Source: Eremomyces bilateralis CBS 781.70 (lineage: Eukaryota). Taken from it: a DNA stretch of 64,000 nt. The translations under genes were made by a program, and so were the position numbers. A model generated the notes under the pieces. That model had not been told where the DNA came from. It saw only the letters and a list, made by a program, of their open reading frames with translations, and made no database searches. The stretch lies in assembly GCA_010015585.1 (NCBI GenBank), contig ML975149.1; one strand, written 5' to 3'. Shown here piece by piece: positions 1-64,000 of the stretch; positions within the stretch are counted from its first letter, which is position 1; each line of letters starts with the position of its first letter.

Positions 1-630
1 AACTCTCTCGGAGCGAAGACGGCGCTTCCCAAGAGACATGGATAAGTCATCCATATTAAGAAAGAAGTTGCAACATATTGATATGCTTTGTATCTCTTAG
101 AGCTCAAATCCTCTAGTTGGAGCATGTTGGGTAAACAAAAGTCGCGACTGCTGGGCATTCATTCATTGGCTCGGCTTTTGCCGAATAAGTCTTGGCATTA
201 TTTACGAATATTCGCGAATAATACGAATAAAACGTCTCGAAATTTAGTCGAATACGAATAATCGTTCCCAGGGAAAAGTCGAATACGAATAGCCAAAATC
301 CTTATTCGTGTCCAGCCCTAAAGGATTTTGGCTATTCGTATTCGACTTCTCCATTGGAATGATTATTCGTATTCGACTAAATTTTGAGACGCTTTATTCG
401 TATTATTCGTGAATAATTGCGAATAATGCCAAGACTTATTCGGCGAAAGCCGAGCCAATGAATGAATGCCCAGCAGTCGCGACTTTTGTTTACCCCAACA
501 CGGTCTGGAAGATTTGAGCTCCAAGAGATACAAAGCATATCAATATGTTGCAACTCCTTTCTCAATAATATGGATGACTCATCCATGTCTCTTGGGAGTT
601 GGGAAGCGCCGTCTTCGCTCCGAGAGAGTT
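1..630. repeat. Long imperfect inverted repeat (arms 1-303 and 321-630), probably two opposed ends of a hAT-like element
   Basis: 1-303 is the reverse complement of 321-630 with scattered substitutions and small indels. The 17-nt spacer reads TAGGGCTGGACACGAAT on the minus strand, resembling a hAT TIR tip. The arms carry many CGAATA subterminal repeats. Confidence 0.85.
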
Positions 631-700
631 GATTATCATGTTCTTAATAATGGTAGTGACGAGGAAGCCTCCCAGAGAACAGTACTAGCAAAAGGCGTTG

Positions 701-731
701 TTCAGGTTGAACCCGTAATGTGGCCGTATGT
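701..731 (-). pseudogene. 5S rRNA 5' fragment
   Basis: TTCAGGTTGA...ATGTGGCCGTATGT matches 918-940 of the intact copy apart from a 7-nt insertion. It has the same GAAGCTTTTC flank as the intact copy. Confidence 0.7.
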
Positions 732-821
732 ACGTACTAGCGATTGAAGCTTTTCGCAACATAAACGAGCCGTAGATTCATTCCGCCCACTAAAAGCTTG
801 CTACAATGGTCAAAAATAAAA

Positions 822-940
822 ACATACAGCAATAGGAGTTCCCACGTGGTCACCCACCGTAGTACTATTCTATCTCTAACCTGCTTGAGTACGGCAGAGC
901 GGACGGGATGCCCTATATTCAGGTTGATGTGGCCGTATGT
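822..940 (-). rRNA. 5S ribosomal RNA gene (119 nt)
   Basis: Minus strand reads ACATACGGCCAC...GGGCATCCCGTCCGCTCTGCCGTACTCAAGC...TAGTACTACGGTGGGTGACCACGTGGGAACTCC...GCTGTATGT. The termini pair (helix I) and an oligo-T Pol III terminator follows. Confidence 0.92.
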
Positions 941-1007
941 AGCGTTATGTGAAGCTTTTCACAATATCAACCTAGCAATCTGCAAAATTCAACAAAACAA
1001 AACAAAA

Positions 1008-1048
1008 ACATACAGCAATGGGAGTTCCCCTATGGTCTCCCAGCAGTA
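1008..1048 (-). pseudogene. 5S rRNA 3' fragment (~40 nt), interrupted
   Basis: ACATACAGCAATGGGAGTTCCCCTATGGTCTCCCAGCAGTA parallels 822 onwards and has an adjacent T-rich terminator on the minus strand. Similarity stops abruptly at about 1048. Confidence 0.8.
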
Positions 1049-1302
1049 TAAACGAGGCCGAAATCAGAGGGTCAATACCGCCAAAAGACGAGGGTCCGTC
1101 GAAAATACTCTCTCTGCAGCCATGGTAAGGATTGTAAAGAAGCTGTTTCTCCTTAGTTTTCCGGTCTCGCGCTCAGTCAGTCTTTTTCACAGTCTACAGT
1201 CCTCTCATTCAGTTCTAGTTTCATCGGTTCGGCGGTAGTCGACGCTATCAACGCTCCAAACAACAAAAGTTCTCTACGTCTATTCAAAGAAACGTCTTAA
1301 CA

Positions 1303-1992
1303 ATGGCGCTATGACGCTTTATTAGAAAGGGCGAAGCTAGAGAATAGGAGGCAAAGGAGCTTCTGGCTGGTTTCCAGAGCATTCCCCTCGACGTTACGGT
1401 CCCAGTGTCGGACAGAACTTCGTACAAGCGCGGCTACGCCATGAGGCTTTTCAAAGAGTACGGAACACTTGGATTTATCATGCTTATGACCTATACTCAT
1501 ATCCTCTAGATACGTTCGCGATGTCCTACACCGCGACCCGGACGATACCTGGTTATTCCTTTTCAGCTCTTCACCAGAAGAGGTAACTTTTGCTCAGGAT
1601 ATATGTCGTGCCTTTCTCCTGACCTATATCTCGGACTCATCGGTCTCCAGGGTTGTGTTGGGAGATCAAGGATCTGAGGAGGCCTAATACGTTACTCGAG
1701 TGTCAACCGTCCTGATACTCTGGAGAGCTCTCATGTAGGAAGGAGACGAAGCAGTCTTTGTACCCAAAAGAAGCGAAAACCAGCACACTCAAAACCAATG
1801 GACACTCGTAAACCCTAGTGGTAAACTAATTATAGGGCCAGTCTGGGAGGTTGCAAACGTAACGTCCGCCCTTCACTTATGTATAGAAGTATACTAACGT
1901 CACTGCAGTAGATTATCTACGATTTGCCTTCGCTCACTAGTACTTCTAATAGACTCTTGCGCCAAAAGCGGGCTACGACTGCTTAAGATGAT
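1303..1992 (+). pseudogene. Truncated, RIP-damaged N-terminus of a putative Starship captain (DUF3435-type tyrosine recombinase)
   Basis: ATG at 1303; introns about 1458-1509 and 1859-1908. Spliced frame: MAL*RFIRKGEARE*EAKELL...CRAFLLTYISDSSVSRVVLGDQGSEEA*YVTRVSTVLILWRALM*EGDEAVFVPKRSENQHTQNQWTL...GPVWEVAN*IIYDLPSL...QKRATTA*D. This resembles captain N-termini as I recall them; the catalytic region is absent. Confidence 0.65.
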
Positions 1993-2029
1993 AAATGTTC
2001 AGATATTGTAAAGAGCTTCGGACGGCCTT

Positions 2030-2262
2030 CTCATTTAGCGTCATCGGCCAGTAGTAGCTCGACCACCTTCTCATGGCCTCTATCACTGGCGGTTTGCAGC
2101 ACTGTGCCGTACGATCCGCCTTCCACGTCTATATCGGCACCGTGCGCCAGTAGCCGCTCGGCCACCTTCTCGTGGCCTCTATCGCTGGCGGCTTGCAAGC
2201 GCCGTGCCGTACTGTCCGTCTTGCACGTTCACGTCGGCGCTGTGCGCCAGCAGCCGCTCCAC
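2030..2262 (-). pseudogene. Ankyrin-repeat fragment (NACHT/NLR-ANK type)
   Basis: Minus strand: VERLLAHSADVNVQDGQYGT/ALQAASDRGHEKVAERLLAHGADIDVEGGSYGTVLQTASDRGHEKVVELLL, with one frameshift. Confidence 0.8.
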
Positions 2263-2714
2263 TGCATGTATCAAGCCCCCAAATGAAGCATAGTATAACG
2301 CTGAAGCTGGATCTCCGCTCTTAGTTGGCTTATTATTCTATGGCCAATCTGGCTGATAGAGGCTGTAACAGTTTCAATGGGACTGTGGGTAATGGCAGAA
2401 AAATTGTCCGACAAACTCTTGCAGTCTTTCGTCCTTGCTTTAGCCGCTACGGCGTGGCCTATCTAATATCTTGCGCCCTAGCGGCTGGTATGCAGCGTTC
2501 AACTATAAGTACAGGTGTTCCTGCCCTTCGCTTTCAGAAATCAAGCCGTTCCTGGTCAGAGCTGCTTCTTCTTCCGCCTAAGTACGGTAACCTCTCTACT
2601 AATAGTCTTTCTAGCTGTTCTGTGTCTATGTACTTGTCAGACCTTTCCTGCTCCTCCTCTGCTTCTGTTTACAAATTATCGCTCGTCTACGCTGTGTATT
2701 TGAGTACTGTGGAT

Positions 2715-4230
2715 AGACTGCCCGGAATTGCTCCAGGAGCCCTGCCCTGAGGATCATCTTCGCTGCTTGCACTGCCATTGACGAGCTACAGAGAATGCGC
2801 TTGATGTCTACGCATGGTTGCCTGCCTGACCACATTCGGTCTCGTTCGTCGGTCCAGTTTCAGCATTCAAGGAGAATGTGCCGCACCGTTTGCGGCCCGT
2901 GACCGCACTGGCATTGGTCGGTATCGGCCCTGTTGATGGCGTGGAGATACGCCGGGAGGCTGATCTTGCCCGTGCGCATCTGAGTGACCACTGAACTGAT
3001 TGCTCTGTGGGTTCCAATGCGTGTGTCGAGCGTCGCTTTCCCAGGCCGGACTCCGAGCTTGAAGAGCTCTCTACCATGCTTGGTCGTTTCCCACGATCTC
3101 GCCCATTCGCTTCTCATCGTTTGACGGATGGAAGATTTTGAGGTGGCTATTAAGGTCCGTAGAGAGTCTGGAGCCGGCGGAGGTTGGGGCCGTGTTGGCA
3201 CGTCCGAGTTGAAGCCCGCGGCTTCCTTTGCGGCTTGATCTGCTAATTCATTGCCTGGTACTCCGACATGTGCCGGGATCCATCGGAAATGCACATCCCA
3301 CCCGTGGCTATGGAGCGCGTCGAGTGCTTGTATGGCCTCGGCTAGGATATACTGACCCGACCAGTGCTTGAGGTTCCGTATGGCTTGGATGGCCGCCTGG
3401 TTGTCGGCGAATATGGTGCACTTGCCGGGGGTGATGACAGTCGTATGGATATCGAGCATCATTTGCAATGCTAACACCACTCCCCTGAGTTCAGCCGCGT
3501 ATACCGTGGACGTGGTGGATGTGCCCATGTATTCCGTCTGCCTCATGTGGATGCCACTTAACTGGAGCGTGGGTGCTACTGCGGCTGCACCGACGGGGCC
3601 GCTAATGCAGCTTCCGTCTGTGTAGATGCGTATCGTTCCTGGCTCTGTGGTATCGTGGTCCTTGATCGCTTCTTCAGCGGATTCGTTGATATTGATGACT
3701 GGTGGTGTCCACCACGGCGGGACGACGTGCGTTAGGCGTTTCTCGAGTCGCTCGAGCGAAACTTTGTACTTACGCTCTAAGATGCTCTAGAGTTGGTCAA
3801 GGGGCCCTGCGCGTTGTATCTTCGGCAGGTCCTCCCTGGGACGCCGTTGTTGTCCTCAGGTGCGGTCATGTCGTCGTACAGCGGGGTGGTTATGATGCGC
3901 ATTGTGGCTTCTAATGCTGTTTGTCCGAGTTGCAGTTGTGCAGGGAGCAGATGTGCTTCTATATCGACCGCTGCACCGGCCGTTGTGCGGAAGGCTCCAG
4001 TGATGGATTGGGCTGCTCGTCTCTGTATCCTCTTGATCGCAGGTACCATAGCGTTGCCTCGACCACCGCCAGGGGCGTGCCATGCCGAGCAGCCATAGAG
4101 CATCTGGGGGACGACCATTGCCCTGTCGTAGGTTGATGGTCCCCGTTCCCCACGTTGAAGAGGCCAGAGCCGACAGGGCGGAGAGGCGCTTCGTAACCCT
4201 TGTTTCTATCTCCTCGCGGTGGTAATCCCA
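2715..4230 (-). mobile_element. 5'-truncated non-LTR retrotransposon (Tad1-like LINE): RT C-terminus, RNase H, CCHC knuckle
   Basis: [81 protein letters not shown]; frameshifts and stops present. Confidence 0.92.
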
Positions 4231-4231
4231 C

Positions 4232-5333
4232 GCAAGCCTGGTGTCAAAGGCTCGACGACGGCACGGAATGGAATCCTCTCCTAATGACATGGCTCCTGGA
4301 AATCCGTTCGCGCGACAATGATCGGCCTCCACAAGACCGATCTCGAGACGATGAAGACTCTGCCCGTCGCATGCGTCTTGCTATTGCTGCCTTCCGCGCC
4401 CGCGCAGGTCTAGACGACAACTCCCCTGAACGGTCATCCGGAACGCCCACCGAGGGACCTTCCTCCCGCCGCACCCTTCGACCCTGCCTGGAACGACTAC
4501 GAAGCGGCCCGCCGGGACGAACTGGGCACATCGAACGGCGAACCAACCCACACATCCAATCCGACACCTTCTCTCCTAATGGTCCCACTTCCAACGGCAC
4601 CAAAAATAACAACACTCCACCCCCTCCCCGCTCTTCCGGCGCCACCTCAATCCAAATCGCCCCTCCCCCCGCCCCTCACCTCATCTCTTCCACCTCCTCC
4701 CCTCCCCCCCGCCCCACTCACAACCACCTCCCGCCCACGCAACCCACGCAACCGCTTCCCTTCCCCCCCCGCTCCCGCCGCGCCCAAGCCAGCGCCCTCC
4801 GCCACGACCAGCCTCGACCGCCTCCCCCTCCCCGAAGGGCGCCCCACCATCTATCCCGGCCCTCGAGTCATGGGCGACAGCCCGCGAATCCTAGGCGACG
4901 GACCCCTGAATTTTAGGTGATGGCAGGCTGATGGGTGATGGGCGGTTAATGGGCGTCGTGGCGTCCGTGCCGCCTAATATGTTTATTCCGAGGATGAGTG
5001 GGCATATACGGCAGAGTACCAGGGGAAGTGTAGCGGGGTTGAGGATCGTGGGGTTGGCGTGGAGTGAAGATTATGAGAGTATGGGGCGGGTTGAGCAGAT
5101 AGCGGAGGGAGAGCGGGGCGCGGAGTGAGTCGGTTGGGAAGGGTGGCGTGGGTAGGAGGGGGAAGATGGTGAATGGAGAGGTGGAAGATCGAGAGATGGA
5201 TGGAAAGGAGGAGAAGGAGAGGGATGCGGATAGGAGGAATGGGGTGCGGTTGTGGGTTGGGACAGAAGAGGGAATCTTCGAGATGAATGTGAACCTTGCG
5301 GCGAGGTGTTGGAATTCGTTGGTGGCGATTTGA
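4232..5333 (+). pseudogene. 3' fragment of a host-type gene, low-complexity, ending in a WD40-like blade
   Basis: Broken frames end in GLAWSEDY...LWVGTEEGIFEMNVNLAAR, resembling C-termini of fungal WD40/DUF2415-type proteins. No 5' part is present; the fragment abuts the LINE. Confidence 0.4.
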
Positions 5334-6137
5334 GTCGCCGGACGTTCTCGCCGGTTTCTTCTGTCCTTTCACCTATCACTCCACCGTCTCCAGAGGCATA
5401 TTTTCAAAGTCAATTGAATTTGAGGAGGCCTACGTCCGGCGATACGGTGTTCATTCATTCCGTTCCTTGCGTCAACCTATCATTCCTCGCCATGATACCT
5501 CTGCAGTGCGCCGGGGCGGAAAGGCATTCGGAGTTGGAAATGGTCAGTCATGCATGAATGATGTGATTTTGAGATATGGGATCACGATTTACGCTCGCTT
5601 GAGATAAGCGGAATAGAGGGTTCGCAATTGTGTTAGTATGTCGATAGGCTTCGATGAATGGATACCTTTGTTCTCTTCCTTCGGATATGGATGAGTGCGC
5701 GTTGTAATAGACTGCCCATCAGAGAGCGCCTAATACCGTACATGTCCGAAATTCCGAGGATGCCGATGATGTATGAACTCGATCGAAGGATATAAGGTTT
5801 GCCATTTTCCATCCACTGCGAGGTACCCCGTACAAAGATACTGTTCCCGAGAAGTCCGAAAGGTAATTACCTACAGGTATGGTAGTTAGTATCCAACACC
5901 CCTACTAGAGCCCCAGATATGAGGAGTTAACTCAGTTAGGGACAAGCACCCCTCAGTAAACGCTGCACGAGCACCAAACTATTCAAACCAAAGGTTTTGC
6001 AATACGAACAATCAACAAGGCTAACTATTAAGTTGTAGTGAGCTAACTAGATGGATATCTGTCGCAATCTTTCTCTCTGCCCTCTCGCTACAATGTGCGT
6101 GTCGTGAAAACAGTCCTTACCGTGTCGCATCTCCAAA

Positions 6138-7083
6138 ATGGCAGGCTTCCGTCGAATATTCTCTACCGTTCATGTTTTGTTCATTGCTGTTCTAATCCAA
6201 TCCGTCTCGTCTCAAACAGCAGTAACGAACAGAATCATCATTAAAGCGTATCCATCGGATGGTGCGGTTCTCGGTGAGAAAACCACCCTCGAATATGAGG
6301 CACCAACAAACGATGTATGTGAACCCCAAAATTCGATGTGTCCTGTATATGATTGAGAAAGCGCTCATATATCTTCAAATTTAGCCCGTGAAGATCGAGC
6401 TCTTCTGGGATGGTTCGTTCAACGCAACCGTCGGTAAGTACGCAGTTCATTCAATCGGGCAGCGCGTGGTCAGCGCTTGCGGAACTTTCTTCTTCCTTTC
6501 CCACGCGAGGACTTATCCGCTGATCTTGTTTGTCATGATAGGGAGCGGGACGGACGGCTCCTTCGATTGGACTCCATCCACCTCTCTGGTAGCAGGACCC
6601 GATTACTACCTGACGTTCAGCCAATCCATAAGCAACTCCGCCCTAGGGTTACTGAATTGGTCGGACCCGTTCCCACTGCTGAGAAAAACGGAGAATGGGA
6701 TAGTCACTTCTGACGGACCGACTAATTTGCCATCCTCGACGTCGTCATCCGTACCATCTTCTTCACCAACCGGAGAGACATCATCCCCTTCATCCGACAC
6801 AGCTGGCAAAACCGGTCTGTCAATCGGCGAGAAAGTCGCCATTGGCATCACTGTACCCATCGCCGTGATTATCCTCATCGCTGCCGCCTTCTTTTTCGGT
6901 CGACGGAGAGCTGCAAAACGAAAGTCTGCGGTGGCTGAACCGTATACTGAGAAGCCAGAATTGGATGGAACTGCGAAAGAGCATGATATATTGGATGGAC
7001 GAGAGGTCGTCGCGTGGGAGTTAGCCGCACAGGACAGTGGAAGAGACGGGAAAGCAAGAGGGCCGGTGAGTGAGTTGCCTTGA
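6138..7083 (+). CDS. Type I membrane protein: signal peptide, Kre9/GPI-like beta domain, Ser/Thr stalk, one TM helix, short tail
   Basis: Signal MAGFRRIFSTVHVLFIAVLIQSVSS; two introns (about 6315-6383 and 6433-6541); GSFDWTP...DYYL motif; TM GLSIGEKVAIGITVPIAVIILIAAAFFF followed by RRR; KPELDG/ELP tail motifs. Confidence 0.8.
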
Positions 7084-7781
7084 TTGGTGCGAGAAAGATA
7101 TGTCGCATAGGCTGGATAGACAGGTTGCGCTGTCTGAACACATGCGTACCACGCATCCTCTCATGTATTCTCTCCGAACGAAGAATACCACGACTTTAAT
7201 CTGCAATATTAAAGTAAATGCTGGACTTCGAAAGCGCGACAGCAATTGCATCCTCAAGTTGCCAGAAACTCCATCATCGAGATACGACAGGCGACATCTT
7301 CCAGGTCGAAGTTGGAGCATGCTGTCAACCAAATGTCTCTATTTTCCTTTCTCAACGTTCAAGAAGCCATGCAGTTAATGCATTTCTGCCTTGAATCCTA
7401 GCGTTGTTTGTCTCGTCTTTTGAAGGTACGGAGTCTCCAAAGTCCAGGGAGCCGGTTTCAGAAGAACCGAGAGCGAAAAATACGCCTTGCATGGAAGGTG
7501 ATCAAGTTAAGGACACCGCCAACAGAAGTTATAGGACCCTGCCAGACACTGCAAATGTTGCACAGAACACGCAACCACCCTTGCGGTATATCCTCCCTAA
7601 GGCTAAGTATGGCAAGATCCGACTCGAAGGATGGCAATGAGGGTTTATTAAATCCGTGCTTAGTCCATACGTGCAGTAACTCTTAACCCTTTTATTCCAG
7701 AGCACGCCCGCGCCTGCGGAGCGCTGCTACTGTTTCTCATGATGGAAAATCTTCGCGGTTTCACAGCCTGGCTTCAAGAGA

Positions 7782-8415
7782 ATGGCGAGAGTTTGTTATA
7801 ACTTAGTGCTACAGACTGTACTTTTCGTTCTTATTTATGTTCAATTGGTCTGCTCTCAAAACGTTGAGCCCCTTCGGACCACATGTTATCCAGCGCAGGG
7901 CGCAAGAGCTGGCGAGACGACGCTTATCACATATGACTCTCCAAATCAGCAATCGGTACGGTGACAATTGCGCTCTTGTCTGAATACATCGACTGACGAT
8001 TTAGCCTGTCACGATAGGCCTCACCAAAGGAAACGTCGTTCATATAATCACAAGTACGTTGTCCAGGACCAAACCAAGATCCTCAAACGACACTCGGTTC
8101 GATATGTTGTGTGCTGATACCATAACCAGGTACCGCAACTGGCGGATCATTCAGCTGGGTCCCAGCTCTTGATCTTGAACCCGCAAACGACTATGCCCTC
8201 ACGATCAACCAAGGCGACCCAGTCAACTATTCCAGCCAGTTCGCCATAACTCGGCCAATCACCACTTCATCAGTGACTGCGAACACTTCCTCGCCCACCG
8301 GTTCCAGCTCATTGCCATCGAATTCATCTCCTTCCTCCACCGCTGCTCCCGAAGCCGGAGGCAGCGGAGGCTTAAACACCGCTGAGAAAGCCGCATTAGG
8401 CGTCACGATCCCGAC
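7782..8415 (+). pseudogene. Tandem paralog of the 6138-7083 gene, truncated within the TM helix
   Basis: Same two-intron layout; YPAQGARAGETTLITYDSP, GSFSWVPALDLEPANDYAL, GLNTAEKAALGVTIP, after which similarity ends. Confidence 0.7.
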
Positions 8416-9165
8416 CAGGCGCTGCCAGTATTACAGGCCACTCCCTGAATGCAGTCCTTGCTGCTGCTCTCTTGCCAATACTTCTTAGCATCCTTGGCTA
8501 AATGTCCGGAAACGTACATATCTACTTTAGTCTATCACAGCCCTATCTTTATTTCCAGCCTCATCAATAACCTTTCACCAAGTTTTACACTCAATGAATG
8601 CATGGGACTAATCCAACTGCTGTCACTCCTTTTAATTTCTAGTCCGAGAAATAATTTACAGTCTTAACCAGAGGATATGATGCTGTCAATTCAAATCCCT
8701 CATATTGACCTATTGAAGTGAGTGGCAGAGACTCTCAAGGGCTATCATGTCATTCCTCCGCTTGCAAAGTGTCCAGACCCCAGATGTTCGTCGTCGCTTT
8801 CGAAGGGAACTGTTAAAGCCAATCCAATTGTTTACATTTTATACACCTGCTAGTGACGAGCGATTAGCGAAAGTGAGCATCTGTGGCGTAATTGCGCTTT
8901 GGCATCGAGCTCACGCGTATGCGATGCTCAATATTTGCGTATTTTAGTTTTAGAGAGACAATGCGGCGCCACTGTGAAATTCCACAAACATGAAGGCAAT
9001 TATTGACAACTGCCTTCATACACAATTTCCTTCAAATCGCGTTTCTACAACTATTTCGCGCATGTACTTTGTTTGCTGTATAATCTGGAATGCATGTCCA
9101 TATTATATACCACAGAAATCATCTAAAACAGCCAGTACGTCGCTTAATATGGCCTTGCGACCATT

Positions 9166-9879
9166 TCAAAGCATGCCATAGATGATCAACCCAAAACCCC
9201 CGGCCACCATATTGGCGACAGCCCCTTCCATCTTCACAGCTGCGCCAGTAAACGTAGCCAGGGAGGACGAGGTGCGAGTCGCGGACACTCGAATTGTGCC
9301 AGGCGCCATACCACCGGTCGTTGACCGTGCACCATCACAATGCCAGTGATCGCCGTGCGGCTCACAGCCATAGGATGCCGTCGGACTTGGGTGCGGTGCA
9401 CCCGTCCCTGAAGCGTGGTCCTCGCCGTGGGAGGAGGGCATAGCGCCAACAGCGGAGCTCGATGTAAAAACGATCGCTGACTCGGCACTGGAGACCGTCA
9501 CGCTCACGGGAACGCTGGTGGTGGGGTGCGAAACCGGACCCTCGCAGTCCCTGAAGACCTTAACATGGACGAATAGAAGACGCGCCCGGCAGTGAAACCT
9601 ACCAGTGGTCATCATGCGGGACGCACCCAACCGACTCGGTCGGGGATGGTCCAGGAGAGACGACGGAGGCGGCGGACGTGGGGGGCGCAGCGGGCCCCTC
9701 GCAGTGCCTAGGAAGAGTTGTGAACATGAGTTATAAAGTAAGTGGTTTGCAATGGCAGCTTACCAGTGGTCACCATGCGGGGCGCAACCGAAAGACTCAG
9801 TGGGAGATGGCCCAGGGTCCTGTGCGAGGGCAGTGACAAAGCTGCAGAGAGCGGAAAGGAGGACAGCGGACAAGCGCAT
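9166..9879 (-). CDS. Secreted, probably GPI-anchored protein with three PSPTxSxGCxPHxDHWxCxG repeats (putative metal/zinc binding)
   Basis: Exons 9879-9764, 9707-9603, 9550-9166. Signal MRLSAVLLSALCSFVTALA; repeats CAPHGDHWHC, CVPHDDHWDC, CEPHGDHWHC; Ser/Thr linkers; C-terminal FTGAA plus hydrophobic tail. Confidence 0.85.
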
Positions 9880-10035
9880 ATTGATAGTAAACAAGCAGTT
9901 GTAAGCTTCACGTGTGCCCAAGTTCGAGAAGATCGGCGGATATCAGTCGAAATATGATACTCGCGACGTCTTTACGGTCAAAGTACGTATGTATGCACCG
10001 GCTCCAAAGAATAAGTATAAGTAATCAAGAGCAGT

Positions 10036-10540
10036 TCGCCATCAAGGTATAAAGGGGTGACCTATCGTCACGATGAGTCCTATTGCCAAGTAGCCGGGCG
10101 TTCTGGACTAGGAAAAGAGCGTGGGATTCTGCATTGCTCTACTTCTGGATACGCGACTCGTAGCACCCCACACGCGATATCGGATTTATTTCATAATGAT
10201 ATTAACACTCAGTCGGATCGATTCCATTAAGTAGAACCTCAGTGTCGAACTCTTAAGTCCATTTAATGAGCTGTGTATTTTCTAGAACTGGACTCCAGGA
10301 CAAATCACTTTGATACGAAGACGAACCAGCAGTCAAGTACCATAGTCAAGCAGGGAAGATCGCATGGGTGGCCCAAGCTCGAGCTCTCCAGCTTCACTGC
10401 TTCAGTGCTTCACTGCTTCAGAGCTTCTCGGCTAGTATTTCTCTTCGTCTCTCAGTTCTCGCCATCAAGGTATTCCACTGCATCGCCCGCAGAGACTGGC
10501 ATCAATTACTCACTCACTCACTCACTCGCCATCAAGGTAT
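10036..10540 (+). promoter_or_regulatory. Three identical TCGCCATCAAGGTAT 15-mers (10036, 10459, 10526), putative ZafA/Zap1-type zinc-responsive elements
   Basis: Exact triple repeat in a divergent promoter. CAAGGT is the core of the Aspergillus ZafA binding motif. Confidence 0.7.
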
Positions 10541-10713
10541 TACCACAAACCGTCTACAGCTTGCACAATGGTGCGCCACGTAAAAGAACATTTTCATACT
10601 GTGTAGGCCTGCATAGCCAGGAAGCCCAGGATATATGTAATGGAACTGACTGAGGACGGCATACCAGAAGTTTGTTAAGTTTCTCTCTGTACAGTGTTTA
10701 TTATATTCATGTC

Positions 10714-12361
10714 ATGGCACATCTGCTGCTCTTCATCTTGAGCCTATCTATCGTCATTTATTCGACTTTTGCGGTTACTCTGGATGGATCGCTCTGTCTA
10801 GCCAAAGAACAGCCTGAGCTAACGCTAAATGAGATCGCGGTACGTTGCCCATTTGCTATTTTACTTACACGGATCTCCTGGATTCGACATCCCTTTATGT
10901 CAAGTTGGGATCTAGTGGACGTTGATCGAGCATGCGCAAAGCAGGGACAGCAGGCCCTTTTCGGCAATCTCGTGGCATACCATATCACGTCTGTGACCGT
11001 TCAAAAGCCGCCAAAGAAACAAAGTTCCCCGCGCCAGCGCGAGGAGAAAGTTCGCTTGCGCAGCCGGCTGGAGCGCCAGAGAGGTAGATGGAACTCGCAT
11101 CACCCACGATATCGCCTTCTTGACGCCATCTATGGCTTCTCACGCTATCAAGAGCAAAACGGAGTCGAACTCCGGCGATGGAAAACCTTATACAAGCATG
11201 TTTCTATACCACAGAAGGCAGTACGTCAGAACAATACAACAACGTAAACTGGACGCTCACTCATCGGGCTCACCCTACGCTAGATGCTTGAGCATGTAGT
11301 TTATTACTCAAAGAAGCTCGAAGCCACCGAACAGCTAATCCGGAAGAACCAGAATCTGTGCGACATGATTGTGCAGAATGCCCTACGGTTCTACGAAGTC
11401 AAGCAGATCGAGTTGGACCAGTTTATCAAAGACGCGGACACGAATAAACGGAAGGCAGATCGAACGAGTGTCTCGCAGGCGCTGAAACACTTCGTTCGTG
11501 ACTGGGCGAGCGACGGCGAGCATGAGCGAAAGGCTACGTTTCCATGTATTCTCCGAACACTGGGAACCTTATTTCCACAGCGAGCTGCAGAGCCAGGGAA
11601 ACACCAGCGGGTACTGATCCCCGGCGCTGGGCTTGGACGGCTGGGTTACGATATTGCGGCCCTTGGAGGTGAGTTTCCTTCTCCACTATGGGCTGCTGGA
11701 GGTGGCGACACTATTGATGTTCGCGACTAAAAATCCATGTCAGCCCGCATTGCTAATGCTATGACTAGGGTTCGACGTAACCATCAACGAATGGTCCATG
11801 TATATGAATGTCGCTTATCGCGTCCTCGAAACGGAGGAGGACCTCTCACCCTTCACCTTCCATCCTTTCATTGACTCCTGGTCACATCACGCTACTTCCG
11901 CCGACATGCAGCGCGCTGTATCCTTCCCCGACCGACCCCTCAACACTTCGTCCGTCGTCCTCGTCGAAGGCGACTTCACCACCGAATTTCAGACCGGACA
12001 CAGCGACTACGATGCCATCGTCACACACTTCTTCATCGATACGGCACGCAATCTGATGAGCTACCTCGAGACGATCCACCGCACCTTGCGACCGGGCGGC
12101 TACTGGATCAACTCGGGTCCGCTGCTGTACGGGAGTGGGCCGTTTGTGCAACTGTCCCTGGATGAAATCATCTTGTTGTCGGAGGCATTGGGATTTGAGT
12201 TTATTGAGACGAGTCCGAGGTGCGGCGAGGTCACGTTGTCAGGGAAAAAGGTGAGGTCGATGTCGGCAATATATGGGTCGAATGAGAGGGCACTGAACAT
12301 AAATGGATATAAGGTGCAGTTTTGGGTTGCGAGGAAGCGGTTAAGGAACGGAGATCGGTGA
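10714..12361 (+). CDS. N2227-like / carnosine N-methyltransferase (CARNMT1)-family SAM methyltransferase with hydrophobic N-terminus
   Basis: LKHFVRDWASDG..ER, VLIPGAGLGRL, NEWSMYM, HPFIDSWSH, EGDF, VTHFFIDTARN, GGYWINSGPLLY. Introns 11221-11283 and about 11669-11769; the 5' exon structure is uncertain. Confidence 0.88.
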
Positions 12362-13122
12362 TAGGCGAAGACACGGCCGATTTTACCTCGAAAAAACCAC
12401 TACTTCATATCGAGGCAAGGTATTGGACAGTACGCACTCCTATGGAGATATGTTGTATTGTCCGTATTCACAATAGCCAGGATCCTGAGATCGATTTCTA
12501 AATATGTGGTTCAGATACCGTACTATCCAGCGAATACCTCTAAGTCTATTGGTGTTTTGTCATGCTACAGAACACCGTCCATCCTATTACAGCTTAAGTA
12601 AATGTCCTGTCAGTAAAACCAATGACTTGCGCCTTTTCAAAAACCTGCCCAAGCGTCTCCTTGAATTTGCTATGGGCCGGATCATTATTGACGTAGTAAT
12701 CTCTATCCTCGACGCTCTTAAATTCCTCGACAAACGCATGCGTGATGCCATTCTACATGGTGCCTCTTGACGTTATCGATCCCCATTGGTACTGATTCCG
12801 AGAACCTGTTTACGGGCCTCCATCAGCTCCATTTGGGCACATCTAGAACCTTGTTGAAGTTGAATATTCCAGGTCTTCATTAAGTGAGGAGCCGGAATCT
12901 ATCTCAGGAATGATGAGGAGAACGAGCTATATACATACATAGGCTAGTCCCGGTTAGGAATGAATCACAATATGCATCACCTACTCTAACCAGACGATGA
13001 TGGTTGCTTCCAACAAACCCTTTGGTCACGCGTCGACGCGGTCGCCCGAATCCATCCTCGCACGCCTCTCAATAAATACCTCTCGCAGATCCGGGCGCTA
13101 GAGAACTATCATATATCGAATA

Positions 13123-14579
13123 AGTCAACGGACCCACTTTCCATGCAACCTAGATTCCGTGCACCCCTTGAGATAATACGTAGATACTTAGATCGCTTTT
13201 GATCAATGAAATAAATTCAACAACACCATCTAATATTATCAGGATGCCTCGTATTAATGAAGAGGCAGTCCAACAAGCTATTAATGCTTTTCATGGCCAA
13301 GAATTTGACTCGCTGAATAAATGTGCGGATGCGTACGGTATCAAGAGATCTACACTCCGGGACAGACTCAACGGCAACGATTCCCACCAAAATAGTTCGA
13401 AGAAACTTCAGAAGTTATCTCCCGTGTCCTCAGTGGCTCAAGAAGAAGTTTTTGCCAGAAAGCAAGCCCATGAACTCCCCGGCAGCGAACGGCGCGCAGG
13501 AATGCCGCCTATTAATATGCGATGGGCACGGCTCCCACGCCACGGTCGAGTTCATGAAGTTGGTCAAGGACAACCGCGTATTCTTTGTTGTTTTTGCCCC
13601 CCCATTGTTCCTACCTCCTCCAGCCCCTTGACGTCGCGTGTTTCTCGCCCCTAAAGTCCAAATATCATAAAGAGCTCTCCCAATTAGCATCATTAGATGA
13701 TTCCGCACCTGTAAAAAAGCATAATTTTATATATATATACTCTAAATCCCGAAAAGAAGCTTTGAATTCGTACAATATTCGTGCCAGCTTCCGTGGAACT
13801 GGAACGGTTCCGTTCAACCCAGACAAAGTATTAAATAGCACCCAATTAAACGAGAACCATCAAATACAACGTCATGTGACTCCAGAGCCGCAGTATACTT
13901 ATGTATTCCGTACGCCCAAAGGCCTCAAAGATATATACGATGCCAAATTAGACGAAATGGGGGGCCGGGATTTCAGGAGGTTTCAGGGGAAGGTCGCAAA
14001 GGCACTGGCAGAGAAGAACACGGAAACCGCCCGACTCAAAGCCGAACTTCAAAGGGCTGAAAATACAATTTCAGACTTAGGAGGGCTTGCTAGCAAGAAA
14101 AGGAAACGGGTTCAGCCCAATCTGAACGAACGATTTGTTCAGATTGACCAGATTGTTGCGGCTCAGGAGGCAGCTAGGGGAGAGGGAACATGTCGGAACT
14201 CCGCGGCTATTACTTAGTCACCGCCCCTTGTAGATTACATAAGATTACATAAGCCTGGGTATATATACCCGTCAAGGTAAACTATGTACTTCTGACCGAA
14301 TACAAGCATCTCACTGCCTCTGAACAGGTATCCTATTGTTTCCGTGATTGATTGACACGCCAAAACGATCAACAGAACAAAAGGCTGCAAAACGCCTTCA
14401 AATTAACCCGGAGGAAACGTCTTGATAATTGCAGAAGGCAATGTTTAAGTCACTCTATCCACAATTTCAATTACAGCTATAGAAAAATATATGGTGGTGG
14501 TTACATTCCGCAAAATCCATTCGTCTTTGTGTCCTATTGGAGTTGTGGTGGGGGTGCACGGAAACTGGGTCCGTTGACT
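13123..14579 (+). mobile_element. Fot1/pogo DNA transposon, internally deleted
   Basis: TIRs AGTCAACGGACCCA.TTTCC.TGCA at both ends, each flanked by TA. The HTH (ADAYGIKRSTLRDRL) is joined almost directly to LICDGHGSH and LQPLDV motifs, with frameshifts. Confidence 0.92.
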
Positions 14580-14777
14580 TAACCGCCACAAACATCCTTC
14601 GTGTCTGCAAGCTGCTTCTCAGGGGACGAGACGTAGACACCCAAAGAGTTCGCCAGTAACAACCTTACCGATATATGCCGCAATATAGCTGGCATATACA
14701 GCCATATGTTTCGCGGAATTCTTGTTACAATTCGCCAGGGGCCAGTAAGAGATGGGACTCTGGAGCTGTTACTCAAA

Positions 14778-15810
14778 TTACACCAAAAATTGCTTCTTCC
14801 AGAACTCAATCTGGCAAGCGATGACTTTCTCGAATGGTTCCCCCTAATAACCGTCGTAATGACCGCCAGGGAAGATATAGATGTCCTTGGGCTCCCGTGT
14901 ACGCGAGTAGGATTCGATGGCAATATCGGTAGGTGTAAGCTCATCCTTGTCCGCAACGCACATCAGCAATGGCGTGGGAGAGATGTGATGGATGTAGCCC
15001 GACGCATTGTATGCTCAGAAGGCTTCGATGCTAAAATTCTGGCATTAGTGGACGCGGGCTAACTCGATTGTTTGGTCACTTACCTCTTAACTGTGATTTC
15101 GTTCCTTACTGTGGGGTACTTTTTTATCCCTGAAGTCACATACTCGTAACTATCTGGAGTCGGAAGATTGCAAAGTTCCTCCTCGGATTGGTTGGATACG
15201 TTCTTTATCGTCATTGCTGGTTCGCCTCTAACATGTCCTTGTCGATCTGTGTCTTGTCAGAGACTTATACCGGAATGATATTTTGAAACCGACTCACCCT
15301 TGTCGAATAGGGCTTCTATGTTCTTCACCAAATCGTTTCTGGTCATCCTATGGAAGTTGGTCTATCCATCTGTGACAGGGAACTGATGCATATTAATTAG
15401 CTGTGCTACATACTCGGACAGTACCCTGCATACCTGGCTGATCACCGCCTTCACTCTTCGATCAACGGCTGCAACCGTGAGAACATGAACGGCACTGTAG
15501 CTCGTGCCCCAGACTACTATCTTCTTCTCATCAACGTCTGGTCGTAGCTGAGCATAGGTGATTGCGTCACTGTAGTCGGCGATTTGATGAGCAGGAATGA
15601 CCTCCTGTCGAGGCTCTCCATCGCTCGCACCAAGATTTCGATTGTTGTAAAGCAGCACCGTGACGGGAAGCTCGGCCGGAAACCGCTCGGTGAAAGGCAA
15701 CATGCCCATATATTTTATCGCGCCAAAGCCATTGCTCATCACAATGCAAGGAAGCTTGGCCCCTTTGGAGGCAACCGGACACGCCCTTCTCTTTCTTTGA
15801 CCCCGCAACT
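14778..15810 (-). pseudogene. Alpha/beta hydrolase (peptidase S15/DltD-like) pseudogene
   Basis: NLGASDGEPRQE, QIADYSDAITY, WGTSYSA, DRRVKAVISQ, PTPLLM..ADKDELTP, PGGHYDGY*. In-frame stop and degraded 5' end. Confidence 0.75.
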
Positions 15811-16290
15811 ATGAGGTTCTACTCTAGCAGCACAAGAGACAACTTCCATGTACGTGGAGACAGGATGACTGATGAAGGGTTGCGGGACATGCTCTTGATG
15901 GATGTCTGAGAGTGTAGCGGGGACGGAGACTACGCCGAAGTTCCCTCTCAGACCCGCACAATAGTACTACGGGTTCTACGGCACTATTTCCTCTCCTGCA
16001 AATGTATGCTTGGGTCCAAGTTCCGACTCTCTATCCTTGTCCAATGTCTACCGTGCCTTGGAGTAAGGTAAGCTTCTTAATCTCTCATAGAGAGTGCCAG
16101 ACATTTGAAACCAGAGTTACGTAGACCACCCGTACCCCTTTTCATCCACTTCATCCAGCTCGGACCCCGCACCATTGGACGTTGAGCCATCCACTGCTCT
16201 AACAAGATGGTGTCCAGCGACCACATACGAGCAAAGACATTGAATCTGAGCATGCGCTGTTCAAAGCCAAAGTGACTAGAACTATTTAGC

Positions 16291-19174
16291 CTAGTTTAAA
16301 CTCTCTATAGTGCTGTAGAATCTACGTGATAAATCCCACACGCTCAAGTTTTCGATAGCCTGAAGGGCAATGGCCTTGAGTTTTGCGTAGCTGCCATCTT
16401 CGTAAATATCGTGTGCGTCGTCAATGGAAGGATAGCCACAGTTCTTGTTGATCCAGAGGACAACTGCATTCTGCTGAGCAACTGTACGAGACCATGGGAT
16501 ACGGTCGAGCCGGACGGAGTCTTCACTTTCGCTAGCTTCATTGGCCAAAGTGCCACTAGCCGTGGCGGGAGTGCTGAGATTGACAGCGCAGGATTCCCTG
16601 ATTGAACTACGCGTCTTCCTCTTTTCTGGGCCGAACTTGACGAATGCAAGAACATATGCATAAGCGTCAAAAACCCTCATTATCTCGCATGGGGTGTTGA
16701 CTGTGCATTCTCTAGAAATTGCAATGATGGATGCCGCATGGTATACGAGTCGTCTCGCATGGACAGGATCACTAGCGAGGACCATTTGCAGCCTGGTCTT
16801 TGCCATATCCAGCTCCATGTCGTTTGGGCTCGTCCCGTTCTGGCAGATAAGTATGATCATTTCCATCATTTCTTGTTGGCTGTACAAGTTCGCATGATGA
16901 TAAATAAGGCAAGTAATGCTGATTGTGTTAGGTACCAGTCAATTCAGTCACAGTTTGGGCACTTACTTGACATGAACAAGGTCTTGAGGTCGGGACGGTC
17001 TTACTGCAGAATCATGCAGCAATTTCAGACTCTGGAACAGATATTTCCTGAGAGGTTTCTGAGACTCTGTGAACGAATTCAGGGCGTAAAGGTTTAAGAT
17101 GGAGTTGTCCATCTCCTTCAGATTCCAGAAAAGTCGAGCGATGGTTTGAGCGCAACAGCGCTTCCACCATGATGGCACATTGTCAGAAATCGCTTTTCCG
17201 TTCAAGATTTCACGAAGGAGCGGCCGAAAAGGAGCTCCTTGAAGTGAATGTCCTGTTAGGGACGCCATGGACGCCCATGCTACGGCAGATTGCGCCTCCC
17301 AAAGGCTCTCATCGCAGGGCAGCCTGTCTGGAAGTTCTTGCAAGCTCACCACGCCTCGCTTGGTCGTCAGAGTCGAGAGACTGTTGTCATATTCGAAAAC
17401 ACTCCACGCGAGTCTCTTTGCCATCTCAGCAGCCCGCCACTGATGCCATGCAAACTCGAGTTTTGCAGCATCTTTGGGGTCGAGGTCTTCAATGGAAGGG
17501 ACCTTTAAGCTCCATGGATCGGCGATGTTTATGGAGCGGTACACGCCGGTTCTCCTAAGAGCTTGCACCAGGATTCCGCGGAAGTTGTCGGCGCGCTCAT
17601 GGAGTGACGGAACGGCGACACCCAAGCAGTAGACTTGATGATACAAGGATGCAGCTGCGAACTCGATGTTCTGATAGTCGGCAGGTCCGCGTGCATACTG
17701 CGATTCCACTTCTAGTCAGTAAGATTCCAGGTAGCACGCAAAGTCGATGGAGTATACCGCTTCGTTCAAATGCCGAAAACATATCTCGGCCAGCATGCTT
17801 GACTCCGCGTCCAGCCCCTTCTTCCTATGATACTTTGTAGACCCAAGACATGCTAAGGCAGCTATGAGGTGTGTGGGACATTTCGCAATGTTCCATGTCG
17901 CCTGGTGCATGACCGGTAACCCAGGATAGAACTCCGCAAAGTAAATGGTGACCATCTTTTCGAGATGGTGGGCCGCGGCGCTATGTTCCGGTGAATCAAT
18001 ATCTGACGGCAGATACGGTTTGGAGAGGACGCTGCTGATACTGCTCGCGAGTGTTGTACTCGCAACCGAAGAGCACTGGCTAAGCCTTCGCCTAGGAACT
18101 GTTGGCTGATTCACAGTGTGATGCCTGTTCACTTGACCAGGGGTCGGAGGAACGGGAGCGCCTGAAAACCATGGCAACGGAGAAAATTCCGGGGAAGCTA
18201 AGCGCGCAGCTTCCGCGAAAGCTGTTGCTGTTGGTGCATCCATCGATTGGCCGAAAACAGTCTGTTGAGCAAGCATTGCGGGTGGGAGCGCAGAGCCCTG
18301 TTGATCGAATCCAAGCCAATCTATTCCCCAGGGAGCACAAAGGTCCCAGTCGAGGTTGGCGAGATCCAAGTCAGATATGCTTCTTGGATCGTCTAATTGG
18401 TCTATCAAGGAGCTATTGTCTTGCAAGTCGATTCGTGTCGGCTCAGATTGCTGAATGTCCCCGAGTGGTGAAGAATCAGGAGGAAGATTGAGACCATATA
18501 AGCCTCTGTTCAGTCTCGTTGGATTAGGAGGTGGGTGCTGGATGTCATTGAGAGGGAACTCCGGTTGCTGGGCATCGATGCTTCCATCGTCACGAGATGG
18601 TCGGGATGAAGACATGGACGCTTGGATCAAGCTTTCTGGACTGTAGTGGGTCGCTCTGGGCGAAGCAGATGCATCGTTCCGGGTACTTTCTGAAGAATGA
18701 TGCGCAGATTCTGCCACATTTACGTTGACATTGCTCGACAGATTCTGGAAAATGCATTCCGTGCCTCTAGTGACGCAAGAATCGCAAGGCGGTGACCGTG
18801 AACACTTTAGCTTCCGTCGAATGCAATTCTGGCATGAAGTTTTCCGTATATTCGGCAGTGTGATGCCGTGAACCAACCGGTCATGACGCAAAAGTATGTC
18901 CTTTCGGCTGAAAAGCTTCCCGCATGGTTTACATTGGAAGCCCTCCGTCCGACCAGCTCCACTGTCAAGAAAAATCAGTAATGGATCGAGTGAAGCATCG
19001 GAGACGTACCGTGAATGAAGTTGTCGGTGCCGCTGGAGATGCGTCTGGCGCGTCAATTTCACCCCACATATATCGCATTGGAATGCTTTGCGGACAGGCT
19101 CTTCCTATCACCACTTGTGATCAGTGTTGGCTGGAAGGATTGAATGGAACAGACCATACCGGTGCTGCTGGCAT
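16291..19174 (-). CDS. Transcription factor: two C2H2 fingers, Zn(II)2Cys6 cluster and fungal-specific TF domain
   Basis: FQCDICGVKLTRQTHLQRHRQLH, FQCKPCGKLFSRKDILLRHDRLVH, CQNCIRRKLKCSRSPPCDSCVTRGTEC, YFAEFYPGLPVMHQAT, LPCDESLWEA; multi-exon. Confidence 0.88.
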
Positions 19175-20223
19175 CTTTTTACGACGAAAGTTTGTCTCTT
19201 GGCCATTCCCGTGAGCTGGTATGTGTAGCGCAGAGTTATGTTGCCTATTCGCTGGATAGCATGGTGGTACAATCACATCCCTAGGAGAAGCAATCTCGGT
19301 AATCACCAAGATACGTATTTAGAAGTCAATTGGCCCAAGGTGGTTAACTAAGGCTAACTAAGTTAGTTAACTTAGGCACCTTAACTAATTAGTGTTTCTC
19401 CTCAAGCCAGACCTTGGTAAATGGTAAATGGTAATGCACAGTAGGCACTCCCCCAAGCCACATGTGGGGTAATTAGTGGGGATCGATTGGAGACTGGTCA
19501 GGAGTCAGGAGTACTCGGGACATCGAACTCCAACTAAAACCTTTTCCGGAACGGCTAATTATCGCGAACAAGAGTATTCAGCTCTCGATGGCAGCCGGAT
19601 CCGCCATCGATATTGAAGTTTGTTGCCCGTCACCAAACTGCTAGCATCGCTCATCAAGTATCCTACTGCTCCGTCCAGCTCCTCTGGCACCGTCAATCGT
19701 TTCAATGCATTGCCTCGGTGAAATACTCCTCTAGCGTATGGTCACTCGCTATTACCGATCACAACATCTTCGTTAAAAATGGCCTATGTCGGTATTAGTG
19801 CAGAACGTTCCCCGAAGATGGATGCATCGTGCCCAGGGCTGATACTGTTCACGCGAATTTTATACTGTGCCATCTCTGCAGCAGCCTGTCGGATCAGACA
19901 AAGAACCGCAGGCTTGGAGCAGACGTATGCTGTGGCAGTCCGAGGAAATACCGCTTTGTGTCCCGCCGTCGAGGATATACAGATGACATTGCCTCCAGTT
20001 TTTTGCTTAATCATATGTTCGGCGCAGATTTGTACCGTCGAGAGCATTCCGTTCACCTGCCCACCAGTCAATGAGAAAGGTCATCTCATTGCTGAAAAGA
20101 GGACTTACATTGACGGCGAACGAGGCGTTCATGTCGTCTACGGTGTGTTCCATGAATGGATTATCTACTATAATAGCTGCTGCTGCGATGCTTTGTCACT
20201 CAGATTGTGTTTGGAGACGACTA

Positions 20224-22063
20224 AGTTCGACCCCTGCCTTCCTGCGCAACCGACAAGCTGCGCACTTCCACCATTTCCAGCAAACCTCTTCCACGCTCTA
20301 TTTCTCCCCCAAAACGGATTAAATTTGAAATTCTACTAAGCAAGACGTAAAATCCCCTACAGTAATCTCCTTCGACCTTTTTTCCAGATCAGTTTCCGTG
20401 TTTTTACGTTGGTAATCTTCCTCCGCAACCACCGGCCTGGTCCTGAGCAGCCTTGATCTCCCTAATGCGTGCGAATCGATCATTCAGGTCTATCTGAAGC
20501 TTCTTTTTCCTTTTAGGTGCTAAAACTGCCTCAAGGTGTGTCTCCAAACTCGCGATTTTGGCATCGGATAACGCCTGGCGGGACTGAAGCAGTCTGATTG
20601 CCTTAGCCGCCTTGCCAAGAACCCTCTTCGTGCCTTTCGCGACGCGACTATGCTTCGATATTACCTTCAGAGCACTGTAAACCTGTTTAGGCTTGACAGG
20701 CGTGGAAAAAGGAGTCGTATGACGCGTTCCGGTAGCTGGTGCGAGCGGCGATGCGGGTGCTAAAAGTGATGGCGGCGGCGGGGGGACCGACCAGTTAACG
20801 AACCGGTTCTGGAGGCCCTTTTCAACGTCAAATGGAACCATGCCTGCAGCTCTCCAGCCTGATCGAATCGTACGGCTACAGAGCCGGTTTTCACGGGCTT
20901 TTGCGTACAATGAGACGAACTTCCTCCGTTTAATTGGTAGGGCCTCGGCGATATAGGCCGCGTTGCGAAGAAGGGTCTTGTCGAACCGCCTCAGTGGTGA
21001 GAAACAGGCGAGATCCAGTGGCTGTAAGATGTGGGAGGTATGGGCAGGTAGGAAGATCACCACCACCTTACTTATCTTGCATAAATAGAGGAAACCCACC
21101 GTGACATGGCTGCCGTGCCCGTCAAGCACCAAAATCCTATATTCCCCCTCCGTCGCGGTTTCCTTGAGGAATAGCTCGCGCAGCCACTTCACAGCGATGT
21201 TATTCGAGGTCCATCCGTTCGGTGACACGTCGTAAAACCAATTTGGCGCGTCTGACGGGAACCAGGAGCTCTGGATAGAAGCTCCTTTCTGGATCACGGC
21301 TGGGCTAAGCGCCCGCCCTGTCGCGGACACCGTTTCGATTACGGAGATCCATTCCCTATTTTCCTGGCCCACCAAGGTGGCGACCGCCTTCTGGGAGTCT
21401 GCGATAACCACAGAATTGGATCCTATCCCTAATCCTATGCCCACTTCATCCATATTATACGTATCGTCGGGGTGGACATCGTGCTCGACCACCGCCTTGT
21501 GAAAATGGTCGTAAAACCGTCGAATGTTTTCCTCCATTGCGGCATGGTGGCGAACAGCATCTAAATTCTTGCCTAAGCAGGCTTTGACGCGTGGATTTCG
21601 GTGAAGGAAGCGAGGAATCCAATTCTTCCCAAAGGGGCTCTGGTCGGCCTGGAGGTCAAGGACTCGCGCAGCCATTTCCCGTACACGGGCGTGGGTAGGG
21701 GGAAATCCTTGAGCATCCGACTCAAGGATCCAGTCTGTTAAACAGGTCTCTTGATCCGGTGTAAGGCGTTGATTGCCCTGTTGGGCGATAGACCGTGAAG
21801 CAGAGCCTTTTAGGCGAAGGCGTAGGGTAGATTCGCTAACTTCAAAGAGCCGGGCGGCATCTCGAATTGAGTTAGCCTCGCCATCAGCAAAAGCACGTAA
21901 GGCACCTGATATCCGTTCATTGTGAGATGCCATATTAGGAAATAAAATTTATTATATAAATAACGCGTGTCTGGGGGGTTTTAACGCGTCTTGGATGGCG
22001 GTGGTCCAAAAGATGGTTGGTGGGTGCACAGGAAGGCAGGGGTTGAAGTTGAACCGTTGAACT
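20224..22063 (-). mobile_element. Fot1/pogo DNA transposon, near full length (1840 bp)
   Basis: Inverted ends AGTTC...ACCCCTGCCTTCCTG.GCA flanked by TA on both sides; contains a 509-aa transposase ORF. Confidence 0.9.
20404..21933 (-). CDS. Fot1/pogo DDE_1 transposase
   Basis: HTH-psq and CENP-B-like HTH regions; NMDEVG, SPNGWTSN, LVLDGHGSH, HTSHILQPLD. The extreme C-terminus may be frameshifted. Confidence 0.92.
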   Translation of the reverse strand: MASHNERISGALRAFADGEANSIRDAARLFEVSESTLRLRLKGSASRSIAQQGNQRLTPDQETCLTDWILESDAQGFPPTHARVREMAARVLDLQADQSPFGKNWIPRFLHRNPRVKACLGKNLDAVRHHAAMEENIRRFYDHFHKAVVEHDVHPDDTYNMDEVGIGLGIGSNSVVIADSQKAVATLVGQENREWISVIETVSATGRALSPAVIQKGASIQSSWFPSDAPNWFYDVSPNGWTSNNIAVKWLRELFLKETATEGEYRILVLDGHGSHVTVGFLYLCKISKVVVIFLPAHTSHILQPLDLACFSPLRRFDKTLLRNAAYIAEALPIKRRKFVSLYAKARENRLCSRTIRSGWRAAGMVPFDVEKGLQNRFVNWSVPPPPPSLLAPASPLAPATGTRHTTPFSTPVKPKQVYSALKVISKHSRVAKGTKRVLGKAAKAIRLLQSRQALSDAKIASLETHLEAVLAPKRKKKLQIDLNDRFARIREIKAAQDQAGGCGGRLPT

Positions 22064-22931
22064 TATAGGGTGCGCCTTCAGCGTTGCATAATCTCGAATG
22101 TCGCACCTAGTAGGCATTGTAAGGACAAGTCGCGAAACACGGGCAGCAAACTGCACCTAACTCACTTGGAATAGGCTGTTTTCACACCATAGCTCGAGAG
22201 ATAGTGGAACTCCTCGTCTGGTTTATCATGAATATCAATGGCTATGATATTCGCACCGAGCTCTGCCCTCGCGAAGCTCAAGCCCAACCCTCGACCAGCA
22301 CCCGTAATGACGATAGATCTGTTACGAAGTGAGAACTTCTTGAGGACGGATGATTGTGGCTGCATGCTTGTCAACGTCAATATTTGTTCTGCTTTCCAGG
22401 GAGTCTTCGACTAGGCCACTTACGGTTTTCCCTTACCATATTGAATTTAAACACGACTGGAGCATCAAGAAGCGCCGCAACGCCAGACTTCAGGCGCCAC
22501 GATTCATCCTAGTGAGAGCATTACCGTACTGGGACCAGGAGGGGTCTCCCTCTGAACGGAGGCCCCGCACTGGCCCCGCAGCGTACCCCCTGATGCGCTA
22601 GACCTGCTACCTCCTCACACTTCTCCGTCCCCAATCTATCATATCACGAGAATCTTTTTGGGCTAACTTTGGTCATTTTTGGTGTAGCAATGATTGGGAC
22701 ACTTGCCTGGGTGGGCCGTTTATCAGCGAAAGGCGCCATAGGATGGACCGTATATAAGCTGACTTGTTGGCGGATGCTCTGGATTCAATCTTCTTTTGGG
22801 GGTTCTCTGTGCAGTCATCCCACCTCGTTTCCTGTGTTATCAAATTAGCCATCGCGGCCTTCCACTCTCTCAACTAGTGTCATCTCTCAAGGAAACCGGG
22901 GTCTCATATCCGCGAGTCACAGTCGTTCGAA

Positions 22932-23951
22932 ATGGCTGCCAAATCCGAAACTGCCGTCCCAAGAAACGCAGATTCATATCTCCATAACAATGTTTTCGAC
23001 CTCTTCTCTCTAAAGGACCGCGTTGTCATAATCACGGGCGGTGCTAGGGGGATTGGACTGGCTCTTGGGTTTGCCGTTGCAGAAGCTGGGGGATCCGTTG
23101 CGATCATCGATGCGGCGCCGCAACCCCACGAGCATTACAAAAAACTGCAAGAAATATGCAAGGCTGAGTTCTATCAGTGCGTTCTCAAAAAGATCAGCAC
23201 GCCATAGTCCCAGAGGCATGCTAACATGTCTTCTTTTTTCAGATCAGATGTGACCGATTATGAGAAACTGCAGGCAACCTTTGATAAGATTGTCGAGGAT
23301 TTTGGACGAATAGACGGCCTGTATGGGATGTCAGGTCTCAATAAAGCGTCAAGCTGACCAGGCTTTCAGTATCACGGCGGCAGGCGTATGCCCCGACCAG
23401 GCCTTCTTAGATCGAGATCCGAAAGACGTGGAGCGCACCTTCAAGATCAACGTCTTCGGCACCTACTTTGCAACTCAGTTGGCTGCGAGACAGATGGTGA
23501 AGCAGGGGAGGCGAAGTGCAGCTCCAACGTCAGGCGCTGGATCGGTTGTCCACATTGCCTCCGTCTCTGCACATGAAGCCCCCAAACTCCAGCTGACGAG
23601 CGATTACTCTTCGAGCAAGGGTGCAGTCCTTGGTCTGACGCATCAGCTTGGATCGGAGCTGGCAAGTATGGGTGTAAGGGTGAATAGTATCTCCCCAGGG
23701 TAAGTTCTCTTTCTGGTATAACCGTTGGCCCACAGTCGCTAATCGTCAGTAGATACATCTTGACGGATATGAGTATGGCCCTTCTCGAGCAAAGGAAGGA
23801 TGTAGGCGAGGTGTTTGTAAACGCGCCAGCCATGAAACGGATGGGGGACCGCACCGACTTGAAAGGGGCTGCGGTTTACCTGCTAAGCGACGCCAGCGCG
23901 TACATGACTGGTAGTGAGATGCTCATTACCGGAGGTTTGCACGTCACGTAG
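22932..23951 (+). CDS. Short-chain dehydrogenase/reductase (sorbose reductase/polyol dehydrogenase-like)
   Basis: [44 protein letters not shown]; three introns. Confidence 0.9.
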
Positions 23952-25299
23952 AAGCGTTGAGAAAGTAATATCCTTCTCTCTTCGATATCTGAAACAAAAG
24001 CTTGAATTGGCATTGCGTATCTTCGTATTCTGTCGTATGTGAGAGGTGACTATACGCCCCCTGCCTAGCGCGAGCTTGATACCTGTGGATGTGAGGCGCG
24101 GTTTCAGATGCGTGTTGACGGTTTTGTTCCTCCGCTGGAGTTCCACAAGGGTGTGCCGTTCTTCTGCCGACCACATGCATTTACGCATTGTGTGAGGGGG
24201 AAGAGAGGGGGTGGGTGGCGCTAGAGACTGGCCCATTGAGCGGCACTTCGAGTTTGCCATCGATCAGTGGAACATGGCAGTCGCAAGTGCATCTTGCTAC
24301 ACCATAGCATCAGGCGAACATCGTAAGCTATGCTATGCATGTTTATGTAGCAGAACTCAGTCAGATTTGGGCGTCGCGCAGATTCTTGCTCTATCCACTG
24401 TTCCCATGTTAAACCGTTAAAACCGGGGCTCGCGGGCTAGTGATTCTCCGCCGCAAGACCAATGTCGCGAAGGCAATGAACGAGCGACTGTCTAAGGGCA
24501 AATGATTGCTGGAGCAAGTCGACGAATTTCCAGGTGGCGTACCCAACCAAGATCGGTAAAGTCTTGATGGTGTCGAGCGGAGCCCACGGGCCATATCGTG
24601 CAGATGGCACATCTTCTCTCGGAGAGAACTTGTACGGGCGGATCAAGGAACGAACCTGCGGCCCAAAGCTCGTTTCTTCGCGTCTCTAGCTCGAAAAGAC
24701 GATTGAATTTGCTGCGTTGAAAGTGCTGATTGCTTCATTCTCTGCGGGAGCAGAGGGCAGCCAAGTGCTGAATGGAGTACCAATACCATTGGCATCGAGC
24801 ATATCTGTACCCTGGGAGTCGCGAACACTGCCAGCGGCATCCGAATCAGTGCCAGGACTAGGAGACCAGCGGGTGGGAAGGCTCACCCCGTCCATAAAGT
24901 TTAGAAACTTCAAGAAGACTGCGCTACGAACCCATCTTCTGCACGAAACCCGTCGCTGACGGGGACGTCGACAGCCGGTCCACGCCGGGCTCTTCCAAGT
25001 GATGATACTTCGTCGTTCCCATGTTTATAGATCCGCCGATGCTGAGTAAGGAGGTCACGGCGAGAGAAGGTGGTTCCACAATCGCATTCAAACGGTCTTT
25101 CCTTGGTATCTGCAGAAAGACATCAGCCGAACTGATAGAGATAGGAGAGAACAATATTGATTGGAATGAATGTGGCATGTTCATGGATTTAATTATTATC
25201 ACTGACGTATTCTAAGATGCCTCGTCAGGTGTTCTGTACGCTTGAAATGGCGTTGGCAGTAGCTGCAAGATTTTCCATGTCTCGATCAGAGGTATGCAT

Positions 25300-25627
25300 C
25301 AGGCGGTTGCATATATTGTTACATTGCTTGGCGTGCAACTGGCAAAAAAACTGCCAAATTTGAGTAATAACGACTTTTGCAATCCAAAACCACCAAAACC
25401 TACCAAAATCTACCAATATCAAGTTTCCTTAATTGCCGCTTACCACAAGAACTAATTATAATAAAAATAATATCGTTCAATAGCTTGGAACTTGGCGGAT
25501 TTAATGATATTATTTTTATTAAATTAGAAAACGTTCGAAATATTCGATTGCAAAAGTCGTTACTCAAATTTGGCAGTTTTTTTGCGAGTTGTACGCCAAG
25601 CAATGTAACAATATATGCAACCGCCTG
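25300..25627. mobile_element. MITE-like element with ~82-bp terminal inverted repeats
   Basis: CAGGCGGTTGCATATATTGTTACATTGCTTGGCGT...GACTTTTGCAATC is mirrored at about 25546-25627; AT-rich non-coding core. Confidence 0.85.
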
Positions 25628-26299
25628 ATTGGGCACTTCGCTAAAGCTAGACGTGCCCAGGGAGTCAATTGAATGCTGCTACCTGTACTATACGGAGTCC
25701 GATCAGCCAAATCACCCCAAATCCTAGCAGCTCCAGCAGCAAAACGACCAGATTGAACTAATAATGCACATGATGATCCGCAGAAAAGCCAAGGTAAGAG
25801 GTCATTTTAGAATATGGAAACTAAATAAACGTTCTACACTATTACCGAACGCCTGAACGTCAGAAGCAGAAAACGCTTTCGACAGGTAAATATTGAGAGT
25901 TGAGATAAGAGTTGCATTTGCTGATGTTCCAGCTAGGTGTCTGTGGATAGGGAGAACTATATGTATGCAGTGGCTGGGACGCAGGTCCCATGACCCCCTC
26001 CACAGTGCAAACCCCGCTGGCATATCCGGAGTGCCGCCTGACAACTGATAAGTAGCAGAGCTGTGGACATTCTTCGCTCAGCCGAACTCTGACCTGAATT
26101 GGCGACAATTCTTGGGTGATACACGTCGATGTTCATTGGTATTGGGCATTTGGGCTTTGCCGCATAAGCGACGTGCTAACTATCAATATTCACGCGCAGT
26201 TGCAGCTTCGACAGGATGCTACCCGGCAGCAAGCAAAGCCTCGTATGCGGTCTTGGAATCGATGCATCTCAGCATTGATATTTCTCCAGTCAAATGTGG

Positions 26300-27840
26300 A
26301 TTGCCATGCATGGCCGGCATCAAGAATCTTTTGCTACTGCCACAGTCCACTCACCAATTGCATCCCAACAGGCGGCTGGATCGCATGGTTGTCCTTTGCT
26401 GGCAAGGAGCCGATGGGAATGGTCATGGCCGGATGTCCCGTAATGTTGAAGATTGCAGTGTTGATGGAAAGGCCTACGCTAGGCTTCAAAGCCTTCAGGG
26501 GCGATTCCCCTTGTCTCCCGTCCACATGCTTCGGCGCGACGCACGGCGTCGTGGGCATGACAACCATATCGTACGTCTTGAAAAGCTTCTCATACGAGTC
26601 TGTGAGCAGCTGCGCTAGGTTAAGGGTCTTTGCGTAGAGACCAGGAAAGTTCTTCGCCAGGTACAGTCCGTTGATCATCGTATTCATCGTTGCGGGAAAT
26701 AGCCGCTGGAAGCTGGCATTAGTCCAAGGGAGGCGCGCTTCTTCAAATTCCGTAGGATACAAACCCCTTCGCCCGTGCTGAAGCCCCAAAAGGTTAAAGG
26801 CTCCTGGGATGTGTTGCTGAATCGCCCAAACAGCCGGCCCCTCCATATGGCACGGTACCGAGACCTGCTCGACGATGGCTCCGAGCGTCTCGAACCTGCG
26901 TGCAGCGCGCATGACGAGGTCCTTGATTGGGGGACCAACCAGCTGGTGCTCGAATCCTTCCACCAGTATCCCAACCATGAAGCCTGTGGCGCCGCTCAAC
27001 GTAGGGCGTAGAGACTCGGTAAAGGAGGCCGAGCCACGAGGCGGTGCTCCGAGTATACGGTCATCAAGCTTATCCTATCCGCTAAGCGCTCCAACATGAT
27101 GCTACTTCCAATACTGTCCTTGCGATCGGTCGGGCATAGTCGTTGACTACATCGCCGCTCGTGATGCCGGTGTAGGGAACCAAGCCAAGCGTTGGTTTAG
27201 TCCAACATCTGGCAAGTTTGTTAGCCAAAGGTCTCTGCTTCAATTTGCAGCATTGACGTACAACCACAGAATGCCGCTGGAATTCCGATACTCCCACCTT
27301 AGTCTGCACCAATCGCAATGTGAACATGACCTGCCCCGACCAAGGCTGCGCCGCCGGAGGTGCTGCCACCAGAAGAATAGCCTTCTGCAAGGGGATTCTC
27401 TACGACGCGCTGGGCGCTTGTAAAGGACCAAGTCGAATTACCGAAGTTCTCGCAAGTAGCAGTGCCTACTACCTCTGCACCCGTGTCCAATGCTCGCGTG
27501 ATAACGATCGCATCCCTTTGCGGAGTCCATGGAGCAAACGCGTTGGTTCCAAAGAACTGCAGCACTCCCGCTACTACGATGCAGTCTTTCAGGCAAACGG
27601 ACTTTCCCTTCAGCGGTCCACCGCTTGGGTTGCCTCTGATGTGGAATACTTGGGCCTAGGCATGTCTGAGGACATTTTCCTTATCTGACGGACGGTAAAT
27701 ATTTCCTCGAGGGTATTCTGGCGAGTCGGAGGGCCTTTGGTAATCTGACAGCCGACGGATCTTCTCTGCACAATCATGAACGGCAGCTAAAACAGCTGGC
27801 GATAGTCTCCGGACTCTTCTAGAGTTATGCCATCATTGAT
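26300..27840 (-). pseudogene. Amidase-signature family enzyme, pseudogene
   Basis: LKDCIVVAG, YSSGGSTSG, IGAD*GGSIGIPA, KPTLGLVPYTG, NTAIFNITGHPAMTIP, PVGMQLV; stops and several frameshifts. Confidence 0.85.
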
Positions 27841-29002
27841 GCTAATTGATGCTAGAAGCAACTTGGGCTTTTCGATCGCTATTAGGCTAGTGCTACGTGA
27901 GGTAAGCATTCAAGCTCTGTAGATTCGATTCTTATCTTCACATACTCTAAGGGAGAATTGAAGAAGACCGACATGTTCCGTCGGAAGTGTGTGGCCGTCG
28001 GAAGTGTATGTGGTTGATAGGCCGACTAGCTGGCAGACGTCTCGATTTCTCAGCCTCTGAATGGTGGATCTAGCGATAGAGTAAGCCTCATTACATAGTA
28101 GCCTCCTAGTCATCGGCGCTTTGCTGCTGAACGTGGTGAATCTTTCCTTATGGATAGGATCTGGCAGGAATTTGAAGAGGCTATCAACGCGATGCTCGAT
28201 AGGATAGTATAATTTTTATCTCGCTACGGTATCTCAATGGCATCTCAAAATAATTGAGATCCTGTTGAGTATTGACTGGGTACGTCAACGTGCTTTGGTT
28301 CTGCCCCTAGCGGCCCCTCATGGCCTAAAGTTTGGAGAACCCCATAAGATCCTCCCCAAACAACCCCAACTACTAACGTCAACTAACTAACTAAGTTAGA
28401 TAAACGGTATTTTCAGGCCCAAGAGGGTCAGGACAATACTGTAGATGGGAAGATCAGATCTGGGGTTTTCTTTAGAACATTGTACCAAGCAAAGCCGCGT
28501 GCAATAGTAATTCTTACATACTTATCCATATTACCAATACATTTCGGGAGCGAAACGCCCTTTATCGGATATGCTGCAAAGAGGTGTGATATGAGATACC
28601 CTGGAACGTCCAGGGTTTCGCGCCATTCTTCAGCCCACTACTACTCCACCCAACCGTGCAGTGAACTCTCCAGGTGTTGGCAAGGGAATCACAGAGCCCG
28701 GCAACGGGTTGGAGTCCCATTGGGTAGTAGATAAGTTTTGCGTCTGCCTACTACCAGCTTGACTAGCCAGAGATCCAATTATCCTGCACTCACTAACCGA
28801 GCCATCACCTGCAAACCTGCCATTAGTGTCATGGAATGACGATGGGGGGAAATGCTATCTGCGGGGCCTCCGTAGAGTTTCTGGCCCAGCAAAATATATC
28901 TACAGTTCCCCATTCTGCCCTTTGGGCTGACCTCAACACCGATTGCTTTACGTATTCTTTCGGAATATATTGTCTCAGCTGTATCGAACCAGGTCATTCG
29001 CA

Positions 29003-30061
29003 ATGGGGAAGAAGCGAGTTCTCATCTCGTACGGTGTCGATGTTGATGCGGTTGCGGGATGGCTGGGCTCGTACGGGGGAGAGGACAGCACAAACGACAT
29101 AAGTCGAGGAATCTTTGCCGGAACTGTGGGCACGGAGCGTCTGCTTAGGATGTTTGCAAAGTATAACATTCTGACGACGTGGTTCATTCCTGGGCACAGT
29201 TTGGAGACCTTTCCGGAGGAGATGGCGGCGGTTCGAGACGCCGGTCACGAGATTGGACTGCATGGATATAGCCATGAGAACCCCAAGGACATGACTATCG
29301 AGCAACAGCGAGCAGTGCTGGATAAGACGTATCGAATGCTGACGGATTTTGCCGGAAAGCCTCCCCGAGGAAGCGTGGCGCCGTGGTGCGTCTTGTTTCA
29401 GTCCACCGCCGCACCGCAGCCACTGACCAGACTATTTTAGGTGGGAAACAAGCAAAGAGGGGGCCGAGCTACTACTCTCATATGGTATCGAGTACGATCA
29501 CAGCTTGAGCCATCATGACTGTCAGGCTTATTACCTTCGCACTGGAGATTCCTGGACCAAGATTGACTACTCCAAGAAGGCCGAGGAATGGATGAAGCCA
29601 TTGGTCAAAGGCCAGGAGACTGGCCTTGTAGAGATTCCTGGGAACTGGTACATCGATGATCTCCCCCCAATGATGTTTATCAAAGCCTCGCCCAACAGCC
29701 ACGGCTTCGTCAATGCTCGAGACGTCGAAGATATTTGGCGAGATCATTTCGACTACTTTTACCGCGAGTACGACGAGTTCATCTTCCCCATATCGATCCA
29801 CCCTGATGTGTCTGGCCGGCCCCACGTCATTGCTATGCATGAGAGGTACGTTATTCATTACCGCACCAGAGAACACAACCAAGCATTCTAGCAATCTGAC
29901 ATCGCAATCGCAATCGCAGACTCATTGAGCATTTCAAGAAGCACGAAGGGGTCGAGTTTGTTACCATGGAGCAGATGTCGGACGAATTCAAGAAGCGGAA
30001 TCCTCCTCCGCCGGGAACACTCATGCCCGCAGCTCCTGGTGCAATGCTTGCAAAGAAGTAA
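29003..30061 (+). CDS. NodB/polysaccharide-deacetylase-fold hydrolase (HpPgdA/HxnM-like, putative cyclic imide hydrolase)
   Basis: [67 protein letters not shown]; introns about 29386-29440 and 29846-29919. Confidence 0.9.
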
Positions 30062-30740
30062 AGAGAGAGACGGCTGTAAGTAAAACCTTATCACGAGATT
30101 TAGGAATAGTAATGCATAAGCATATGCACATTTTGCATCCGGTGCTGAATATCTACCGAAGATGGGCTCCATCTGCGTCCAATCACATTGGTAGCGGCGC
30201 TACGGTATAGGTGCAGCAGAAGTGGAGTTTGGTATTGCCTAGATGTGCTGTTCGCATAATTAGTGAGGGTCAGGGTTGAGGGTTGGCAAGATAACCCAAG
30301 CCTGATAGTAGAGTATGTCCCCACTTGCGTCAACATAGAGTGCGGGATCTCCGCAGCTACAGGGTTCAGTATGTCCGCGCTTGCGTCGACATTGAACATA
30401 GAGTGTGGGGACTCCGAAGAAATTTATGGATTCCATACCCTTAAGTATAGCCTATCCTAGGCTCTTAGGCGCCCAGGCAATCTGTACCGCCGAAGATAAT
30501 ACGAGTTTAATCCTAGGCGCTCAGGCTGCCAAATCAGTACGTAGGAGCCTAAGCCAGCGCCCATAAATTAGGCTCCCGAATACCATCGTACAAGCTCTAC
30601 ATATAGCCTATATCTCCGTAATCAATCAGCTTTTCACGAGGGGTTTTCATTTTAAAAGTTAAGGTATTTATCGAGTCAAAGATCAATTCATCTTCAAACA
30701 GAAATCCACCTAAATAGTTTAAGTTTACCTCAGTCAGTCG

Positions 30741-30851
30741 TTATCAGTCGTAGATAAACTCAGGTAACGTGGCGTGGCCTTAGCAGGGGCCCCCAGCCCC
30801 CTATCTGACCACTCACCATCTTAGATAACGTCTGAGCATCAACTGAGATAA
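30741..30851. promoter_or_regulatory. Cluster of five HGATAR sites (putative AreA/NIT2 nitrogen control)
   Basis: TTATCA 30741, AGATAA 30752, CTATCT 30801, AGATAA 30823, AGATAA 30846, about 200-320 bp upstream of the permease ATG. Confidence 0.5.
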
Positions 30852-31060
30852 CTCCAAACCGGTTCTAACATACCCCAAATGGGTCCATGATCCTTGAATA
30901 TCCTCGGAATCTATTCCGTAGGCACAACGCTGTCCCGACGACATGTATCTGGTCTTCGTGATTAGGCCTCGACATATAAAGCGCATGGCGTAGGCCCACT
31001 AGCCTCGAGCGGTTTGTTAATCAGTATTTCTACTTGTTTTCCCATCTGTTTCCTACCAAT

Positions 31061-32590
31061 ATGTCGGGTGAGAAGCGTTCCATCGATATGAAGTCTGTTA
31101 CGGTAGAAAGTTATGAGGGAGTCGTTAAAGATGAGGCTGCTACAGACAATTTCGAGGTGTTCAAGAAGGAGGAGGGAGCCGTCGATTTTCGAACGGTCTC
31201 GTGGATTCACGCAGCAATGATATTCACAAAAAGTGAGTGGTAGACGTCGAGTCGACTCCTGTGTTGCTGCTCTAAGGAAGCAGATGCTGACAACGTCTTC
31301 TCGCAGTGATCTTCGCAACCGGTGTCTTGAGCATTCCGTCTGCTTTGTATACTCTTGGCGCAGCTCCCGGGGCCATTTGTATCATAGGATTTGTGTCCTT
31401 GAATTCCTACTGTGGGTTCTTACTGGGCGAGTTTCGGAATATTCATCCTGGATGCCATAGCGTTGCAGACATGGCTCAGCTCATCGGCGGTAAAGTTCTC
31501 AGAGAGATCATCGGCGGTATCTTCCTCCTGTCGTTCGTCGTCTCCGCTGCCACTGGAGTCTTGGGCGTGTCCGTCGCACTGAACGCACTTTCGAACCATG
31601 CTATCTGTACCAACTACTTTTTGGTCGTTGCAACAATTGCTATCGCAGCCGCTGCGAGTGTGCGCAAGTTCGAAAAGTTTGCCTGGCTTACCTGGGCCGG
31701 ATTCTTCTCCATATTTATTGCGATCTTCATCGTTGTGTAAGTGAACGGCTCAAGCAATATGGAGACACGACCACTGGCCCTAACGAATCTATAGTGTTGG
31801 AGTGACGACTCTGGACCGCCCTGCAGCTGCACCACAGACAGGAGACTTCGAGTTGGGGTATCATGCCATCGCACATCCTACCTTCGCTGCCGGCATTACC
31901 GCAGCGGCTACGATCTTCGGTACCAGCGCAGCGCCACCTGCATTCCTTCCGGTCATTTCAGAAATGAAGCGACCTAAGGACTTCAACAAGGCTTTGTTGG
32001 TATGCATGATCTTTGTCGTCTCCTCATACCTAGCTTTTAGCCTGGTCGTATATCGGTGGTGCGGTCAATGGGTTGCGTCGCCGTCTCTGGGCAGTGCCGG
32101 CCCTGTCCTGAAAAAGGTGGCTTTCGGTGTCGGTTTGTTCGGACTTTTAATCAGTGCGGCGCTGTACGTCCACGTTGCTGCGAAGTATATATTCGTTCGA
32201 ATTCTTCGCAACACAGACCATCTACAGAGGAACACCTTTGTTCACTGGGGGGTGTGGATGGGCTGTACGCTGGGGCTCTCCATCATTAGCTTCCTGATCG
32301 CCTCGGGTATCCCAATCTTCGACTACATTGTCGGTCTTGCGGGCAGCTTGTGCTTTGCGCCCTTGGCAACGGGTTTCCCGGCGATGCTTTGGCTTTACGA
32401 CTATGGCGATTATCGAAAGGGCACCATCATCCACAAGGCGCAATTTGGAGTGCACATCTTGATGGCGGCATTTGCTCTATTCCTGACTATCGGCGGCACG
32501 TATGGAGTCGTCCAGCAGATCATACTCGCGTATGAAACTGGCAAGATCAGTTCGGCATTCCCTTGCGCTGACAACAGCAACTCTTCTTGA
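31061..32590 (+). CDS. Amino acid/auxin permease (Aa_trans, Mtr-like neutral amino acid transporter)
   Basis: VDFRTVSW, FATGVLSIP, HPGCHSVADMA, FLPVISEMKRPKDF, VASPSLGSAG, FPCADNSNS; two introns; many TM segments. Confidence 0.92.
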
Positions 32591-32722
32591 TCTTCTGGCG
32601 CGATCCATTTTGTCTTGGTGACGACGACGTTGTAGAACTGGAATCAAATTTGATTATCAGAATTAATAGGAATGGTAGAACTATTTGCAACGCTCCTCCT
32701 TAATCATTATCTATCATCCCTA

Positions 32723-32755
32723 ATGCCATCGATTTAGGTTAATGTGGCCGTATGT
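32723..32755 (-). pseudogene. 5S rRNA 5' fragment (~33 nt) with upstream flank
   Basis: ATGCCATCGATTTAGGTTAATGTGGCCGTATGT aligns without gaps to ATGCCCTATATTCAGGTTGATGTGGCCGTATGT (908-940). The flank GAAGCCTTTG...ATATAAAC resembles the flanks of the other copies. Confidence 0.7.
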
Positions 32756-34922
32756 ATTAGAAGCCGAAGCCTTTGAGGATATAAACTGATTCGGAGTTCA
32801 CTCTAGGAAATACTAAACCTGTCTGCATCTTCACCAGCTTACCGTTCTAATTTCTGGAGCGTCTCCACCAATTGGGGTCTGGAGATACATCATCAATAAT
32901 TCCGGTCATTATCTAATAGGGCCATATCCTTGCGAACAGTCCTGATAACGGCTTCGGCGATGCTGCTCCTTGGGCAGCATCTCCCAATATCTTCGGACCC
33001 CGAGAAGCTCCCCAGTCTCTAGAATTGGCTTGTTTATATCTGCTGCTACGAAGTGACGACCTGGGACCCTGTCCTTATATACTGTTCAGACCGGAAGATC
33101 TGGAGTTGATCCGGTTTAGTCAGATCAGTGCGAGAAGGCACATCACACGAGAAAGAGGAAAGATAAACGAAGAATAATAGTTTTAATAACTAACTAGTTA
33201 ACTATCCATTAGTTAACTAACTATAACCTAACTATTTAAATAATGATCGGATATCTATAGATCATTTACGTTGCCCGACTAGTCATAGCAGTCAGGACGG
33301 TTGTTTGGCCATTCAGCCTTGTGATCGTACAAGTGGTGACTGGTGTACCCTCGGGAAATGGTCTCTGTCACAGTTCTAAGCAGGGAGATCTGCATGGTTA
33401 CAGCCTATATTAATATTGACTAGTGCTCGGCTCCCTTGTATAACCTCGCGTGTGCTGTCTTCGTTACACTACATACCGGTATTTATCCTCTCGTCAGGCC
33501 ATAAGACTTGCAACTCACTCCCCCATGGTATCAATTTGAACCACAAGCAATTCGACTCGTTACGTTCCGCCAAAGCCTACCCTTGGGAACACCCTTGAGG
33601 CATAGTTATCGCGGAAAGGATCTGGTACCTTGATGATCAACATGGCCTCCTCCCCAAAGTCCATTATAGGACCTGGGAACAACATTTCGCCCCAGAAGCA
33701 CCGCAGACCATGATCGAAGCTACACGTAGAGCCTAGAAACAAGAAATTCCATTCTAGGGTCAGCTTCGATGCCAAAGATACAGCGGGTAATACCGGACGT
33801 CACCGCCGGCCTGGAAACAGAGAAATCCCAGATCGTCTATATTTAGGTCCTCTAATTCTGTCTCGACCGGAAGACATCGATCACCGTTAACAGAGCCGAA
33901 TCAGCAGTCCATAATAACCAACACGCAGGACTAACGCAAGGCCGAATCAGATAAGATGTAATTCATACTTCACGAGGCGCAGGAAGAAGGCCACTCAGGA
34001 GTCCGTGGACCTCACTTTCGCCGGCCAAACGGTCACTGCCCAAAGGAAGCCAAAATTCTTGGGTTACACTCAACGAGAAACTCTCCTTCTATGCTTACAT
34101 CAGAGTCACCACCAAAGCCCAGAGAGGAGAAGCAGCCAATTTTGCAGGGTCAGAAGCAGCTTTCGTAGGTCTTGCTCTCGCGACATGGATGGACTTGCTC
34201 CGTTTTCATCGTTTAGTTCAGGTTTATGTGGCTATATACACCCGATAATGAGGCTTTTAAAGGTACTTTATCAATTGAAGAGCCTCAGAATATCTGTACG
34301 AGAAACATGAGCCCAGGGACGCGATTTAGGGGTGAGGTAATTATGGCCTGGAAGGTGGGGATTGATGAGGATTGAGCGAGTGGTTGATGGCTGTATCGTA
34401 AATACAAATCCAACCAATAAAACAACATTTATTAATACCCCTAACAGCATAGCGTCGTATTGATGACTGAATACGAGACAGATCAGTATATTTGTTGGCA
34501 ACAATCACATCACTCTCCGTCCTTTCAATCTACTCCTTCCAGCTTTCACAGATAGTTTGATGAATTATACGTCCTATGTCAGAGATGTTGTTGGACCATC
34601 GGATAGTAAGCACACAAACTCCAAACCGTCAGTAAAGTCCTGAATCTTGCCAAGCCCCAACGCCCGGGTGATGTCGGACCTGACGATTGGGCGGCCATGA
34701 GGTAATCTATGAGTCCTGTGGAAATTTTACTGTCACGCATGTCATGGAACCAGGAACCCTGTCGATTATATATAGCCCACATCTCCGCCACATAAGACCC
34801 AAGGTAACCTTCCCCTAAATGCGGAGGTGATATTCATCCCATGGTTCAATTCATCCCATGGTTCAATTCATCCCTTCTTGTCCTTCCATGTAACGATCCA
34901 GCTCATTTTCCCACACGTCAAC

Positions 34923-36847
34923 ATGAATTGTCCTTCGAGAACCGACGACACTATCCTCCATCCCGGCTGGAATCAGAGCCCCCCGCACCTCGCCGCCGAT
35001 CTCACCACCCGTGAAGATTTCGGCGACGTTGCCAATGCGAGGGGGTTTTGGGACCATGACATGTCAGATGTGGAAGATGATCGTTTGCGTGGTTTAGGGA
35101 CGACAGGAACGCCGTTCGCCAATTCATCGCAAGGTCGAACAGGAGCGATCCTGGGTGGATGGGCGATGGGACGCGTGAATAGGGTGACAGAACTTATTGA
35201 CTCCTCGCCAAACGACCGTTTCTACTCCAAAAAGCACGGGCACTATCAAACGGATCTTCCAAACGGAGATGAGAAAATCTCCAGCGGTGCTAGCCGTGGG
35301 GGTAGAAAATCTATCTCTGATGTATTGCAGAACCGGCTCTCCGCATTCTGGCAGACTCGAAATCTACTATTCATTTCCTTATTATTTAATGTTGCGGCCA
35401 TTTTCCATATGACTGGTCAGGATACCCCTCAATCTACCAGGTTCTCCGATAAATTTGGTAGGATATTTGGTAAGACCCTCGAGTTTGAGAGAAGTAGAAC
35501 ACGAACTGACCGAGCTATAGGAGTCCATGGCCCTAAAGGGGAATGGAATATTGCCCCTTTGAGGAAGAGAGGGACCTGCGCAAGCGGAGGTGGAAATCGG
35601 GTCGATTACAATCTTCCCCTCCACGTCGGCGCCGTCTTCATCATCCTCTTCGTTTCTGGATCCGCATGCGCGTTCCCTATGCTGGCGATGAAGTTCCCAC
35701 GCCTTCGAATCCCCCCTACCTTTCTCTTCTGCGCCCGTCATTTCGGCACCGGAGTCCTTCTCGCGACGGCGTTCGTGCATCTGCTCCCGACGGGTTTCAT
35801 CCTCTTAGGCGACCCATGTCTCTCCGGCTTCTGGACGAACGATTACCCCGCCATGCCCGGCGCCATCGCCTTGGCTGCGGTGTTCTTCGTCACGATCATC
35901 GAAATGGTGTTCAGTCCTGCTCAGCACATGTGCAGTGGAGACCAGCGCATGGAGGCCATCGTCCGCCAGCCATCGAACGCAAACCGGGAAGCGGAACCCT
36001 CAGAGGAAACGTTATCTCCGAGACTTGAATCGAGACACGGCTGGACTTCTCCGGTGCGGGTCAAAGGCCCGCTCATTGGCCGGAGGAACAGCTTCAGTCG
36101 GCGGCTCACGCAGCTGGGGGAGGAGAACGAGACGTTAGACCAGATTGACATCGGTCAGCCGGCGATTGAAACCACCGAACCCAAGGAAAAACTCGACCTG
36201 GAGAGCTCCAAAAGCAGTGTGCCAGGCCTGTCCCTTACGGACGAGCAGAAAAACAGGAAGGGGATTCTACAATGCGTGCTTTTGGAAGTGGGCATTTTAT
36301 TTCACAGCGTTTTCATTGGGATGGCGCTCAGCGTGTCTCGTGGAAACGAATTCGTGATTCTGCTGATTGCGATCACGTTTCATCGTTAGTATCCTCCCCA
36401 GAGGCGTATAAGACATAAACTAACTTAGTGCTGCAGAAACCTTTGAAGGCCTCGCGCTCGGCTCACGCATCGCCTCTCTATCATGGCCAAAGAATACGGG
36501 CAAGCCGTGGCTCATGGCCTTGGCGTATGGCTGCACGTAAGTTATACCACGCGATTATTCACTACACCACATTCTAAGCCCCAAACAGTACCCCAATCGG
36601 TCAAGCGATCGGTCTCGCAACCCACACGCTCTACGACCCCGACTCGGAAGTCGGCCTCCTCCTAGTCGGGATCATGAACGCCATATCCGCCGGCCTTCTC
36701 GTCTACGCATCGCTGGTCGAGCTCCTTTCCGAGGACTTCCTCAGCGACGAGAGCTGGCGCGTGCTCCGGGGTAAGCGACGCGTATGGGCATGTGTTCTGG
36801 TGTTTTTCGGCGCGTTTGGGATGAGCTTGGTTGGCGCTTGGGCTTAG
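34923..36847 (+). CDS. ZIP-family zinc/iron transporter with long N-terminal extension
   Basis: YNLPLHVGAVFIIL, RHFGTGVLLATAFVHLLP, LEVGILFHSVFIG, FHQTFEGLALG, LVELLSEDF; introns about 36386-36436 and 36537-36588; CCCAAGGTAACC about 120 bp upstream. Confidence 0.92.
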
Positions 36848-37445
36848 AGATCCGGGACTTTTGATGATATTTACGAATGGCCATGGGAGGTACCCATGTG
36901 GCGTCTAGGAATGACATTGATATAGCGGGCATTTGGGATTATATGAGTAGCACGCTCCGGAACGGTATTGGGGGGTTTTGGACTGTATGTATGCCCAATG
37001 GCCTACACAAGATTTAATAATATGAATAGGGAATCCATAAAATATTTCCTGACTGAGCGAGTCAAGTGAGGGGGGTTCAACGCAGACACCAAAAACGTAT
37101 TTATTAAAGCCAACATGAACCGAGACGTACGTAGCAAATTAGATAAAGTAAGATTAGTTAGGGGATTGAGCTCTCGTCACTGGCAGGGCTGATTGACGTC
37201 ACACCTACTAGCCGGGGTGAGTATGCGGGGCAGGGCGGGCTGCTAACCGGGGCTGTACTTCCGTTTGAATGATGTGACTATCGGACCGATCAGGAAAACA
37301 ATAATAAAGATCAGCAGAACCCTATTAGATTGGTAAGCCCACTCATGCTATAAAGTCGGATGAATACAAACATTATTCTACTATAACCTCAACTGATCCA
37401 ATTCGAAGCCCTCAAACCTTTCCGTGATCACCAATTCCAGCAACC

Positions 37446-38297
37446 ATGTCGCACCGCATCCTTCTCATCGGCGGCCACGGAAAAGTGGCCCAGCTGCTCA
37501 CTCCCTTACTCCTCCAACGGTCCTGGAGCGTGACCTCCATGATCCGAAGCCAAGAGCAAGAACCCACCATCCTCAAGTTGGGAGAAAACCAACCGGGGAA
37601 GCTGGACGTCCTGATTTCCAGCGTCGAGGATGTCGGCTCCGAGGCAGACGCGTCGGCCATCATCAAGAAAGTGAATCCTGACTGGATCGTGTGGAGTGCT
37701 GGTGAGTAGACTTCACCATCCAATGGCTTGATTCTTGGATAAACACGTTACATTGTGCCACTACTTAATACGATTCTAGGCGCCGGCGGTTCCGGCGGTC
37801 CATCCCGCACCCACGCCATCGACAACGTCGCCGCATCAGCTTTCTCCACCGCCGCCGCCGCCACCCCCTCCGTCAAGAAGTTCCTAAACATTTCCTACAT
37901 CGGATCCCGCCGCAACCGCGCCCCCTGGTGGTCCGACTCGGAGTGGGCCGCCGCTCAAGCCGTCAACGAAGGCGCCCTAAAAGCCTACCACATCGCCAAG
38001 CTGGCCGCTGACGAGGCGCTGATCGCAGCACGCAAGACGCGAGGAGCGGATTTTGCGGGGATCGGTTTGAGGCCGGGGGCACTGACGGATGGGGATGCGA
38101 CGAATGGGGTGAGCTTGGGGAAGATTAAGGCGCGGGGAGGGGTGAGTCGCCAGAAGGTGGCAGAGGTGGTGGCGGAGGTGTTGGATAGTGAGTATCCCGG
38201 AGGGTGGTTGGATTTGTTGGCGGGGGAGGACTCGGTGGGGGATGCGGTAGCGAGGTGTGTTAGGGAGAAGGTGGACTGCTATGAGGGGGAGGCTTAA
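37446..38297 (+). CDS. NAD(P)-binding Rossmann protein (NAD_binding_10 / YMR090W-like)
   Basis: ILLIGGHGKVA, WIVWSAGAGG, YHIAKLAADE, LRPGALTD; one intron about 37702-37779. Confidence 0.88.
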
Positions 38298-38681
38298 AAA
38301 AAGGGTACGGATTTGGACGCCGTTCAAAAGTCAGAAAGGCAGTGCCAAACAGTCAGGACGGGATATGTACGGGAGATGCACGTTTAGTCATATCACATGG
38401 ATAGTCATTGGACGTAGGATAGGGGAATATCCTGGCATCGGACCAGTTGAATGGCAAAATTGATATGGTACTGCAGCGCTGATTATGAAGGAAGAATTTT
38501 TTTTGGATTGATCTGCGTAGTAATTCAGGGAGCGTATTAAACGCACCGAGCTTCAGTGACATGTTTCTCAATATGTAGACGACTGTTAATTAGACGTGTA
38601 GAGATTCAGTAGAAGACCGCTTCCACGCCATTATCCCCTGCTCTGGTTATTCCCAGTGGCAATAGATTAGCAGAGCCTGTA

Positions 38682-39227
38682 TTACACCTTTAGTTCGCAG
38701 GACATGGAGCGAGCACAGGAACTTACCATGCTACTGGCTGCGCACGAAACCGCGTCCGCATGATTTTTGAAACAGGTCGCGAGGTCCCACCCCGGACAGT
38801 CCAGGGAGCCAATGACTTCGTTATCCCCGGCCCCGTTGAAGTTCTCCACGGTTTGAGTGTATCGGCAGTTCTTCCCCCAGACCGGAATGTTGTTGTAGAA
38901 CGTGGACGGCGTCATGATGGCGCTCGCTCGCATCCATTCGGGCGTGGTTTGGCAAATCGCTTCGAGGTTATTAATCGGGTAATGGTAGGAGAACCCCTCG
39001 TGGAAGTAGCCCATACCCGACGCGTTCGGCATGGTCACAAAAATCCCGGCCTGCGGATATTTTCCTTCGGCGCTATGCGGGGGCTCGCAGTCCCCGACAG
39101 GACAATGGGGAAGAGTCTGGCGTCTGGCGAGCACAGCTGCCGCTGCAGCATGGACCCGGCTGAAATCGAATGCGGCCACGAGGAGCAGAGACACCATTAG
39201 ATACCGGAGTTTGGGCCATGAACGCAT
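38682..39227 (-). CDS. Small secreted cysteine-rich protein
   Basis: Hydrophobic signal (YLMVSLLLVAAF), RR processing site, nine Cys in the ~145-aa mature part. The start codon choice is uncertain. Confidence 0.65.
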   Translation of the reverse strand: MRSWPKLRYLMVSLLLVAAFDFSRVHAAAAAVLARRQTLPHCPVGDCEPPHSAEGKYPQAGIFVTMPNASGMGYFHEGFSYHYPINNLEAICQTTPEWMRASAIMTPSTFYNNIPVWGKNCRYTQTVENFNGAGDNEVIGSLDCPGWDLATCFKNHADAVSCAASSMVSSCARSMSCELKV

Positions 39228-40909
39228 GGTTTGGAGACCAGCTATGGGCAGGGGCAGGAAAGACTGCATGTCTTGATATATTCCTGTGGAGCTTCTGCAT
39301 GGAAGAAATGAGATGGTCGATTGAGAACTTGCCAGGGCTTTGAGGCAAATACTGATACTTAATTGACCTTATATGCATGCTTCAATTGCATGAAGAGTGG
39401 CCTGCGGCATTAGGTCGCGAGATTGAGGGAGTTTGCTTTGAATATCGGATACCGTAATCATGCGACTTAGCGAAAGGGGACGAAGTAAAAGAACTACCCC
39501 TGGCCAGAAAAGATGATGTACCACCAGCGTGATGACGGATGTTACGATACGGAATCTGGCCCGCTGTAACTCAGGTACAAACCACTCAAAAAGTCCCAAT
39601 GCATGTCATTGTCCAACTATGTTGTTCATAGTACGCTTGCGGCTCAAATATGTGCTATTCCAAATATTTGGCGATGCGGTATGGCGAGTCTGGTACGATG
39701 GAGAACCTTTCCGTCGGCATCGCTCTTCATTACTGTTCCATCCGAGTATTGTAGGAACTGAGCTATCGTTCTGGTACACCCGGCAGTCTCCAAATGCAGT
39801 TGAGCCTGATTGACATTTGGCTATAGCCACGAAGTAGCCCATTAAGGTAGCTTCTCGGCCAGAATGGGAACAGTACCGTATTGATCGATAGCTGGCGCTG
39901 CTAGTATAGGTTGATTATTCGCCCGCTGTGACATTTGAGAAGCTTGTTGCTAGTTGACTATTGCGGTACTCGTAGTTCAACTTGATCAGGGCCGGACAGA
40001 GAGCTCAACGGGACAGTGGTAAAAGCCTCTCGATTGCCCCCTGGCCACGGTGCACAAGGACTGGCAATACTGAAAGGAATGAGCTGGTTCCTTTGTAGGT
40101 ATGTACAGTAATTGAAAATGACTTGAGGTATTAACGGAAAGCGGTAAGAACACATGTACAACTTCATAGACAGTGTGTAAACTGCAAACTATAGACACAT
40201 AAGTGAAAGGGTGACGTATTTACCCGCCTGGGCCGCCACCGTGGAATCCACAACGACACGTTTAATTATGGGGTTCTCTTACTCTCCGTGGAGTCACCAC
40301 TCAACAGGTATTGCATGCAAGTATACCTCGAAGATAAGCGTGAATGCACCGATTGGATGCTCAGACACTCTAATAAACAAAGACTAAGTTAGGCGCCCGA
40401 TATTGGTAAGTCAAAATCTCCGAGTCCTTGAGGATCGAACAATACGAGGAGGTTTACTATTGTCATTATTGTTGAGGACGCGTTGACAAGAATGAGTTGG
40501 ATGATCACATGCTGAATTGTGGTAATGACCGGCTGACTAAGAGCACCCTATGACCTCACAACATGTGGAAACATCAAAACACCTCCGTTCATCCTTGACC
40601 CTTCTCGATATCTCTTGCGATGAGAGGAACACAGATCACCTCCGGCTCCGTACCATACAGGTAAGGCTCGACACTCACCAGTCACCACTGTTTTTATGCT
40701 GGCGCCTGTTGCGATATCAGGTTTATTCGTATAGTATACGATGAATCGTTACTTCCAAAATATTCTGCCCTTAGCGGCATCGATTGCCTCTGATACCTTA
40801 TGTACCAATACTTGACCGCTTCTCTTAAGATCCCTCGCCACCGTCAACTACATTCCTTAGATAAGAGAATGTTCCTTTAAACCGAATTTCCTTCTCCATC
40901 CTCGACATC

Positions 40910-42464
40910 ATGTCATTCATATGGCATAAACTGCCCAGCTCTGCCCAGCATGTCCTGGTTCGAACATCCATTCTCGCGCTCCGAGCCATCACCCCTCTCA
41001 GCATCCTATATTGTTCATACTCCTTCTACCATTTCCCTCAAGGCCCTGCCCTACAGTCCCTCGCCAGCTATGCCTTTCTCGAGACCGCCTTCTACCTGTT
41101 CGTCTACCTTCCCTTCAGCATCTACCTCCAACGCGCCGCCCGCCACCCCGAAGATATGTCCACCGCGAACCGCGAGGTGCTCTTCAACCGATGCATGGAC
41201 ACCATCGAAAACCCTGACCAGTATCTGCGAAAGTGGTTCCGGAATGGCGACCTGGATGAAATCAAACGCGAGAATGTGAAGGAGTTCCTACTCTGGGCAT
41301 TCTGGAATGCGGACAAGCCGGATGGCGTGCACGAGGAGGAGCTGGAGAAGTACTGCGATGGGGTGGAGAAGAAACTGGGGAGGAAACTCGCCCCGGGACG
41401 GGGCAAGGCTAAGAGCTTGAGATTGACGCTGGACGATGTGGAGATGCTCAATCGCCCACTGTTCTGGTACATTGTGAGTGTACATACCCCTCGGAATATT
41501 CGAGCGAACACTGACCAGGCTGTAGCTCATCGGCTTCCTCGACGCCATCGTGGGCGTCCGACTGCTGTTTTCCGGGTTCCGCTTTTACCGCGTTCCTCTA
41601 CGCCGCCTCCCCCTGACCTTCCCCTTTCGTGTTTTCTCCCTCTTTGCTCGCCGCCGATCAGAAGCGCAAAGCATATCCTACTGGTATAGACCCCACACCT
41701 CGAAAACTCGACTGCCTGTCGTTTTCATTCATGGGATGGGCATTGGTCTATATCCGTACGTCGATTTCCTTGGCGGCATAGCTCGTGCGGACTATGGCGT
41801 GGGCGTTGAAGGCCAGGTCGGCATCATCGCGTTGGAGATCATGCCGATAAGCGCTCGAATCACCACCGCGAAGCTCTCGCGTGACGACCTTGCCAAAGAG
41901 GTCCAGGCCATCCTCGATTCTCACGGCTGGTCGAAGTTTGTCCTCGTAGCGAACTCCTACGGCACGGTGATCACGTCGCAACTGCTCAAATCGCCGAAGA
42001 TGGCGGCGAGGGTGGGACCGATGCTGCTCATTGATCCGGTGGTGTTCCTCCTCCATCTGCCGGACGTTGCCTATAATGTCGTGGTGCGCAAACCCACGCT
42101 CACGAACGAATACGTGCTGTACTACTTCGCCGCGAAGGACATGGGAGTGGCGCATACCCTGCATCGACGATTCTTCTGGACGGAGAACATCCTGTGGACG
42201 GAAGACGTGGCCGGGATGGACGTCACCGTATCCTTGGCGGGTGAGGATATCATCGTGAATGCTCCCGCGGTCGGGAAATACCTGGCGCGAGACAAAAATA
42301 CGGACTGGAGAAACACCTATCTGACCGGGAGTGGGCTGGAGGTAGTCTGGTTCGACCATTTCGATCACGCGGATGTCTTCGTCCAAAAAGAAGCCCTGAA
42401 GAAATTGGTCGACGTTATCGTTCAGTATTGCCAGAAAGGACAGCCATTGATAGATGTGCCATAG
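40910..42464 (+). CDS. Conserved fungal alpha/beta-hydrolase-fold membrane protein
   Basis: N-terminal TM, IKRENVKEFLLWAF, SYWYRPH, PVVFIHGMGIGLYPY, NSYGT, LIDPV, FDHAD; one intron about 41474-41525. Confidence 0.85.
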
Positions 42465-42663
42465 AATTATTACAACTACCTCAACGGAATTGGACCACGG
42501 CGCGGACGACACAGGAGAGATTTTTTTGGTGAAGAAAGCGCTCGATTATTGTAAGGTGCAGCGTGGTATATCAACTATCGACAACGCCGGAGTTCCAATG
42601 CTACAAATCGTCTATTCTAACGATAAGCCGAAATAGAAGGAAAGCGAGCCTTCCTTTCGTTCA

Positions 42664-45563
42664 CTACTCCTGCCACTCGGGGTTCTGTACTTCAGTCAGC
42701 TTGTCGAACTAGTAAATCGCATCGGTAGGAAGCCTTACCTTTCGTAGAATGACCACGTTCTCCAGCGTACTGCTGAGATTGATATACTGCTCATCCTCCA
42801 ACTCCGCCCGCTCACCATAGGCCAGCAGCACCGGCGTGCTCTGTGTCTGCCATCCGGTGATCGTCTTCGGTCGCCCAGCCTGCCCCACGATATCTACCGC
42901 CTGGCCCACGCGCACGTTGACGGTCACCGGCTTCAGCTCCTCGTCGAGGGTGATCAAGAAGCGCGGATGGATGGCGGCGACAAGGAAGTACAGCAGCCAA
43001 TGCGAGTCGGCGAGGATGAACTGCTTCGCGTCGATGAGCGAGACGAGCACGGTGAGCAGGCTGGCGGCGCCGACGCGGGAGAGGACTTGGCGGTCTGTGT
43101 GGAACGGGCTCACGGAGAGGGTGCCCTTGCCCATGTGCACCAGTCCCTGGGCGATGCGGACCATGAATAGCGCGTTGGCATCGCGGTGGTAGTAGCTGGC
43201 TAGCTGGCGGAGGAGTTGGGCGAGGCGAGCGTTGTTGGTTCCGGCGCCCGACAGGCCCATGGCGAAGATGGCGTTGATCGCGACGTCGTTGTCATTGTCG
43301 TGGCTGTATCGAGAAAGTGTATCGTAGACCTTCATCTGCGGGTTGCTGGGGCTGATGAGACCCATAGCAAGGGGCACGGCTTTGCGGATATTGGCTTCGC
43401 CGTAATGCATGAGATGCGCGAATTGGCGCAAGACCATATCCTGGCCAATGTCTTCGCCCATGGCAACAAGCGAGAGACCGATGACGGCATACGCCTGGAG
43501 AAGCTCATCGCCCTTCTTTTCTTCGCTCTCGTCTTCGATGGGCTCATTGCAGATGTGCAGAAGCTGCTGCAACTTCAATACCGCTCCGGTGCCGGCCCAG
43601 GCACAGACTTCCGCCAACACCGAGCTTGGCTTCGACATCGGATGGTCAATAGCCTTGAGGGTCTCGAGAATGACATCGACCTCCTCCTGCTGACCAAAAT
43701 AGAGAAGCGCAAGTCCCAGGGCCATGAACCGTGTCCACTTGTCCTTGAGTTGAGGCTGCCTGTCATCGTCAAGGAACGTCTGAATGATGGCTTCACTGAT
43801 GTCGCTCTGTGCAGATCCGACGAAGACGAGACCCAGAGCAAGGGCGGTCATGGCGGAGATTTGCATGTCGCAATCGGTGTCGGTGATTTGAGGGAGCAGA
43901 ATGTCGAGAAGCTCTTGCTTGTTCGATCCTGCGTATGCGAGTCCAAGCCCCATGATGGAGGCCACGCGGATGTTGACGTTCTTGGAACTCACGGCATTCT
44001 CGTTGAGAAGGGCAATAGCAGGGTCGGACTCCATTCGCACACCGGAGTTGATGATGCCGGTAGCAAGAGCAGAACCGGCTTTGACATAGTCCTCGGGAAC
44101 ATATGTGTACGGGTCGATCTTGTCCAGGCCAGTCTCAACATCCCATTGCATCAGTAGGCCCATAGAGGCCGCTGTGGACATCATGCCCTCATCTTTAGTC
44201 TTGTAAACCCAGTTCGTCTTGCTATCTTGTCCGAGAAGCAGCTTGTCTTCTCCAAATCCAGCATTGACAAACGCATTCACAAAGGCACCAGCCAGGTTAT
44301 GTCTCGCCGAGTCCGTATTAGTCAAGCCTGCTGTCCTTGAGCTCTCAAGATGCGTTTTGTAGATATCGTCGGGAGTCTTGGGGTCAAGGATGTTGAGTTC
44401 TTTCCCGAGAGCCTTGAAATGTTCCGGTAGCTTCGTGTTGTTCAAACAGTCAGCTAGCTCCGGATCATCGTCCTCACCCTCTGGAAGATCCAATTGAATC
44501 CGTTGTCTGGCAACCAAGAAGGCCATTTGTCGTCGAATCGACCGGTCTTGTGTCGAGTTGAATGCTTCTTCGATGAGGTTGCGGTCGTTGAGGCGGATTG
44601 CGAGTACAATGGCTTGCGTGAATTGTTTGTACTCCCGGTAAATCGAGTATGCCGTTCTCAAGAATCGATCGTTGTCCGGATACGTAAGTAATGGAACCAT
44701 GCTGTCATACGTGAGTAGAGGCCATGAATCCAGGTGAATAAACGTACCTGACCATGTAGAGGCATACTCTCGAATAGGTATCCTTGTCCAAGTACTGTGT
44801 GATCTGTTCAATCATCTCCATATCGCTGAGGATGTCCACAGCATCTGCCTCTGCATTGTGCTTGAGACAGAATGGAACCAAAGTCAACGCAAGGTCCGTC
44901 AAATCCTCCGTTGCCTGTTCCTCGTTCAGTCTGCTTTGGTATTCCTGCCCGATTTCCAGCGCAAGATGTCGCATGTATTCGTGTCCCCAGGAACCCAGAT
45001 CTTTTGATGGACAAAGTAACCGGTATTTCAAGGTCTCTCGCCTATCCTCGTCTGTATGGGTCATTCCCAATACTGAGAGCATGTCCGCCAGGGATGATTT
45101 GGCTTCTCCGTCCGCCCAACCTTCATACGCCTTTTCCAAGCTCTCATAGTGCGGTCGGAGGAACTTTAGGGGTTTTGGTACGGCGGTCATGGATGATGTT
45201 GAGGTCTTGATGAAGTTCTTGATGGCGTCCACAGCCGGTATGTATAGGCTCGTGTCAGATTCCTGGTATTTGATTAGCTTCCTGCTTCTGCTATCAACTA
45301 TGGACCAACCTGTATTCTTTCCACAAGCATCTCCAGCTCCTCTTTGAGCTTCTGGTCTTCCTCACTCAGCTCCTCTGAAGTATGATGTTAGTCAGGCCTT
45401 TCGGTAGCTCACACAGGCACATACCGGCTGGCAGATTGAGATCATCTTTGTCCTTGGTATCTTTCTCCGCCTCAACTCCAGGTTGAGTGTCCTTGCCTTC
45501 CTCGACCTTGCCTTTGCCCTTGTCGGCCGCTTGAGGCTTCTCTTCATCCTTCGATGGCGGCAT
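42664..45563 (-). CDS. RPN1: 26S proteasome regulatory subunit Rpn1
   Basis: TSTSSMTAVPKPLKFLRPHY, DSARHNLA, PC repeats, VRVGQAVDIVGQAGRPKTITGWQTQSTPVLL; multi-exon. Confidence 0.97.
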
Positions 45564-45948
45564 ATTCGGGGATGTGGTATGGGTCAGATATCAGCGGATT
45601 CAAGCACAGAACAACAGATAGGTAGCTCTCTCTGTATGGGATTTGAGTTGAGCTACAATATGGGTTGTGGGAGATGGAGAGCAATGGAGCAGAATGAATG
45701 TTTGAGATGTGGACTGGAGGCTCTTGTCGCGCTGCGTGTTGCTGATGAAAGCTGCTTGAGTCGCCCCCGGCATGGAGCCTTGTAGCCTTGCAGCCTCATA
45801 CAATATGCACAGACCACCCAAACCTCACGTCCCCACAGAAATTATCGCGATACAAGAACTTCAGTTCCGCACTCGATATGACTTTGACGATGAGGATTGG
45901 TGAAATTACAAAGACCCATTCAAGTTGTGAAATCACATTTCTTTCAAG

Positions 45949-47386
45949 ATGAAGTTAGATACAAAAGCAATGAGATACCTCAACTCTGAGGATTGGAGGG
46001 TCCTGACCGCAGTAAGTAAACTACCCCTTCGAGCCCAGAATGCCATATATTAAGCCTCAACAGGTCGAAATGGGAAGCAGAAACCACGAAGTTGTGCCAA
46101 CTCCCCTGATAGGCCAAATTTCCGGGCTTCGTGGTGGCAGCGGCGTCAACAGAAGCATAGCAAATCTCGCCAAAGTAGGCTTGATCGGCAGGGTCAAGAA
46201 CGCAAGATATGACGGATACAGGCTTACCTATGGCGGGCTGGACTACCTCGCACTCAATGCCCACCGGAAGCACGACACTATCTACAGCGTTGGTACCAGA
46301 GTCGGAGTCGGCAAAGAGTCAGATATCTATGCCGCTTGTACCCCTGGGGGCACCCGTATCATCCTAAAGATCCACCGACTAGGGCGCATTTCATTTCGAC
46401 AAGTGAAGCAGACCCGAGATTATTTAAGAGGGCGATCTGCCGGCTCTTGGATGTACATGTCACGCCTTGCTGCTGTCAAGGAGCATATGTTCATGAAAGC
46501 TCTCTATGAAAACAATTTCCCTGTCCCGGAACCGCTTGGCCAAAGTCGACATACCGTTGTCATGAGTGAAATCGACGGATATCCAATGAGGCAAGTGGCA
46601 AAGGTCGCGGATCCCGCCGCATTATACGCCGACATCATTTCTATTCTCCTGCGACTAGCCAGGTATGGACTAATTCATTGCGATTTCAACGAGTTCAACA
46701 TTTTGCTCGAGGAAGTGCGAGAGACTACTTTGTCAGGGGACACACCACAAGAACCTACCAGCGCGGCAGGCCTCAGTCGGGATGATGAGCAGCCTGAGGA
46801 AGTTGTTACTGTCCGTCCGGTCGTCATTGATTTCCCTCAAATGGTCTCCATCGATCATTCAAATGCTGAGTACTACTTCGATCGCGATGTGGCATGCATC
46901 AAACGTTACTTCGAGCGTCGATATAATTTCATCAGTGATGAGCGTGGACCATTCTTTGCAGATGCTATCAAGGACGTGGGCAAAGATACCAAAATACCAC
47001 GATTGGATATTTCTGTGGAGGCCAGTGGGTTCAGCAAGAAGATGGCTAAAGAATTGGAAGCATATATGAAAGATATGGGTGTTGACGGAGATGGCCATGT
47101 CTCCAATGAGGAAGAGGATAGTGGTGATGACGAACGAGCAGAAGAGGAAGAAGACGAAGAAGAAGAGACGATGGAAGCCATCGAGTTGCAAGAGGAGACG
47201 GATGGCCAGCAGCCACGCGATTCAGAGGAAGTTCGCTCCGAAATTGACCAGTTGTCGAATCACTTCACGTCATCGACAGTCCTGGAGATTAAAAAGAACA
47301 ACGCAACGCGGATGCCGGATCAGTTTTCTGTTGCCGGTTCCACTGCTCGGAGCCGGCCCACGAAACCCGCTGGCTGGTCCATCTAG
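45949..47386 (+). CDS. RIO2: Atypical serine kinase Rio2 (40S maturation)
   Basis: MKLDTKAMRYL...WRVLTA/VEMGSRNHEVVP, GYRLTYGGLDYLAL, GVGKESD, IHCDFNEFN, IDFPQM; intron 46012-46063. Confidence 0.97.
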
Positions 47387-48796
47387 CCCACACTACACGC
47401 CTCAGCATTGCAGCAACTTCAGCAACCTTGCCATACCATATTGTTGGACTTCAGTGTTTCATCGACCCGATCCAGCGCCGACACCCTCTCCCCCTCTCCA
47501 CACGACACGACTTGTAGTGTGGCAAGGAGAGTTAACCCTAATTCCACTCGTACAATATCACCACCAAGCTTCGGAGCTTCTCATCATCTCGACATATTGG
47601 TTGGAAACTAGTCAATGGCGAGCTCGTCGTTCGACAACATCTAAAGATGAGAAAGACGGCCTCGTTCAAAAGTTGAAACCCACGATTGTCCATGACGACA
47701 ATCGGAGTTCCATCCTCTGTGTCTTGGGCTCGTAGCTTGGCTCGGCTCGAGTTTCGAGGACCTTTTCGAGTGGGTTATGGTCTATGGAGCTTCAGTGCTA
47801 TCGATCCACCACTGGATCCGTACGTTTTTGCCACGATAATCCTTCTAGTCTCGCACCGGACAAGGGAATCTCCAGGCATAAGGGTAGACTAGACGGAAGA
47901 CAGAATTCCATCGACAAGGAATCTCCTGAGTGGTGGGTAGGGCCCGAGAATGTACTAGGTGCTTCAGCTGCAATGGACGTCTGGCAGGAGAGGGGGTTTA
48001 CATATGACGGCATCGCTTTCATGCCATAACAGAAACATCTGCTTTGAGGCCCATGCTGGGTTATGGAACTACCGATGAGCTTCACACAGAAGAATACATG
48101 GGAAGCTACTCTCCTTATATCTTATAGCAGAAATACCCTACATCCAAGGTGGAAGAAATTGATCGCCCTTCGCCTTCGACGTGCACCCCTAACCTACTAA
48201 AACGGAGAATCGTATCGGCTCCCTAAATTAAAAGGAATAAAGAACTCTATATCTTTAAGAAAAGTAATAGGAGGCGAAAGCAGGCAACAGTTGAGAGTTC
48301 TCGACGCCATGGGGGTATGCTTCAGGGCCATCAATTTCTTCCTTCAGATACTGCCTCGTTCCAGCAGTAGACAATTAGCAAGTAGGAAGCCAACTGTCCG
48401 CACGACACGGAATATTACAATCCAATTCCATGAATTAAACAAATCAACATTGCGGGCCGGCCTATCAAACTACAATATCGGAGACGGGTATCCTCCTGTC
48501 ATCCTACGTTATCTATACAAGAACCCACGAAACCAATCGAAAGCCGTGTTTCCCGGTACCACCAGGGCTCTGCCGTAGCCCATTCTATGCGACGCGAGAT
48601 CCATCCGAGAGAAGCACCAGACCAAATTTTATAATACAGGGACGCCGTGAAGTAGGGGTTGGGATGGCGAGGAAGGCCAGGTCCAGTGAATCGCTTCCTA
48701 ATGAGGGCCGGACCAGAAGGGCCTGAAGGACGGTCAAGGGATATGGGACCGAAGGGGTTGATATATCGATCCAATCTCAAGCCGTATTCGACTACC

Positions 48797-49436
48797 TTAA
48801 TCGGTACCAGGGGCAGGATCTCGGAGCAAGTCCTCGTTGCTTAAACTCAGGTCCGAGTCCTCCGCGATCATGAGTGCTAGAACATCCAGGATATGCTGAT
48901 TATGAATTAGTCACGGTCCTTGAATCAAGTTGCTGGGCCGGAATGAACCAACCTTTGGTACAGTCTTATTGTAGATATCGATGAGGTCAGTGGTCCTGGG
49001 GTAGACTTTCAGAGCTTTGTAGAAGCATAATGCGGGTTCAATCGGATCCTCAGCTGCAACAATCAGTACGAACCCATAGTACGAATAGGCCAACGGGGAA
49101 GTGAACCCTACCATCTTTGCTCATGATCTCGCCCTTCTGGATCTCCTCCATGAAATACTTCTCCATCTCATCGGGGTCCGCTCGTGGGAACCCTTCCTCC
49201 TTCGCCAACGCCACGGCGGCCTTGATCATCCTCCGTCTGCTCTGCTCCTCCACTTCCGCCTGTTCTTTAGCCGCGCGCTCTTGGTTCTTCGCTTGTCGCT
49301 TCAACTGTTTTCGGAACTCCGGATCGCTGCGTCGCTTGTGGTCGAAGTAGGCGGCGTATAGCACCAGCCCGCTGACGGCGGTGCCCACGGTGAGGGCGAC
49401 GACGGCGCTGGACCGGAGATATGTGGAGGAAGACAT
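48797..49436 (-). CDS. TOM20: Mitochondrial import receptor Tom20
   Basis: [42 protein letters not shown]; two introns. Confidence 0.95.
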
Positions 49437-49798
49437 GTTGATTGGTGAACCCTGCTAGATGATGGTTGTGTGGCGTTGTAATGGAGAAAATATCTTTGGA
49501 GGAGAACGGTGGAGAGATGGAGTTGGTTGGTACTTTATCAAATCTTTATCAAATCGAGGAGCGAATTGATCACTTGAAATTTTGGGAGACAACGGTTAAA
49601 CTGCGGCGGTTTATTTTCGAGCTCGCTCATTGGTCCATTGACCCCCTTCACTGAACGTCACGAAGCTCGGAGCTGCTCTGGAGAACCAGACATCAATGAC
49701 AACACGTACTAATGAGCTGGATAGACGTGTATCAAATCTGAGGATTATATGACTACAGCAATACCAGTGCAGTATAATCTGCTCCAACAACCATAATC

Positions 49799-52052
49799 AT
49801 GTCCGGCCGTGACAAGGCGAGCATATCCCTCCGATCCAGGAATGGCCGCAACAATCGACCCAAGATCTCCGCTCCGCAAGCGATTCCGCAACCCGTTCAG
49901 AAACACCCTTCAGCTACATCCAGCACGACGACTATCAATGTTCCCCCTTCGGAATCTTCAAGGCGACCGTCGGAGTCGTCAAGGCGGCCGTCGGAATCTT
50001 CCAGGCGGCCGTCAGAGTCGTCAAGACGGCCGTCAGCCGCGAGTGGTCGTCCGCCGGGTCCAGATGGTCCAGCCCATCGACCGCAGCAGCGAACAGCAGA
50101 TCGAACAGCAGAGATGGTCAAAAGGAGGTATTCCACAAGATTTGCCCAGGCGCCGGATTTCAGTGGAAGTGCACATCCAATGGTGCCAGCTTTACCACAG
50201 CTAGCGGACAAGTATGCCAGTCGAGATGGGCCCGTTGGCGTGGAGAGCATTGGGGATGAGAAGCGCCTGAAGGTAGATGCGAAGGCATTACGCGACCCCG
50301 GATTCCGGCCAGAGAAGTGTAGGTGTTACAATCTCCAAGTAATATGGATCAAAAGGCTGAACATGACGGTACAGTTGTTGCTATGACCCTCCAAAAAGCG
50401 TCCGCGTCGGATATTCAAGCATTCAAGCAGGAGCTCCTAAAAGTCAAGAACCGCACCTCCACCGATCTACAACACAACGTCTTCCAAAACCGTACCCAAT
50501 TCATCAAGATTTCAAAAGAAGCTGAGGGCGTTAAAGGGGAAATGCGTTCCCTCCGTGGCCTCATCTCCGACCTCACCAGCACCATGCAAGCCACCTCCGT
50601 TGCCGCTGGTAACACCCCTCAAGACTCAGTCGTCTCACGAAAGCAATCCCATCGATCCTCCGTCGCCAACCTCGAAGCCATGTGGAACACCCATCTCCAA
50701 ACCCTCTGGAAGCGCGTAGAAGGCAGCCAGAAATATCTCCCGGCCGTCTCCGGCCGACATATCGTCTACGAGTCCGGGAAATGGGTCGAATTAAACGCCG
50801 CAACCTGGAAGTCGAAGCGCAGAGTTCATATTATCCTCCTCAACGACCATCTCCTCATCGCGATCGAGAAGAAACGACCGGACCCGTCGCAGTTGAGCGA
50901 GCAAAAGCAAAAGCAAGGCCCGCAGTCGCAGGCACAGCATATTGCGCGGTATTGCTGGCCACTCCGCGACGTGTCGCTCGCCGATATATCGATGCGCGGG
51001 GGCACCGGAGGGGCACCAGCCAGCGCGATCAATATCCGGGTGGGAGCCGACTCGTTCACATACGCGACCGGCGCCGGCGATGCGGAGAAGGCAACGCTCC
51101 TCGCCACGTTCCGCAAGACGGCCGAGGACCTGCGGAAGGCGACCGAGACGGAAAACGCCGAGCGCCAGCGGATTCAAGGCCCCGGCGCGACCAGCGACGC
51201 GGAGACAAATTTCCTCGCGGCGCGGGAGATGATGGGCGGGCTGCTCGGGCGTCGAGAGGCCGAGATGTGGTTCCAAGGCTCCGAAGGGTCCGGCACACTG
51301 AGTCTTGGCATCAACATCAACACCATGCTCGAGATCGAGGGGTCGCAGCATTCATTGCGGTCGATCGAGGCGAGTCTGGATGATCTCTCAATCGCAATCG
51401 CGCTGCATCATTTCGAGGAATCGGTGGAAGGGCTGGAGAAACTGCGGCGCTTGGCGAAGGGGATCAAGGGACATGCGATCGCGGCGGAGAGAGTGGGTGC
51501 CGCGGTGGAGGCGCGGGCGGCGAAGTTGGGAGCGGTGTTGGTCAGGCGGTTGATCGAGCGGCACAGCTGGGAGAACACGACGAAGGAGACGGCGGCGTGG
51601 CTGGGGAGGATTGGGTGGGAAGATAGGGCGAGAGAGGCGTATTTGGGGGTGAGAAGCGAGACAATACGGAAACGAGCCAGGTATGTTTCCCCCGATATCT
51701 GCAACTAGATCCATACTAACCGTTCCATAGGCAGTCACCATTTACAGGACACCTCCCGCTCTACATCCACACCCTATCATTCATTTACTTCACCCTCATC
51801 CGCAACACCCTGTCTCTCTTCCATTCCTGCTTCTCCCCCTCTCATGCCAGCGCTGTCGTTCGGTGGGCCAAGATGCATGTTGAAGAGTTCAACGAAATCT
51901 TGACGCGGCAACTGGACAGCGTTGATCCGAGCAGCGAGGTTTACGCGGACTGTCTGGAAAGAGCAAAGAAACATGCAAATATGTTGAGGGAGGTTGGCGT
52001 GGATTGGAGGGGGTTGGTGGGTGGAGAACTAGGGGAGGCCAAGGTGAAGTGA
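49799..52052 (+). CDS. EXO84: Exocyst component Exo84
   Basis: KRRYSTRF, DLQHNVFQNRTQFIKISKE, LWKRVEGSQKYLP, PH domain WVELNAATWK..HIILLNDHLL, AREAYL; two introns. Confidence 0.93.
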
Positions 52053-54607
52053 TGCAACGGTTGCGTCTATTTATTTTGGATGTCTTTCAATTGAGCGTTA
52101 GTAGCATTCGTCCTCAATACATCGTTCAGGGCATTTTGGCCTTGGATAGGATGCGATTCCAACGAACTCCTGGTGTTCTACCGCCATTCTCTAAGACCCT
52201 GAGACTTGCACTGGAGATGTACGCAATGGGGCATGGAAGCGCATCGTTCTTCTTTCTGTGGAAGATCGATCTGCTGCTATGTCCGATCGATTCTCACGCT
52301 GATCAACCGTGAAATCAAGAACGGTACTCGGTACTCGGTAGCATCGCAGAGAGCAGGCGGGCGGGCAAACAACTCTACCGCTGTTGGGACTCAACGCATG
52401 TCATCCAATTATATTTCATTTAAAGCCCTGCGAGCAAACAGTCGGAAATTCCGAACCACATCGACAAGAAATACCCGTGCTCGTGCGGCATGATCCGCAA
52501 CCTGTCACGGATATATTCGATACGGTACCTAAGAGGCGACGGGCGAAGGCGGGCCACGGCCGTCCCACTCCGTACACAATTGCACAATAACGGCGCCTAT
52601 AGGGAAACGTTGGCATGCATAGTATATTGCTTGATATTGGGGCAAGCATACTGATATGACCCATGCCGTCCAGCGACCCGGAGATCGGTAATGGGCCAGC
52701 CATAAGGTCAAGGATCGTGGCCAACCCAATATCGATGGATAGAATCATTGACCCGGTGTACGACCTTTTAAGCAATCTGCGACAACACGCCAAGTACGGT
52801 AGATGAGGTCCGACTGGATCGGGTAGAGGCAATTCTGTAGGGCAATATATCTAAGTTCCTCGAGCATGACGCCGTTTGACGTTGCTAGCAGCTGGATGGG
52901 AGCTCGGGGTCTAGGCCTGAGGCGAGGTTCCTCGATGGTGTAGCCCCATCGTCAGTTATGGCTGGACATTCGAGAGATGGAGGCAACCTAATTGTTCTCA
53001 TTGTCTATTAAATTGATGGAGATATCGAAGTTCATGTATGTATTATTCACTCCCATTTTATCTTCCACTCTCCCTTGTGGTCATCATTCATCAACCACCC
53101 CACCACTGTTTTCGGACAAGCTCTCGCAAACCTCTTGCAACGGCGCGGCTGATCACACTTCTAGACCGTGTCTCAGGTTGATGACAGTCGGATAATCTGA
53201 CGCAAGCCCCTGTCGCACGCAAGCAAAACGACGGGCACGACCCAGGAATTTGAGAAACAGCGTGTGAATCCGCATAGCTTCAACGCGCATCGTTCACGAC
53301 GATTGGGTATGTGCTTGGACGCTAGGATGCCGTCTGAAGTGTTTCGTAATCCCGTCTTTTTGTGCCGCATCATCGACTACTGGTTTCGCGGTTCCCAGGG
53401 GACCAAGAGTCAGACTCGCAGTGGATTGGACAGGCCAGCTAAGTATGTACCTCCGTAACGGATGCAGAGACGTAGTGAACATCTGTTTCGAGAGTAGATC
53501 TGATCCAATGGCGGCGAAGCTGCATCACGCAATATCAATGCGTCTTCTGCATTCACGGATATCCTATGAACTTTGATGAGCTTTCGTATCGAAAACGTCG
53601 CCTGTCACTACCATTTCCTTGTATCTTTTCTTGTGATGGCTGAGATGCTTCATCCCTCTGTAGTCTGTTCACTGGAAATGCACATCCTCGATGGTGCGAC
53701 GCAAGCTCACAGATCTTTGCTCATAGCCTCCACAATTATTCGCGTCCCAGTCCCCTCAGTCTCTCCCAAAGCCGTAATAATGTTCTTGTCACGAGTTAAG
53801 TTGGAGATACAGTGCATCCAATTGGAAGACCCAATCAAGGTCTGACTTTGGTGGCGTTTTTATGCATGGTGGTTTCGCGGCCGAACCAACAGGAGGTCGA
53901 TCCATCAGATGCATCATGCAGCAACTCAGTTAAGAGATAACAGCACACATCAGGCGAGTCTATCCGACAAGTTAAGATAATAATGTCGTGCCCTGGACTG
54001 TTTCCTTTCTTCGCTTCCTTTCCGAACCTTCACGACCTCGTAAGTTGCTGGCTCAGTTGGTCTTTTCTTTTAATTATCTATATCCGCTGTTTACTTTTCG
54101 CTTCTTTTCCTCAAAAGGAGTTTCACTCCTTCTTTCTATCGCAGACATACTATTGTAATTTTTGAATTCTTCTTCAGCCATCAATGGACCCGGCCTTGCA
54201 ATTGTCTAGAGCCGGCCAAATGCAACCCGCCCATGTCATTGTCAATGCACCCTAGTAACATCGAAATGTCGAGCCGCAACTTACATCCCACCTATTATCA
54301 TTTGAAGCTTCCAGTCGTCTACAAGCTCCCTCTACTTCCAGGTTTTAAGACTTCAGCAGGTATGTTAGGATTGTCTTCTCTTACTGTCCCAGTCTGTCCC
54401 TTCCAGTCATAGTTGCGCTATACCCCTCCTATTAGAACTTCAAGAGCTTCAAAGTGGTGCACAAAGTTACACGATCTTATCGCGACGGAGTGCTGAATAT
54501 GGCACGGAGATTAAGTCCGGACTCTAAAAGGATCTCAATCTTAGCTACCATCTAGGATTGTCAATATCATATAACGGTTTTCAGAAGGCTAACATTACTA
54601 CCATCAG

Positions 54608-55848
54608 CCTTCCTTACCTCTTTGTCCGCGAACCTTCGTCTTCCTGATGACGACTTCCTATCTTCGACAGCCACTGGCATTCCGTTCCACCCATTCGGCG
54701 CTTTAGCCCACGACGTAGCGTATATTTCTCCCTCCTTATTGTCTTCCACGACATTACCCTCCTCACCTTCCTCGCTTTCATCCGGTACTCTATCCTCCGC
54801 AAGCTCGGTATCAGGCGACAACCACCCACCACGACGTCGCCGAAGAGCCGGCAGCGCAGGTTCCGGGCATGGTTCGCGACGTAACAGCCATGGAAGCCTC
54901 AATGTGATCTGGCACACCCTCAAGAAATCCTCCTCGTCCCCAGCCGGCCTCTCCTTTCTGCAGACCCCCCTGAACCCCACGCGAATCGCCTCTTCATCCT
55001 ACCCACCAGTTTCCCCCCCCCATATCCCAACCTCAAGCACCACCACCGATGCCGCACTCTCCCTGCTCGGTTCTACCATTCTCTCCCAACGCGCCGCAGC
55101 AACGCGAATCTTACTTCTACATCCTCTTAATATCACCATTTTCTCCTTACCCCTATTCCTCGCCCTCCACATCCTACACTACGTCGGCTCCACCGCCTCC
55201 ACGCTCTTCTCGACTTTCCTCCTCTCGATCGCCGCCGCCGTCGCCACTGCCTGGCTGATGACCCGTGGCTACTCCACCGCCGCCACCTCGTTCCGCTCGT
55301 CCGCCGACGCCTGGCTTGGCGACGACGCGCTCTTCGTGTCTACCAATCACTGGGGCCAGGTTGTCGGTGCCGCCGTTGTGTGCTGGGTGTCGGATACGCC
55401 GGCTTCGCGACCGGGGAGTAGTCACGGACATGCGCACTCCTGGTCGTCTGCGTCGAACGGGAGCAGCAGCGGGAAAGGGACGGGCGGGGGGAAGCGTCGG
55501 AGGAAGGTTGGGAGGGGGGAGATCCGTGCTTGGGCGGTGGCGGAGGAGTGGAGAGGGCGGGGAGTAGGGAGGGGGTTGTTGGCTGGGGTGGCGGAGTGGG
55601 TGGAAGGGAAGGGTGGGGTTAGGGTGGAGTTTGCGGAGGAGCACTTCGGTATGTTCTACTTATTGTCTACGATGGGTGTAGCTATGTGGTTCGAGGGCTA
55701 ACGATTGTTTGATACAGCAAGCCAACGAGTCCTTCCTCAGTATTACGATACACCTTTCGAACGCCGCGATCAACGAGCATATACCGCTTTGCAGCATGTT
55801 CTGGATGACGGAGGCTATTTCGTGAAGAGAAGGAGCTTCGGCCGTTGA
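54608..55848 (+). CDS. GNAT-like acetyltransferase-domain protein (5' exon not resolved)
   Basis: AALSLLGSTILSQR, TM segments, GEIRAWAV..EWRGRGVGRGLL acetyl-CoA motif; intron about 55648-55717; SQRVLP..F.RR tail. Confidence 0.7.
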
Positions 55849-56166
55849 TGAATGATGTTATGACTTTGTTTTTTGACGATTTTATGGTTGGATTGATACC
55901 CACTGGACGACATTCACTGCCTGGACGAAGGACTTTCACTATGTTGGTGATGAGCGAAATGCTACTACTTGAATGATTTAAGCGTTGGCTTCAACGATAC
56001 CCCGTTACATAGGACGATGAATATTTGAGCTACGGGCACGCTATACGGAGACCTCAATATATCATGATATGACGCTTTTGTACGAATGAGTTCTTGGCGA
56101 TCGCTGAAACTAGACTCACGATTGGAGAATGGAATTGTGATGTCCGAAAACCTATTACAAATAATA

Positions 56167-57693
56167 TTAAGGTATCAATCTCCCAGTCTCCCCATTGTTA
56201 TCACCGCCCCCTGACATCCCATCTTCCCTCCCTTCCCACCATCCAGTCCAGTTGAACCGCAACGCTTCATCCCCCCAAGCCCACCAGCCCGCCGTTGTAT
56301 TCCTCGCAAAGATCTCCATGGCATTATACTCGCCATCCCCCGCACCATTCAGCAACCAGCGCTCCACCAAGCGCTTCAGGTTCGGTTTCCTCGAATGCAC
56401 ATCCGGCACAGCGAGTAAGGTCCTCCTCCGCACTTCCTGCCCACCCTTCTCCGCATCTTCCGAGCCCGTCACAACCTGGCCGATCAGAAGACATTCATAC
56501 GGGCGTCTCCACGCGCCGTCCTCTGTGGTATCGGAACTTCGATTCATATCTGGCGAGGAAGTTCGGGGGGGTGGGGCAATGGCATACTCTCCAGAGACGG
56601 TCATTTTGACCCAGACCCATTCCTCAAACCATCGGATGCCTAGCGAGTGGAAGAATCCGCCGTCGTCGAGGATCGCGGAGCGCACGGTGGGCTTGTTGGT
56701 GATCCATACGGCGATGTAGCCGTTCGGGCTGATTAGCTGCTCTAAGCCGATGTCGTCGATGATCGACGTGACGGACTCTAAGCAATATATGTGATGATTG
56801 CTCTGCGGTGGTGCATGCGACGTTCCTCTACCTCTTGATTTCTTGGAGCTGTTGTTGCTCTGGGATTGGTAGGATTTTGCCCGGCGGGCACTGGCGTTCG
56901 GCCATGGTGGGTCGAGGAGGATGAAATCGAAATTTCGTTGGCCAGATCGAGGGGAAGGGGATAGGTGGTTGCGGGTGGCGTGGGATAGGAGAGGGCGGTT
57001 TGGGATGGTGGAGAGGAGGGCAACGGATTTTGGTGGAACGAAGAAGGGGGTCGGGGGGAGCGTGGGGTTTAAAGAGAAATAGCTCTTCAGCAGTTCGGAT
57101 TTATCATCCGCCACGGGTAGGAGGAGTAGGGAGGGTTTGGATGATGGATTGGCTATGATTTGCTCATATGACTGAGGTTGAGCTTCCTCAGAAGGTTCTA
57201 TCAACGGCCTCAGAACGAAGGAGTACTCAGAAGACGCGGAGAATAATGTTGTCTTCTCGGCTTTTCCTCCGCTTAATGTAGACCAGTAAGTGTGATCAGG
57301 TTCAGTCAGAGAATCTTCATCCCCTTTCGACGAAGCTCTCCGCTTTTTGGATGCGATGGCCCGAGGGAGGCACCAATCTCCCGAATGGGTTTTTCGCACT
57401 TCATGCACTGCTTTTTCAATCCGTGGCCAGAGCTCCCGATGTACATCGGGATCGGACGTGTTGCCGGTCAACTTTCTCCTCTTCGCTGGCGAACCAGCTA
57501 CTTGGGAAGGAAACGGACGCGGTAAAGGCTCACTTGATAACAGGCGTTTGCGGATCGGGTGGCTAAAGATATCTTGACCTTTTGCTATCGATGTAGGAAT
57601 GTCCATGAGGGCAATAGAATGGTCATCAGCCTCATAGAGAATTGGGCTAGTTCCATGCTCTTCCATATTTTGCTGCATTGCAGGCTCGCTCAT
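56167..57693 (-). CDS. MT-A70 family N6-adenine methyltransferase (METTL4-like)
   Basis: FDFILLDPPWPNASARR, AVWITNK, EEWVWVK, RRPYE, HSRKP, EIFARN..GWWAWGDE. Confidence 0.9.
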   Translation of the reverse strand: MSEPAMQQNMEEHGTSPILYEADDHSIALMDIPTSIAKGQDIFSHPIRKRLLSSEPLPRPFPSQVAGSPAKRRKLTGNTSDPDVHRELWPRIEKAVHEVRKTHSGDWCLPRAIASKKRRASSKGDEDSLTEPDHTYWSTLSGGKAEKTTLFSASSEYSFVLRPLIEPSEEAQPQSYEQIIANPSSKPSLLLLPVADDKSELLKSYFSLNPTLPPTPFFVPPKSVALLSTIPNRPLLSHATRNHLSPSPRSGQRNFDFILLDPPWPNASARRAKSYQSQSNNSSKKSRGRGTSHAPPQSNHHIYCLESVTSIIDDIGLEQLISPNGYIAVWITNKPTVRSAILDDGGFFHSLGIRWFEEWVWVKMTVSGEYAIAPPPRTSSPDMNRSSDTTEDGAWRRPYECLLIGQVVTGSEDAEKGGQEVRRRTLLAVPDVHSRKPNLKRLVERWLLNGAGDGEYNAMEIFARNTTAGWWAWGDEALRFNWTGWWEGREDGMSGGGDNNGETGRLIP

Positions 57694-58687
57694 GTCAAAT
57701 GGATTAGCACCAGAGCCTAAAGAATGTTGTGTGTTGTCCAACACCCCTTGATAAACTCAGAAGAGAGAAATGATTGAGTGAGAAGAATGTCAGATCTGAC
57801 ATCAGAAAAAAACGTGAGACAAGTTGATCACAGTCCAGACATTTTGCAGCCCTCCCGACAGCACTAGAGGTGGGATACCCTGAGTTTCTCAAGGCGAGCC
57901 GGATTCTATTCTATCCGAGGACAGTCTAATGCTTGAGAGGGATATTTTGATTCCAGATGTCGACTGCATGAATGTTCTCTGTCCGGTTTACAGCAAATTA
58001 TTCTATGACTGTGGCTGTGCCGATATTCCATCCTGTCAGGTTCTACCTGATCGTACAACACGGAATACTGACACGGCTGTTAACCGCTGATCTTCTGGCC
58101 AGGATGGTGGTCTATCAGCATGCCCGAATGGACGTTATTATTACCCGTATGGAATACTATACTACTATCTATATTTCTCTTATTTACTCTGTTCACGTTC
58201 TTATTCACAGAAATCTTCTATCTTTCTATACGAAGCTCCGTTGAACCGACATCGTCTGGGGCTCTGGGGATATCAAAGGAATATTATTATATCCGTATCA
58301 ATCCCGAAATCGGGTCGATCCCGTACCCGAGGTCTTCAACAAGTGACTTCTTACTGGCTGAAATTCCAACCAGCGCAAACCGCGAGTCCGTGAGCCCTTG
58401 CACGATTTCTCCAACCAAGCAAGCCAGACATCGTTGACGTCTGTGTCTCGTGCCGCGTGCCTGTGCGGATTTCTGTTCCTTGTTGTCGTTTTACCATCAT
58501 ATTTTTTGCACAACTCGAACCCCTCCATTTCCCTAGACCCTCTGGGAGACATATTGGCATTATTCCATTCCATCAACTATCCTTCCCCAATGGCACGATA
58601 ACAATCCGTCCGTTCAACTATCTGTGAGAGTCCCGGTTGCACACGACCCCAGATCCGACGGATCTCCACACCCCAATACGCACGGGC

Positions 58688-60076
58688 ATGAACGACTCCC
58701 TCTCCCGCAACCCCGATGCCGTCCAGCAACAGGTGAACTCCGGCGCTGGCTTCCATGAACCACATCGGCTGCATCCATCCCCTCGACTCAATATGCCGTC
58801 GTCTGCCTCACAGCAAGCAACGACGGCATCGTCTTCCTCCATCTCTCCCGGCCTCCAGAGATCCGACAGACGGAGTCCCCGAAATGAGCCGGGCATCTGT
58901 CCCACCGACGACGATGCCATTGTGCCCAAGGGAACGGCAACGGAGAAGAGAAAGAATAAACAGAGTTGGGACTATGTCGTTAAGAGCGGGATTGCGGGGG
59001 GTATAGCAGGATGTGCGGTATGGCGACTTTTTTAACATATGAATTGTATAAGTGAGGATCCTAACAGAGTGGAATGGCAGGCGAAAACGCTCGTAGGACC
59101 CCTCGATCGAGTCAAAATCCTCTTCCAAGCCTCGAATCCTCTATTCCGAAAATACACAGGCTCATGGTATGGTGTACTGGAGGCCATGAGAGACATCAAC
59201 CGTAAAGATGGCATGCGGGGTCTATTCCGTGGCCACTCAGCCACCCTCCTCCGCATATTTCCATACGCCGGAATCAAGTTCCTCGCATACGAGCAGATCC
59301 GCGCCGTCGTAATCAAAAACAAGTCCCAAGAAACCCATGTCCGCCGGTTCCTTAGCGGCTCCCTAGCTGGCTGCTGCTCTGTCTTCGTCACCTACCCCCT
59401 CGAAGTCATCCGCGTCCGCCTCGCCTTCGAAACCAAAAGCACCGGCCGCTCCACCCTCACCACCATCATCCGCCAAATCTACTCCGAACACCCCCGCCCC
59501 GCCGCCCACTCCTCCGTCCTCTCCGCCTCTGCCCACGCCCGCCCCAATCCCTCCTCCACCGCCGCCAACGTCGCCCACGTCCTCTCCGACGCCACCGCCC
59601 AGCTCTCCCCACAGAAAGGTCTCTCTAACTTCTATCGCGGCTTCTCCGCCACCCTCGCCGGCATGTTGCCTTACGCCGGTTCCTCGTTCCTCACTCACGA
59701 CGGCGTCTCCGATCTGATGCGCCATCCGAAAATCGCGGAGTACACCACGCTTCTGCATTCGCAGGGGTCATTGCGCGACCCCGACAAGCCGGCGCAGTTG
59801 AAGTACTGGGCCGAGCTGGCGAGCGGGGGTGTTGCAGGGTTCGTGAGCCAGACGGTGTCGTATCCGCTGGAGGTGATCCGGCGACGGATGCAGGTGGGCG
59901 GGGTGGTTGGCGACGGGCGCCGACTGAAGATCGCGGAGACGGCGGCGCAGATCTTTCGGGAGAGGGGGTGGAGGGGGTTTTACGTTGGGCTGGGAATCGG
60001 GTATGTGAAGGTGATTCCGATGGCGGCGACGAGCTTCTACGTTTACGAGCGGATGAAATGGCATCTTGGGATTTGA
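58688..60076 (+). CDS. LEU5: Mitochondrial carrier, CoA transporter (Leu5/SLC25A16-42 type)
   Basis: DYVVKSGIAGGIAGC/AKTLVGPLDRVKILFQ, GHSATLLRIFPYAGIKFLAYEQ, YPLEVIRRRMQV; intron 59018-59080. Confidence 0.9.
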
Positions 60077-60539
60077 AAGATGGGACGCGGTTGGATACTG
60101 GATGTGTCCGCTGGTTATGCATTTCTACAGGAGTCCAGCCTAGACGTCGTAGGTGGTTTGGTTCTTTTGAGCATGGCGCATTTTATCTCTGGGTTGTTGC
60201 TTGAGCAGCCTCTCGTGGTCTTACGGCTACTTGCAGAGCTACGGCGAAGGGCCCAGAGAAAGGAGTTGGTTGGCCTTGAATGACGGAAAGGGGTGTCGTT
60301 GAGCCGAGGGCTGAAGCAGTTCTCCCAGGAACATATTAACATGTCAAACCGCATTTATGGATAAATACACCTATACATAGGCCGTAGATCGCCCCAGGGA
60401 AGAGGAGATAGAGGAAAGCAAATCCTAGAAGACTTTCATAAATCACTGATCACAACCTACATGAAGAGCATCTGCCTTCCACTCGCATCTACATGAACTT
60501 CCGGTTCACTCACTTCCTGTCTTCTCACGCCCACCGTTC

Positions 60540-61810
60540 TTCACTCCCACCGTACCGTTCTCCACCCCTCGCCGTTCTTCTCACTTCTGCGGTATTGAAG
60601 TAATAGTACTAATGAATTAGAAATGACCACATCTCTTTCATTTCGGATAGTATCTGCCGTCGACCTCAATGGCTGCAGTGCCACATGCACACCATCCTTA
60701 GTTGCGCTTCCCAGATGATCTGTAAACTCCACCATCCCTGATAACTGTTCCTCTGGGTTCGGGAGTGCACGAACATAATCCCCAAGGTTCCCTAGAGTAT
60801 ACCAGCCTTCGAGGACACCCTTCATAACTTCCTAGTGTGACACTTCCAGGTTGTCTATGTTAGCTCCACAAACGTCACATGGCGTCGCACGGCTTCAGAC
60901 AACGGGTATGGGGTTAGATCACCAGTCGTCGCCCAAGGGAGGTACTCGTATTTGGCCTACCAAATGGTTTAAGGTCTTCCCCTTCTGGAATCATCTCTCG
61001 AGAAAGGCACCGATATGTGCGGACTCCCGTTATGTACGGGTAAGTGGCGCCAGGAGTAGTGGCCGTAGGATGTTATGTCCCTTCTGGGAGAGGTTAGAAA
61101 GGCTATTGGAGGCCATATGTGATGAGGGTTCGCCACTTCTGTCGCTCTTTTTTGTCGGCCTGGATTGGCGCCGGCTCTCTTCGTTAGTCCTTATCATACC
61201 ATCCGCCTTGAGCCTTTAGCCGGCCATGCTGAATGCCGTGCTTCAAGATGTTGCTTTCTTTGACGTGGTGGCATAAGTGTGCCATATGCTTGTACGATTT
61301 AGAACCAGGGGAACAATATAGGCATTTCCGTGTCCCGTTTGCAGCTTTCTGGTGTGATAATTCCCGGAGCCATTTCCTTTATGGCATGTGCACATCGGTA
61401 GGCGAAAAAGGTAGGTTTGCAGACGAACTGGTGGCGGTTTTGATATACCCCTTCAGAATGTTTCCTTCTTTGATCCAAGCCAACTTGTTGAAGTTGCCAG
61501 TTTCAGTCACTTGAGATTCTTGCAGGTGTACAGCCGCAGAAATACTCGCAATTAGACATTGTGATCAGTAGGCGGCGAATCGGTCTCCATGTTTCTTGAA
61601 GTATCGGTACCGAGTCATGGTTTGCTTATTGACCTTGCGATCAGCCGCTTCCCGATCTTTAAGAAGCGTTAGCCAAGTGGCCTCTCGCTTCCCTTCTAGG
61701 ATTCTCGACGTCTAAGTATGGGCGGAAAGGGTTCCTCGAATACCTTTCTTTCGTTTAGCCGGAGTCTTTGGCGACTTTACTATGGTGTCGGCCTTATCCA
61801 GTCGCATCGT
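60540..61810 (-). pseudogene. Degenerate ORF with zinc-finger-like motifs, possibly transposon-associated
   Basis: Broken frames contain KCLYCSPGSKSYKHMAHLCHH and PCDVCGANIDNLEVSH; many stops. Confidence 0.3.
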
Positions 61811-62459
61811 CCTACGCTAAGGGAGAAATGAGTAAGCAAAGTCGAATGCGTACCTCGAAGTTTATTGCGCAGCGTAGCGAAGCAGTTTAAAATCCAACTG
61901 GGGCTCCTTTTCCAAAAAAAAAAGATACACGCTCATTGGTCAGTAGAAAACCCTCTGTGATTGGTCCCAAAATTTACTTGGCAAAATGATTGGCTGACAA
62001 AAACGTCCGGAAAGTTCCGTGTCCCTCTGATCCTTGGCAAAATGATTGGCTGAAAAGTTATTTCATCTCGGAACTCTGTGGACTTCGTCGTTGCCGCCGT
62101 CGCTGGGACCTGCGATCTCGTTAACTACATGAGCACCTTTTCACTAGTCTCACGGCATCAGACATATCCTACATCCGATTTCAATAGGAAAACAGCAGAT
62201 TAGAATGTATATAGGCTTCTGCATATAGGCTTCTACATTCTAGGGGGTTGTTAGGGGAAGTGGGACATAGCATTGTAAGGTATAGACAATTCGACACTAT
62301 AGAGCAGTCGAGTCTCACGGACAACGTCAATAGAAAAAAGTAAAGAAAAGGAAAGCAAGATCCTCAAGACATCTCCAGGCATCGTCTATGTTCTTATACC
62401 GGCCGACAGTCCTGAAATCATCTACACAGACACTCGTTGCCTTCATCGTGTACGAAACC

Positions 62460-64000
62460 ACTCAATTCCGAGGAGGAGGACATTCTTGCTTCCTGACAAG
62501 AGCTTGCACAAGTTTGCCCCGGTCGAGATGGTGCGCAGGTCGAGGACCCTGATCGTATTGGCGATCGAGAAATTGACCGTGCATATATCCTTGATGGCAT
62601 GATCGGTAACTATCTCGACCTCGACCTCGAGTTCTGGAAGCGGATGAAGGCGGACTTTCCGGCCAACTTAGTAGCCGTTGCTGCTGGTACATATGCTAGC
62701 CTAAATGGCAAACAGAAACTCTGCCAGGACCTCGTCATGCGTCACTTTCACGCCTACCAGGAGCACCGGCCTCCGCCTCAGCTCCTGCTAAGCATCGATG
62801 GTAAGGGTGGGACAGGGAAGACGTACCTTATTATGATCCTTTCCGAGGCGCTTGAGACTGTCGCGAGTGCGATAGGCCATACTACCTCCCCAATCATTCG
62901 AGCTGCTCCTACCGGTGTGGCCGCGCACAATATTTCGGGTAGGACCCTTCATTCTCTATTCCGCCTCACTCCAAAGGCCAGGCAGTACGAAAAGTTGTCA
63001 AAGCAAGCCGCTCAGGCTATTCAGGCTGCATTCAAAGGTGTTCAATATATCGTCATTGACGAGAAGTCAATGGTTGGTTTGAAACTCCTTGCTTGGATTG
63101 ACCGTCGATGCAAGGAGATTTGGCCTGATCGTAGTGACCTTCCATTTGGTGGCCTCAACGTTATCCTAGCTGGCGACTTCTTCCAGCTGCCGCCTGTTGG
63201 CGAGAAGCCTCTCTTTACCGGCCAGAACAACATTTCAAAGAACATCGATGAAAGTCATGGCCATAGACTCTACCAAGGCTTCTTCCGAACGATTGAGCTA
63301 GACGTTGTTGTCCGTCAGCAGGGACCTGAGGAGGCAATGTTTCGAAATGCACTCGAAGACTTACGAACCGGGAATGTCACGGTTGATAACTGGCGCCTTC
63401 TTGCCACGCGAGTTGCTTCTACCCTCTCGCCCAGTGACGTCCAAAGCTTCCAAGGTACCCTTCACGTCTACGCCAAAAAGGCAGACGTCATTCAATTCAA
63501 CCATACACAGATGCGCGAAAGTGGCCGACCAGTTGTCCTGATGATTGCAACTAATGAGGGGAAAGATGCAGCGAGCGCCACTACCGAACAAGCTGGTAAC
63601 CTGCAGAACATCCTCCCTATATCTATTGGTTGCCGTGTCATGCTTACCGAGAATATCTGGACCGAACGAGGATTGGTAAACGGTACTATGGGTAATGTAC
63701 GCGACATGGCCTGGGAAGCGGACGTTGAAGATCCCCGGAAGTCGCCTCCTACGGCATTATTGGTTGCGTTCGATAGCTATAATGGTCCATCCTTTCGGGA
63801 GGTTAACGGCGAAAAGCTCGTGCCTATATTCCGGTCCCGCCGAGACTTCGTTCACGGTTCTGTCGCCTGCCTGCGTACCCAGTTTCCATTGGTTCTAGCG
63901 TATGCTATCACCATCCACAAGAGCCAGGGAATGACACTTGAAAAGGCAGTGTTAAACATCGCTGATAAGCGGGACTTTGCGCCGGGATTAACTTATGTAG
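62460..64000 (+). mobile_element. Helitron-like PIF1 helicase region (runs off the window; Rep domain missing, 5' part disrupted)
   Basis: IDGKGGTGKT, AAPTGVAA, GRTLHSLF, IDEKSMVG, PFGGLNVILAGDFFQLPPV, RVMLTENIW..GLVNGTMG, RTQFPLVLAYAITIHKSQGMTL. A stop and a frameshift lie near 62490-62600. Confidence 0.85.

Follow-up and report, generated by a model that had tools for sequence, protein, structure and literature searches.

A degraded Starship of the Arwing family probably lies at a 5S rRNA gene cluster in the left part of the window, by which we mean the whole 64,000-nt stretch analysed. Its left 2 kb holds a dead captain end, and the block to the right would be a remnant of cargo together with later transposons. 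The left end, a 254-bp leader followed by captain codons 1–195, is the well-supported part of the element. For the 31–33 kb to the right, with its transposon fragments, broken regulators and intact deacetylase–permease pair, the simplest explanation would be leftover cargo and later transposon insertions. The locus itself may be a small same-strand 5S cluster that was struck more than once. The initial annotation had proposed an immobilised Starship with partly retained cargo; the dead, inward-facing end with its captain relic and a transposon-rich, non-collinear block stand, while the cargo is putative.

Captain pseudogene and leader

The captain end consists of two features.

1303–1989, plus strand: captain pseudogene in three pieces (1303–1461, 1511–1858 and 1912–1989), representing codons 1–195 only
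1049–1302, plus strand: leader of 254 bp between a 5S fragment and the captain ATG, homologous to DNA upstream of captains P0060 and P0015

An inward-facing, captain-like pseudogene had been placed about 255 bp past position 1048, and it does start at 1303. The captain homology expected of the 1303–1992 translation was found with both phmmer and tblastn. The relic corresponded to residues 1–195 of the intact E. bilateralis captain P0002, a 793-aa DUF3435 protein (phmmer, E 7.6e-49), with an identity of about 73–74% (65–79% for single pieces). P0002 residues 1–53, 53–168 and 170–195 were mapped to 1303–1989 by tblastn; the pieces were separated by two intron-sized gaps and five in-frame stops were present. 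With its homology to DUF3435 recombinases, the relic is the first gene at the left end and is transcribed inward. Homology of the leader was seen in tblastn searches of P0060 (908–1858) and P0015 (1226–1455) against the window.

In total, phmmer with the relic returned 58 matches at E ≤ 1e-3, with P0002 as the best. Fifteen of the 58 were scanned with Pfam (14 of the 15 that were at least 300 aa long, plus P0003), and PF11917 was present in 10 of the 15 scanned; on P0002 it spanned residues 195–492. Captain residues 196–793, including the whole PF11917 region, were absent from the window in tblastn searches with 15 captain proteins, and the same 15 proteins revealed no second captain piece there. 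The relic ORFs, lacking the catalytic domain, accordingly gave no Pfam match. What remains is 25% of the captain; approximately 40 bp separate its cut at codon 195 from the 3' end of an ankyrin relic that runs in the opposite direction.

Of the five stops, four aligned to Q or R of P0002, each one C-to-T change away, and the fifth would require two transitions. The indices of repeat-induced point mutation (RIP) for 1053–1990 (TpA/ApT 1.33, (CpA+TpG)/(ApC+GpT) 0.80, composite index positive) were unique among the regions computed. In 2-kb steps, only 1–2000, which contains 1053–1990, had a composite index near zero (−0.01). Judged by these signatures, the captain stop codons are RIP-type. With five such stops and a captain without its catalytic domain, the element is unable to excise or move itself.

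P0002 (erebil1_347678) and P0060 (erebil1_510855) are both assigned to fam09. The fam09 labels were taken from Table S4, and family 9 is named Arwing in Table 1 of Gluck-Thaler & Vogan 2024 (PMC11162782); the family numbering was cross-checked using reference captains. The relic itself does not have the domains on which that classification relies, and its placement in Arwing (fam09) is provisional, with its nearest intact relatives as a proxy. The tables of the starfish survey list recombinases for erebil1 and an element count of 0 (PMC11162782). Arwing Starships are described in the same paper's available text as inserted mostly in 5S rDNA, with a CCCG/GGGC core. The direct repeat of the fam09 element fuscul1_s05160, tcccgtc, equals 5S positions 33–39 of this window, which is a likeness of letters only.

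5S rRNA gene and truncated 5S pieces

The 5S sequences, and a palindrome beside them, were as follows.

1–630, no strand: palindrome of 630 bp, foldback or MITE-like (self-blastn of 1–630 against 630–1, 87.6% over 646 columns)
701–731, minus strand: 5S 5' stub A, with positions 1–14 exact, an 8-nt insertion and positions 15–23 (blastn 15/15)
821–940, minus strand: intact 5S rRNA gene (Rfam RF00001, full length 1–120; score 85.2 bits, gathering cutoff 38)
902–908, inside the intact 5S gene: Arwing-type core GACGGGA (5S positions 39 to 33), by sequence reading
941–1006, minus strand: spacer of 66 nt between fragment L and the intact 5S gene, containing the upstream flank of the latter
1007–1048, minus strand: 5S 3' fragment L, positions 77–120 with a 2-nt deletion and 6 mismatches
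32723–32755, minus strand: 5S 5' stub B, positions 1–33 with 28/33 identical and a promoter-like flank to approximately 32800; candidate right junction
34217–34237, minus strand: 5S 5' stub C, positions 3–23 with 18/21 identical and a promoter-like flank

The gene at 821–940 passed the RF00001 gathering score over its full length and was the sole 5S sequence in the window reported by the Rfam model. None of the short pieces was reported by that model, whether at the gathering threshold (stub C) or with E relaxed to 10 (fragment L, stubs A and B); they were called by blastn and pairwise alignment against the window's own 5S gene. Alignment recovered the previously described 3' fragment ending at 1048 (fragment L, 36 of 44 alignment columns identical) as well as the same-strand 5' fragment with its upstream flank at 32723–32755 (stub B, also by blastn). 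The intact gene and the stubs at 701–731 and 34217–34237 were absent from the initial annotation. Stub A has a promoter-like flank upstream at 733–755, and the palindrome, which starts at the left edge of the window, stops 70 nt (631–700) short of it.

All five 5S pieces in the window share one strand (minus). The four truncated pieces have three distinct end points (positions 23, 23, 33 and 77), the end point of stub C being that of stub A. Repeated hits on the 5S cluster would explain the stubs at 701–731 and 34217–34237. No interior 5S fragment marking an element boundary was found; the sole extra match was 13 nt long, at 15960 (E 0.32), with dissimilar flanks.

5S sequence inherited with the captain end

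The gene model of the sister captain P0060 translates its own upstream DNA, and the resulting N-terminal extension aligned to 908–1302 of the window. The order upstream of P0060 (5S positions 33 to 7, spacer, 3' fragment and leader) is the arrangement of the window. The fragment peptide of P0060 was TYSNGSSPMVSQ, with five derived residues as in fragment L, whereas the intact 5S gene of the window would give TYSNRSSHVVTH. Private substitutions, a 2-nt deletion and the joint between fragment and leader were shared by the two loci. The spacer was also conserved ahead of P0060, where the residues 'QSAKFNKTK...' matched the translation of 976–1007. Sister upstream DNA was visible for one copy, P0060, as a translated gene model starting at 5S position 33, so homology with this locus reaches at least 5S position 33 (the first 33 nt of the intact 5S gene), past 1048. 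The captain lineage occurs at several loci, with P0002, P0060, P0061 and P0015 on four different E. bilateralis contigs; Table S3 of the starfish paper gives captain coordinates on scaffolds 9, 1 and 6 (PMC11162782).

Because the arrangement recurs ahead of a sister captain elsewhere, fragment L appears to have come with the element by descent, and not to have arisen here. We infer that a copied unit includes fragment L, the adjoining spacer and the first part of the intact 5S gene, and that these are not the local half of a split gene. This inheritance of the captain-side 5S fragment with the element is the main correction to the earlier reading of the locus.

Right limit of the block

Stub B breaks off at 5S position 33, between GGGC (28–31) and CCCG (34–37), midway through the core GGGCAT/CCCG, and its upstream flank resembles that of the intact 5S gene. 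The GACGGGA core was not present at this candidate right junction, where 32716–32722 reads ATCCCTA. A second genomic copy was found, the contigs of which aligned up to 32612 and from 32841, on either side of stub B; the permease gene has an 88% identical paralogue in the same genome. Around stub C, two further contigs from the source genome aligned to the window, both over 34168–34232 only. No direct or inverted repeats pairing the ends were found, and local alignments of 1040–1310 against four candidate ends scored no higher than shuffled sequence.

The sequencing-run comparison covered the source sample and one relative (run X3, <90% identical), and located the following host genes.

34917–38252, plus strand: ZIP transporter and NAD-binding protein, the first genes collinear with the RPN1–TOM20 block of the relative (X3 alignment; Pfam)

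A single 61-kb X3 contig aligned in order from 34917 to 49172. In X3, the genes from ZIP through TOM20 were ordered on one contig, with the permease on another record. Judged by this collinearity, 34917–38252 is host DNA outside the element. Core genes had been thought to begin only after about 40 kb, but collinearity with the RPN1–RIO2 block of the relative starts at approximately 34.9 kb, with the ZIP transporter. The right limit of the block probably lies between 32.6 and 34.9 kb, with stub B as one candidate far junction.

The initial annotation had tentatively read 1048 and 32723 as belonging to a single 5S gene interrupted at this site. A single 32-kb Starship in one local 5S gene, with 1007–1048 and 32723–32755 as halves and about 43 nt trimmed later, now seems very unlikely. 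Order and strand do fit a split gene, with the captain 255 bp inside the left fragment and facing inward, and both fragments have an identity of approximately 85% to the intact 5S gene, which suggests a similar age. However, strand agreement has little weight since all five 5S pieces are on one strand. Moreover, fragment L recurs ahead of P0060 elsewhere, with its five derived residues, 2-nt deletion and leader joint, and the upstream homology of P0060 is already indicated to run on past 1048. The gap in the middle of the 5S sequence, put at about 45 nt before, was confirmed at approximately 43 nt (positions 34–76 absent between the two fragments), the ends lack direct and inverted repeats, and the second-copy contigs align on both sides of stub B.

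It is also possible, at a low probability, that the Arwing lineage carries 5S positions 1–33 and a promoter at its captain end, beginning at the core at 902–908. Integration at the GGGCAT/CCCG core would then have rebuilt a whole 5S gene at 821–940 and left the 33-nt stub at 32723–32755, and the fragment at 1007–1048 would be an older internal scar. Indeed, 821–908 (positions 120 to 33) and 32723–32755 (33 to 1) complement exactly, with zero bases missing. Stub B stops midway through the Arwing core CCCG/GGGC given in the available text of PMC11162782, and the fuscul1_s05160 repeat tcccgtc equals 5S positions 33–39 in its letters. Homology with the P0060 locus extends at least to 5S position 33, but its reach is set by the start of the gene model alone. 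On the right a second core is missing, ATCCCTA (32716–32722) standing instead of the expected GACGGGA, and the second copy across stub B argues against an element–host junction there. A literature search found no paper describing restoration of 5S genes by Starships.

Several Starships or other insertions in a tandem 5S cluster, fused by later deletions, would place the left end and stub B in different events. This composite origin is consistent with the four truncated 5S pieces and their three end points, and with the repetition of 34168–34232, around stub C, in two other contigs. For Aspergillus fumigatus, the accessible part of PMC12153272 describes 5S clusters that house several Starships together with a degraded one. 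However, neither a second captain remnant nor a boundary-marking internal 5S fragment was found in the window, and we regard this origin as doubtful.

Content of the block between the ends

The block between the ends contains the following features.

2031–2337, minus strand: ankyrin-repeat relic, frameshifted (Pfam Ank E 2.1e-8), with an internal 114-nt tandem duplication (self-blastn)
2863–4380, minus strand: 3' part of a non-LTR retrotransposon (Pfam RNase_H E 5.5e-15 on ORF 2863–3786)
11284–12358, plus strand: carnosine N-methyltransferase-like gene in two ORFs (Pfam CARME E 8.5e-17 and 4.7e-37)
13121–14581, plus strand: Fot1/pogo-like transposon, decayed and internally shortened (DDE_1 fragments; 30-nt inverted terminal repeats, 90%)
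16966–19104, minus strand: C2H2 and Zn2Cys6 transcription factor (Pfam), two same-frame ORFs split by one stop at 17716–17718
20223–22050, minus strand: Fot1/pogo-like transposon (DDE_1 E 2.3e-28, HTH_Tnp_Tc5; 34-nt inverted terminal repeats, 82%) with an open transposase frame of 514 codons
25298–25629, no strand: AT-rich palindrome of 332 bp, MITE-like (self-blastn 74% over 345 columns; GC 0.34)
26337–27655, minus strand: amidase gene in two ORFs (Pfam Amidase E 4.3e-14 and 3.1e-21)
29003–30058, plus strand: polysaccharide deacetylase gene, NodB-type (tblastn against P0188, three exon-like blocks without stops)
31088–32587, plus strand: amino-acid permease gene, three exons, apparently intact (99–100% identical to E. 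bilateralis P152DRAFT_387626)

The ankyrin relic, LINE, two Fot1 elements and MITE described earlier were thus present as stated (Pfam, self-blastn, inverted repeats). Pfam found no NACHT domain with the ankyrin relic and no reverse-transcriptase domain in the retrotransposon at 2863–4380. Homologues of the polysaccharide deacetylase were 80–91% identical. In Plenodomus lindquistii, Verticillium dahliae and V. albo-atrum the deacetylase and permease genes are neighbours by locus tag, and in Monosporascus they form a fused model. Scans of 114 ORFs of at least 90 aa and of 136 of the 215 ORFs of 55–89 aa revealed none of the auxiliary genes of Starships (DUF3723, patatin, ferric reductase, NACHT).

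The RIP signal does not extend beyond the captain piece and so provides no tie between captain and cargo. Only some 1–2 kb might be Starship-derived, the body of the element having been deleted, and 2–34.7 kb might be lineage-specific, transposon-invaded DNA unrelated to the captain, including a segmental deacetylase–permease duplicate. The cut of the captain at codon 195, some 40 bp from the ankyrin relic, the restriction of the RIP signature to 1053–1990 and the missing auxiliary genes would agree with this, and the pairing of deacetylase and permease, adjacent in other fungi, needs no Starship. Nevertheless, we consider so small a remnant unlikely: the permease is not beside ZIP on the same contig in relative X3, old Starship cargo is typically dense in transposons and has broken genes, and a 5S stub lies at a fitting place and strand on the right. 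A degraded Arwing Starship has its own points against it: terminal repeats and auxiliary genes were not found, neither the source sample nor the relative X3 supplied an empty site, Pfam does not call the relic, the RIP signal does not reach the cargo, the sister upstream DNA is that of one copy in the form of a gene model, and the second copy of the permease block reaches past stub B.

Comparison with known elements

Starships that target 5S genes, 5S-rich hotspots and degraded copies are already in print, and the window adds one more case, from a little-sampled Dothideomycete. The degraded element resembles Arwing Starships, as far as these are described in the available text of PMC11162782, in its nearest intact captains (fam09), the captain as inward-facing first gene and the 5S association. 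It differs from them in that 25% of the captain is left, repeats were not found and the captain-side 5S fragment stops at position 77 instead of at the core. Voyager of Macrophomina phaseolina and other 5S-targeting Starships such as Osiris of Aspergillus fumigatus break up the 5S genes into which they insert, and descriptions exist of hotspots where multiple 5S copies occur together with degraded elements. Element and 5S gene lie on opposite strands, as they do in Voyager judged by its direct repeat GCCCTGTATTCT, but the Voyager captain belongs to fam10. Voyager is stated in the available text of PMC9156397 to cut 20 bp from the 5S start, whereas the stubs here stop at position 23 (A and C) or 33 (B).

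The papers on Voyager and other 5S-targeting Starships predict the loss of the struck 5S copy, whereas here an intact 5S gene adjoins the captain end. The question is raised whether some 5S-targeting Starships carry 5S sequence and so repair or multiply their own target. If the element did restore its target, Starships could seed new 5S copies and create their own hotspots, in contrast to the published view that they simply break the struck copy. Bacterial integrative elements in tRNA genes carry a replacement gene segment. The element would then be analogous to these in carrying part of its RNA-gene target, rebuilt on integration; unlike them, it is eukaryotic and its far junction has no core repeat. 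The gene model of P0060 opens with translated antisense 5S sequence and is a warning for annotation that captain gene models may begin in this way.

Captain relic and family assignment

There is good support for the end of a dead Arwing-family Starship at a 5S cluster. Its captain, the DUF3435 tyrosine recombinase of these elements, was recognised by translating 1490–1897, with stops as X, and comparing the product with 1.84 billion representative proteins. Of 58 matches at E ≤ 1e-3, the best was P0002 (erebil1_347678; 793 aa, E 7.6e-49, 73% identity), an intact captain of E. bilateralis. This homology, placed at 1303–1989, confirmed the captain-like pseudogene of the initial annotation. PF11917 (DUF3435) was found in 10 of the 15 relatives scanned with Pfam (14 of the 15 with at least 300 aa, plus P0003, from the 58) and spans residues 195–492 in P0002; DUF3435 was not hit when Pfam was run on the ORFs of the relic. 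With tblastn, residues 1–53, 53–168 and 170–195 of P0002 aligned to 1303–1461, 1511–1858 and 1912–1989, respectively, three pieces separated by two intron-sized gaps and carrying five in-frame stops. Since P0002 and 14 other relatives matched no other captain pieces in the window, the relic represents the opening quarter of a captain that has lost its entire catalytic region. Approximately 40 bp beyond it lies the 3' end of an ankyrin-repeat relic in the opposite orientation.

P0002 and its 90% cluster mates are named proteins of E. bilateralis CBS 781.70, and a word search among longer proteins for closer captain relatives returned P0002's cluster only. Starfish Table S4 labels P0002 and a sister captain of this species, P0060 (erebil1_510855), as fam09, and Table 1 gives family number 9 as Arwing (PMC11162782). 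The numbering agreed with the reference captains (Voyager fam10, Enterprise fam06, Phoenix fam01). According to the same source, 5S rDNA holds most Enterprise, Arwing and Voyager sites, and the Arwing core is CCCG/GGGC. Its tables list recombinases for E. bilateralis with an element count of 0, and neither of the two listed on scaffold 1 is this relic. Table S3 places P0060 at scaffold_1:2372446 and P0002 at scaffold_9:802643; 455447 and 513402 are further sister captains. Starships that target 5S are described in PMC9156397, PMC11162782 and PMC12153272, including hotspots where several 5S copies occur with degraded elements, so the phenomenon itself is already in print.

The region 1053–1990 had a TpA/ApT ratio of 1.33, a (CpA+TpG)/(ApC+GpT) ratio of 0.80 and a positive composite RIP index, the usual thresholds being above 0.89 and below 1.03. 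It was the sole such region among the named regions tested; the composite index was negative in all others, and in 2-kb steps only 1–2000, which contains this region, came near zero (−0.01). Opposite four of the five relic stops, P0002 has Q or R, and in each case a single C-to-T change would give the stop (CAG or CAA to TAG or TAA, CGA to TGA); two transitions are needed for the fifth. Based on this composition and these stops, the captain piece was probably inactivated by RIP while its family was multi-copy. The composition indices gave no RIP mark in the remainder of the block (approximately 2–34.7 kb).

5S rRNA gene pieces

The window was searched by blastn with its own intact 5S gene plus 150-nt flanks, and pairwise alignments followed.

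5S rRNA gene and truncated 5S pieces in the window
701–731, minus strand: stub A (5' end piece), positions 1–14 exact, an 8-nt insertion and positions 15–23 (blastn, pairwise alignment)
821–940, minus strand: intact 5S rRNA gene (Rfam 85.2 bits, gathering score 38)
1007–1048, minus strand: piece L, positions 77–120 (36 of 44 columns identical, 2-nt deletion)
32723–32755, minus strand: stub B, positions 1–33 (28 of 33 identical, E 1e-3)
34217–34237, minus strand: stub C, positions 3–23 (18 of 21 identical)

All four truncated pieces were on the strand of the intact gene, and stubs A, B and C each kept a promoter-like upstream flank similar to that of the intact gene. The Rfam model, run at E up to 10 on 700–1300 and 32500–33000, did not report the short fragments; the evidence for them is their alignment to the 5S gene of the window itself. 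By that alignment, L and B, the two fragments on which the initial annotation had built, are real, yet they belong to a same-strand cluster of five pieces, whose intact gene had gone unmentioned. A 13-nt match at 15960–15972 was rejected (E 0.32, flanks without similarity). Past 1048, the best local score for a degenerate 5S was 7, equalled by 73% of shuffles, and a GACGAGGG motif with 5S-like spacing at 1089–1096 was therefore dropped as chance.

Stubs A and C share an end point at position 23, after CCTGAA, while B ends at 33 and L at 77. Position 23 is near the published cut of Voyager, 20 bp into the 5S gene; among the E. bilateralis entries listed, none was a recombinase of the Voyager family (fam10). 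Two other source-genome contigs matched 34168–34232 alone, which makes stub C plus approximately 45 nt a dispersed repeat. Positions 1–630, on the left edge of the window and 70 nt (631–700) before stub A, form a near-perfect 630-bp palindrome (87.6%), possibly one end of a further element that disrupted the 5S copy of this stub. 5'-half 5S pseudogenes are the subject of older work; the Aspergillus literature, searched for truncated 5S pseudogenes, gave nothing usable.

5S sequence shared with a sister captain

The gene model of P0060 has a 113-residue N-terminal extension, which is translated upstream DNA aligning to window 908–1302. It begins with MPYIQVDVA, the antisense of 5S positions 33 to 7, and continues with a spacer after a 17-residue alignment gap (tblastn), taken to be a 41-nt GTATGT...TAG stretch that the model removes by splicing. 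The extension then reads TYSNGSSPMVSQ, followed by the leader (1049–1302 in the window). Piece L translates to the identical TYSNGSSPMVSQ, where the intact 5S gives TYSNRSSHVVTH in the same frame. Given that the P0060 locus and the window have in common five derived residues, a frame-keeping 2-nt deletion and the L–leader joint, piece L descends from a common ancestor copy together with the spacer and 33 nt or more of the adjoining 5S. The initial annotation had taken L for the local half of a split 5S gene, which was not borne out, as the same joint lies upstream of P0060. The 5S pieces travelling with the captain are the one unusual point of the locus. This comparison covers a single visible sister locus, from the point where its gene model begins, and leaves three explanations of the shared pieces: they are internal to the mobile unit, a duplication including flanking DNA connects the two loci, or the Starship sits within a larger carrier. 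Annotated residues 1–113 of P0060 (P152DRAFT_510855) are an artefact composed of antisense 5S, spacer, 5S fragment and leader; its true start is the MAPRRT... that follows.

Right end of the element

As one split 5S gene, L and B would lack positions 34–76, whereas 821–908 (positions 120 to 33) and B (33 to 1) together form a whole gene with no bases missing. This complementarity supports a reading in which the captain end would start inside the intact 5S, carrying a 5S start and rebuilding a whole 5S on insertion. Stub B breaks off at position 33, between GGGC (28–31) and CCCG (34–37), the Arwing core, and the direct repeat tcccgtc of the fam09 element fuscul1_s05160 (tables of PMC11162782) equals positions 33–39 of the window 5S, a likeness of sequence only. 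Against such restoration, and against B as a junction, the core was absent from 32716–32722, and no terminal or direct repeat linking the left end to any of four candidate ends scored better than shuffled controls. A repeat search in 32500–34950 found nothing marking a boundary. No paper on a Starship restoring its 5S target was found in the literature searched.

Second-copy DNA also argued against a junction at B. In X1, a public run of the probable source sample, one second-copy contig aligned up to 32612 and resumed at 32841, on both sides of B, and other contigs covered 30961–32530 with 20–74 differences. Together with an 88% identical permease paralogue in E. bilateralis (386610), located on a contig of the same length, these contigs make it seem that the DNA flanking B on both sides was duplicated together elsewhere. 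Contig depths suggested second copies for 30–34.7 kb; the argument uses contig pieces and joints, not depth. No deacetylase paralogue of E. bilateralis was listed in a search among proteins of at least 297 aa. With no repeats beyond shuffles and a second copy spanning B, the proposed 32-kb extent and split gene are not well supported.

Public runs comprised only the probable source sample (X1, X2) and X3. The run of a relative, X3, shared next to none of the sampled words with the window, and both of its aligned records were <90% identical (approximately 83% in the longest aligned piece). A single 61-kb contig aligned in order from 34917 (ZIP transporter) to 49172 (TOM20), so collinearity with the core block starts by 34.9 kb and not, as had been proposed, only after about 40 kb. 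The permease (31151–32366) was on another record. Cover was missing at 30001–31150, 32367–34916 and 38253–41337, gaps that are not evidence of absence. The collinearity break is between 32.4 and 34.9 kb, an interval containing both B and C. A perfect tandem duplication of 17 nt (34832–34865) lies just upstream of the start of the ZIP alignment. Between RIO2 and TOM20, several source-run contigs piled up at 48141–48342, with numerous small indels and loose ends to either side, which suggests a dispersed repeat of approximately 200 bp.

Content of the block

Features of the block
Ankyrin relic
Non-LTR element, 3' part
Two weak Kre9/KNH-like ORFs (below Pfam cutoff)
CARME-type methyltransferase
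Fot1-like transposons, one shortened and one open-frame, each with inverted terminal repeats
Alpha/beta hydrolase piece
16966–19104: C2H2/Zn2Cys6 regulator with an in-frame stop
23886–25122, minus strand: decayed second regulator (weak C2H2 and fungal transcription-factor domain fragments)
Short-chain dehydrogenases
Palindromic MITE-like unit
Amidase
29003–30058: deacetylase, apparently intact
31088–32587: permease, apparently intact

The regulator remains at 23886–25122 resemble a decayed duplicate of the one at 16966–19104. No relics of NACHT, DUF3723, patatin or ferric-reductase genes were found in 114 ORFs of at least 90 aa and 136 of 215 ORFs of 55–89 aa, the 79 unscanned ORFs all lying within genes already assigned. 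The permease exons were 99–100% identical to E. bilateralis P152DRAFT_387626, so the window belongs to that species or to a near-identical strain. In three fungal species, deacetylase and permease have adjacent locus tags, and a fourth has a single fused model, so their pairing needs no Starship. The deacetylase was 80–91% identical to proteins of several ascomycete classes and 84–86% to those of the basidiomycete Mycena; the pair could represent a small metabolic cluster that is either very conserved or spread horizontally. In Periconia, the deacetylase adjoins an amidase or is fused with one. Towards the right end of the window, an open frame at 62497–63999 encodes a PIF1-like helicase domain (E 9.4e-28), which could belong to a host helicase or be part of a Helitron-like element.

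Follow-up and report, generated by a model that had tools for sequence, protein, structure and literature searches.

The stretch from 1059 to 1989 of the window (the whole 64,000 nucleotides of DNA analyzed here) is probably the 5′ end of a dead Arwing-family Starship copy, which lies in a 5S rRNA gene, has been hit by RIP, and has been truncated. What survives would be the head of the element, that is, ∼244 bp of upstream sequence followed by the first 195 codons of its captain gene, which take in exons 1 and 2 completely and the beginning of exon 3.

Structure of the disrupted captain-like gene

When the segments 1303–1457, 1510–1858, and 1909–1992 of the + strand are joined, they yield a frame of 588 nt, or 196 codons, which is interrupted by six stops and by no frameshift. 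The features of this stub, with identities given relative to P0004, the 793-aa homologue described below, are as follows:

1303..1457, + strand: exon 1 of the captain-like pseudogene; stops at 1312 (TGA) and 1345 (TAG); 79% identity to P0004 residues 1–53
1458..1509, + strand: intron 1 (GTACGG..CTCTAG, GT..AG, 52 nt); absent from the P0004 alignment
1510..1858, + strand: exon 2; stops at 1685 (TAA) and 1736 (TAG); 74% identity to P0004 residues 53–168
1859..1908, + strand: intron 2 (GTAACG..TACTAAC..CTGCAG, GT..AG, 50 nt); absent from the P0004 alignment
1909..1989, + strand: exon 3 remnant; stops at 1909 (TAG) and 1984 (TAA); 65% identity to P0004 residues 170–195; end of homology

This is the structure that the original prediction had read from the letters (two canonical introns, one frame of ∼195 codons, six stops in the same order, and no frameshift). 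It had also called the gene invisible to the ORF track, and indeed no stop-to-stop ORF of at least 100 aa is present on the + strand of 1303–1992, which is why the stub is missing from the ORF list. Translated with stops as X, the three pieces of the stub are 52, 114, and 64 residues long. A Pfam scan of the three exon translations returned no family and no recombinase domain; the DUF3435 model leaves the N-terminal part uncovered.

The residues of P0004 facing the six stops are, in order, R, Q, R, Q, W, and Q. Each stop had been proposed to lie one transition away from CGA, CAG, CAA, or TGG. Judged against P0004, this holds for five of them (from CGA, CAG, CAG, TGG, and CAA), but not for the TAA at 1685, which faces R and needs two changes. 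A single step can turn a sense codon into a stop in 23 ways, namely, by 18 transversions and 5 transitions, the latter each being C>T or G>A by construction; thus, it is the presence of R, Q, or W in the homologue at all six sites, rather than the kind of transition, that is informative. All six stops of the stub are transition-derived, as compared with the 5 transitions among the 23 routes.

Relationship to the captain recombinases

With exon 2 as the query (P0002, stops as X), a single protein match was obtained among 291 candidates, namely P0004 (E 1.1e-46, 75% identity), a 793-aa hypothetical protein from Eremomyces bilateralis CBS 781.70, which carries PF11917 (DUF3435) and corresponds to gene model P152DRAFT_347678. 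Conversely, tblastn of P0004 against the window placed its residues 1–195 in three collinear pieces (joint E 3e-69), the gaps between them being exactly the two introns. The match is beyond chance, given this E value in collinear pieces that skip exactly both introns. A tBLASTn search had been suggested with the prediction; the stop-masked search and the tblastn led to a DUF3435 captain relative and not to an unrelated family.

The DUF3435 match of P0004 covers residues 195–492, and the homology of the stub stops at residue 195. A HMMER scan of 1.84 billion representatives returned 328 relatives of P0004 at E ≤ 1e-3. Those of full length (600–1,000 aa, 25–34% identity) align over residues ∼10 to ∼500, so that the N-terminal part is a regular component of the recombinase family; the homologues thereby also passed the check for a downstream tyrosine-recombinase domain, in that full-length distant relatives carry both the N-terminal and the recombinase part. 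More distant relatives share 25–38% identity with exon 2 over the corresponding part. When 150 P0004 relatives and two cluster members were used as queries, 57 distinct proteins matched 1226–1993 at E ≤ 1e-3 (62 rows). P0005 and P0019, two gene models located on other E. bilateralis contigs, are partial relatives.

Other searches were negative. A word-based protein search with P0004 residues 1–200 found P0004 itself and no other protein among 787 candidates, and a word-based search of P0002 against proteins of similar length found nothing. In JGI metagenome contigs, a 20-nt pattern from the head of the element had 0 matches, and of 56 pattern matches to P0004 none was confirmed. A PDB profile search with the recombinase family matched C-terminal zinc fingers only (best E 7e-4) and, by sequence, no recombinase.

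In the tables of a survey of Starships, erebil1_347678, which bears the number of the P0004 locus tag, is classed under fam09 among the starfish “tyr” genes (Gluck-Thaler and Vogan, NAR 2024, PMC11162782), and family 9 is Arwing according to its Table 1 (NAR 2024, PMC11162782). For the same E. bilateralis genome, two further fam09 genes and one short model are listed, and the survey has 19 “tyr” rows for it in S3, retains 15 recombinases once filtered for size, and reports 0 delimited elements (PMC11162782). In its authors' view, a starfish count of zero may reflect the availability of a single genome per species and poor assembly of repeats (PMC11162782). The similarity to a recombinase supports the assignment of the stub as the putative N-terminal part of an Arwing-family (family 9) Starship captain gene. 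The description as captain-like is thereby borne out, the only close relative being a 793-aa DUF3435 protein whose locus number is listed as a fam09 “tyr”.

Setting in a 5S rRNA gene cluster

Upstream of the stub, the window contains the following features:

641..731, − strand: degenerate 5S rRNA pseudogene, read by eye; 5′ end at 718–731, internally deleted, abutting a foldback at 1–630
821..940, − strand: intact 5S rRNA gene; Rfam RF00001, 85.2 bits against a gathering cut-off of 38, model positions 1–120
1007..1058, − strand: 3′ part of a broken second 5S gene; 31/36 identical to 5S positions 85–120 (blastn)
1059..1302, + strand: 5′ end of the repeated element with its upstream region; the alignment of a 2,498-nt contig from run X3 starts at 1059

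In blastn against the intact neighbor, the pseudogene shows 5S positions 1–14 at 718–731 and positions 14–23 at 701–710. A spacer repeat (745–766 and 950–971) points to a tandem 5S unit, and a 44-nt direct repeat is shared by the broken 3′ part and 813–856. Rfam returned no match at E ≤ 10 for the two 5S fragments taken by themselves; their identification therefore rests on blastn against the intact neighbor. A diverged full-length 5S gene extending past 1058 was considered and rejected, as 117 of 300 shuffles reached the observed score.

The ATG of the stub at 1303 is located 244 bp from the end of the broken 5S similarity, and the gene reads away from the 5S gene. Such a layout would suit a captain that occupies the 5′ end of an element targeting 5S genes. 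The point 244 bp upstream of the ATG is also where the similarity of an independent copy starts (the 80% cut-off of the aligner could shift it by a few letters), and there is no terminal repeat at this point. For the element as such, neither terminal inverted repeats nor direct repeats nor a second end were found. The break in the 5S gene next to the stub is situated ∼50 nt from the 5S 3′ end.

5S rDNA accounts for 23% of the curated Starship insertion sites, which occupy at least five distinct positions in it (NAR 2024, PMC11162782). Sites of the Arwing, Enterprise, and Voyager families are mostly in 5S rDNA, the Arwing core motif being CCCG/GGGC (PMC11162782). Insertion into 5S rDNA is thus typical, albeit not obligatory, for Arwing, and the stub shows it, with the broken gene at 1007–1058 beside the intact one at 821–940; the broken gene was probably the insertion target of the element. 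Because the survey lists 0 delimited elements in the genome of the closest relatives, the label “Starship” rests on the gene family together with this 5S setting.

Other copies in sequencing runs

Contigs of the runs X1, X3, X4, and X5 were aligned to 641–20640 at 80% likeness. X1 (a coded DNA run) contained 87% of the sampled words of 641–2300, and X3 (an air metagenome from another study) contained 40%. Whereas single-copy contigs of X1 have a depth of 196–254, the summed depth in the bin 1308–1974 was 2,331, and at single positions of the stub it was 1,721–5,206, contributed by 4–11 other contigs. This corresponds to ∼7–21 copy-equivalents of the stub stretch in X1, although summed depth is not a copy number and X1 may not be the window's own genome. 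The upstream region 1059–1302 is covered by 5–14 other X1 contigs, and one of 413 nt spans 1036–1179 at ∼85% identity, which means that another copy also adjoins the 3′ part of a 5S gene. The 2,498-nt contig of X3 aligns with 1059–1504 only and is unlike the window before 1059; its gene model P0084 (74 aa) continues straight across intron 1. No RNA data set was listed among those containing the stretch. In X4 (RNA-like), none of the spliced joints listed falls at the two introns of the stub; joints were seen in genes at 6.3–12.9 kb.

Where the window has T at 1312, six X1 contigs have C (1,535.7 of 1,767.9 depth), and where it has T at 1345, eleven have C (3,276.6 of 3,741.2 depth). Other copies thus carry CGA and CAG, respectively, at the sites of these two stops. 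On the evidence of the contigs, the captain family appears to be multi-copy, with many of the copies looking partial. The element had been predicted to be once multi-copy; the many diverged copies in X1 agree with this, except for the word “once”, as the family is still multi-copy there.

Such an abundance of partial copies could also be read to mean that the stub derives from a compact tyrosine-recombinase transposon specific for 5S genes, of about the size of a Crypton, present in many copies that are mostly 5′ stubs and devoid of cargo. Besides the ∼7–21 copy-equivalents of the 5′ part in X1, the second copy on the X3 contig would fit such an element because it loses homology early, at 1504. 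So would the three fam09 genes plus one short model facing 0 delimited elements in the closest genome, as well as the “low copy numbers” that the survey's discussion ascribes to Starships (PMC11162782). However, P0004 is placed with Starship family 9 in a CryptonF-rooted tree, and the absence of delimited elements may again stem from a single genome per species and poor repeat assembly (PMC11162782). The copy-equivalents, moreover, derive from summed contig depth and are not copy numbers. A compact transposon is therefore considered unlikely, and an Arwing-family Starship remains the preferred source of the stub.

Probable signature of RIP

The dinucleotide composition of 1303–1992 differs from that of the window as a whole, with a TpA/ApT of 1.30 (background 0.69), a (CpA+TpG)/(ApC+GpT) of 0.83 (background 1.21), and a composite index of +0.47 (background −0.51). 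RIP is indicated by a TpA/ApT at or above 0.89 and a (CpA+TpG)/(ApC+GpT) at or below 1.03, and the stub passes both thresholds. Windows of 690 nt starting past 2700 have a mean composite of −0.55 (sd 0.30, max 0.36). The value observed for the stub is reached by 14 of 6,332 such windows, all of which start at 1211–1391 and overlap it. Computation of these indices had been proposed with the original prediction, and the composite is the most extreme of the window. The signal spans ∼600–2150 and 2300–2800, which are parts also repeated in X1, and it ends in the unique sequence beyond.

Comparison of the stub with P0004 over 195 codons revealed 144 identical and 51 changed residues without a single indel. 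Each changed codon was classed by whether it is derivable from any codon of the residue in P0004. Of these codons, 24 need nothing but C>T/G>A and 5 nothing but T>C/A>G, and 22 require other changes. The 24:5 split deviates from symmetry (p = 0.0003) and, less so, from a neutral GC>AT bias of 2:1 (p = 0.045). CpA was the preferred context of the 25 inferred changes (CpA 16, CpG 5, CpT 3, and CpC 1; p = 2e-5 against ∼24% expected for CpA). Independently of P0004, the window was compared with the X1 copies. Among the 39 rows listed between 817 and 2151, another letter prevails at ≥60% of the depth in 26 (the other 13 were dropped). The window has T/A against C/G in 15 of these listed rows (two of them in the ankyrin piece described below), the reverse in 3, and a transversion in 8; the 15:3 split among them gives p = 0.10 against the 2:1 neutral bias, and the context of the 15 is mixed (CpA 6, CpG 4, CpT 4, and CpC 1).

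The GC content of 1059–1990 is 0.47, compared with 0.51 for the window, so that strong AT enrichment is absent and the stub has experienced light RIP at most rather than having become a heavy AT-rich block. As 22 of the 51 codons and 8 of the 26 listed majority rows are not of the RIP type, ordinary divergence is also large.

A repeat of higher depth in the same window (13300–14650, depth up to 22,966) shows no RIP signature, with a composite of −0.28. It may be un-RIPped because its repeated core is short.

The modest size of some of these effects raises the question of whether ordinary pseudogene decay would suffice, that is, drift after truncation under a GC>AT bias with deamination at CpG, the stops merely following the commonest nonsense paths. 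The 22 codon changes that are not C>T/G>A, the p values of 0.045 (24:5) and 0.10 (15:3, listed rows) against the 2:1 bias, the GC content of 0.47, and the very high-copy but not RIP-like repeat at 13.3–14.65 kb are all compatible with such a course. It does not account well for the 16 of 25 changes at CpA, with only 5 at CpG, nor for the complete lack of indels in 195 codons despite 26% amino-acid change. Likewise, the elevated TpA/ApT and the deficit of CpA+TpG are limited to the stub and neighboring repeated pieces and do not extend into unique sequence, and the six stops are transition-derived even though 18 of the 23 single-step routes are transversions. Decay without RIP is, hence, distinctly unlikely, and RIP, rather than another C>T process, was probably the agent of the damage. 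The stops had been predicted to be of the RIP type, with which the C>T/G>A excess, the CpA context, and the indices agree.

Loss of the catalytic part and the downstream junction

Residues 196–793 of P0004 are found nowhere else in the 64-kb window, as the remaining tblastn matches (E 1.6 or more) are noise. In the alignment of the family, the invariant R233 and R375 and the near-invariant K268 and Y406 all lie beyond the break of the stub; these four would be residues of the active site. The stub, thus, has no catalytic DUF3435 domain, and the best explanation is that it makes no recombinase and has no function. The prediction that the catalytic half was lost holds, as the homology ends at residue 195, where DUF3435 begins, and the rest is absent from the window. 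The sequence following the stub is occupied by remnants of other genes:

1990..2032: interval of the truncation breakpoint, bounded by the last codon aligned and, on the − strand, by the ankyrin frame's stop codon
2033..2290, − strand: 3′ fragment of a gene with ankyrin repeats, of which roughly three remain, with one frameshift; Pfam Ank E 7.3e-07
∼2790..5400 (approximate), − strand: LINE-like retroelement fragment; RNase_H Pfam E 5.5e-15 and 5e-14; frameshifts

A contig of X3 (330 nt), which stems from a second study, spans 1846–2175 with 1 difference, so that the junction is not an assembly error of one data set. The ankyrin fragment also matches Ank_2 (27.9 bits, cut-off 27.3) and contains an internal repeat (2047–2159 and 2146–2259, 82%). 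In the LINE-like fragment, the end of the reverse-transcriptase region, RNase H, and a zinc knuckle are discernible, the RT-like motifs having been read by eye; Pfam returned no RVT match for it.

Possible body of a Starship downstream

Past 6 kb, the window contains ordinary genes and two pogo-like transposons, and beyond 42 kb the core genes RPN1, RIO2, TOM20, and Exo84. Between these regions, one further piece of a 5S gene was detected:

32723..32755, − strand: 5S 5′ fragment, positions 1–33 (28/33 identical, E 1e-4); possible far-side scar

A weak further piece of a 5S 5′ end is present at 34217–34237, and a scan of 32600–34400 in six frames (stops as X) returned no Pfam family.

If the fragments at 1007–1058 and 32723–32755 were the two halves of the target, the stub would head a derelict Starship with a body reaching from 1059 to ∼32722. 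Both pieces are on the − strand, in an order that fits one split gene; the right one stops just before the 5S letters CCCGTC, which fits the Arwing core CCCG, and the housekeeping genes RPN1, RIO2, TOM20, and Exo84 all lie past 42 kb. CCCGTC is among the direct repeats listed for some Starships in Table S1 of the survey (PMC11162782). However, the break points do not correspond (on the left near 5S position 70, on the right at 33, positions 34–69 being absent), and the two ends share no direct or inverted repeat. Furthermore, none of the accessory families usual for Starships, that is, DUF3723, patatin-like, ferric-reductase, and NLR, was found among the 118 ORFs scanned. By its RIP indices, the region of 6–32 kb does not stand out from the remainder of the window, and the 5S piece at 34217–34237 suggests a decayed 5S cluster instead. 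A body of this extent is, consequently, very unlikely, and it is just as improbable that the genes therein (Kre9-like, carnosine N-methyltransferase, Zn-cluster factor, SDR, amidase, deacetylase, amino-acid permease, and the two pogo-like transposons) constitute cargo.

A combined reading, according to which the stub is one of many 5′-only heads (∼7–21 copy-equivalents compared with three or four recombinase genes) and may at the same time represent the left border of a ∼31.7-kb derelict Starship with the 5S 5′ fragment at 32723–32755 as its right border, is distinctly unlikely. Were both parts true, the genome would record repeated 5S insertions that were mostly abortive or later truncated, and the element would be the first delimitable Starship in a lineage with surveyed recombinases but no elements.

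Proposed history and implications

For the dead, truncated Arwing-family copy favored here, we infer the following history. An Arwing-family element would have inserted into one of the 5S rRNA genes that form a small tandem cluster. As the family was repeated in the genome, the copy would then have been hit by RIP, with C>T/G>A changes mainly at CpA, which may have produced the six stops and many missense changes without indels. A separate rearrangement (perhaps a deletion or an ectopic recombination between repeats), either before or after RIP, would have removed everything from codon 196 onward, that is, the whole catalytic DUF3435 part, and would have joined the stub to the tail of the ankyrin pseudogene, next to the LINE fragment.

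Copies of this kind are missed by gene finders that work from open frames. The stub adds one more 5S-associated insertion of the Arwing family, in Eremomycetales, where the survey lists recombinases but 0 delimited elements. What is mildly unusual is the combination of many 5′-only copies with the lack of delimited elements in the closest genome; unusually many 5′-only copies beside 5S genes could inform how such elements fail or are trimmed after insertion. No paper was found that names Eremomyces together with Starship.

Comparison with known systems

The closest counterpart of the stub is the Arwing captain P152DRAFT_347678, with which it shares 65–79% identity over residues 1–195, the positions of both introns, and the neighborhood of 5S rDNA preferred by the family. 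The stub departs from this gene in its six stops, in 51 changed codons, and in the lack of DUF3435; neither it nor its intact relatives belong to an element with recognized ends.

Captain pseudogenes and Starships inactivated by RIP are already in print, and the stub is a further example. The captain of Wallaby has many premature stops, and Starship1 of Letharia lupina is marked “Ripped” in Table S1 (NAR 2024, PMC11162782); “derelict” is the word that the authors recommend for such inactivated copies (PMC11162782). As in these two, the recombinase of the stub has been inactivated by C>T mutation and premature stops, but here just a 0.9-kb head is left, which is one of many partial copies.

Voyager of Macrophomina phaseolina inserts in 5S genes, 20 bp from their 5′ end, and can be present in several copies per genome, each in a 5S gene (MBE 2022). 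The location within a 5S rRNA gene is common to Voyager and the stub; however, Voyager belongs to family 10, and its site 20 bp from the 5S 5′ end differs from the break at the stub, ∼50 nt from the 5S 3′ end. CryptonF elements, finally, resemble the Starship captains in being fungal tyrosine-recombinase transposons and serve as the outgroup of the published Starship recombinase tree (PMC11162782), but they are compact and carry no cargo, whereas the closest relative of the stub is placed inside Starship family 9 by the published table.

A second copy of the element

A 2498-nt contig from X3, an air-metagenome run of another study, contains another copy of the probable Starship element and could be aligned to window positions 1059–1504. 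The similarity stops at 1504, within intron 1 of the captain pseudogene. The motif found at the element start in the window, CCGAAATC, is also present in the left flank of this contig, 20 nt upstream of the junction.

In the window, the sequence downstream of the captain pseudogene contains an ankyrin fragment:

2047–2259, internal tandem repeat of the ankyrin fragment (114 nt at 82%)

In X1 (the coded DNA run) and X4 (a run behaving like RNA), the repeat count of other contigs is one unit away from that of this fragment ("goes back 62"); therefore, paralogues with other numbers of ankyrin repeats exist.

5S fragments and the foldback

Two short 5′ fragments of 5S rRNA genes also lie in the window:

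32723–32755, − strand, 28/33 identical, E 1e-4
34217–34237, − strand, 18/21 identical, E 0.33 (weak)

Compared with the intact copy, several of the changes in these fragments are C>T or G>A, and 32723–32755 stops directly ahead of the 5S letters CCCGTC. The degenerate 5S gene directly adjoins another repeat:

1–630, foldback element with nested inverted repeats

Its arms measure 175 nt (93%), 63 nt (92%), and 32 nt (100%), the last forming the outermost ends, and it looks like a MITE-like palindrome. It also gave rise to weak Rfam matches that are spurious.

Apparently spliced genes and pogo-like transposons

X4 was taken as RNA by guess. Between 6314 and 12894, its contigs show joints of the type GT..AG or CT..AC:

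6314/6385, 6432/6541, 7954/8004, 8053/8130
9549/9602, 9706/9763, 11220/11284, 11666/11767

On account of these joints, the Kre9-like gene appears to be spliced and expressed, as do the carnosine N-methyltransferase gene and one on the − strand around 9.6 kb.

Two regions carry transposase sequence:

13558–14214, DDE_1 transposase fragment, within the high-depth region 13300–14650
20407–21948, − strand, uninterrupted transposase frame of 514 aa (HTH_psq, HTH_Tnp_Tc5, and DDE_1 domains)

In the former region, summed X1 depth, which does not equal copy number, reaches 22966 in the stretch beside the DDE_1 fragment, compared with ∼245 for single-copy sequence. RIP-like indices are absent from 13300–14650 (composite −0.28), which is probably a short, high-copy repeat derived from pogo. 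The second region apparently encodes an intact pogo/Tc5-like transposase.

Follow-up and report, generated by a model that had tools for sequence, protein, structure and literature searches.

A divergent gene pair encoding a predicted His-triad hairpin surface protein and a CARNMT1-type methyltransferase, with putative zinc-response elements, in Eremomyces bilateralis

The two genes and their products

In the window, the 64,000-nucleotide stretch of Eremomyces bilateralis CBS 781.70 DNA analysed here, two genes are arranged head to head with 834 bp between their start codons. The gene on the minus strand runs from an ATG at 9879 to a stop codon at 9166 and encodes a product of 201 aa, as determined from its translation and from RNA contigs. 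Its first exon (9764..9879) carries the start codon, a predicted signal peptide and the first of three hairpins as far as ...GDHW, the Trp codon being split by the intron, and was supported by an RNA contig (9763-9952) and an RNA joint (9706/9763). Intron 1 (9708..9763; 56 nt, GT..AG, RNA joint) divides hairpin 1 between HW and HC, at a position that was conserved in all 10 homologous loci examined. Exon 2 (9603..9707), which is covered by RNA contigs, contains the end of hairpin 1, a linker and hairpin 2 to ...DDHW, and intron 2 (9551..9602; 52 nt, GT..AG, RNA joint) again falls between HW and the next residue plus Cys. Exon 3 (9166..9550) encodes the end of hairpin 2, a linker rich in Ser, Thr and Pro that includes a short HGEDH sequence, hairpin 3, a GPI-type hydrophobic tail and the stop codon. 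The public model of this protein, P0001, is partial (146 aa); it is built of exact pieces of the window, and its second intron differs from that found in the RNA contigs.

The protein contains exactly three CxPHxDHWxC motifs (residues 32-41, 67-76 and 136-145), and its hydropathy peaks at the N-terminus (residues 1-19) and at the C-terminal tail (approximately 187-201), the latter preceded by small residues. Ser, Thr, Pro, Ala and Gly account for 106 of the 182 residues of the mature protein and form its stalk-like bulk. An earlier sequence-only reading of this DNA had described a signal-peptide/GPI-type protein with three such motifs; both the motifs and the hydrophobic termini were found as described, and the product is predicted to be a surface protein of this type, a call that is based on hydropathy and on the automatic names of its homologues. 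The Atlas clusters of these homologues are named 'GPI anchored protein', and family PF28209 (His-triad_hairpin, the Atlas name) was precomputed on 27 of 27 matches and is recorded, as PF28209.1, on P0001. The family comprises 293 clusters (50% identity, E<=1e-3), with members in Penicillium samsonianum (N7471_002145), Aspergillus clavatus (ACLA_043630), A. rambellii, A. ochraceoroseus and Thermomyces lanuginosus. In the AlphaFold model of one homologue, P0003, an N-terminal helix, three beta-hairpins joined by disordered linkers and a C-terminal helix are predicted, with a hairpin at each repeat unit (block pLDDT 77-79). When a copy of Pfam that holds no PF28209 model was searched, the exons of the window gene matched no family at E<=0.1 and five homologues gave only chance-level matches at E<=1.

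The gene on the plus strand (ATG 10714, stop 12361) encodes a protein of 494 aa and is interrupted by two introns (11221-11283 and 11669-11768) read from RNA joints. Exon 1 (10714..11220) encodes a signal-like N-terminus (residues 1-23), a variable linker and the start of a CARNMT1-like helical N-domain, and the corresponding RNA contig begins at 10699, approximately 15 nt 5' of the ATG, with adapter sequence before it. Exon 2 (11284..11668, RNA joints) continues the N-domain and contains SAM motif I (PGAGLGRLG), while exon 3 (11769..12361) encodes the catalytic core (NEW, FFIDTA and GPLLYG) and the stop codon. A further intron within exon 1 (10840-10906) was considered and rejected, because both candidate acceptors lead to a stop codon and the RNA contig is unbroken from 10699 to 11220. 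Both gene models were thus confirmed by spliced RNA contigs from run X1, which is not on record as RNA, yet contains spliced forms. Transcription in this run says nothing about a response to zinc.

The plus-strand product belongs, as judged from profile matches, to the CARME/N2227 family (PF07942) of CARNMT1-type methyltransferases, in agreement with what the sequence-only reading had proposed for this gene. Exon 3 matched CARME with E 2.2e-34 (119.5 bits) and exon 2 with E 8.4e-17 (61.8 bits), both above the curated cut-off of 27 bits, and exon 3 matched human CARNMT1 (5yf0) with E 7.8e-20; in a profile comparison the whole fold aligned to 5yf0 with E 2.2e-63. The GxGxG of SAM motif I is kept, NEW aligns to N-E-W at chain positions 181-183 of 5yf0, and the histidine-orienting Phe313 and Asp316 of the human enzyme are kept as FFIDTA, which is invariant in all 16 aligned fungal homologues. 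The Post-I acidic residue of human CARNMT1 is Glu229 (PMC12275196), and the choice of tautomer for methylation at N-delta1 is ascribed to Asp316 (bioRxiv 10.1101/2024.07.18.604158). The carnosine-pocket residue His347 is replaced in the fungal family by Gly (GPLLYG), and an aliphatic residue stands opposite Tyr386 where the alignment is weak; since neither is kept, the fungal substrate pocket differs. These differences speak against carnosine being the substrate but leave membership of the CARME family untouched.

Residues 1-23 are the sole strongly hydrophobic stretch of the methyltransferase, and such an N-terminus was a feature of the family as a whole. It was present in 99 of the 107 full-length-like homologues, and in 96 of those 99 the N-terminal flank was more positive than the C-terminal flank (mean +1.8 vs −1.9), the polarity of a signal-type sequence. 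The window enzyme has one NTS sequon, at residue 356. An N2227-like protein is listed, in Table 1 of PMC12943516, among the 'secreted proteins' of Fusarium oxysporum, the secretome being as defined in that source. Homologues are numerous (756 at E<=1e-30); among the 120 matches listed there was no methyltransferase of at least 344 aa from E. bilateralis.

The shared promoter

As the earlier reading had noticed, CAAGGT occurs three times in the region between the two genes; the cores lie at 10043, 10466 and 10533. Over the whole window this hexamer occurs at the frequency expected by chance (28 found vs 28.3 expected). All three promoter cores sit within one identical 15-mer, TCGCCATCAAGGTAT, and the 13-mer core of this element has no further mismatch-free copy in the 64 kb; the triple repeat of TCGCCATCAAGGTAT is far above chance.

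The footprinted zinc-response (ZR) consensus of ZafA is DYYVYCARGGTVYYY (PMC6070888). The ZR-like motif closest to the hairpin gene (10038..10052, plus strand; GCCATCAAGGTATAA) matches this consensus at 13 of 15 positions, at a distance of 159 bp from that gene's ATG. A second motif (10461..10475, plus strand; GCCATCAAGGTATTC) matches DYYVYCARGGTVYYY at all 15 positions and lies 224 bp 5' of the methyltransferase transcript, and a third (10528..10542, plus strand; GCCATCAAGGTATTA) matches at 14 of 15 positions, 157 bp 5' of the same transcript. All three are at most 662 bp from both start codons. ZR motifs act up to 1.2 kb from a start codon, and in the divergent aspf2-zrfC pair a set of three controls both genes (PMC6070888). 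The ZapA factor of Talaromyces likewise binds the CARGGT core (PMC13733205). What the sequence-only reading stated of the ZafA core motif and of CARNMT1 substrates agrees with PMC6070888 and PMC12275196, respectively, and we regard the three promoter elements as putative Zap1/ZafA-type zinc-response elements.

That reading had also called for a comparison of the promoter motif across ascomycetes, and ZafA-type motifs proved strongly enriched 5' of hairpin genes. In 20 metagenomic fungal locus groups carrying homologues of the hairpin gene, 36 ZR motifs (<=2 mismatches) were found in 18,472 bp 5' of the homologues, as compared with 43 in the 143,679 bp that make up the rest of the same loci. 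The density was therefore 1.95 per kb upstream and 0.30 per kb elsewhere, an enrichment of approximately 6.5-fold (Poisson P 7e-18), and many of the upstream motifs read GCC[AG]TCA[AG]GGT, like those of the window. Supplementary data to the paper on ZafA in A. fumigatus contain no occurrence of N2227, carnosine or trehalase. The same data include several rows named 'GPI anchored protein', given without sequences by which they could be tied to the hairpin family.

Gene neighbourhood in other fungi

Fourteen of the 20 locus groups had enough flank to be informative. In eight of these 14 the hairpin gene adjoins a ZIP zinc transporter gene, divergently in seven, and these transporters show the N-terminal CH.HG motifs of the ZrfC type. 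This neighbourhood bears on whether the surface protein has to do with zinc at all. It might instead bind copper or another metal, or serve a structural or adhesive role in the wall, with CAAGGT bound by a different factor; Cys/His motifs bind copper too, and a stalk rich in Ser, Thr, Pro, Ala and Gly resembles many wall proteins. Against such a role stand the enrichment of the full 15-bp ZafA consensus 5' of the homologues and the zinc transporter as a recurrent neighbour, and we consider it improbable.

In four of the 14 informative groups, besides the window, the hairpin gene adjoins a CARME gene. The pair is divergent in L002/3, L004-7 and L021 and tandem in L009, and in all four the methyltransferase has a signal-like hydrophobic N-terminus. 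A weak methyltransferase-like fragment in L011, whose contig is 1.4 kb long, was left uncounted (E 1e-4 to 9e-6). When the four linked loci and the window were compared all against all by tblastx, just the two genes were common in 10 of 10 comparisons. In a tree of the linked enzymes, that of L004 stood beside Thermoascus (82% identity) and that of L009 inside the Aspergillaceae, both Eurotiomycetes, while the window enzyme grouped with that of Patellaria, another Dothideomycete (support 99), and those of L003 and L021 formed a separate branch. The linked pairs thus come from three or more distinct lineages. The linked enzymes are the ordinary Pezizomycotina orthologues, which almost always have a signal-like N-terminus.

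Conservation of the pair, which the sequence-only reading had proposed to check, was seen in these loci but not throughout. In eight of eight named species for which both genes were listed, mostly Sordariales, the two are not adjacent: in seven they are on contigs of different length, the Boeremia records perhaps coming from different assemblies, and in Staphylotrichum they share a contig at a distance of 1,444 locus tags. Among the methyltransferase cluster members listed (15 of 17 and 15 of 31 for the two largest clusters), none came from the five hairpin-bearing Eurotiales species. The absence of linkage from all eight named species means that the enzyme must have other or additional substrates.

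Adjacency could be neutral, reflecting inherited synteny or chance, and the fact that linkage is missing from many genomes would fit this. The L003 and L021 loci could moreover come from related organisms or even one genome, which would leave fewer independent cases. On the other side, the chance that a given pair are immediate neighbours is approximately 2 in 10,000 genes, and the arrangement recurred in four of 14 groups and the window. These cases span Eurotiomycetes, one Dothideomycete and another lineage, show two orientations and share no further flanking gene. Neutral adjacency is, in our judgement, quite unlikely.

It was also proposed in the sequence-only reading that the pair lies in mobile cargo; on this view it would have arrived by transfer. 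Relics of mobile elements do lie nearby, namely an RNase H (2860-3786) and Tc5/pogo DDE fragments (DDE_1; 13558-14217 and 20404-21948). However, a scan of 33 ORFs of at least 150 aa (51 listed) turned up neither a captain-type recombinase, as of a Starship-type element, nor another element core, the pair occurs elsewhere in different surroundings, and the grouping of the window enzyme with that of Patellaria is expected under vertical descent. The proposal was not borne out, and transfer as cargo is highly improbable.

A weightier alternative is that the two genes are co-regulated neighbours with no enzyme-substrate relation, the pair persisting because one zinc-responsive bidirectional promoter serves both. 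The enzyme would then have its targets elsewhere, for example in ZIP ectodomains, Pra1/Aspf2-type or other His-rich proteins, or in a small molecule. The occurrence of the enzyme throughout the Pezizomycotina, unlinked in each of the named species, is consistent with this, as are the ZR motifs that lie between the genes in the window and in the three divergent loci of the four that are linked; divergent zinc-regulated pairs are known, moreover, an example being aspf2-zrfC (PMC6070888). Against it, the tandem arrangement in L009 indicates that the two genes stayed linked after the shared promoter was lost, and the lack of any flanking gene common to the five linked loci suggests that the pair as such is under selection. 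In addition, the known protein substrates of the CARNMT1 family are zinc-coordinating histidines in Cys/His motifs, such as the neighbour offers. Co-regulation alone is thus possible, although on balance we doubt that it accounts for the pair.

Known systems and a possible zinc-starvation module

Most of what is understood of zinc scavenging in fungi concerns Pra1/Aspf2 acting with Zrt1/ZrfC. The Pra1/Aspf2/Zps1 zincophores of Candida albicans and Aspergillus fumigatus are likewise His/Cys-rich secreted or surface proteins under Zap1/ZafA control, and their genes usually diverge from a ZrfC-type ZIP gene across a promoter that contains several CAAGGT-core motifs; the hairpin gene has such a partner in the eight groups described above. 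Unlike the zincophores, the hairpin protein has 10-residue hairpins, a disordered stalk and a GPI-type tail, with no sequence relation to them in the Pfam search described above, and its partner in the window and in four other loci is a methyltransferase rather than a ZIP transporter. The hairpin protein may work like a zincophore, yet outside the Pra1/Aspf2/Zps1 family. Another likeness is to the streptococcal Pht proteins (PF04270), which bind zinc, are linked to zinc uptake and carry a repeated HxxHxH on a surface protein, the hairpin unit being H-G-D-H-W-H. PF04270 was also found on 18% of one related fungal cluster. The Pht proteins differ in being bacterial and much larger and in having no counterpart of the Cys pair that flanks the hairpins, and the direct match of the hairpin protein to PF04270 was insignificant (E 0.69).

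The methyltransferase has in common with human CARNMT1 and yeast YNL092W, which N1-methylate carnosine and C3H zinc-finger histidines, the fold together with Motif I, the Post-I Glu and Phe313/Asp316. It differs in the signal-type N-terminus and the 50-80-residue linker that precede the fold, in the change of His347 to Gly, and in a location that is probably lumenal, whereas CARNMT1 is cytosolic or nuclear. CARNMT1 methylates zinc-coordinating histidines of Cys/His zinc fingers (PMC12275196). METTL9, an animal enzyme of a different methyltransferase family and with no comparable gene neighbourhood, N1-methylates HxH motifs of S100A9 and of zinc transporters, a precedent for histidine methylation that changes how His-rich proteins bind zinc. 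In Aspergillus nidulans, NHMT (AN4663) carries out the SAM-dependent methylation of the N-terminal His of LPMOs in the ER, and is a 7-TM protein with a catalytic domain resembling spermidine synthase and METTL13 (PMC10349129). The sequence-only reading had counted NHMT as a relative of the window enzyme; PMC10349129 makes no mention of N2227, CARNMT1 or carnosine, and NHMT is a precedent for histidine methylation of secreted fungal proteins, not a member of the same family.

Taken together, the best explanation that we can offer, held with slightly less than even confidence, is that the pair constitutes a zinc-starvation module that includes a link between enzyme and substrate. A bidirectional promoter with three Zap1/ZafA-type elements would drive two secretory-pathway proteins. 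The first would be a GPI-anchored surface protein that displays three disulfide-closed His-triad hairpins on a disordered Ser/Thr/Pro stalk, and the hairpins would most likely bind Zn2+ on the outside of the cell, much as the Pra1/Aspf2 zincophores or bacterial Pht proteins do; zinc binding by this protein is likely. The signal-type N-terminus of the CARME enzyme would place its catalytic domain in the lumen of the ER or Golgi, where a supply of SAM is assumed, and there the enzyme may N1-methylate zinc-binding proteins of the secretory pathway on histidine, the hairpin protein being the foremost candidate, so that methylation would tune metal affinity or hand-over. Against this explanation count the far wider spread of the enzyme than of the linkage, its altered substrate pocket and the tandem locus L009, in which the stretch upstream of the methyltransferase shows no more than a weak motif (3 mismatches). 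The enzyme-substrate relation is the weakest step of the explanation: that the neighbouring enzyme methylates the hairpin protein is plausible, and we give it clearly less than an even chance. A complex prediction for residues 75-458 of the Patellaria methyltransferase with SAM and two P0003 hairpins, made without alignments, gave a score of 0.02 (mark 0.34) and speaks neither for nor against it.

In a more general form, filamentous ascomycetes would have a second, secretory CARNMT1-family enzyme, conserved for N1-methylating the metal-binding histidines of zinc-starvation-induced, GPI-anchored hairpin proteins, and perhaps ZrfC-type ectodomains, and so setting the affinity or release of zinc at the surface, a proposal that we put forward as possible but unlikely as it stands. 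Such a module would be a fungal, extracellular counterpart, encoded by two genes, of METTL9 acting on zinc transporters. The literature search, made partly by title or by the start of the abstract, found no published description of the gene pair, in accordance with the earlier reading, or of the PF28209 hairpin family.

As to the hairpin proteins, our data suggest that the zinc-regulated surface proteins of fungi include a second widespread family, one that takes the same genomic position beside ZrfC-type transporters and has the methyltransferase as its alternative conserved partner. Animal relatives of this partner enzyme methylate zinc-coordinating histidines, and the fungal enzyme has a secretory signal. 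If the hairpins are modified, this would be the first case in which histidine methylation tunes metal capture outside the cell. An enzyme that is near-universal in the Pezizomycotina would thereby gain a function, and it would join NHMT, to our knowledge the one secretory histidine methyltransferase known.

Structure and transcription of the two genes

The hairpin gene (9879 to 9166, minus strand) and the methyltransferase gene (10714 to 12361, plus strand) each contained three exons, and 834 bp separated their start codons. All four introns were recovered as GT..AG joints in contigs of the public sequencing run X1, indicating that run X1 is RNA and that transcription and splicing of both genes follow the models. 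The methyltransferase contig started at 10699, preceded by a sequencing adapter, 15 nt 5′ of the ATG at which the hydrophobic N-terminus begins; the hairpin-gene contig extended to at least 9952. No RNA contig of run X1 covered positions 10297–10677. A further contig (10080–10287), with a depth of about 6 as compared with thousands for both genes, lay inside the promoter between zinc-response (ZR) motif 1 and motifs 2 and 3; it may stem from traces of DNA or from a start of the hairpin gene further upstream that is seldom used.

The public NCBI protein of the hairpin gene (P0001, from Eremomyces bilateralis CBS 781.70) matched the minus strand of the window exactly, piece by piece. It was partial (146 aa), and its second intron differed from that in the RNA contigs, cutting away the end of hairpin 2. 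No Eremomyces bilateralis methyltransferase of at least 344 aa was present among the 120 matches listed, and a full-length annotation of the window's enzyme seems to be absent.

The hairpin protein of the window comprised 201 aa, with a hydrophobic N-terminus, three CxPHxDHWxC motifs, a remainder rich in Ser, Thr, Pro, Ala and Gly, and a C-terminal hydrophobic tail with small residues just before it, a predicted layout that is the usual one of GPI-anchored wall or membrane proteins. Both introns (9551–9602 and 9708–9763) interrupt the metal-binding motif itself by splitting its Trp codon, separating HW from the following residue and Cys. All ten homologous metagenomic loci read (L001, L003, L004, L009, L012, L015, L017, L019, L021 and L023) had an intron at this place after their first hairpin. 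As the second intron of the window occupies the equivalent place in hairpin 2, the hairpin unit was apparently duplicated together with its intron.

All 27 database matches of the protein carried a precomputed PF28209 annotation, named His-triad_hairpin in the Atlas, where three clusters from Ascomycota (55, 88 and 60 members) bore the label of a GPI anchored or a hypothetical protein. PF28209 is a recent Pfam entry, and the domain itself is already named. Searching 1.84 billion representatives with a profile yielded 293 clusters at E≤1e-3, with named members in Aspergillus clavatus, A. rambellii, A. ochraceoroseus, Penicillium samsonianum, Thermomyces lanuginosus, Clonostachys and several Sordariales. 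The AlphaFold model of the homologue P0003 (mean pLDDT 59) placed a beta-hairpin precisely on each motif, three in all (block pLDDT 77–79), and also contained a signal helix, disordered linkers and a C-terminal helix. In the literature, judged mostly from listings, we found no description of the hairpin family, of a signal-bearing fungal CARME enzyme or of the pair.

Zinc-response-like motifs and ZIP transporter neighbours

CAAGGT occurred in the window at chance level (28 found, 28.3 expected). The three intergenic copies each lay within one identical 15-mer, TCGCCATCAAGGTAT, whose 13-mer core had no exact copy elsewhere in the 64 kb. The ZafA footprint consensus of A. fumigatus is DYYVYCARGGTVYYY, in which the CARGGT core is essential; ZR motifs are effective up to 1.2 kb from a start codon, and the divergent genes aspf2 and zrfC are both driven by three such motifs (PMC6070888). 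For ZapA of Talaromyces marneffei, an identical core has been reported (PMC13733205). Sites 1, 2 and 3 of the window matched 13, 15 and 14 of the 15 consensus positions, respectively.

The sequence-only reading had related these elements to ZafA, and the motif proved to be conserved in the family. Scanning metagenome contigs with the hairpin family alignment yielded 32 loci, which formed 20 groups at ≥90% nucleotide identity. Allowing up to two mismatches outside the core, the 20 group representatives contained 36 motifs in the 18,472 bp lying up to 1 kb 5′ of the hairpin genes, and 43 in the remaining 143,679 bp of the same loci (1.95 versus 0.30 per kb; Poisson P 7e-18). Many of the upstream motifs read GCC[AG]TCA[AG]GGT, like those of the window.

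A ZIP transporter gene adjoined the hairpin gene in eight groups (L012, L015, L016, L017, L018, L019/20, L022/23 and L024), divergently in seven and in tandem in L017. These ZIPs bear N-terminal CH.HG motifs of the ZrfC/Zrt1 type, and their shared promoters hold two to four ZafA-type motifs, the arrangement known for aspf2-zrfC. The ZIP-hairpin pair has the look of an analogue of the aspf2-zrfC and PRA1-ZRT1 pairs that is so far undescribed. ZIP-linked hairpin proteins had two (once three) hairpins and a linker rich in His, Asp and Glu, while methyltransferase-linked ones, including that of the window, had three or four hairpins and lacked this linker. That the protein serves another metal, or has a structural role, is a weaker alternative to zinc acquisition.

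The window's own ZIP gene (PF02535; 34776–36389, plus strand) lay 22 kb from the pair and was distantly related to the hairpin-neighbouring ZIPs (35–38% identity, over short stretches only); ZrfC-type N-terminal motifs were absent from it. One CAAGGT, some 120 bp ahead of the probable start of this gene, fitted the ZafA consensus poorly (three mismatches).

Linkage of the methyltransferase to the hairpin gene

A tblastn search of all 32 loci with five methyltransferases, together with Pfam, identified four groups in which a CARME gene is the immediate neighbour of the hairpin gene. The arrangement was divergent in L004-7 (963 bp between start codons, with two perfect ZR motifs), L021 (939 bp) and L002/3 (609 bp), and tandem in L009, with the enzyme downstream. 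Fourteen groups were informative, as their hairpin gene had an upstream flank of 2.3 kb or more, and the other six were too short. The neighbour was the methyltransferase in four of the 14, a ZIP transporter in eight, neither in two (L001 and L028, the latter with almost no downstream flank) and both in none. The proposal of a conserved gene pair held for these four groups and failed in the eight named species in which both proteins were listed. In seven of them the genes were on contigs of unequal size: Achaetomium (29,798 and 62,736), Parachaetomium (153,581 and 92,245), Chaetomidium (56,133 and 13,066), Madurella (5,469,829 and 5,635,063), Humicola hyalothermophila (8,302 and 7,699), Sodiomyces alkalinus (2,523,972 and 7,534,047) and Boeremia (35,144 and 2,526,334, possibly from different assemblies). 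In Staphylotrichum both were on one 15.4-Mb contig, 1,444 locus tags apart. The separate contigs and this distance indicate that the pair is unlinked in all eight.

When the four linked loci and the window were compared by all-against-all tblastx (HSPs ≥40 aa and ≥45 bits), the enzyme and the hairpin gene were the only genes in common in all ten comparisons. Neutral synteny as the explanation of the adjacency is a weaker alternative. The linked loci are metagenome contigs, placed solely by a maximum-likelihood tree built quickly from last-exon sequences (about 200 residues; 41 rows, 36 of them picked from 164 homologues to represent three classes). The L004 enzyme fell in Eurotiomycetes beside Thermoascus (82% identity), that of L009 within the Aspergillus/Penicillium clade (97*), and that of the window with Patellaria (99*), while those of L003 and L021, 78% identical in the last exon, formed their own branch (100*). 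The linked enzymes are thus ordinary orthologues of their lineages and not a special paralogue. The L003 and L021 contigs share a sample prefix and each carry the divergent pair with no other gene in common; they may not be independent cases, representing either two related fungi or a pair duplicated as a unit.

The pair had also been described as putative mobile cargo, a claim that we withdrew, its sole basis being the transposon relics that flank the pair: an RNase H fragment (2860–3786, minus strand) and two Tc5/pogo-type DDE_1 transposase fragments (13184–14217, plus strand; 20404–21948, minus strand, with an HTH_Tnp_Tc5 domain). Mobile-element cargo is a weaker account of the pair. Elsewhere, a transcription-factor gene with C2H2 zinc fingers, a Zn2Cys6 cluster and the fungal-specific TF domain (16291–19104, minus strand) sits 4 kb past the methyltransferase, housekeeping genes fill 42–60 kb (RPN1, RIO2, EXO84, an MT-A70 methyltransferase and a mitochondrial carrier), and a PIF1-like helicase ORF (62497–63999, plus strand) continues past the window end.

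The enzyme and its possible relation to the hairpin protein

Exons 2 and 3 of the methyltransferase matched CARME (PF07942) well over the cut-off, and a profile of 16 fungal homologues aligned with human CARNMT1 (5yf0) across the whole fold (E 2.2e-63). The fungal enzyme retained motif I, the Post-I Glu (NEW) and Phe313/Asp316 (FFIDTA) of CARNMT1; at the position of His347 the fungal family has Gly, while Tyr386 aligned to an aliphatic residue within a weakly aligned stretch. Homologues were found throughout Pezizomycotina: in one search 288 of the 1160 candidates reached E≤1e-10, and in a second 756 of 8000 reached E≤1e-30. Among 164 fetched, 107 were full-length-like, with the HPRxRLL motif 70–160 residues from the start; the 57 left out comprised 22 without HPRxRLL as written and 35 truncated or extended. 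A hydrophobic stretch lay within the first 40 residues in 99 of the 107, and in 96 of these 99 the flank before it was more positive than the flank after (means +1.8 and −1.9). This polarity is that of signal peptides and type II anchors, which would place the catalytic domain in the lumen. All four linked enzymes had a signal-like N-terminus, and an N2227-like protein of Fusarium oxysporum appears in a table of "secreted proteins" (PMC12943516, Table 1).

Kinship of the enzyme with Aspergillus NHMT (AN4663), another element of the sequence-only reading, was rejected. According to the paper describing it, NHMT has seven transmembrane helices and a spermidine-synthase/METTL13-like domain, and the words N2227, carnosine and CARNMT1 are all absent from that paper; NHMT is a precedent for secretory histidine methylation and nothing beyond (PMC10349129).

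We lean towards a functional tie of some kind between the enzyme and the hairpin gene, since their neighbourhood recurs in two orientations, from Eurotiomycetes to a Dothideomycete, with nothing else in the loci conserved. As a specific form of this tie, the enzyme would N1-methylate the hairpin histidines inside the secretory pathway, a reading that we hold only tentatively. In its favour we counted the entry signals on both proteins, the retained Asp316, and the preference of CARNMT1 for zinc-coordinating His in Cys/His motifs (PMC12275196); against it, a distribution of the enzyme far wider than the linkage, with the genes unlinked in Sordariomycetes, and the altered substrate pocket. The main rival is co-regulation of the two genes without an enzyme-substrate relation. 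For the hairpin family itself, expression in response to zinc and a part in acquiring the metal are likely, given the enriched motifs and the neighbouring ZIP genes.
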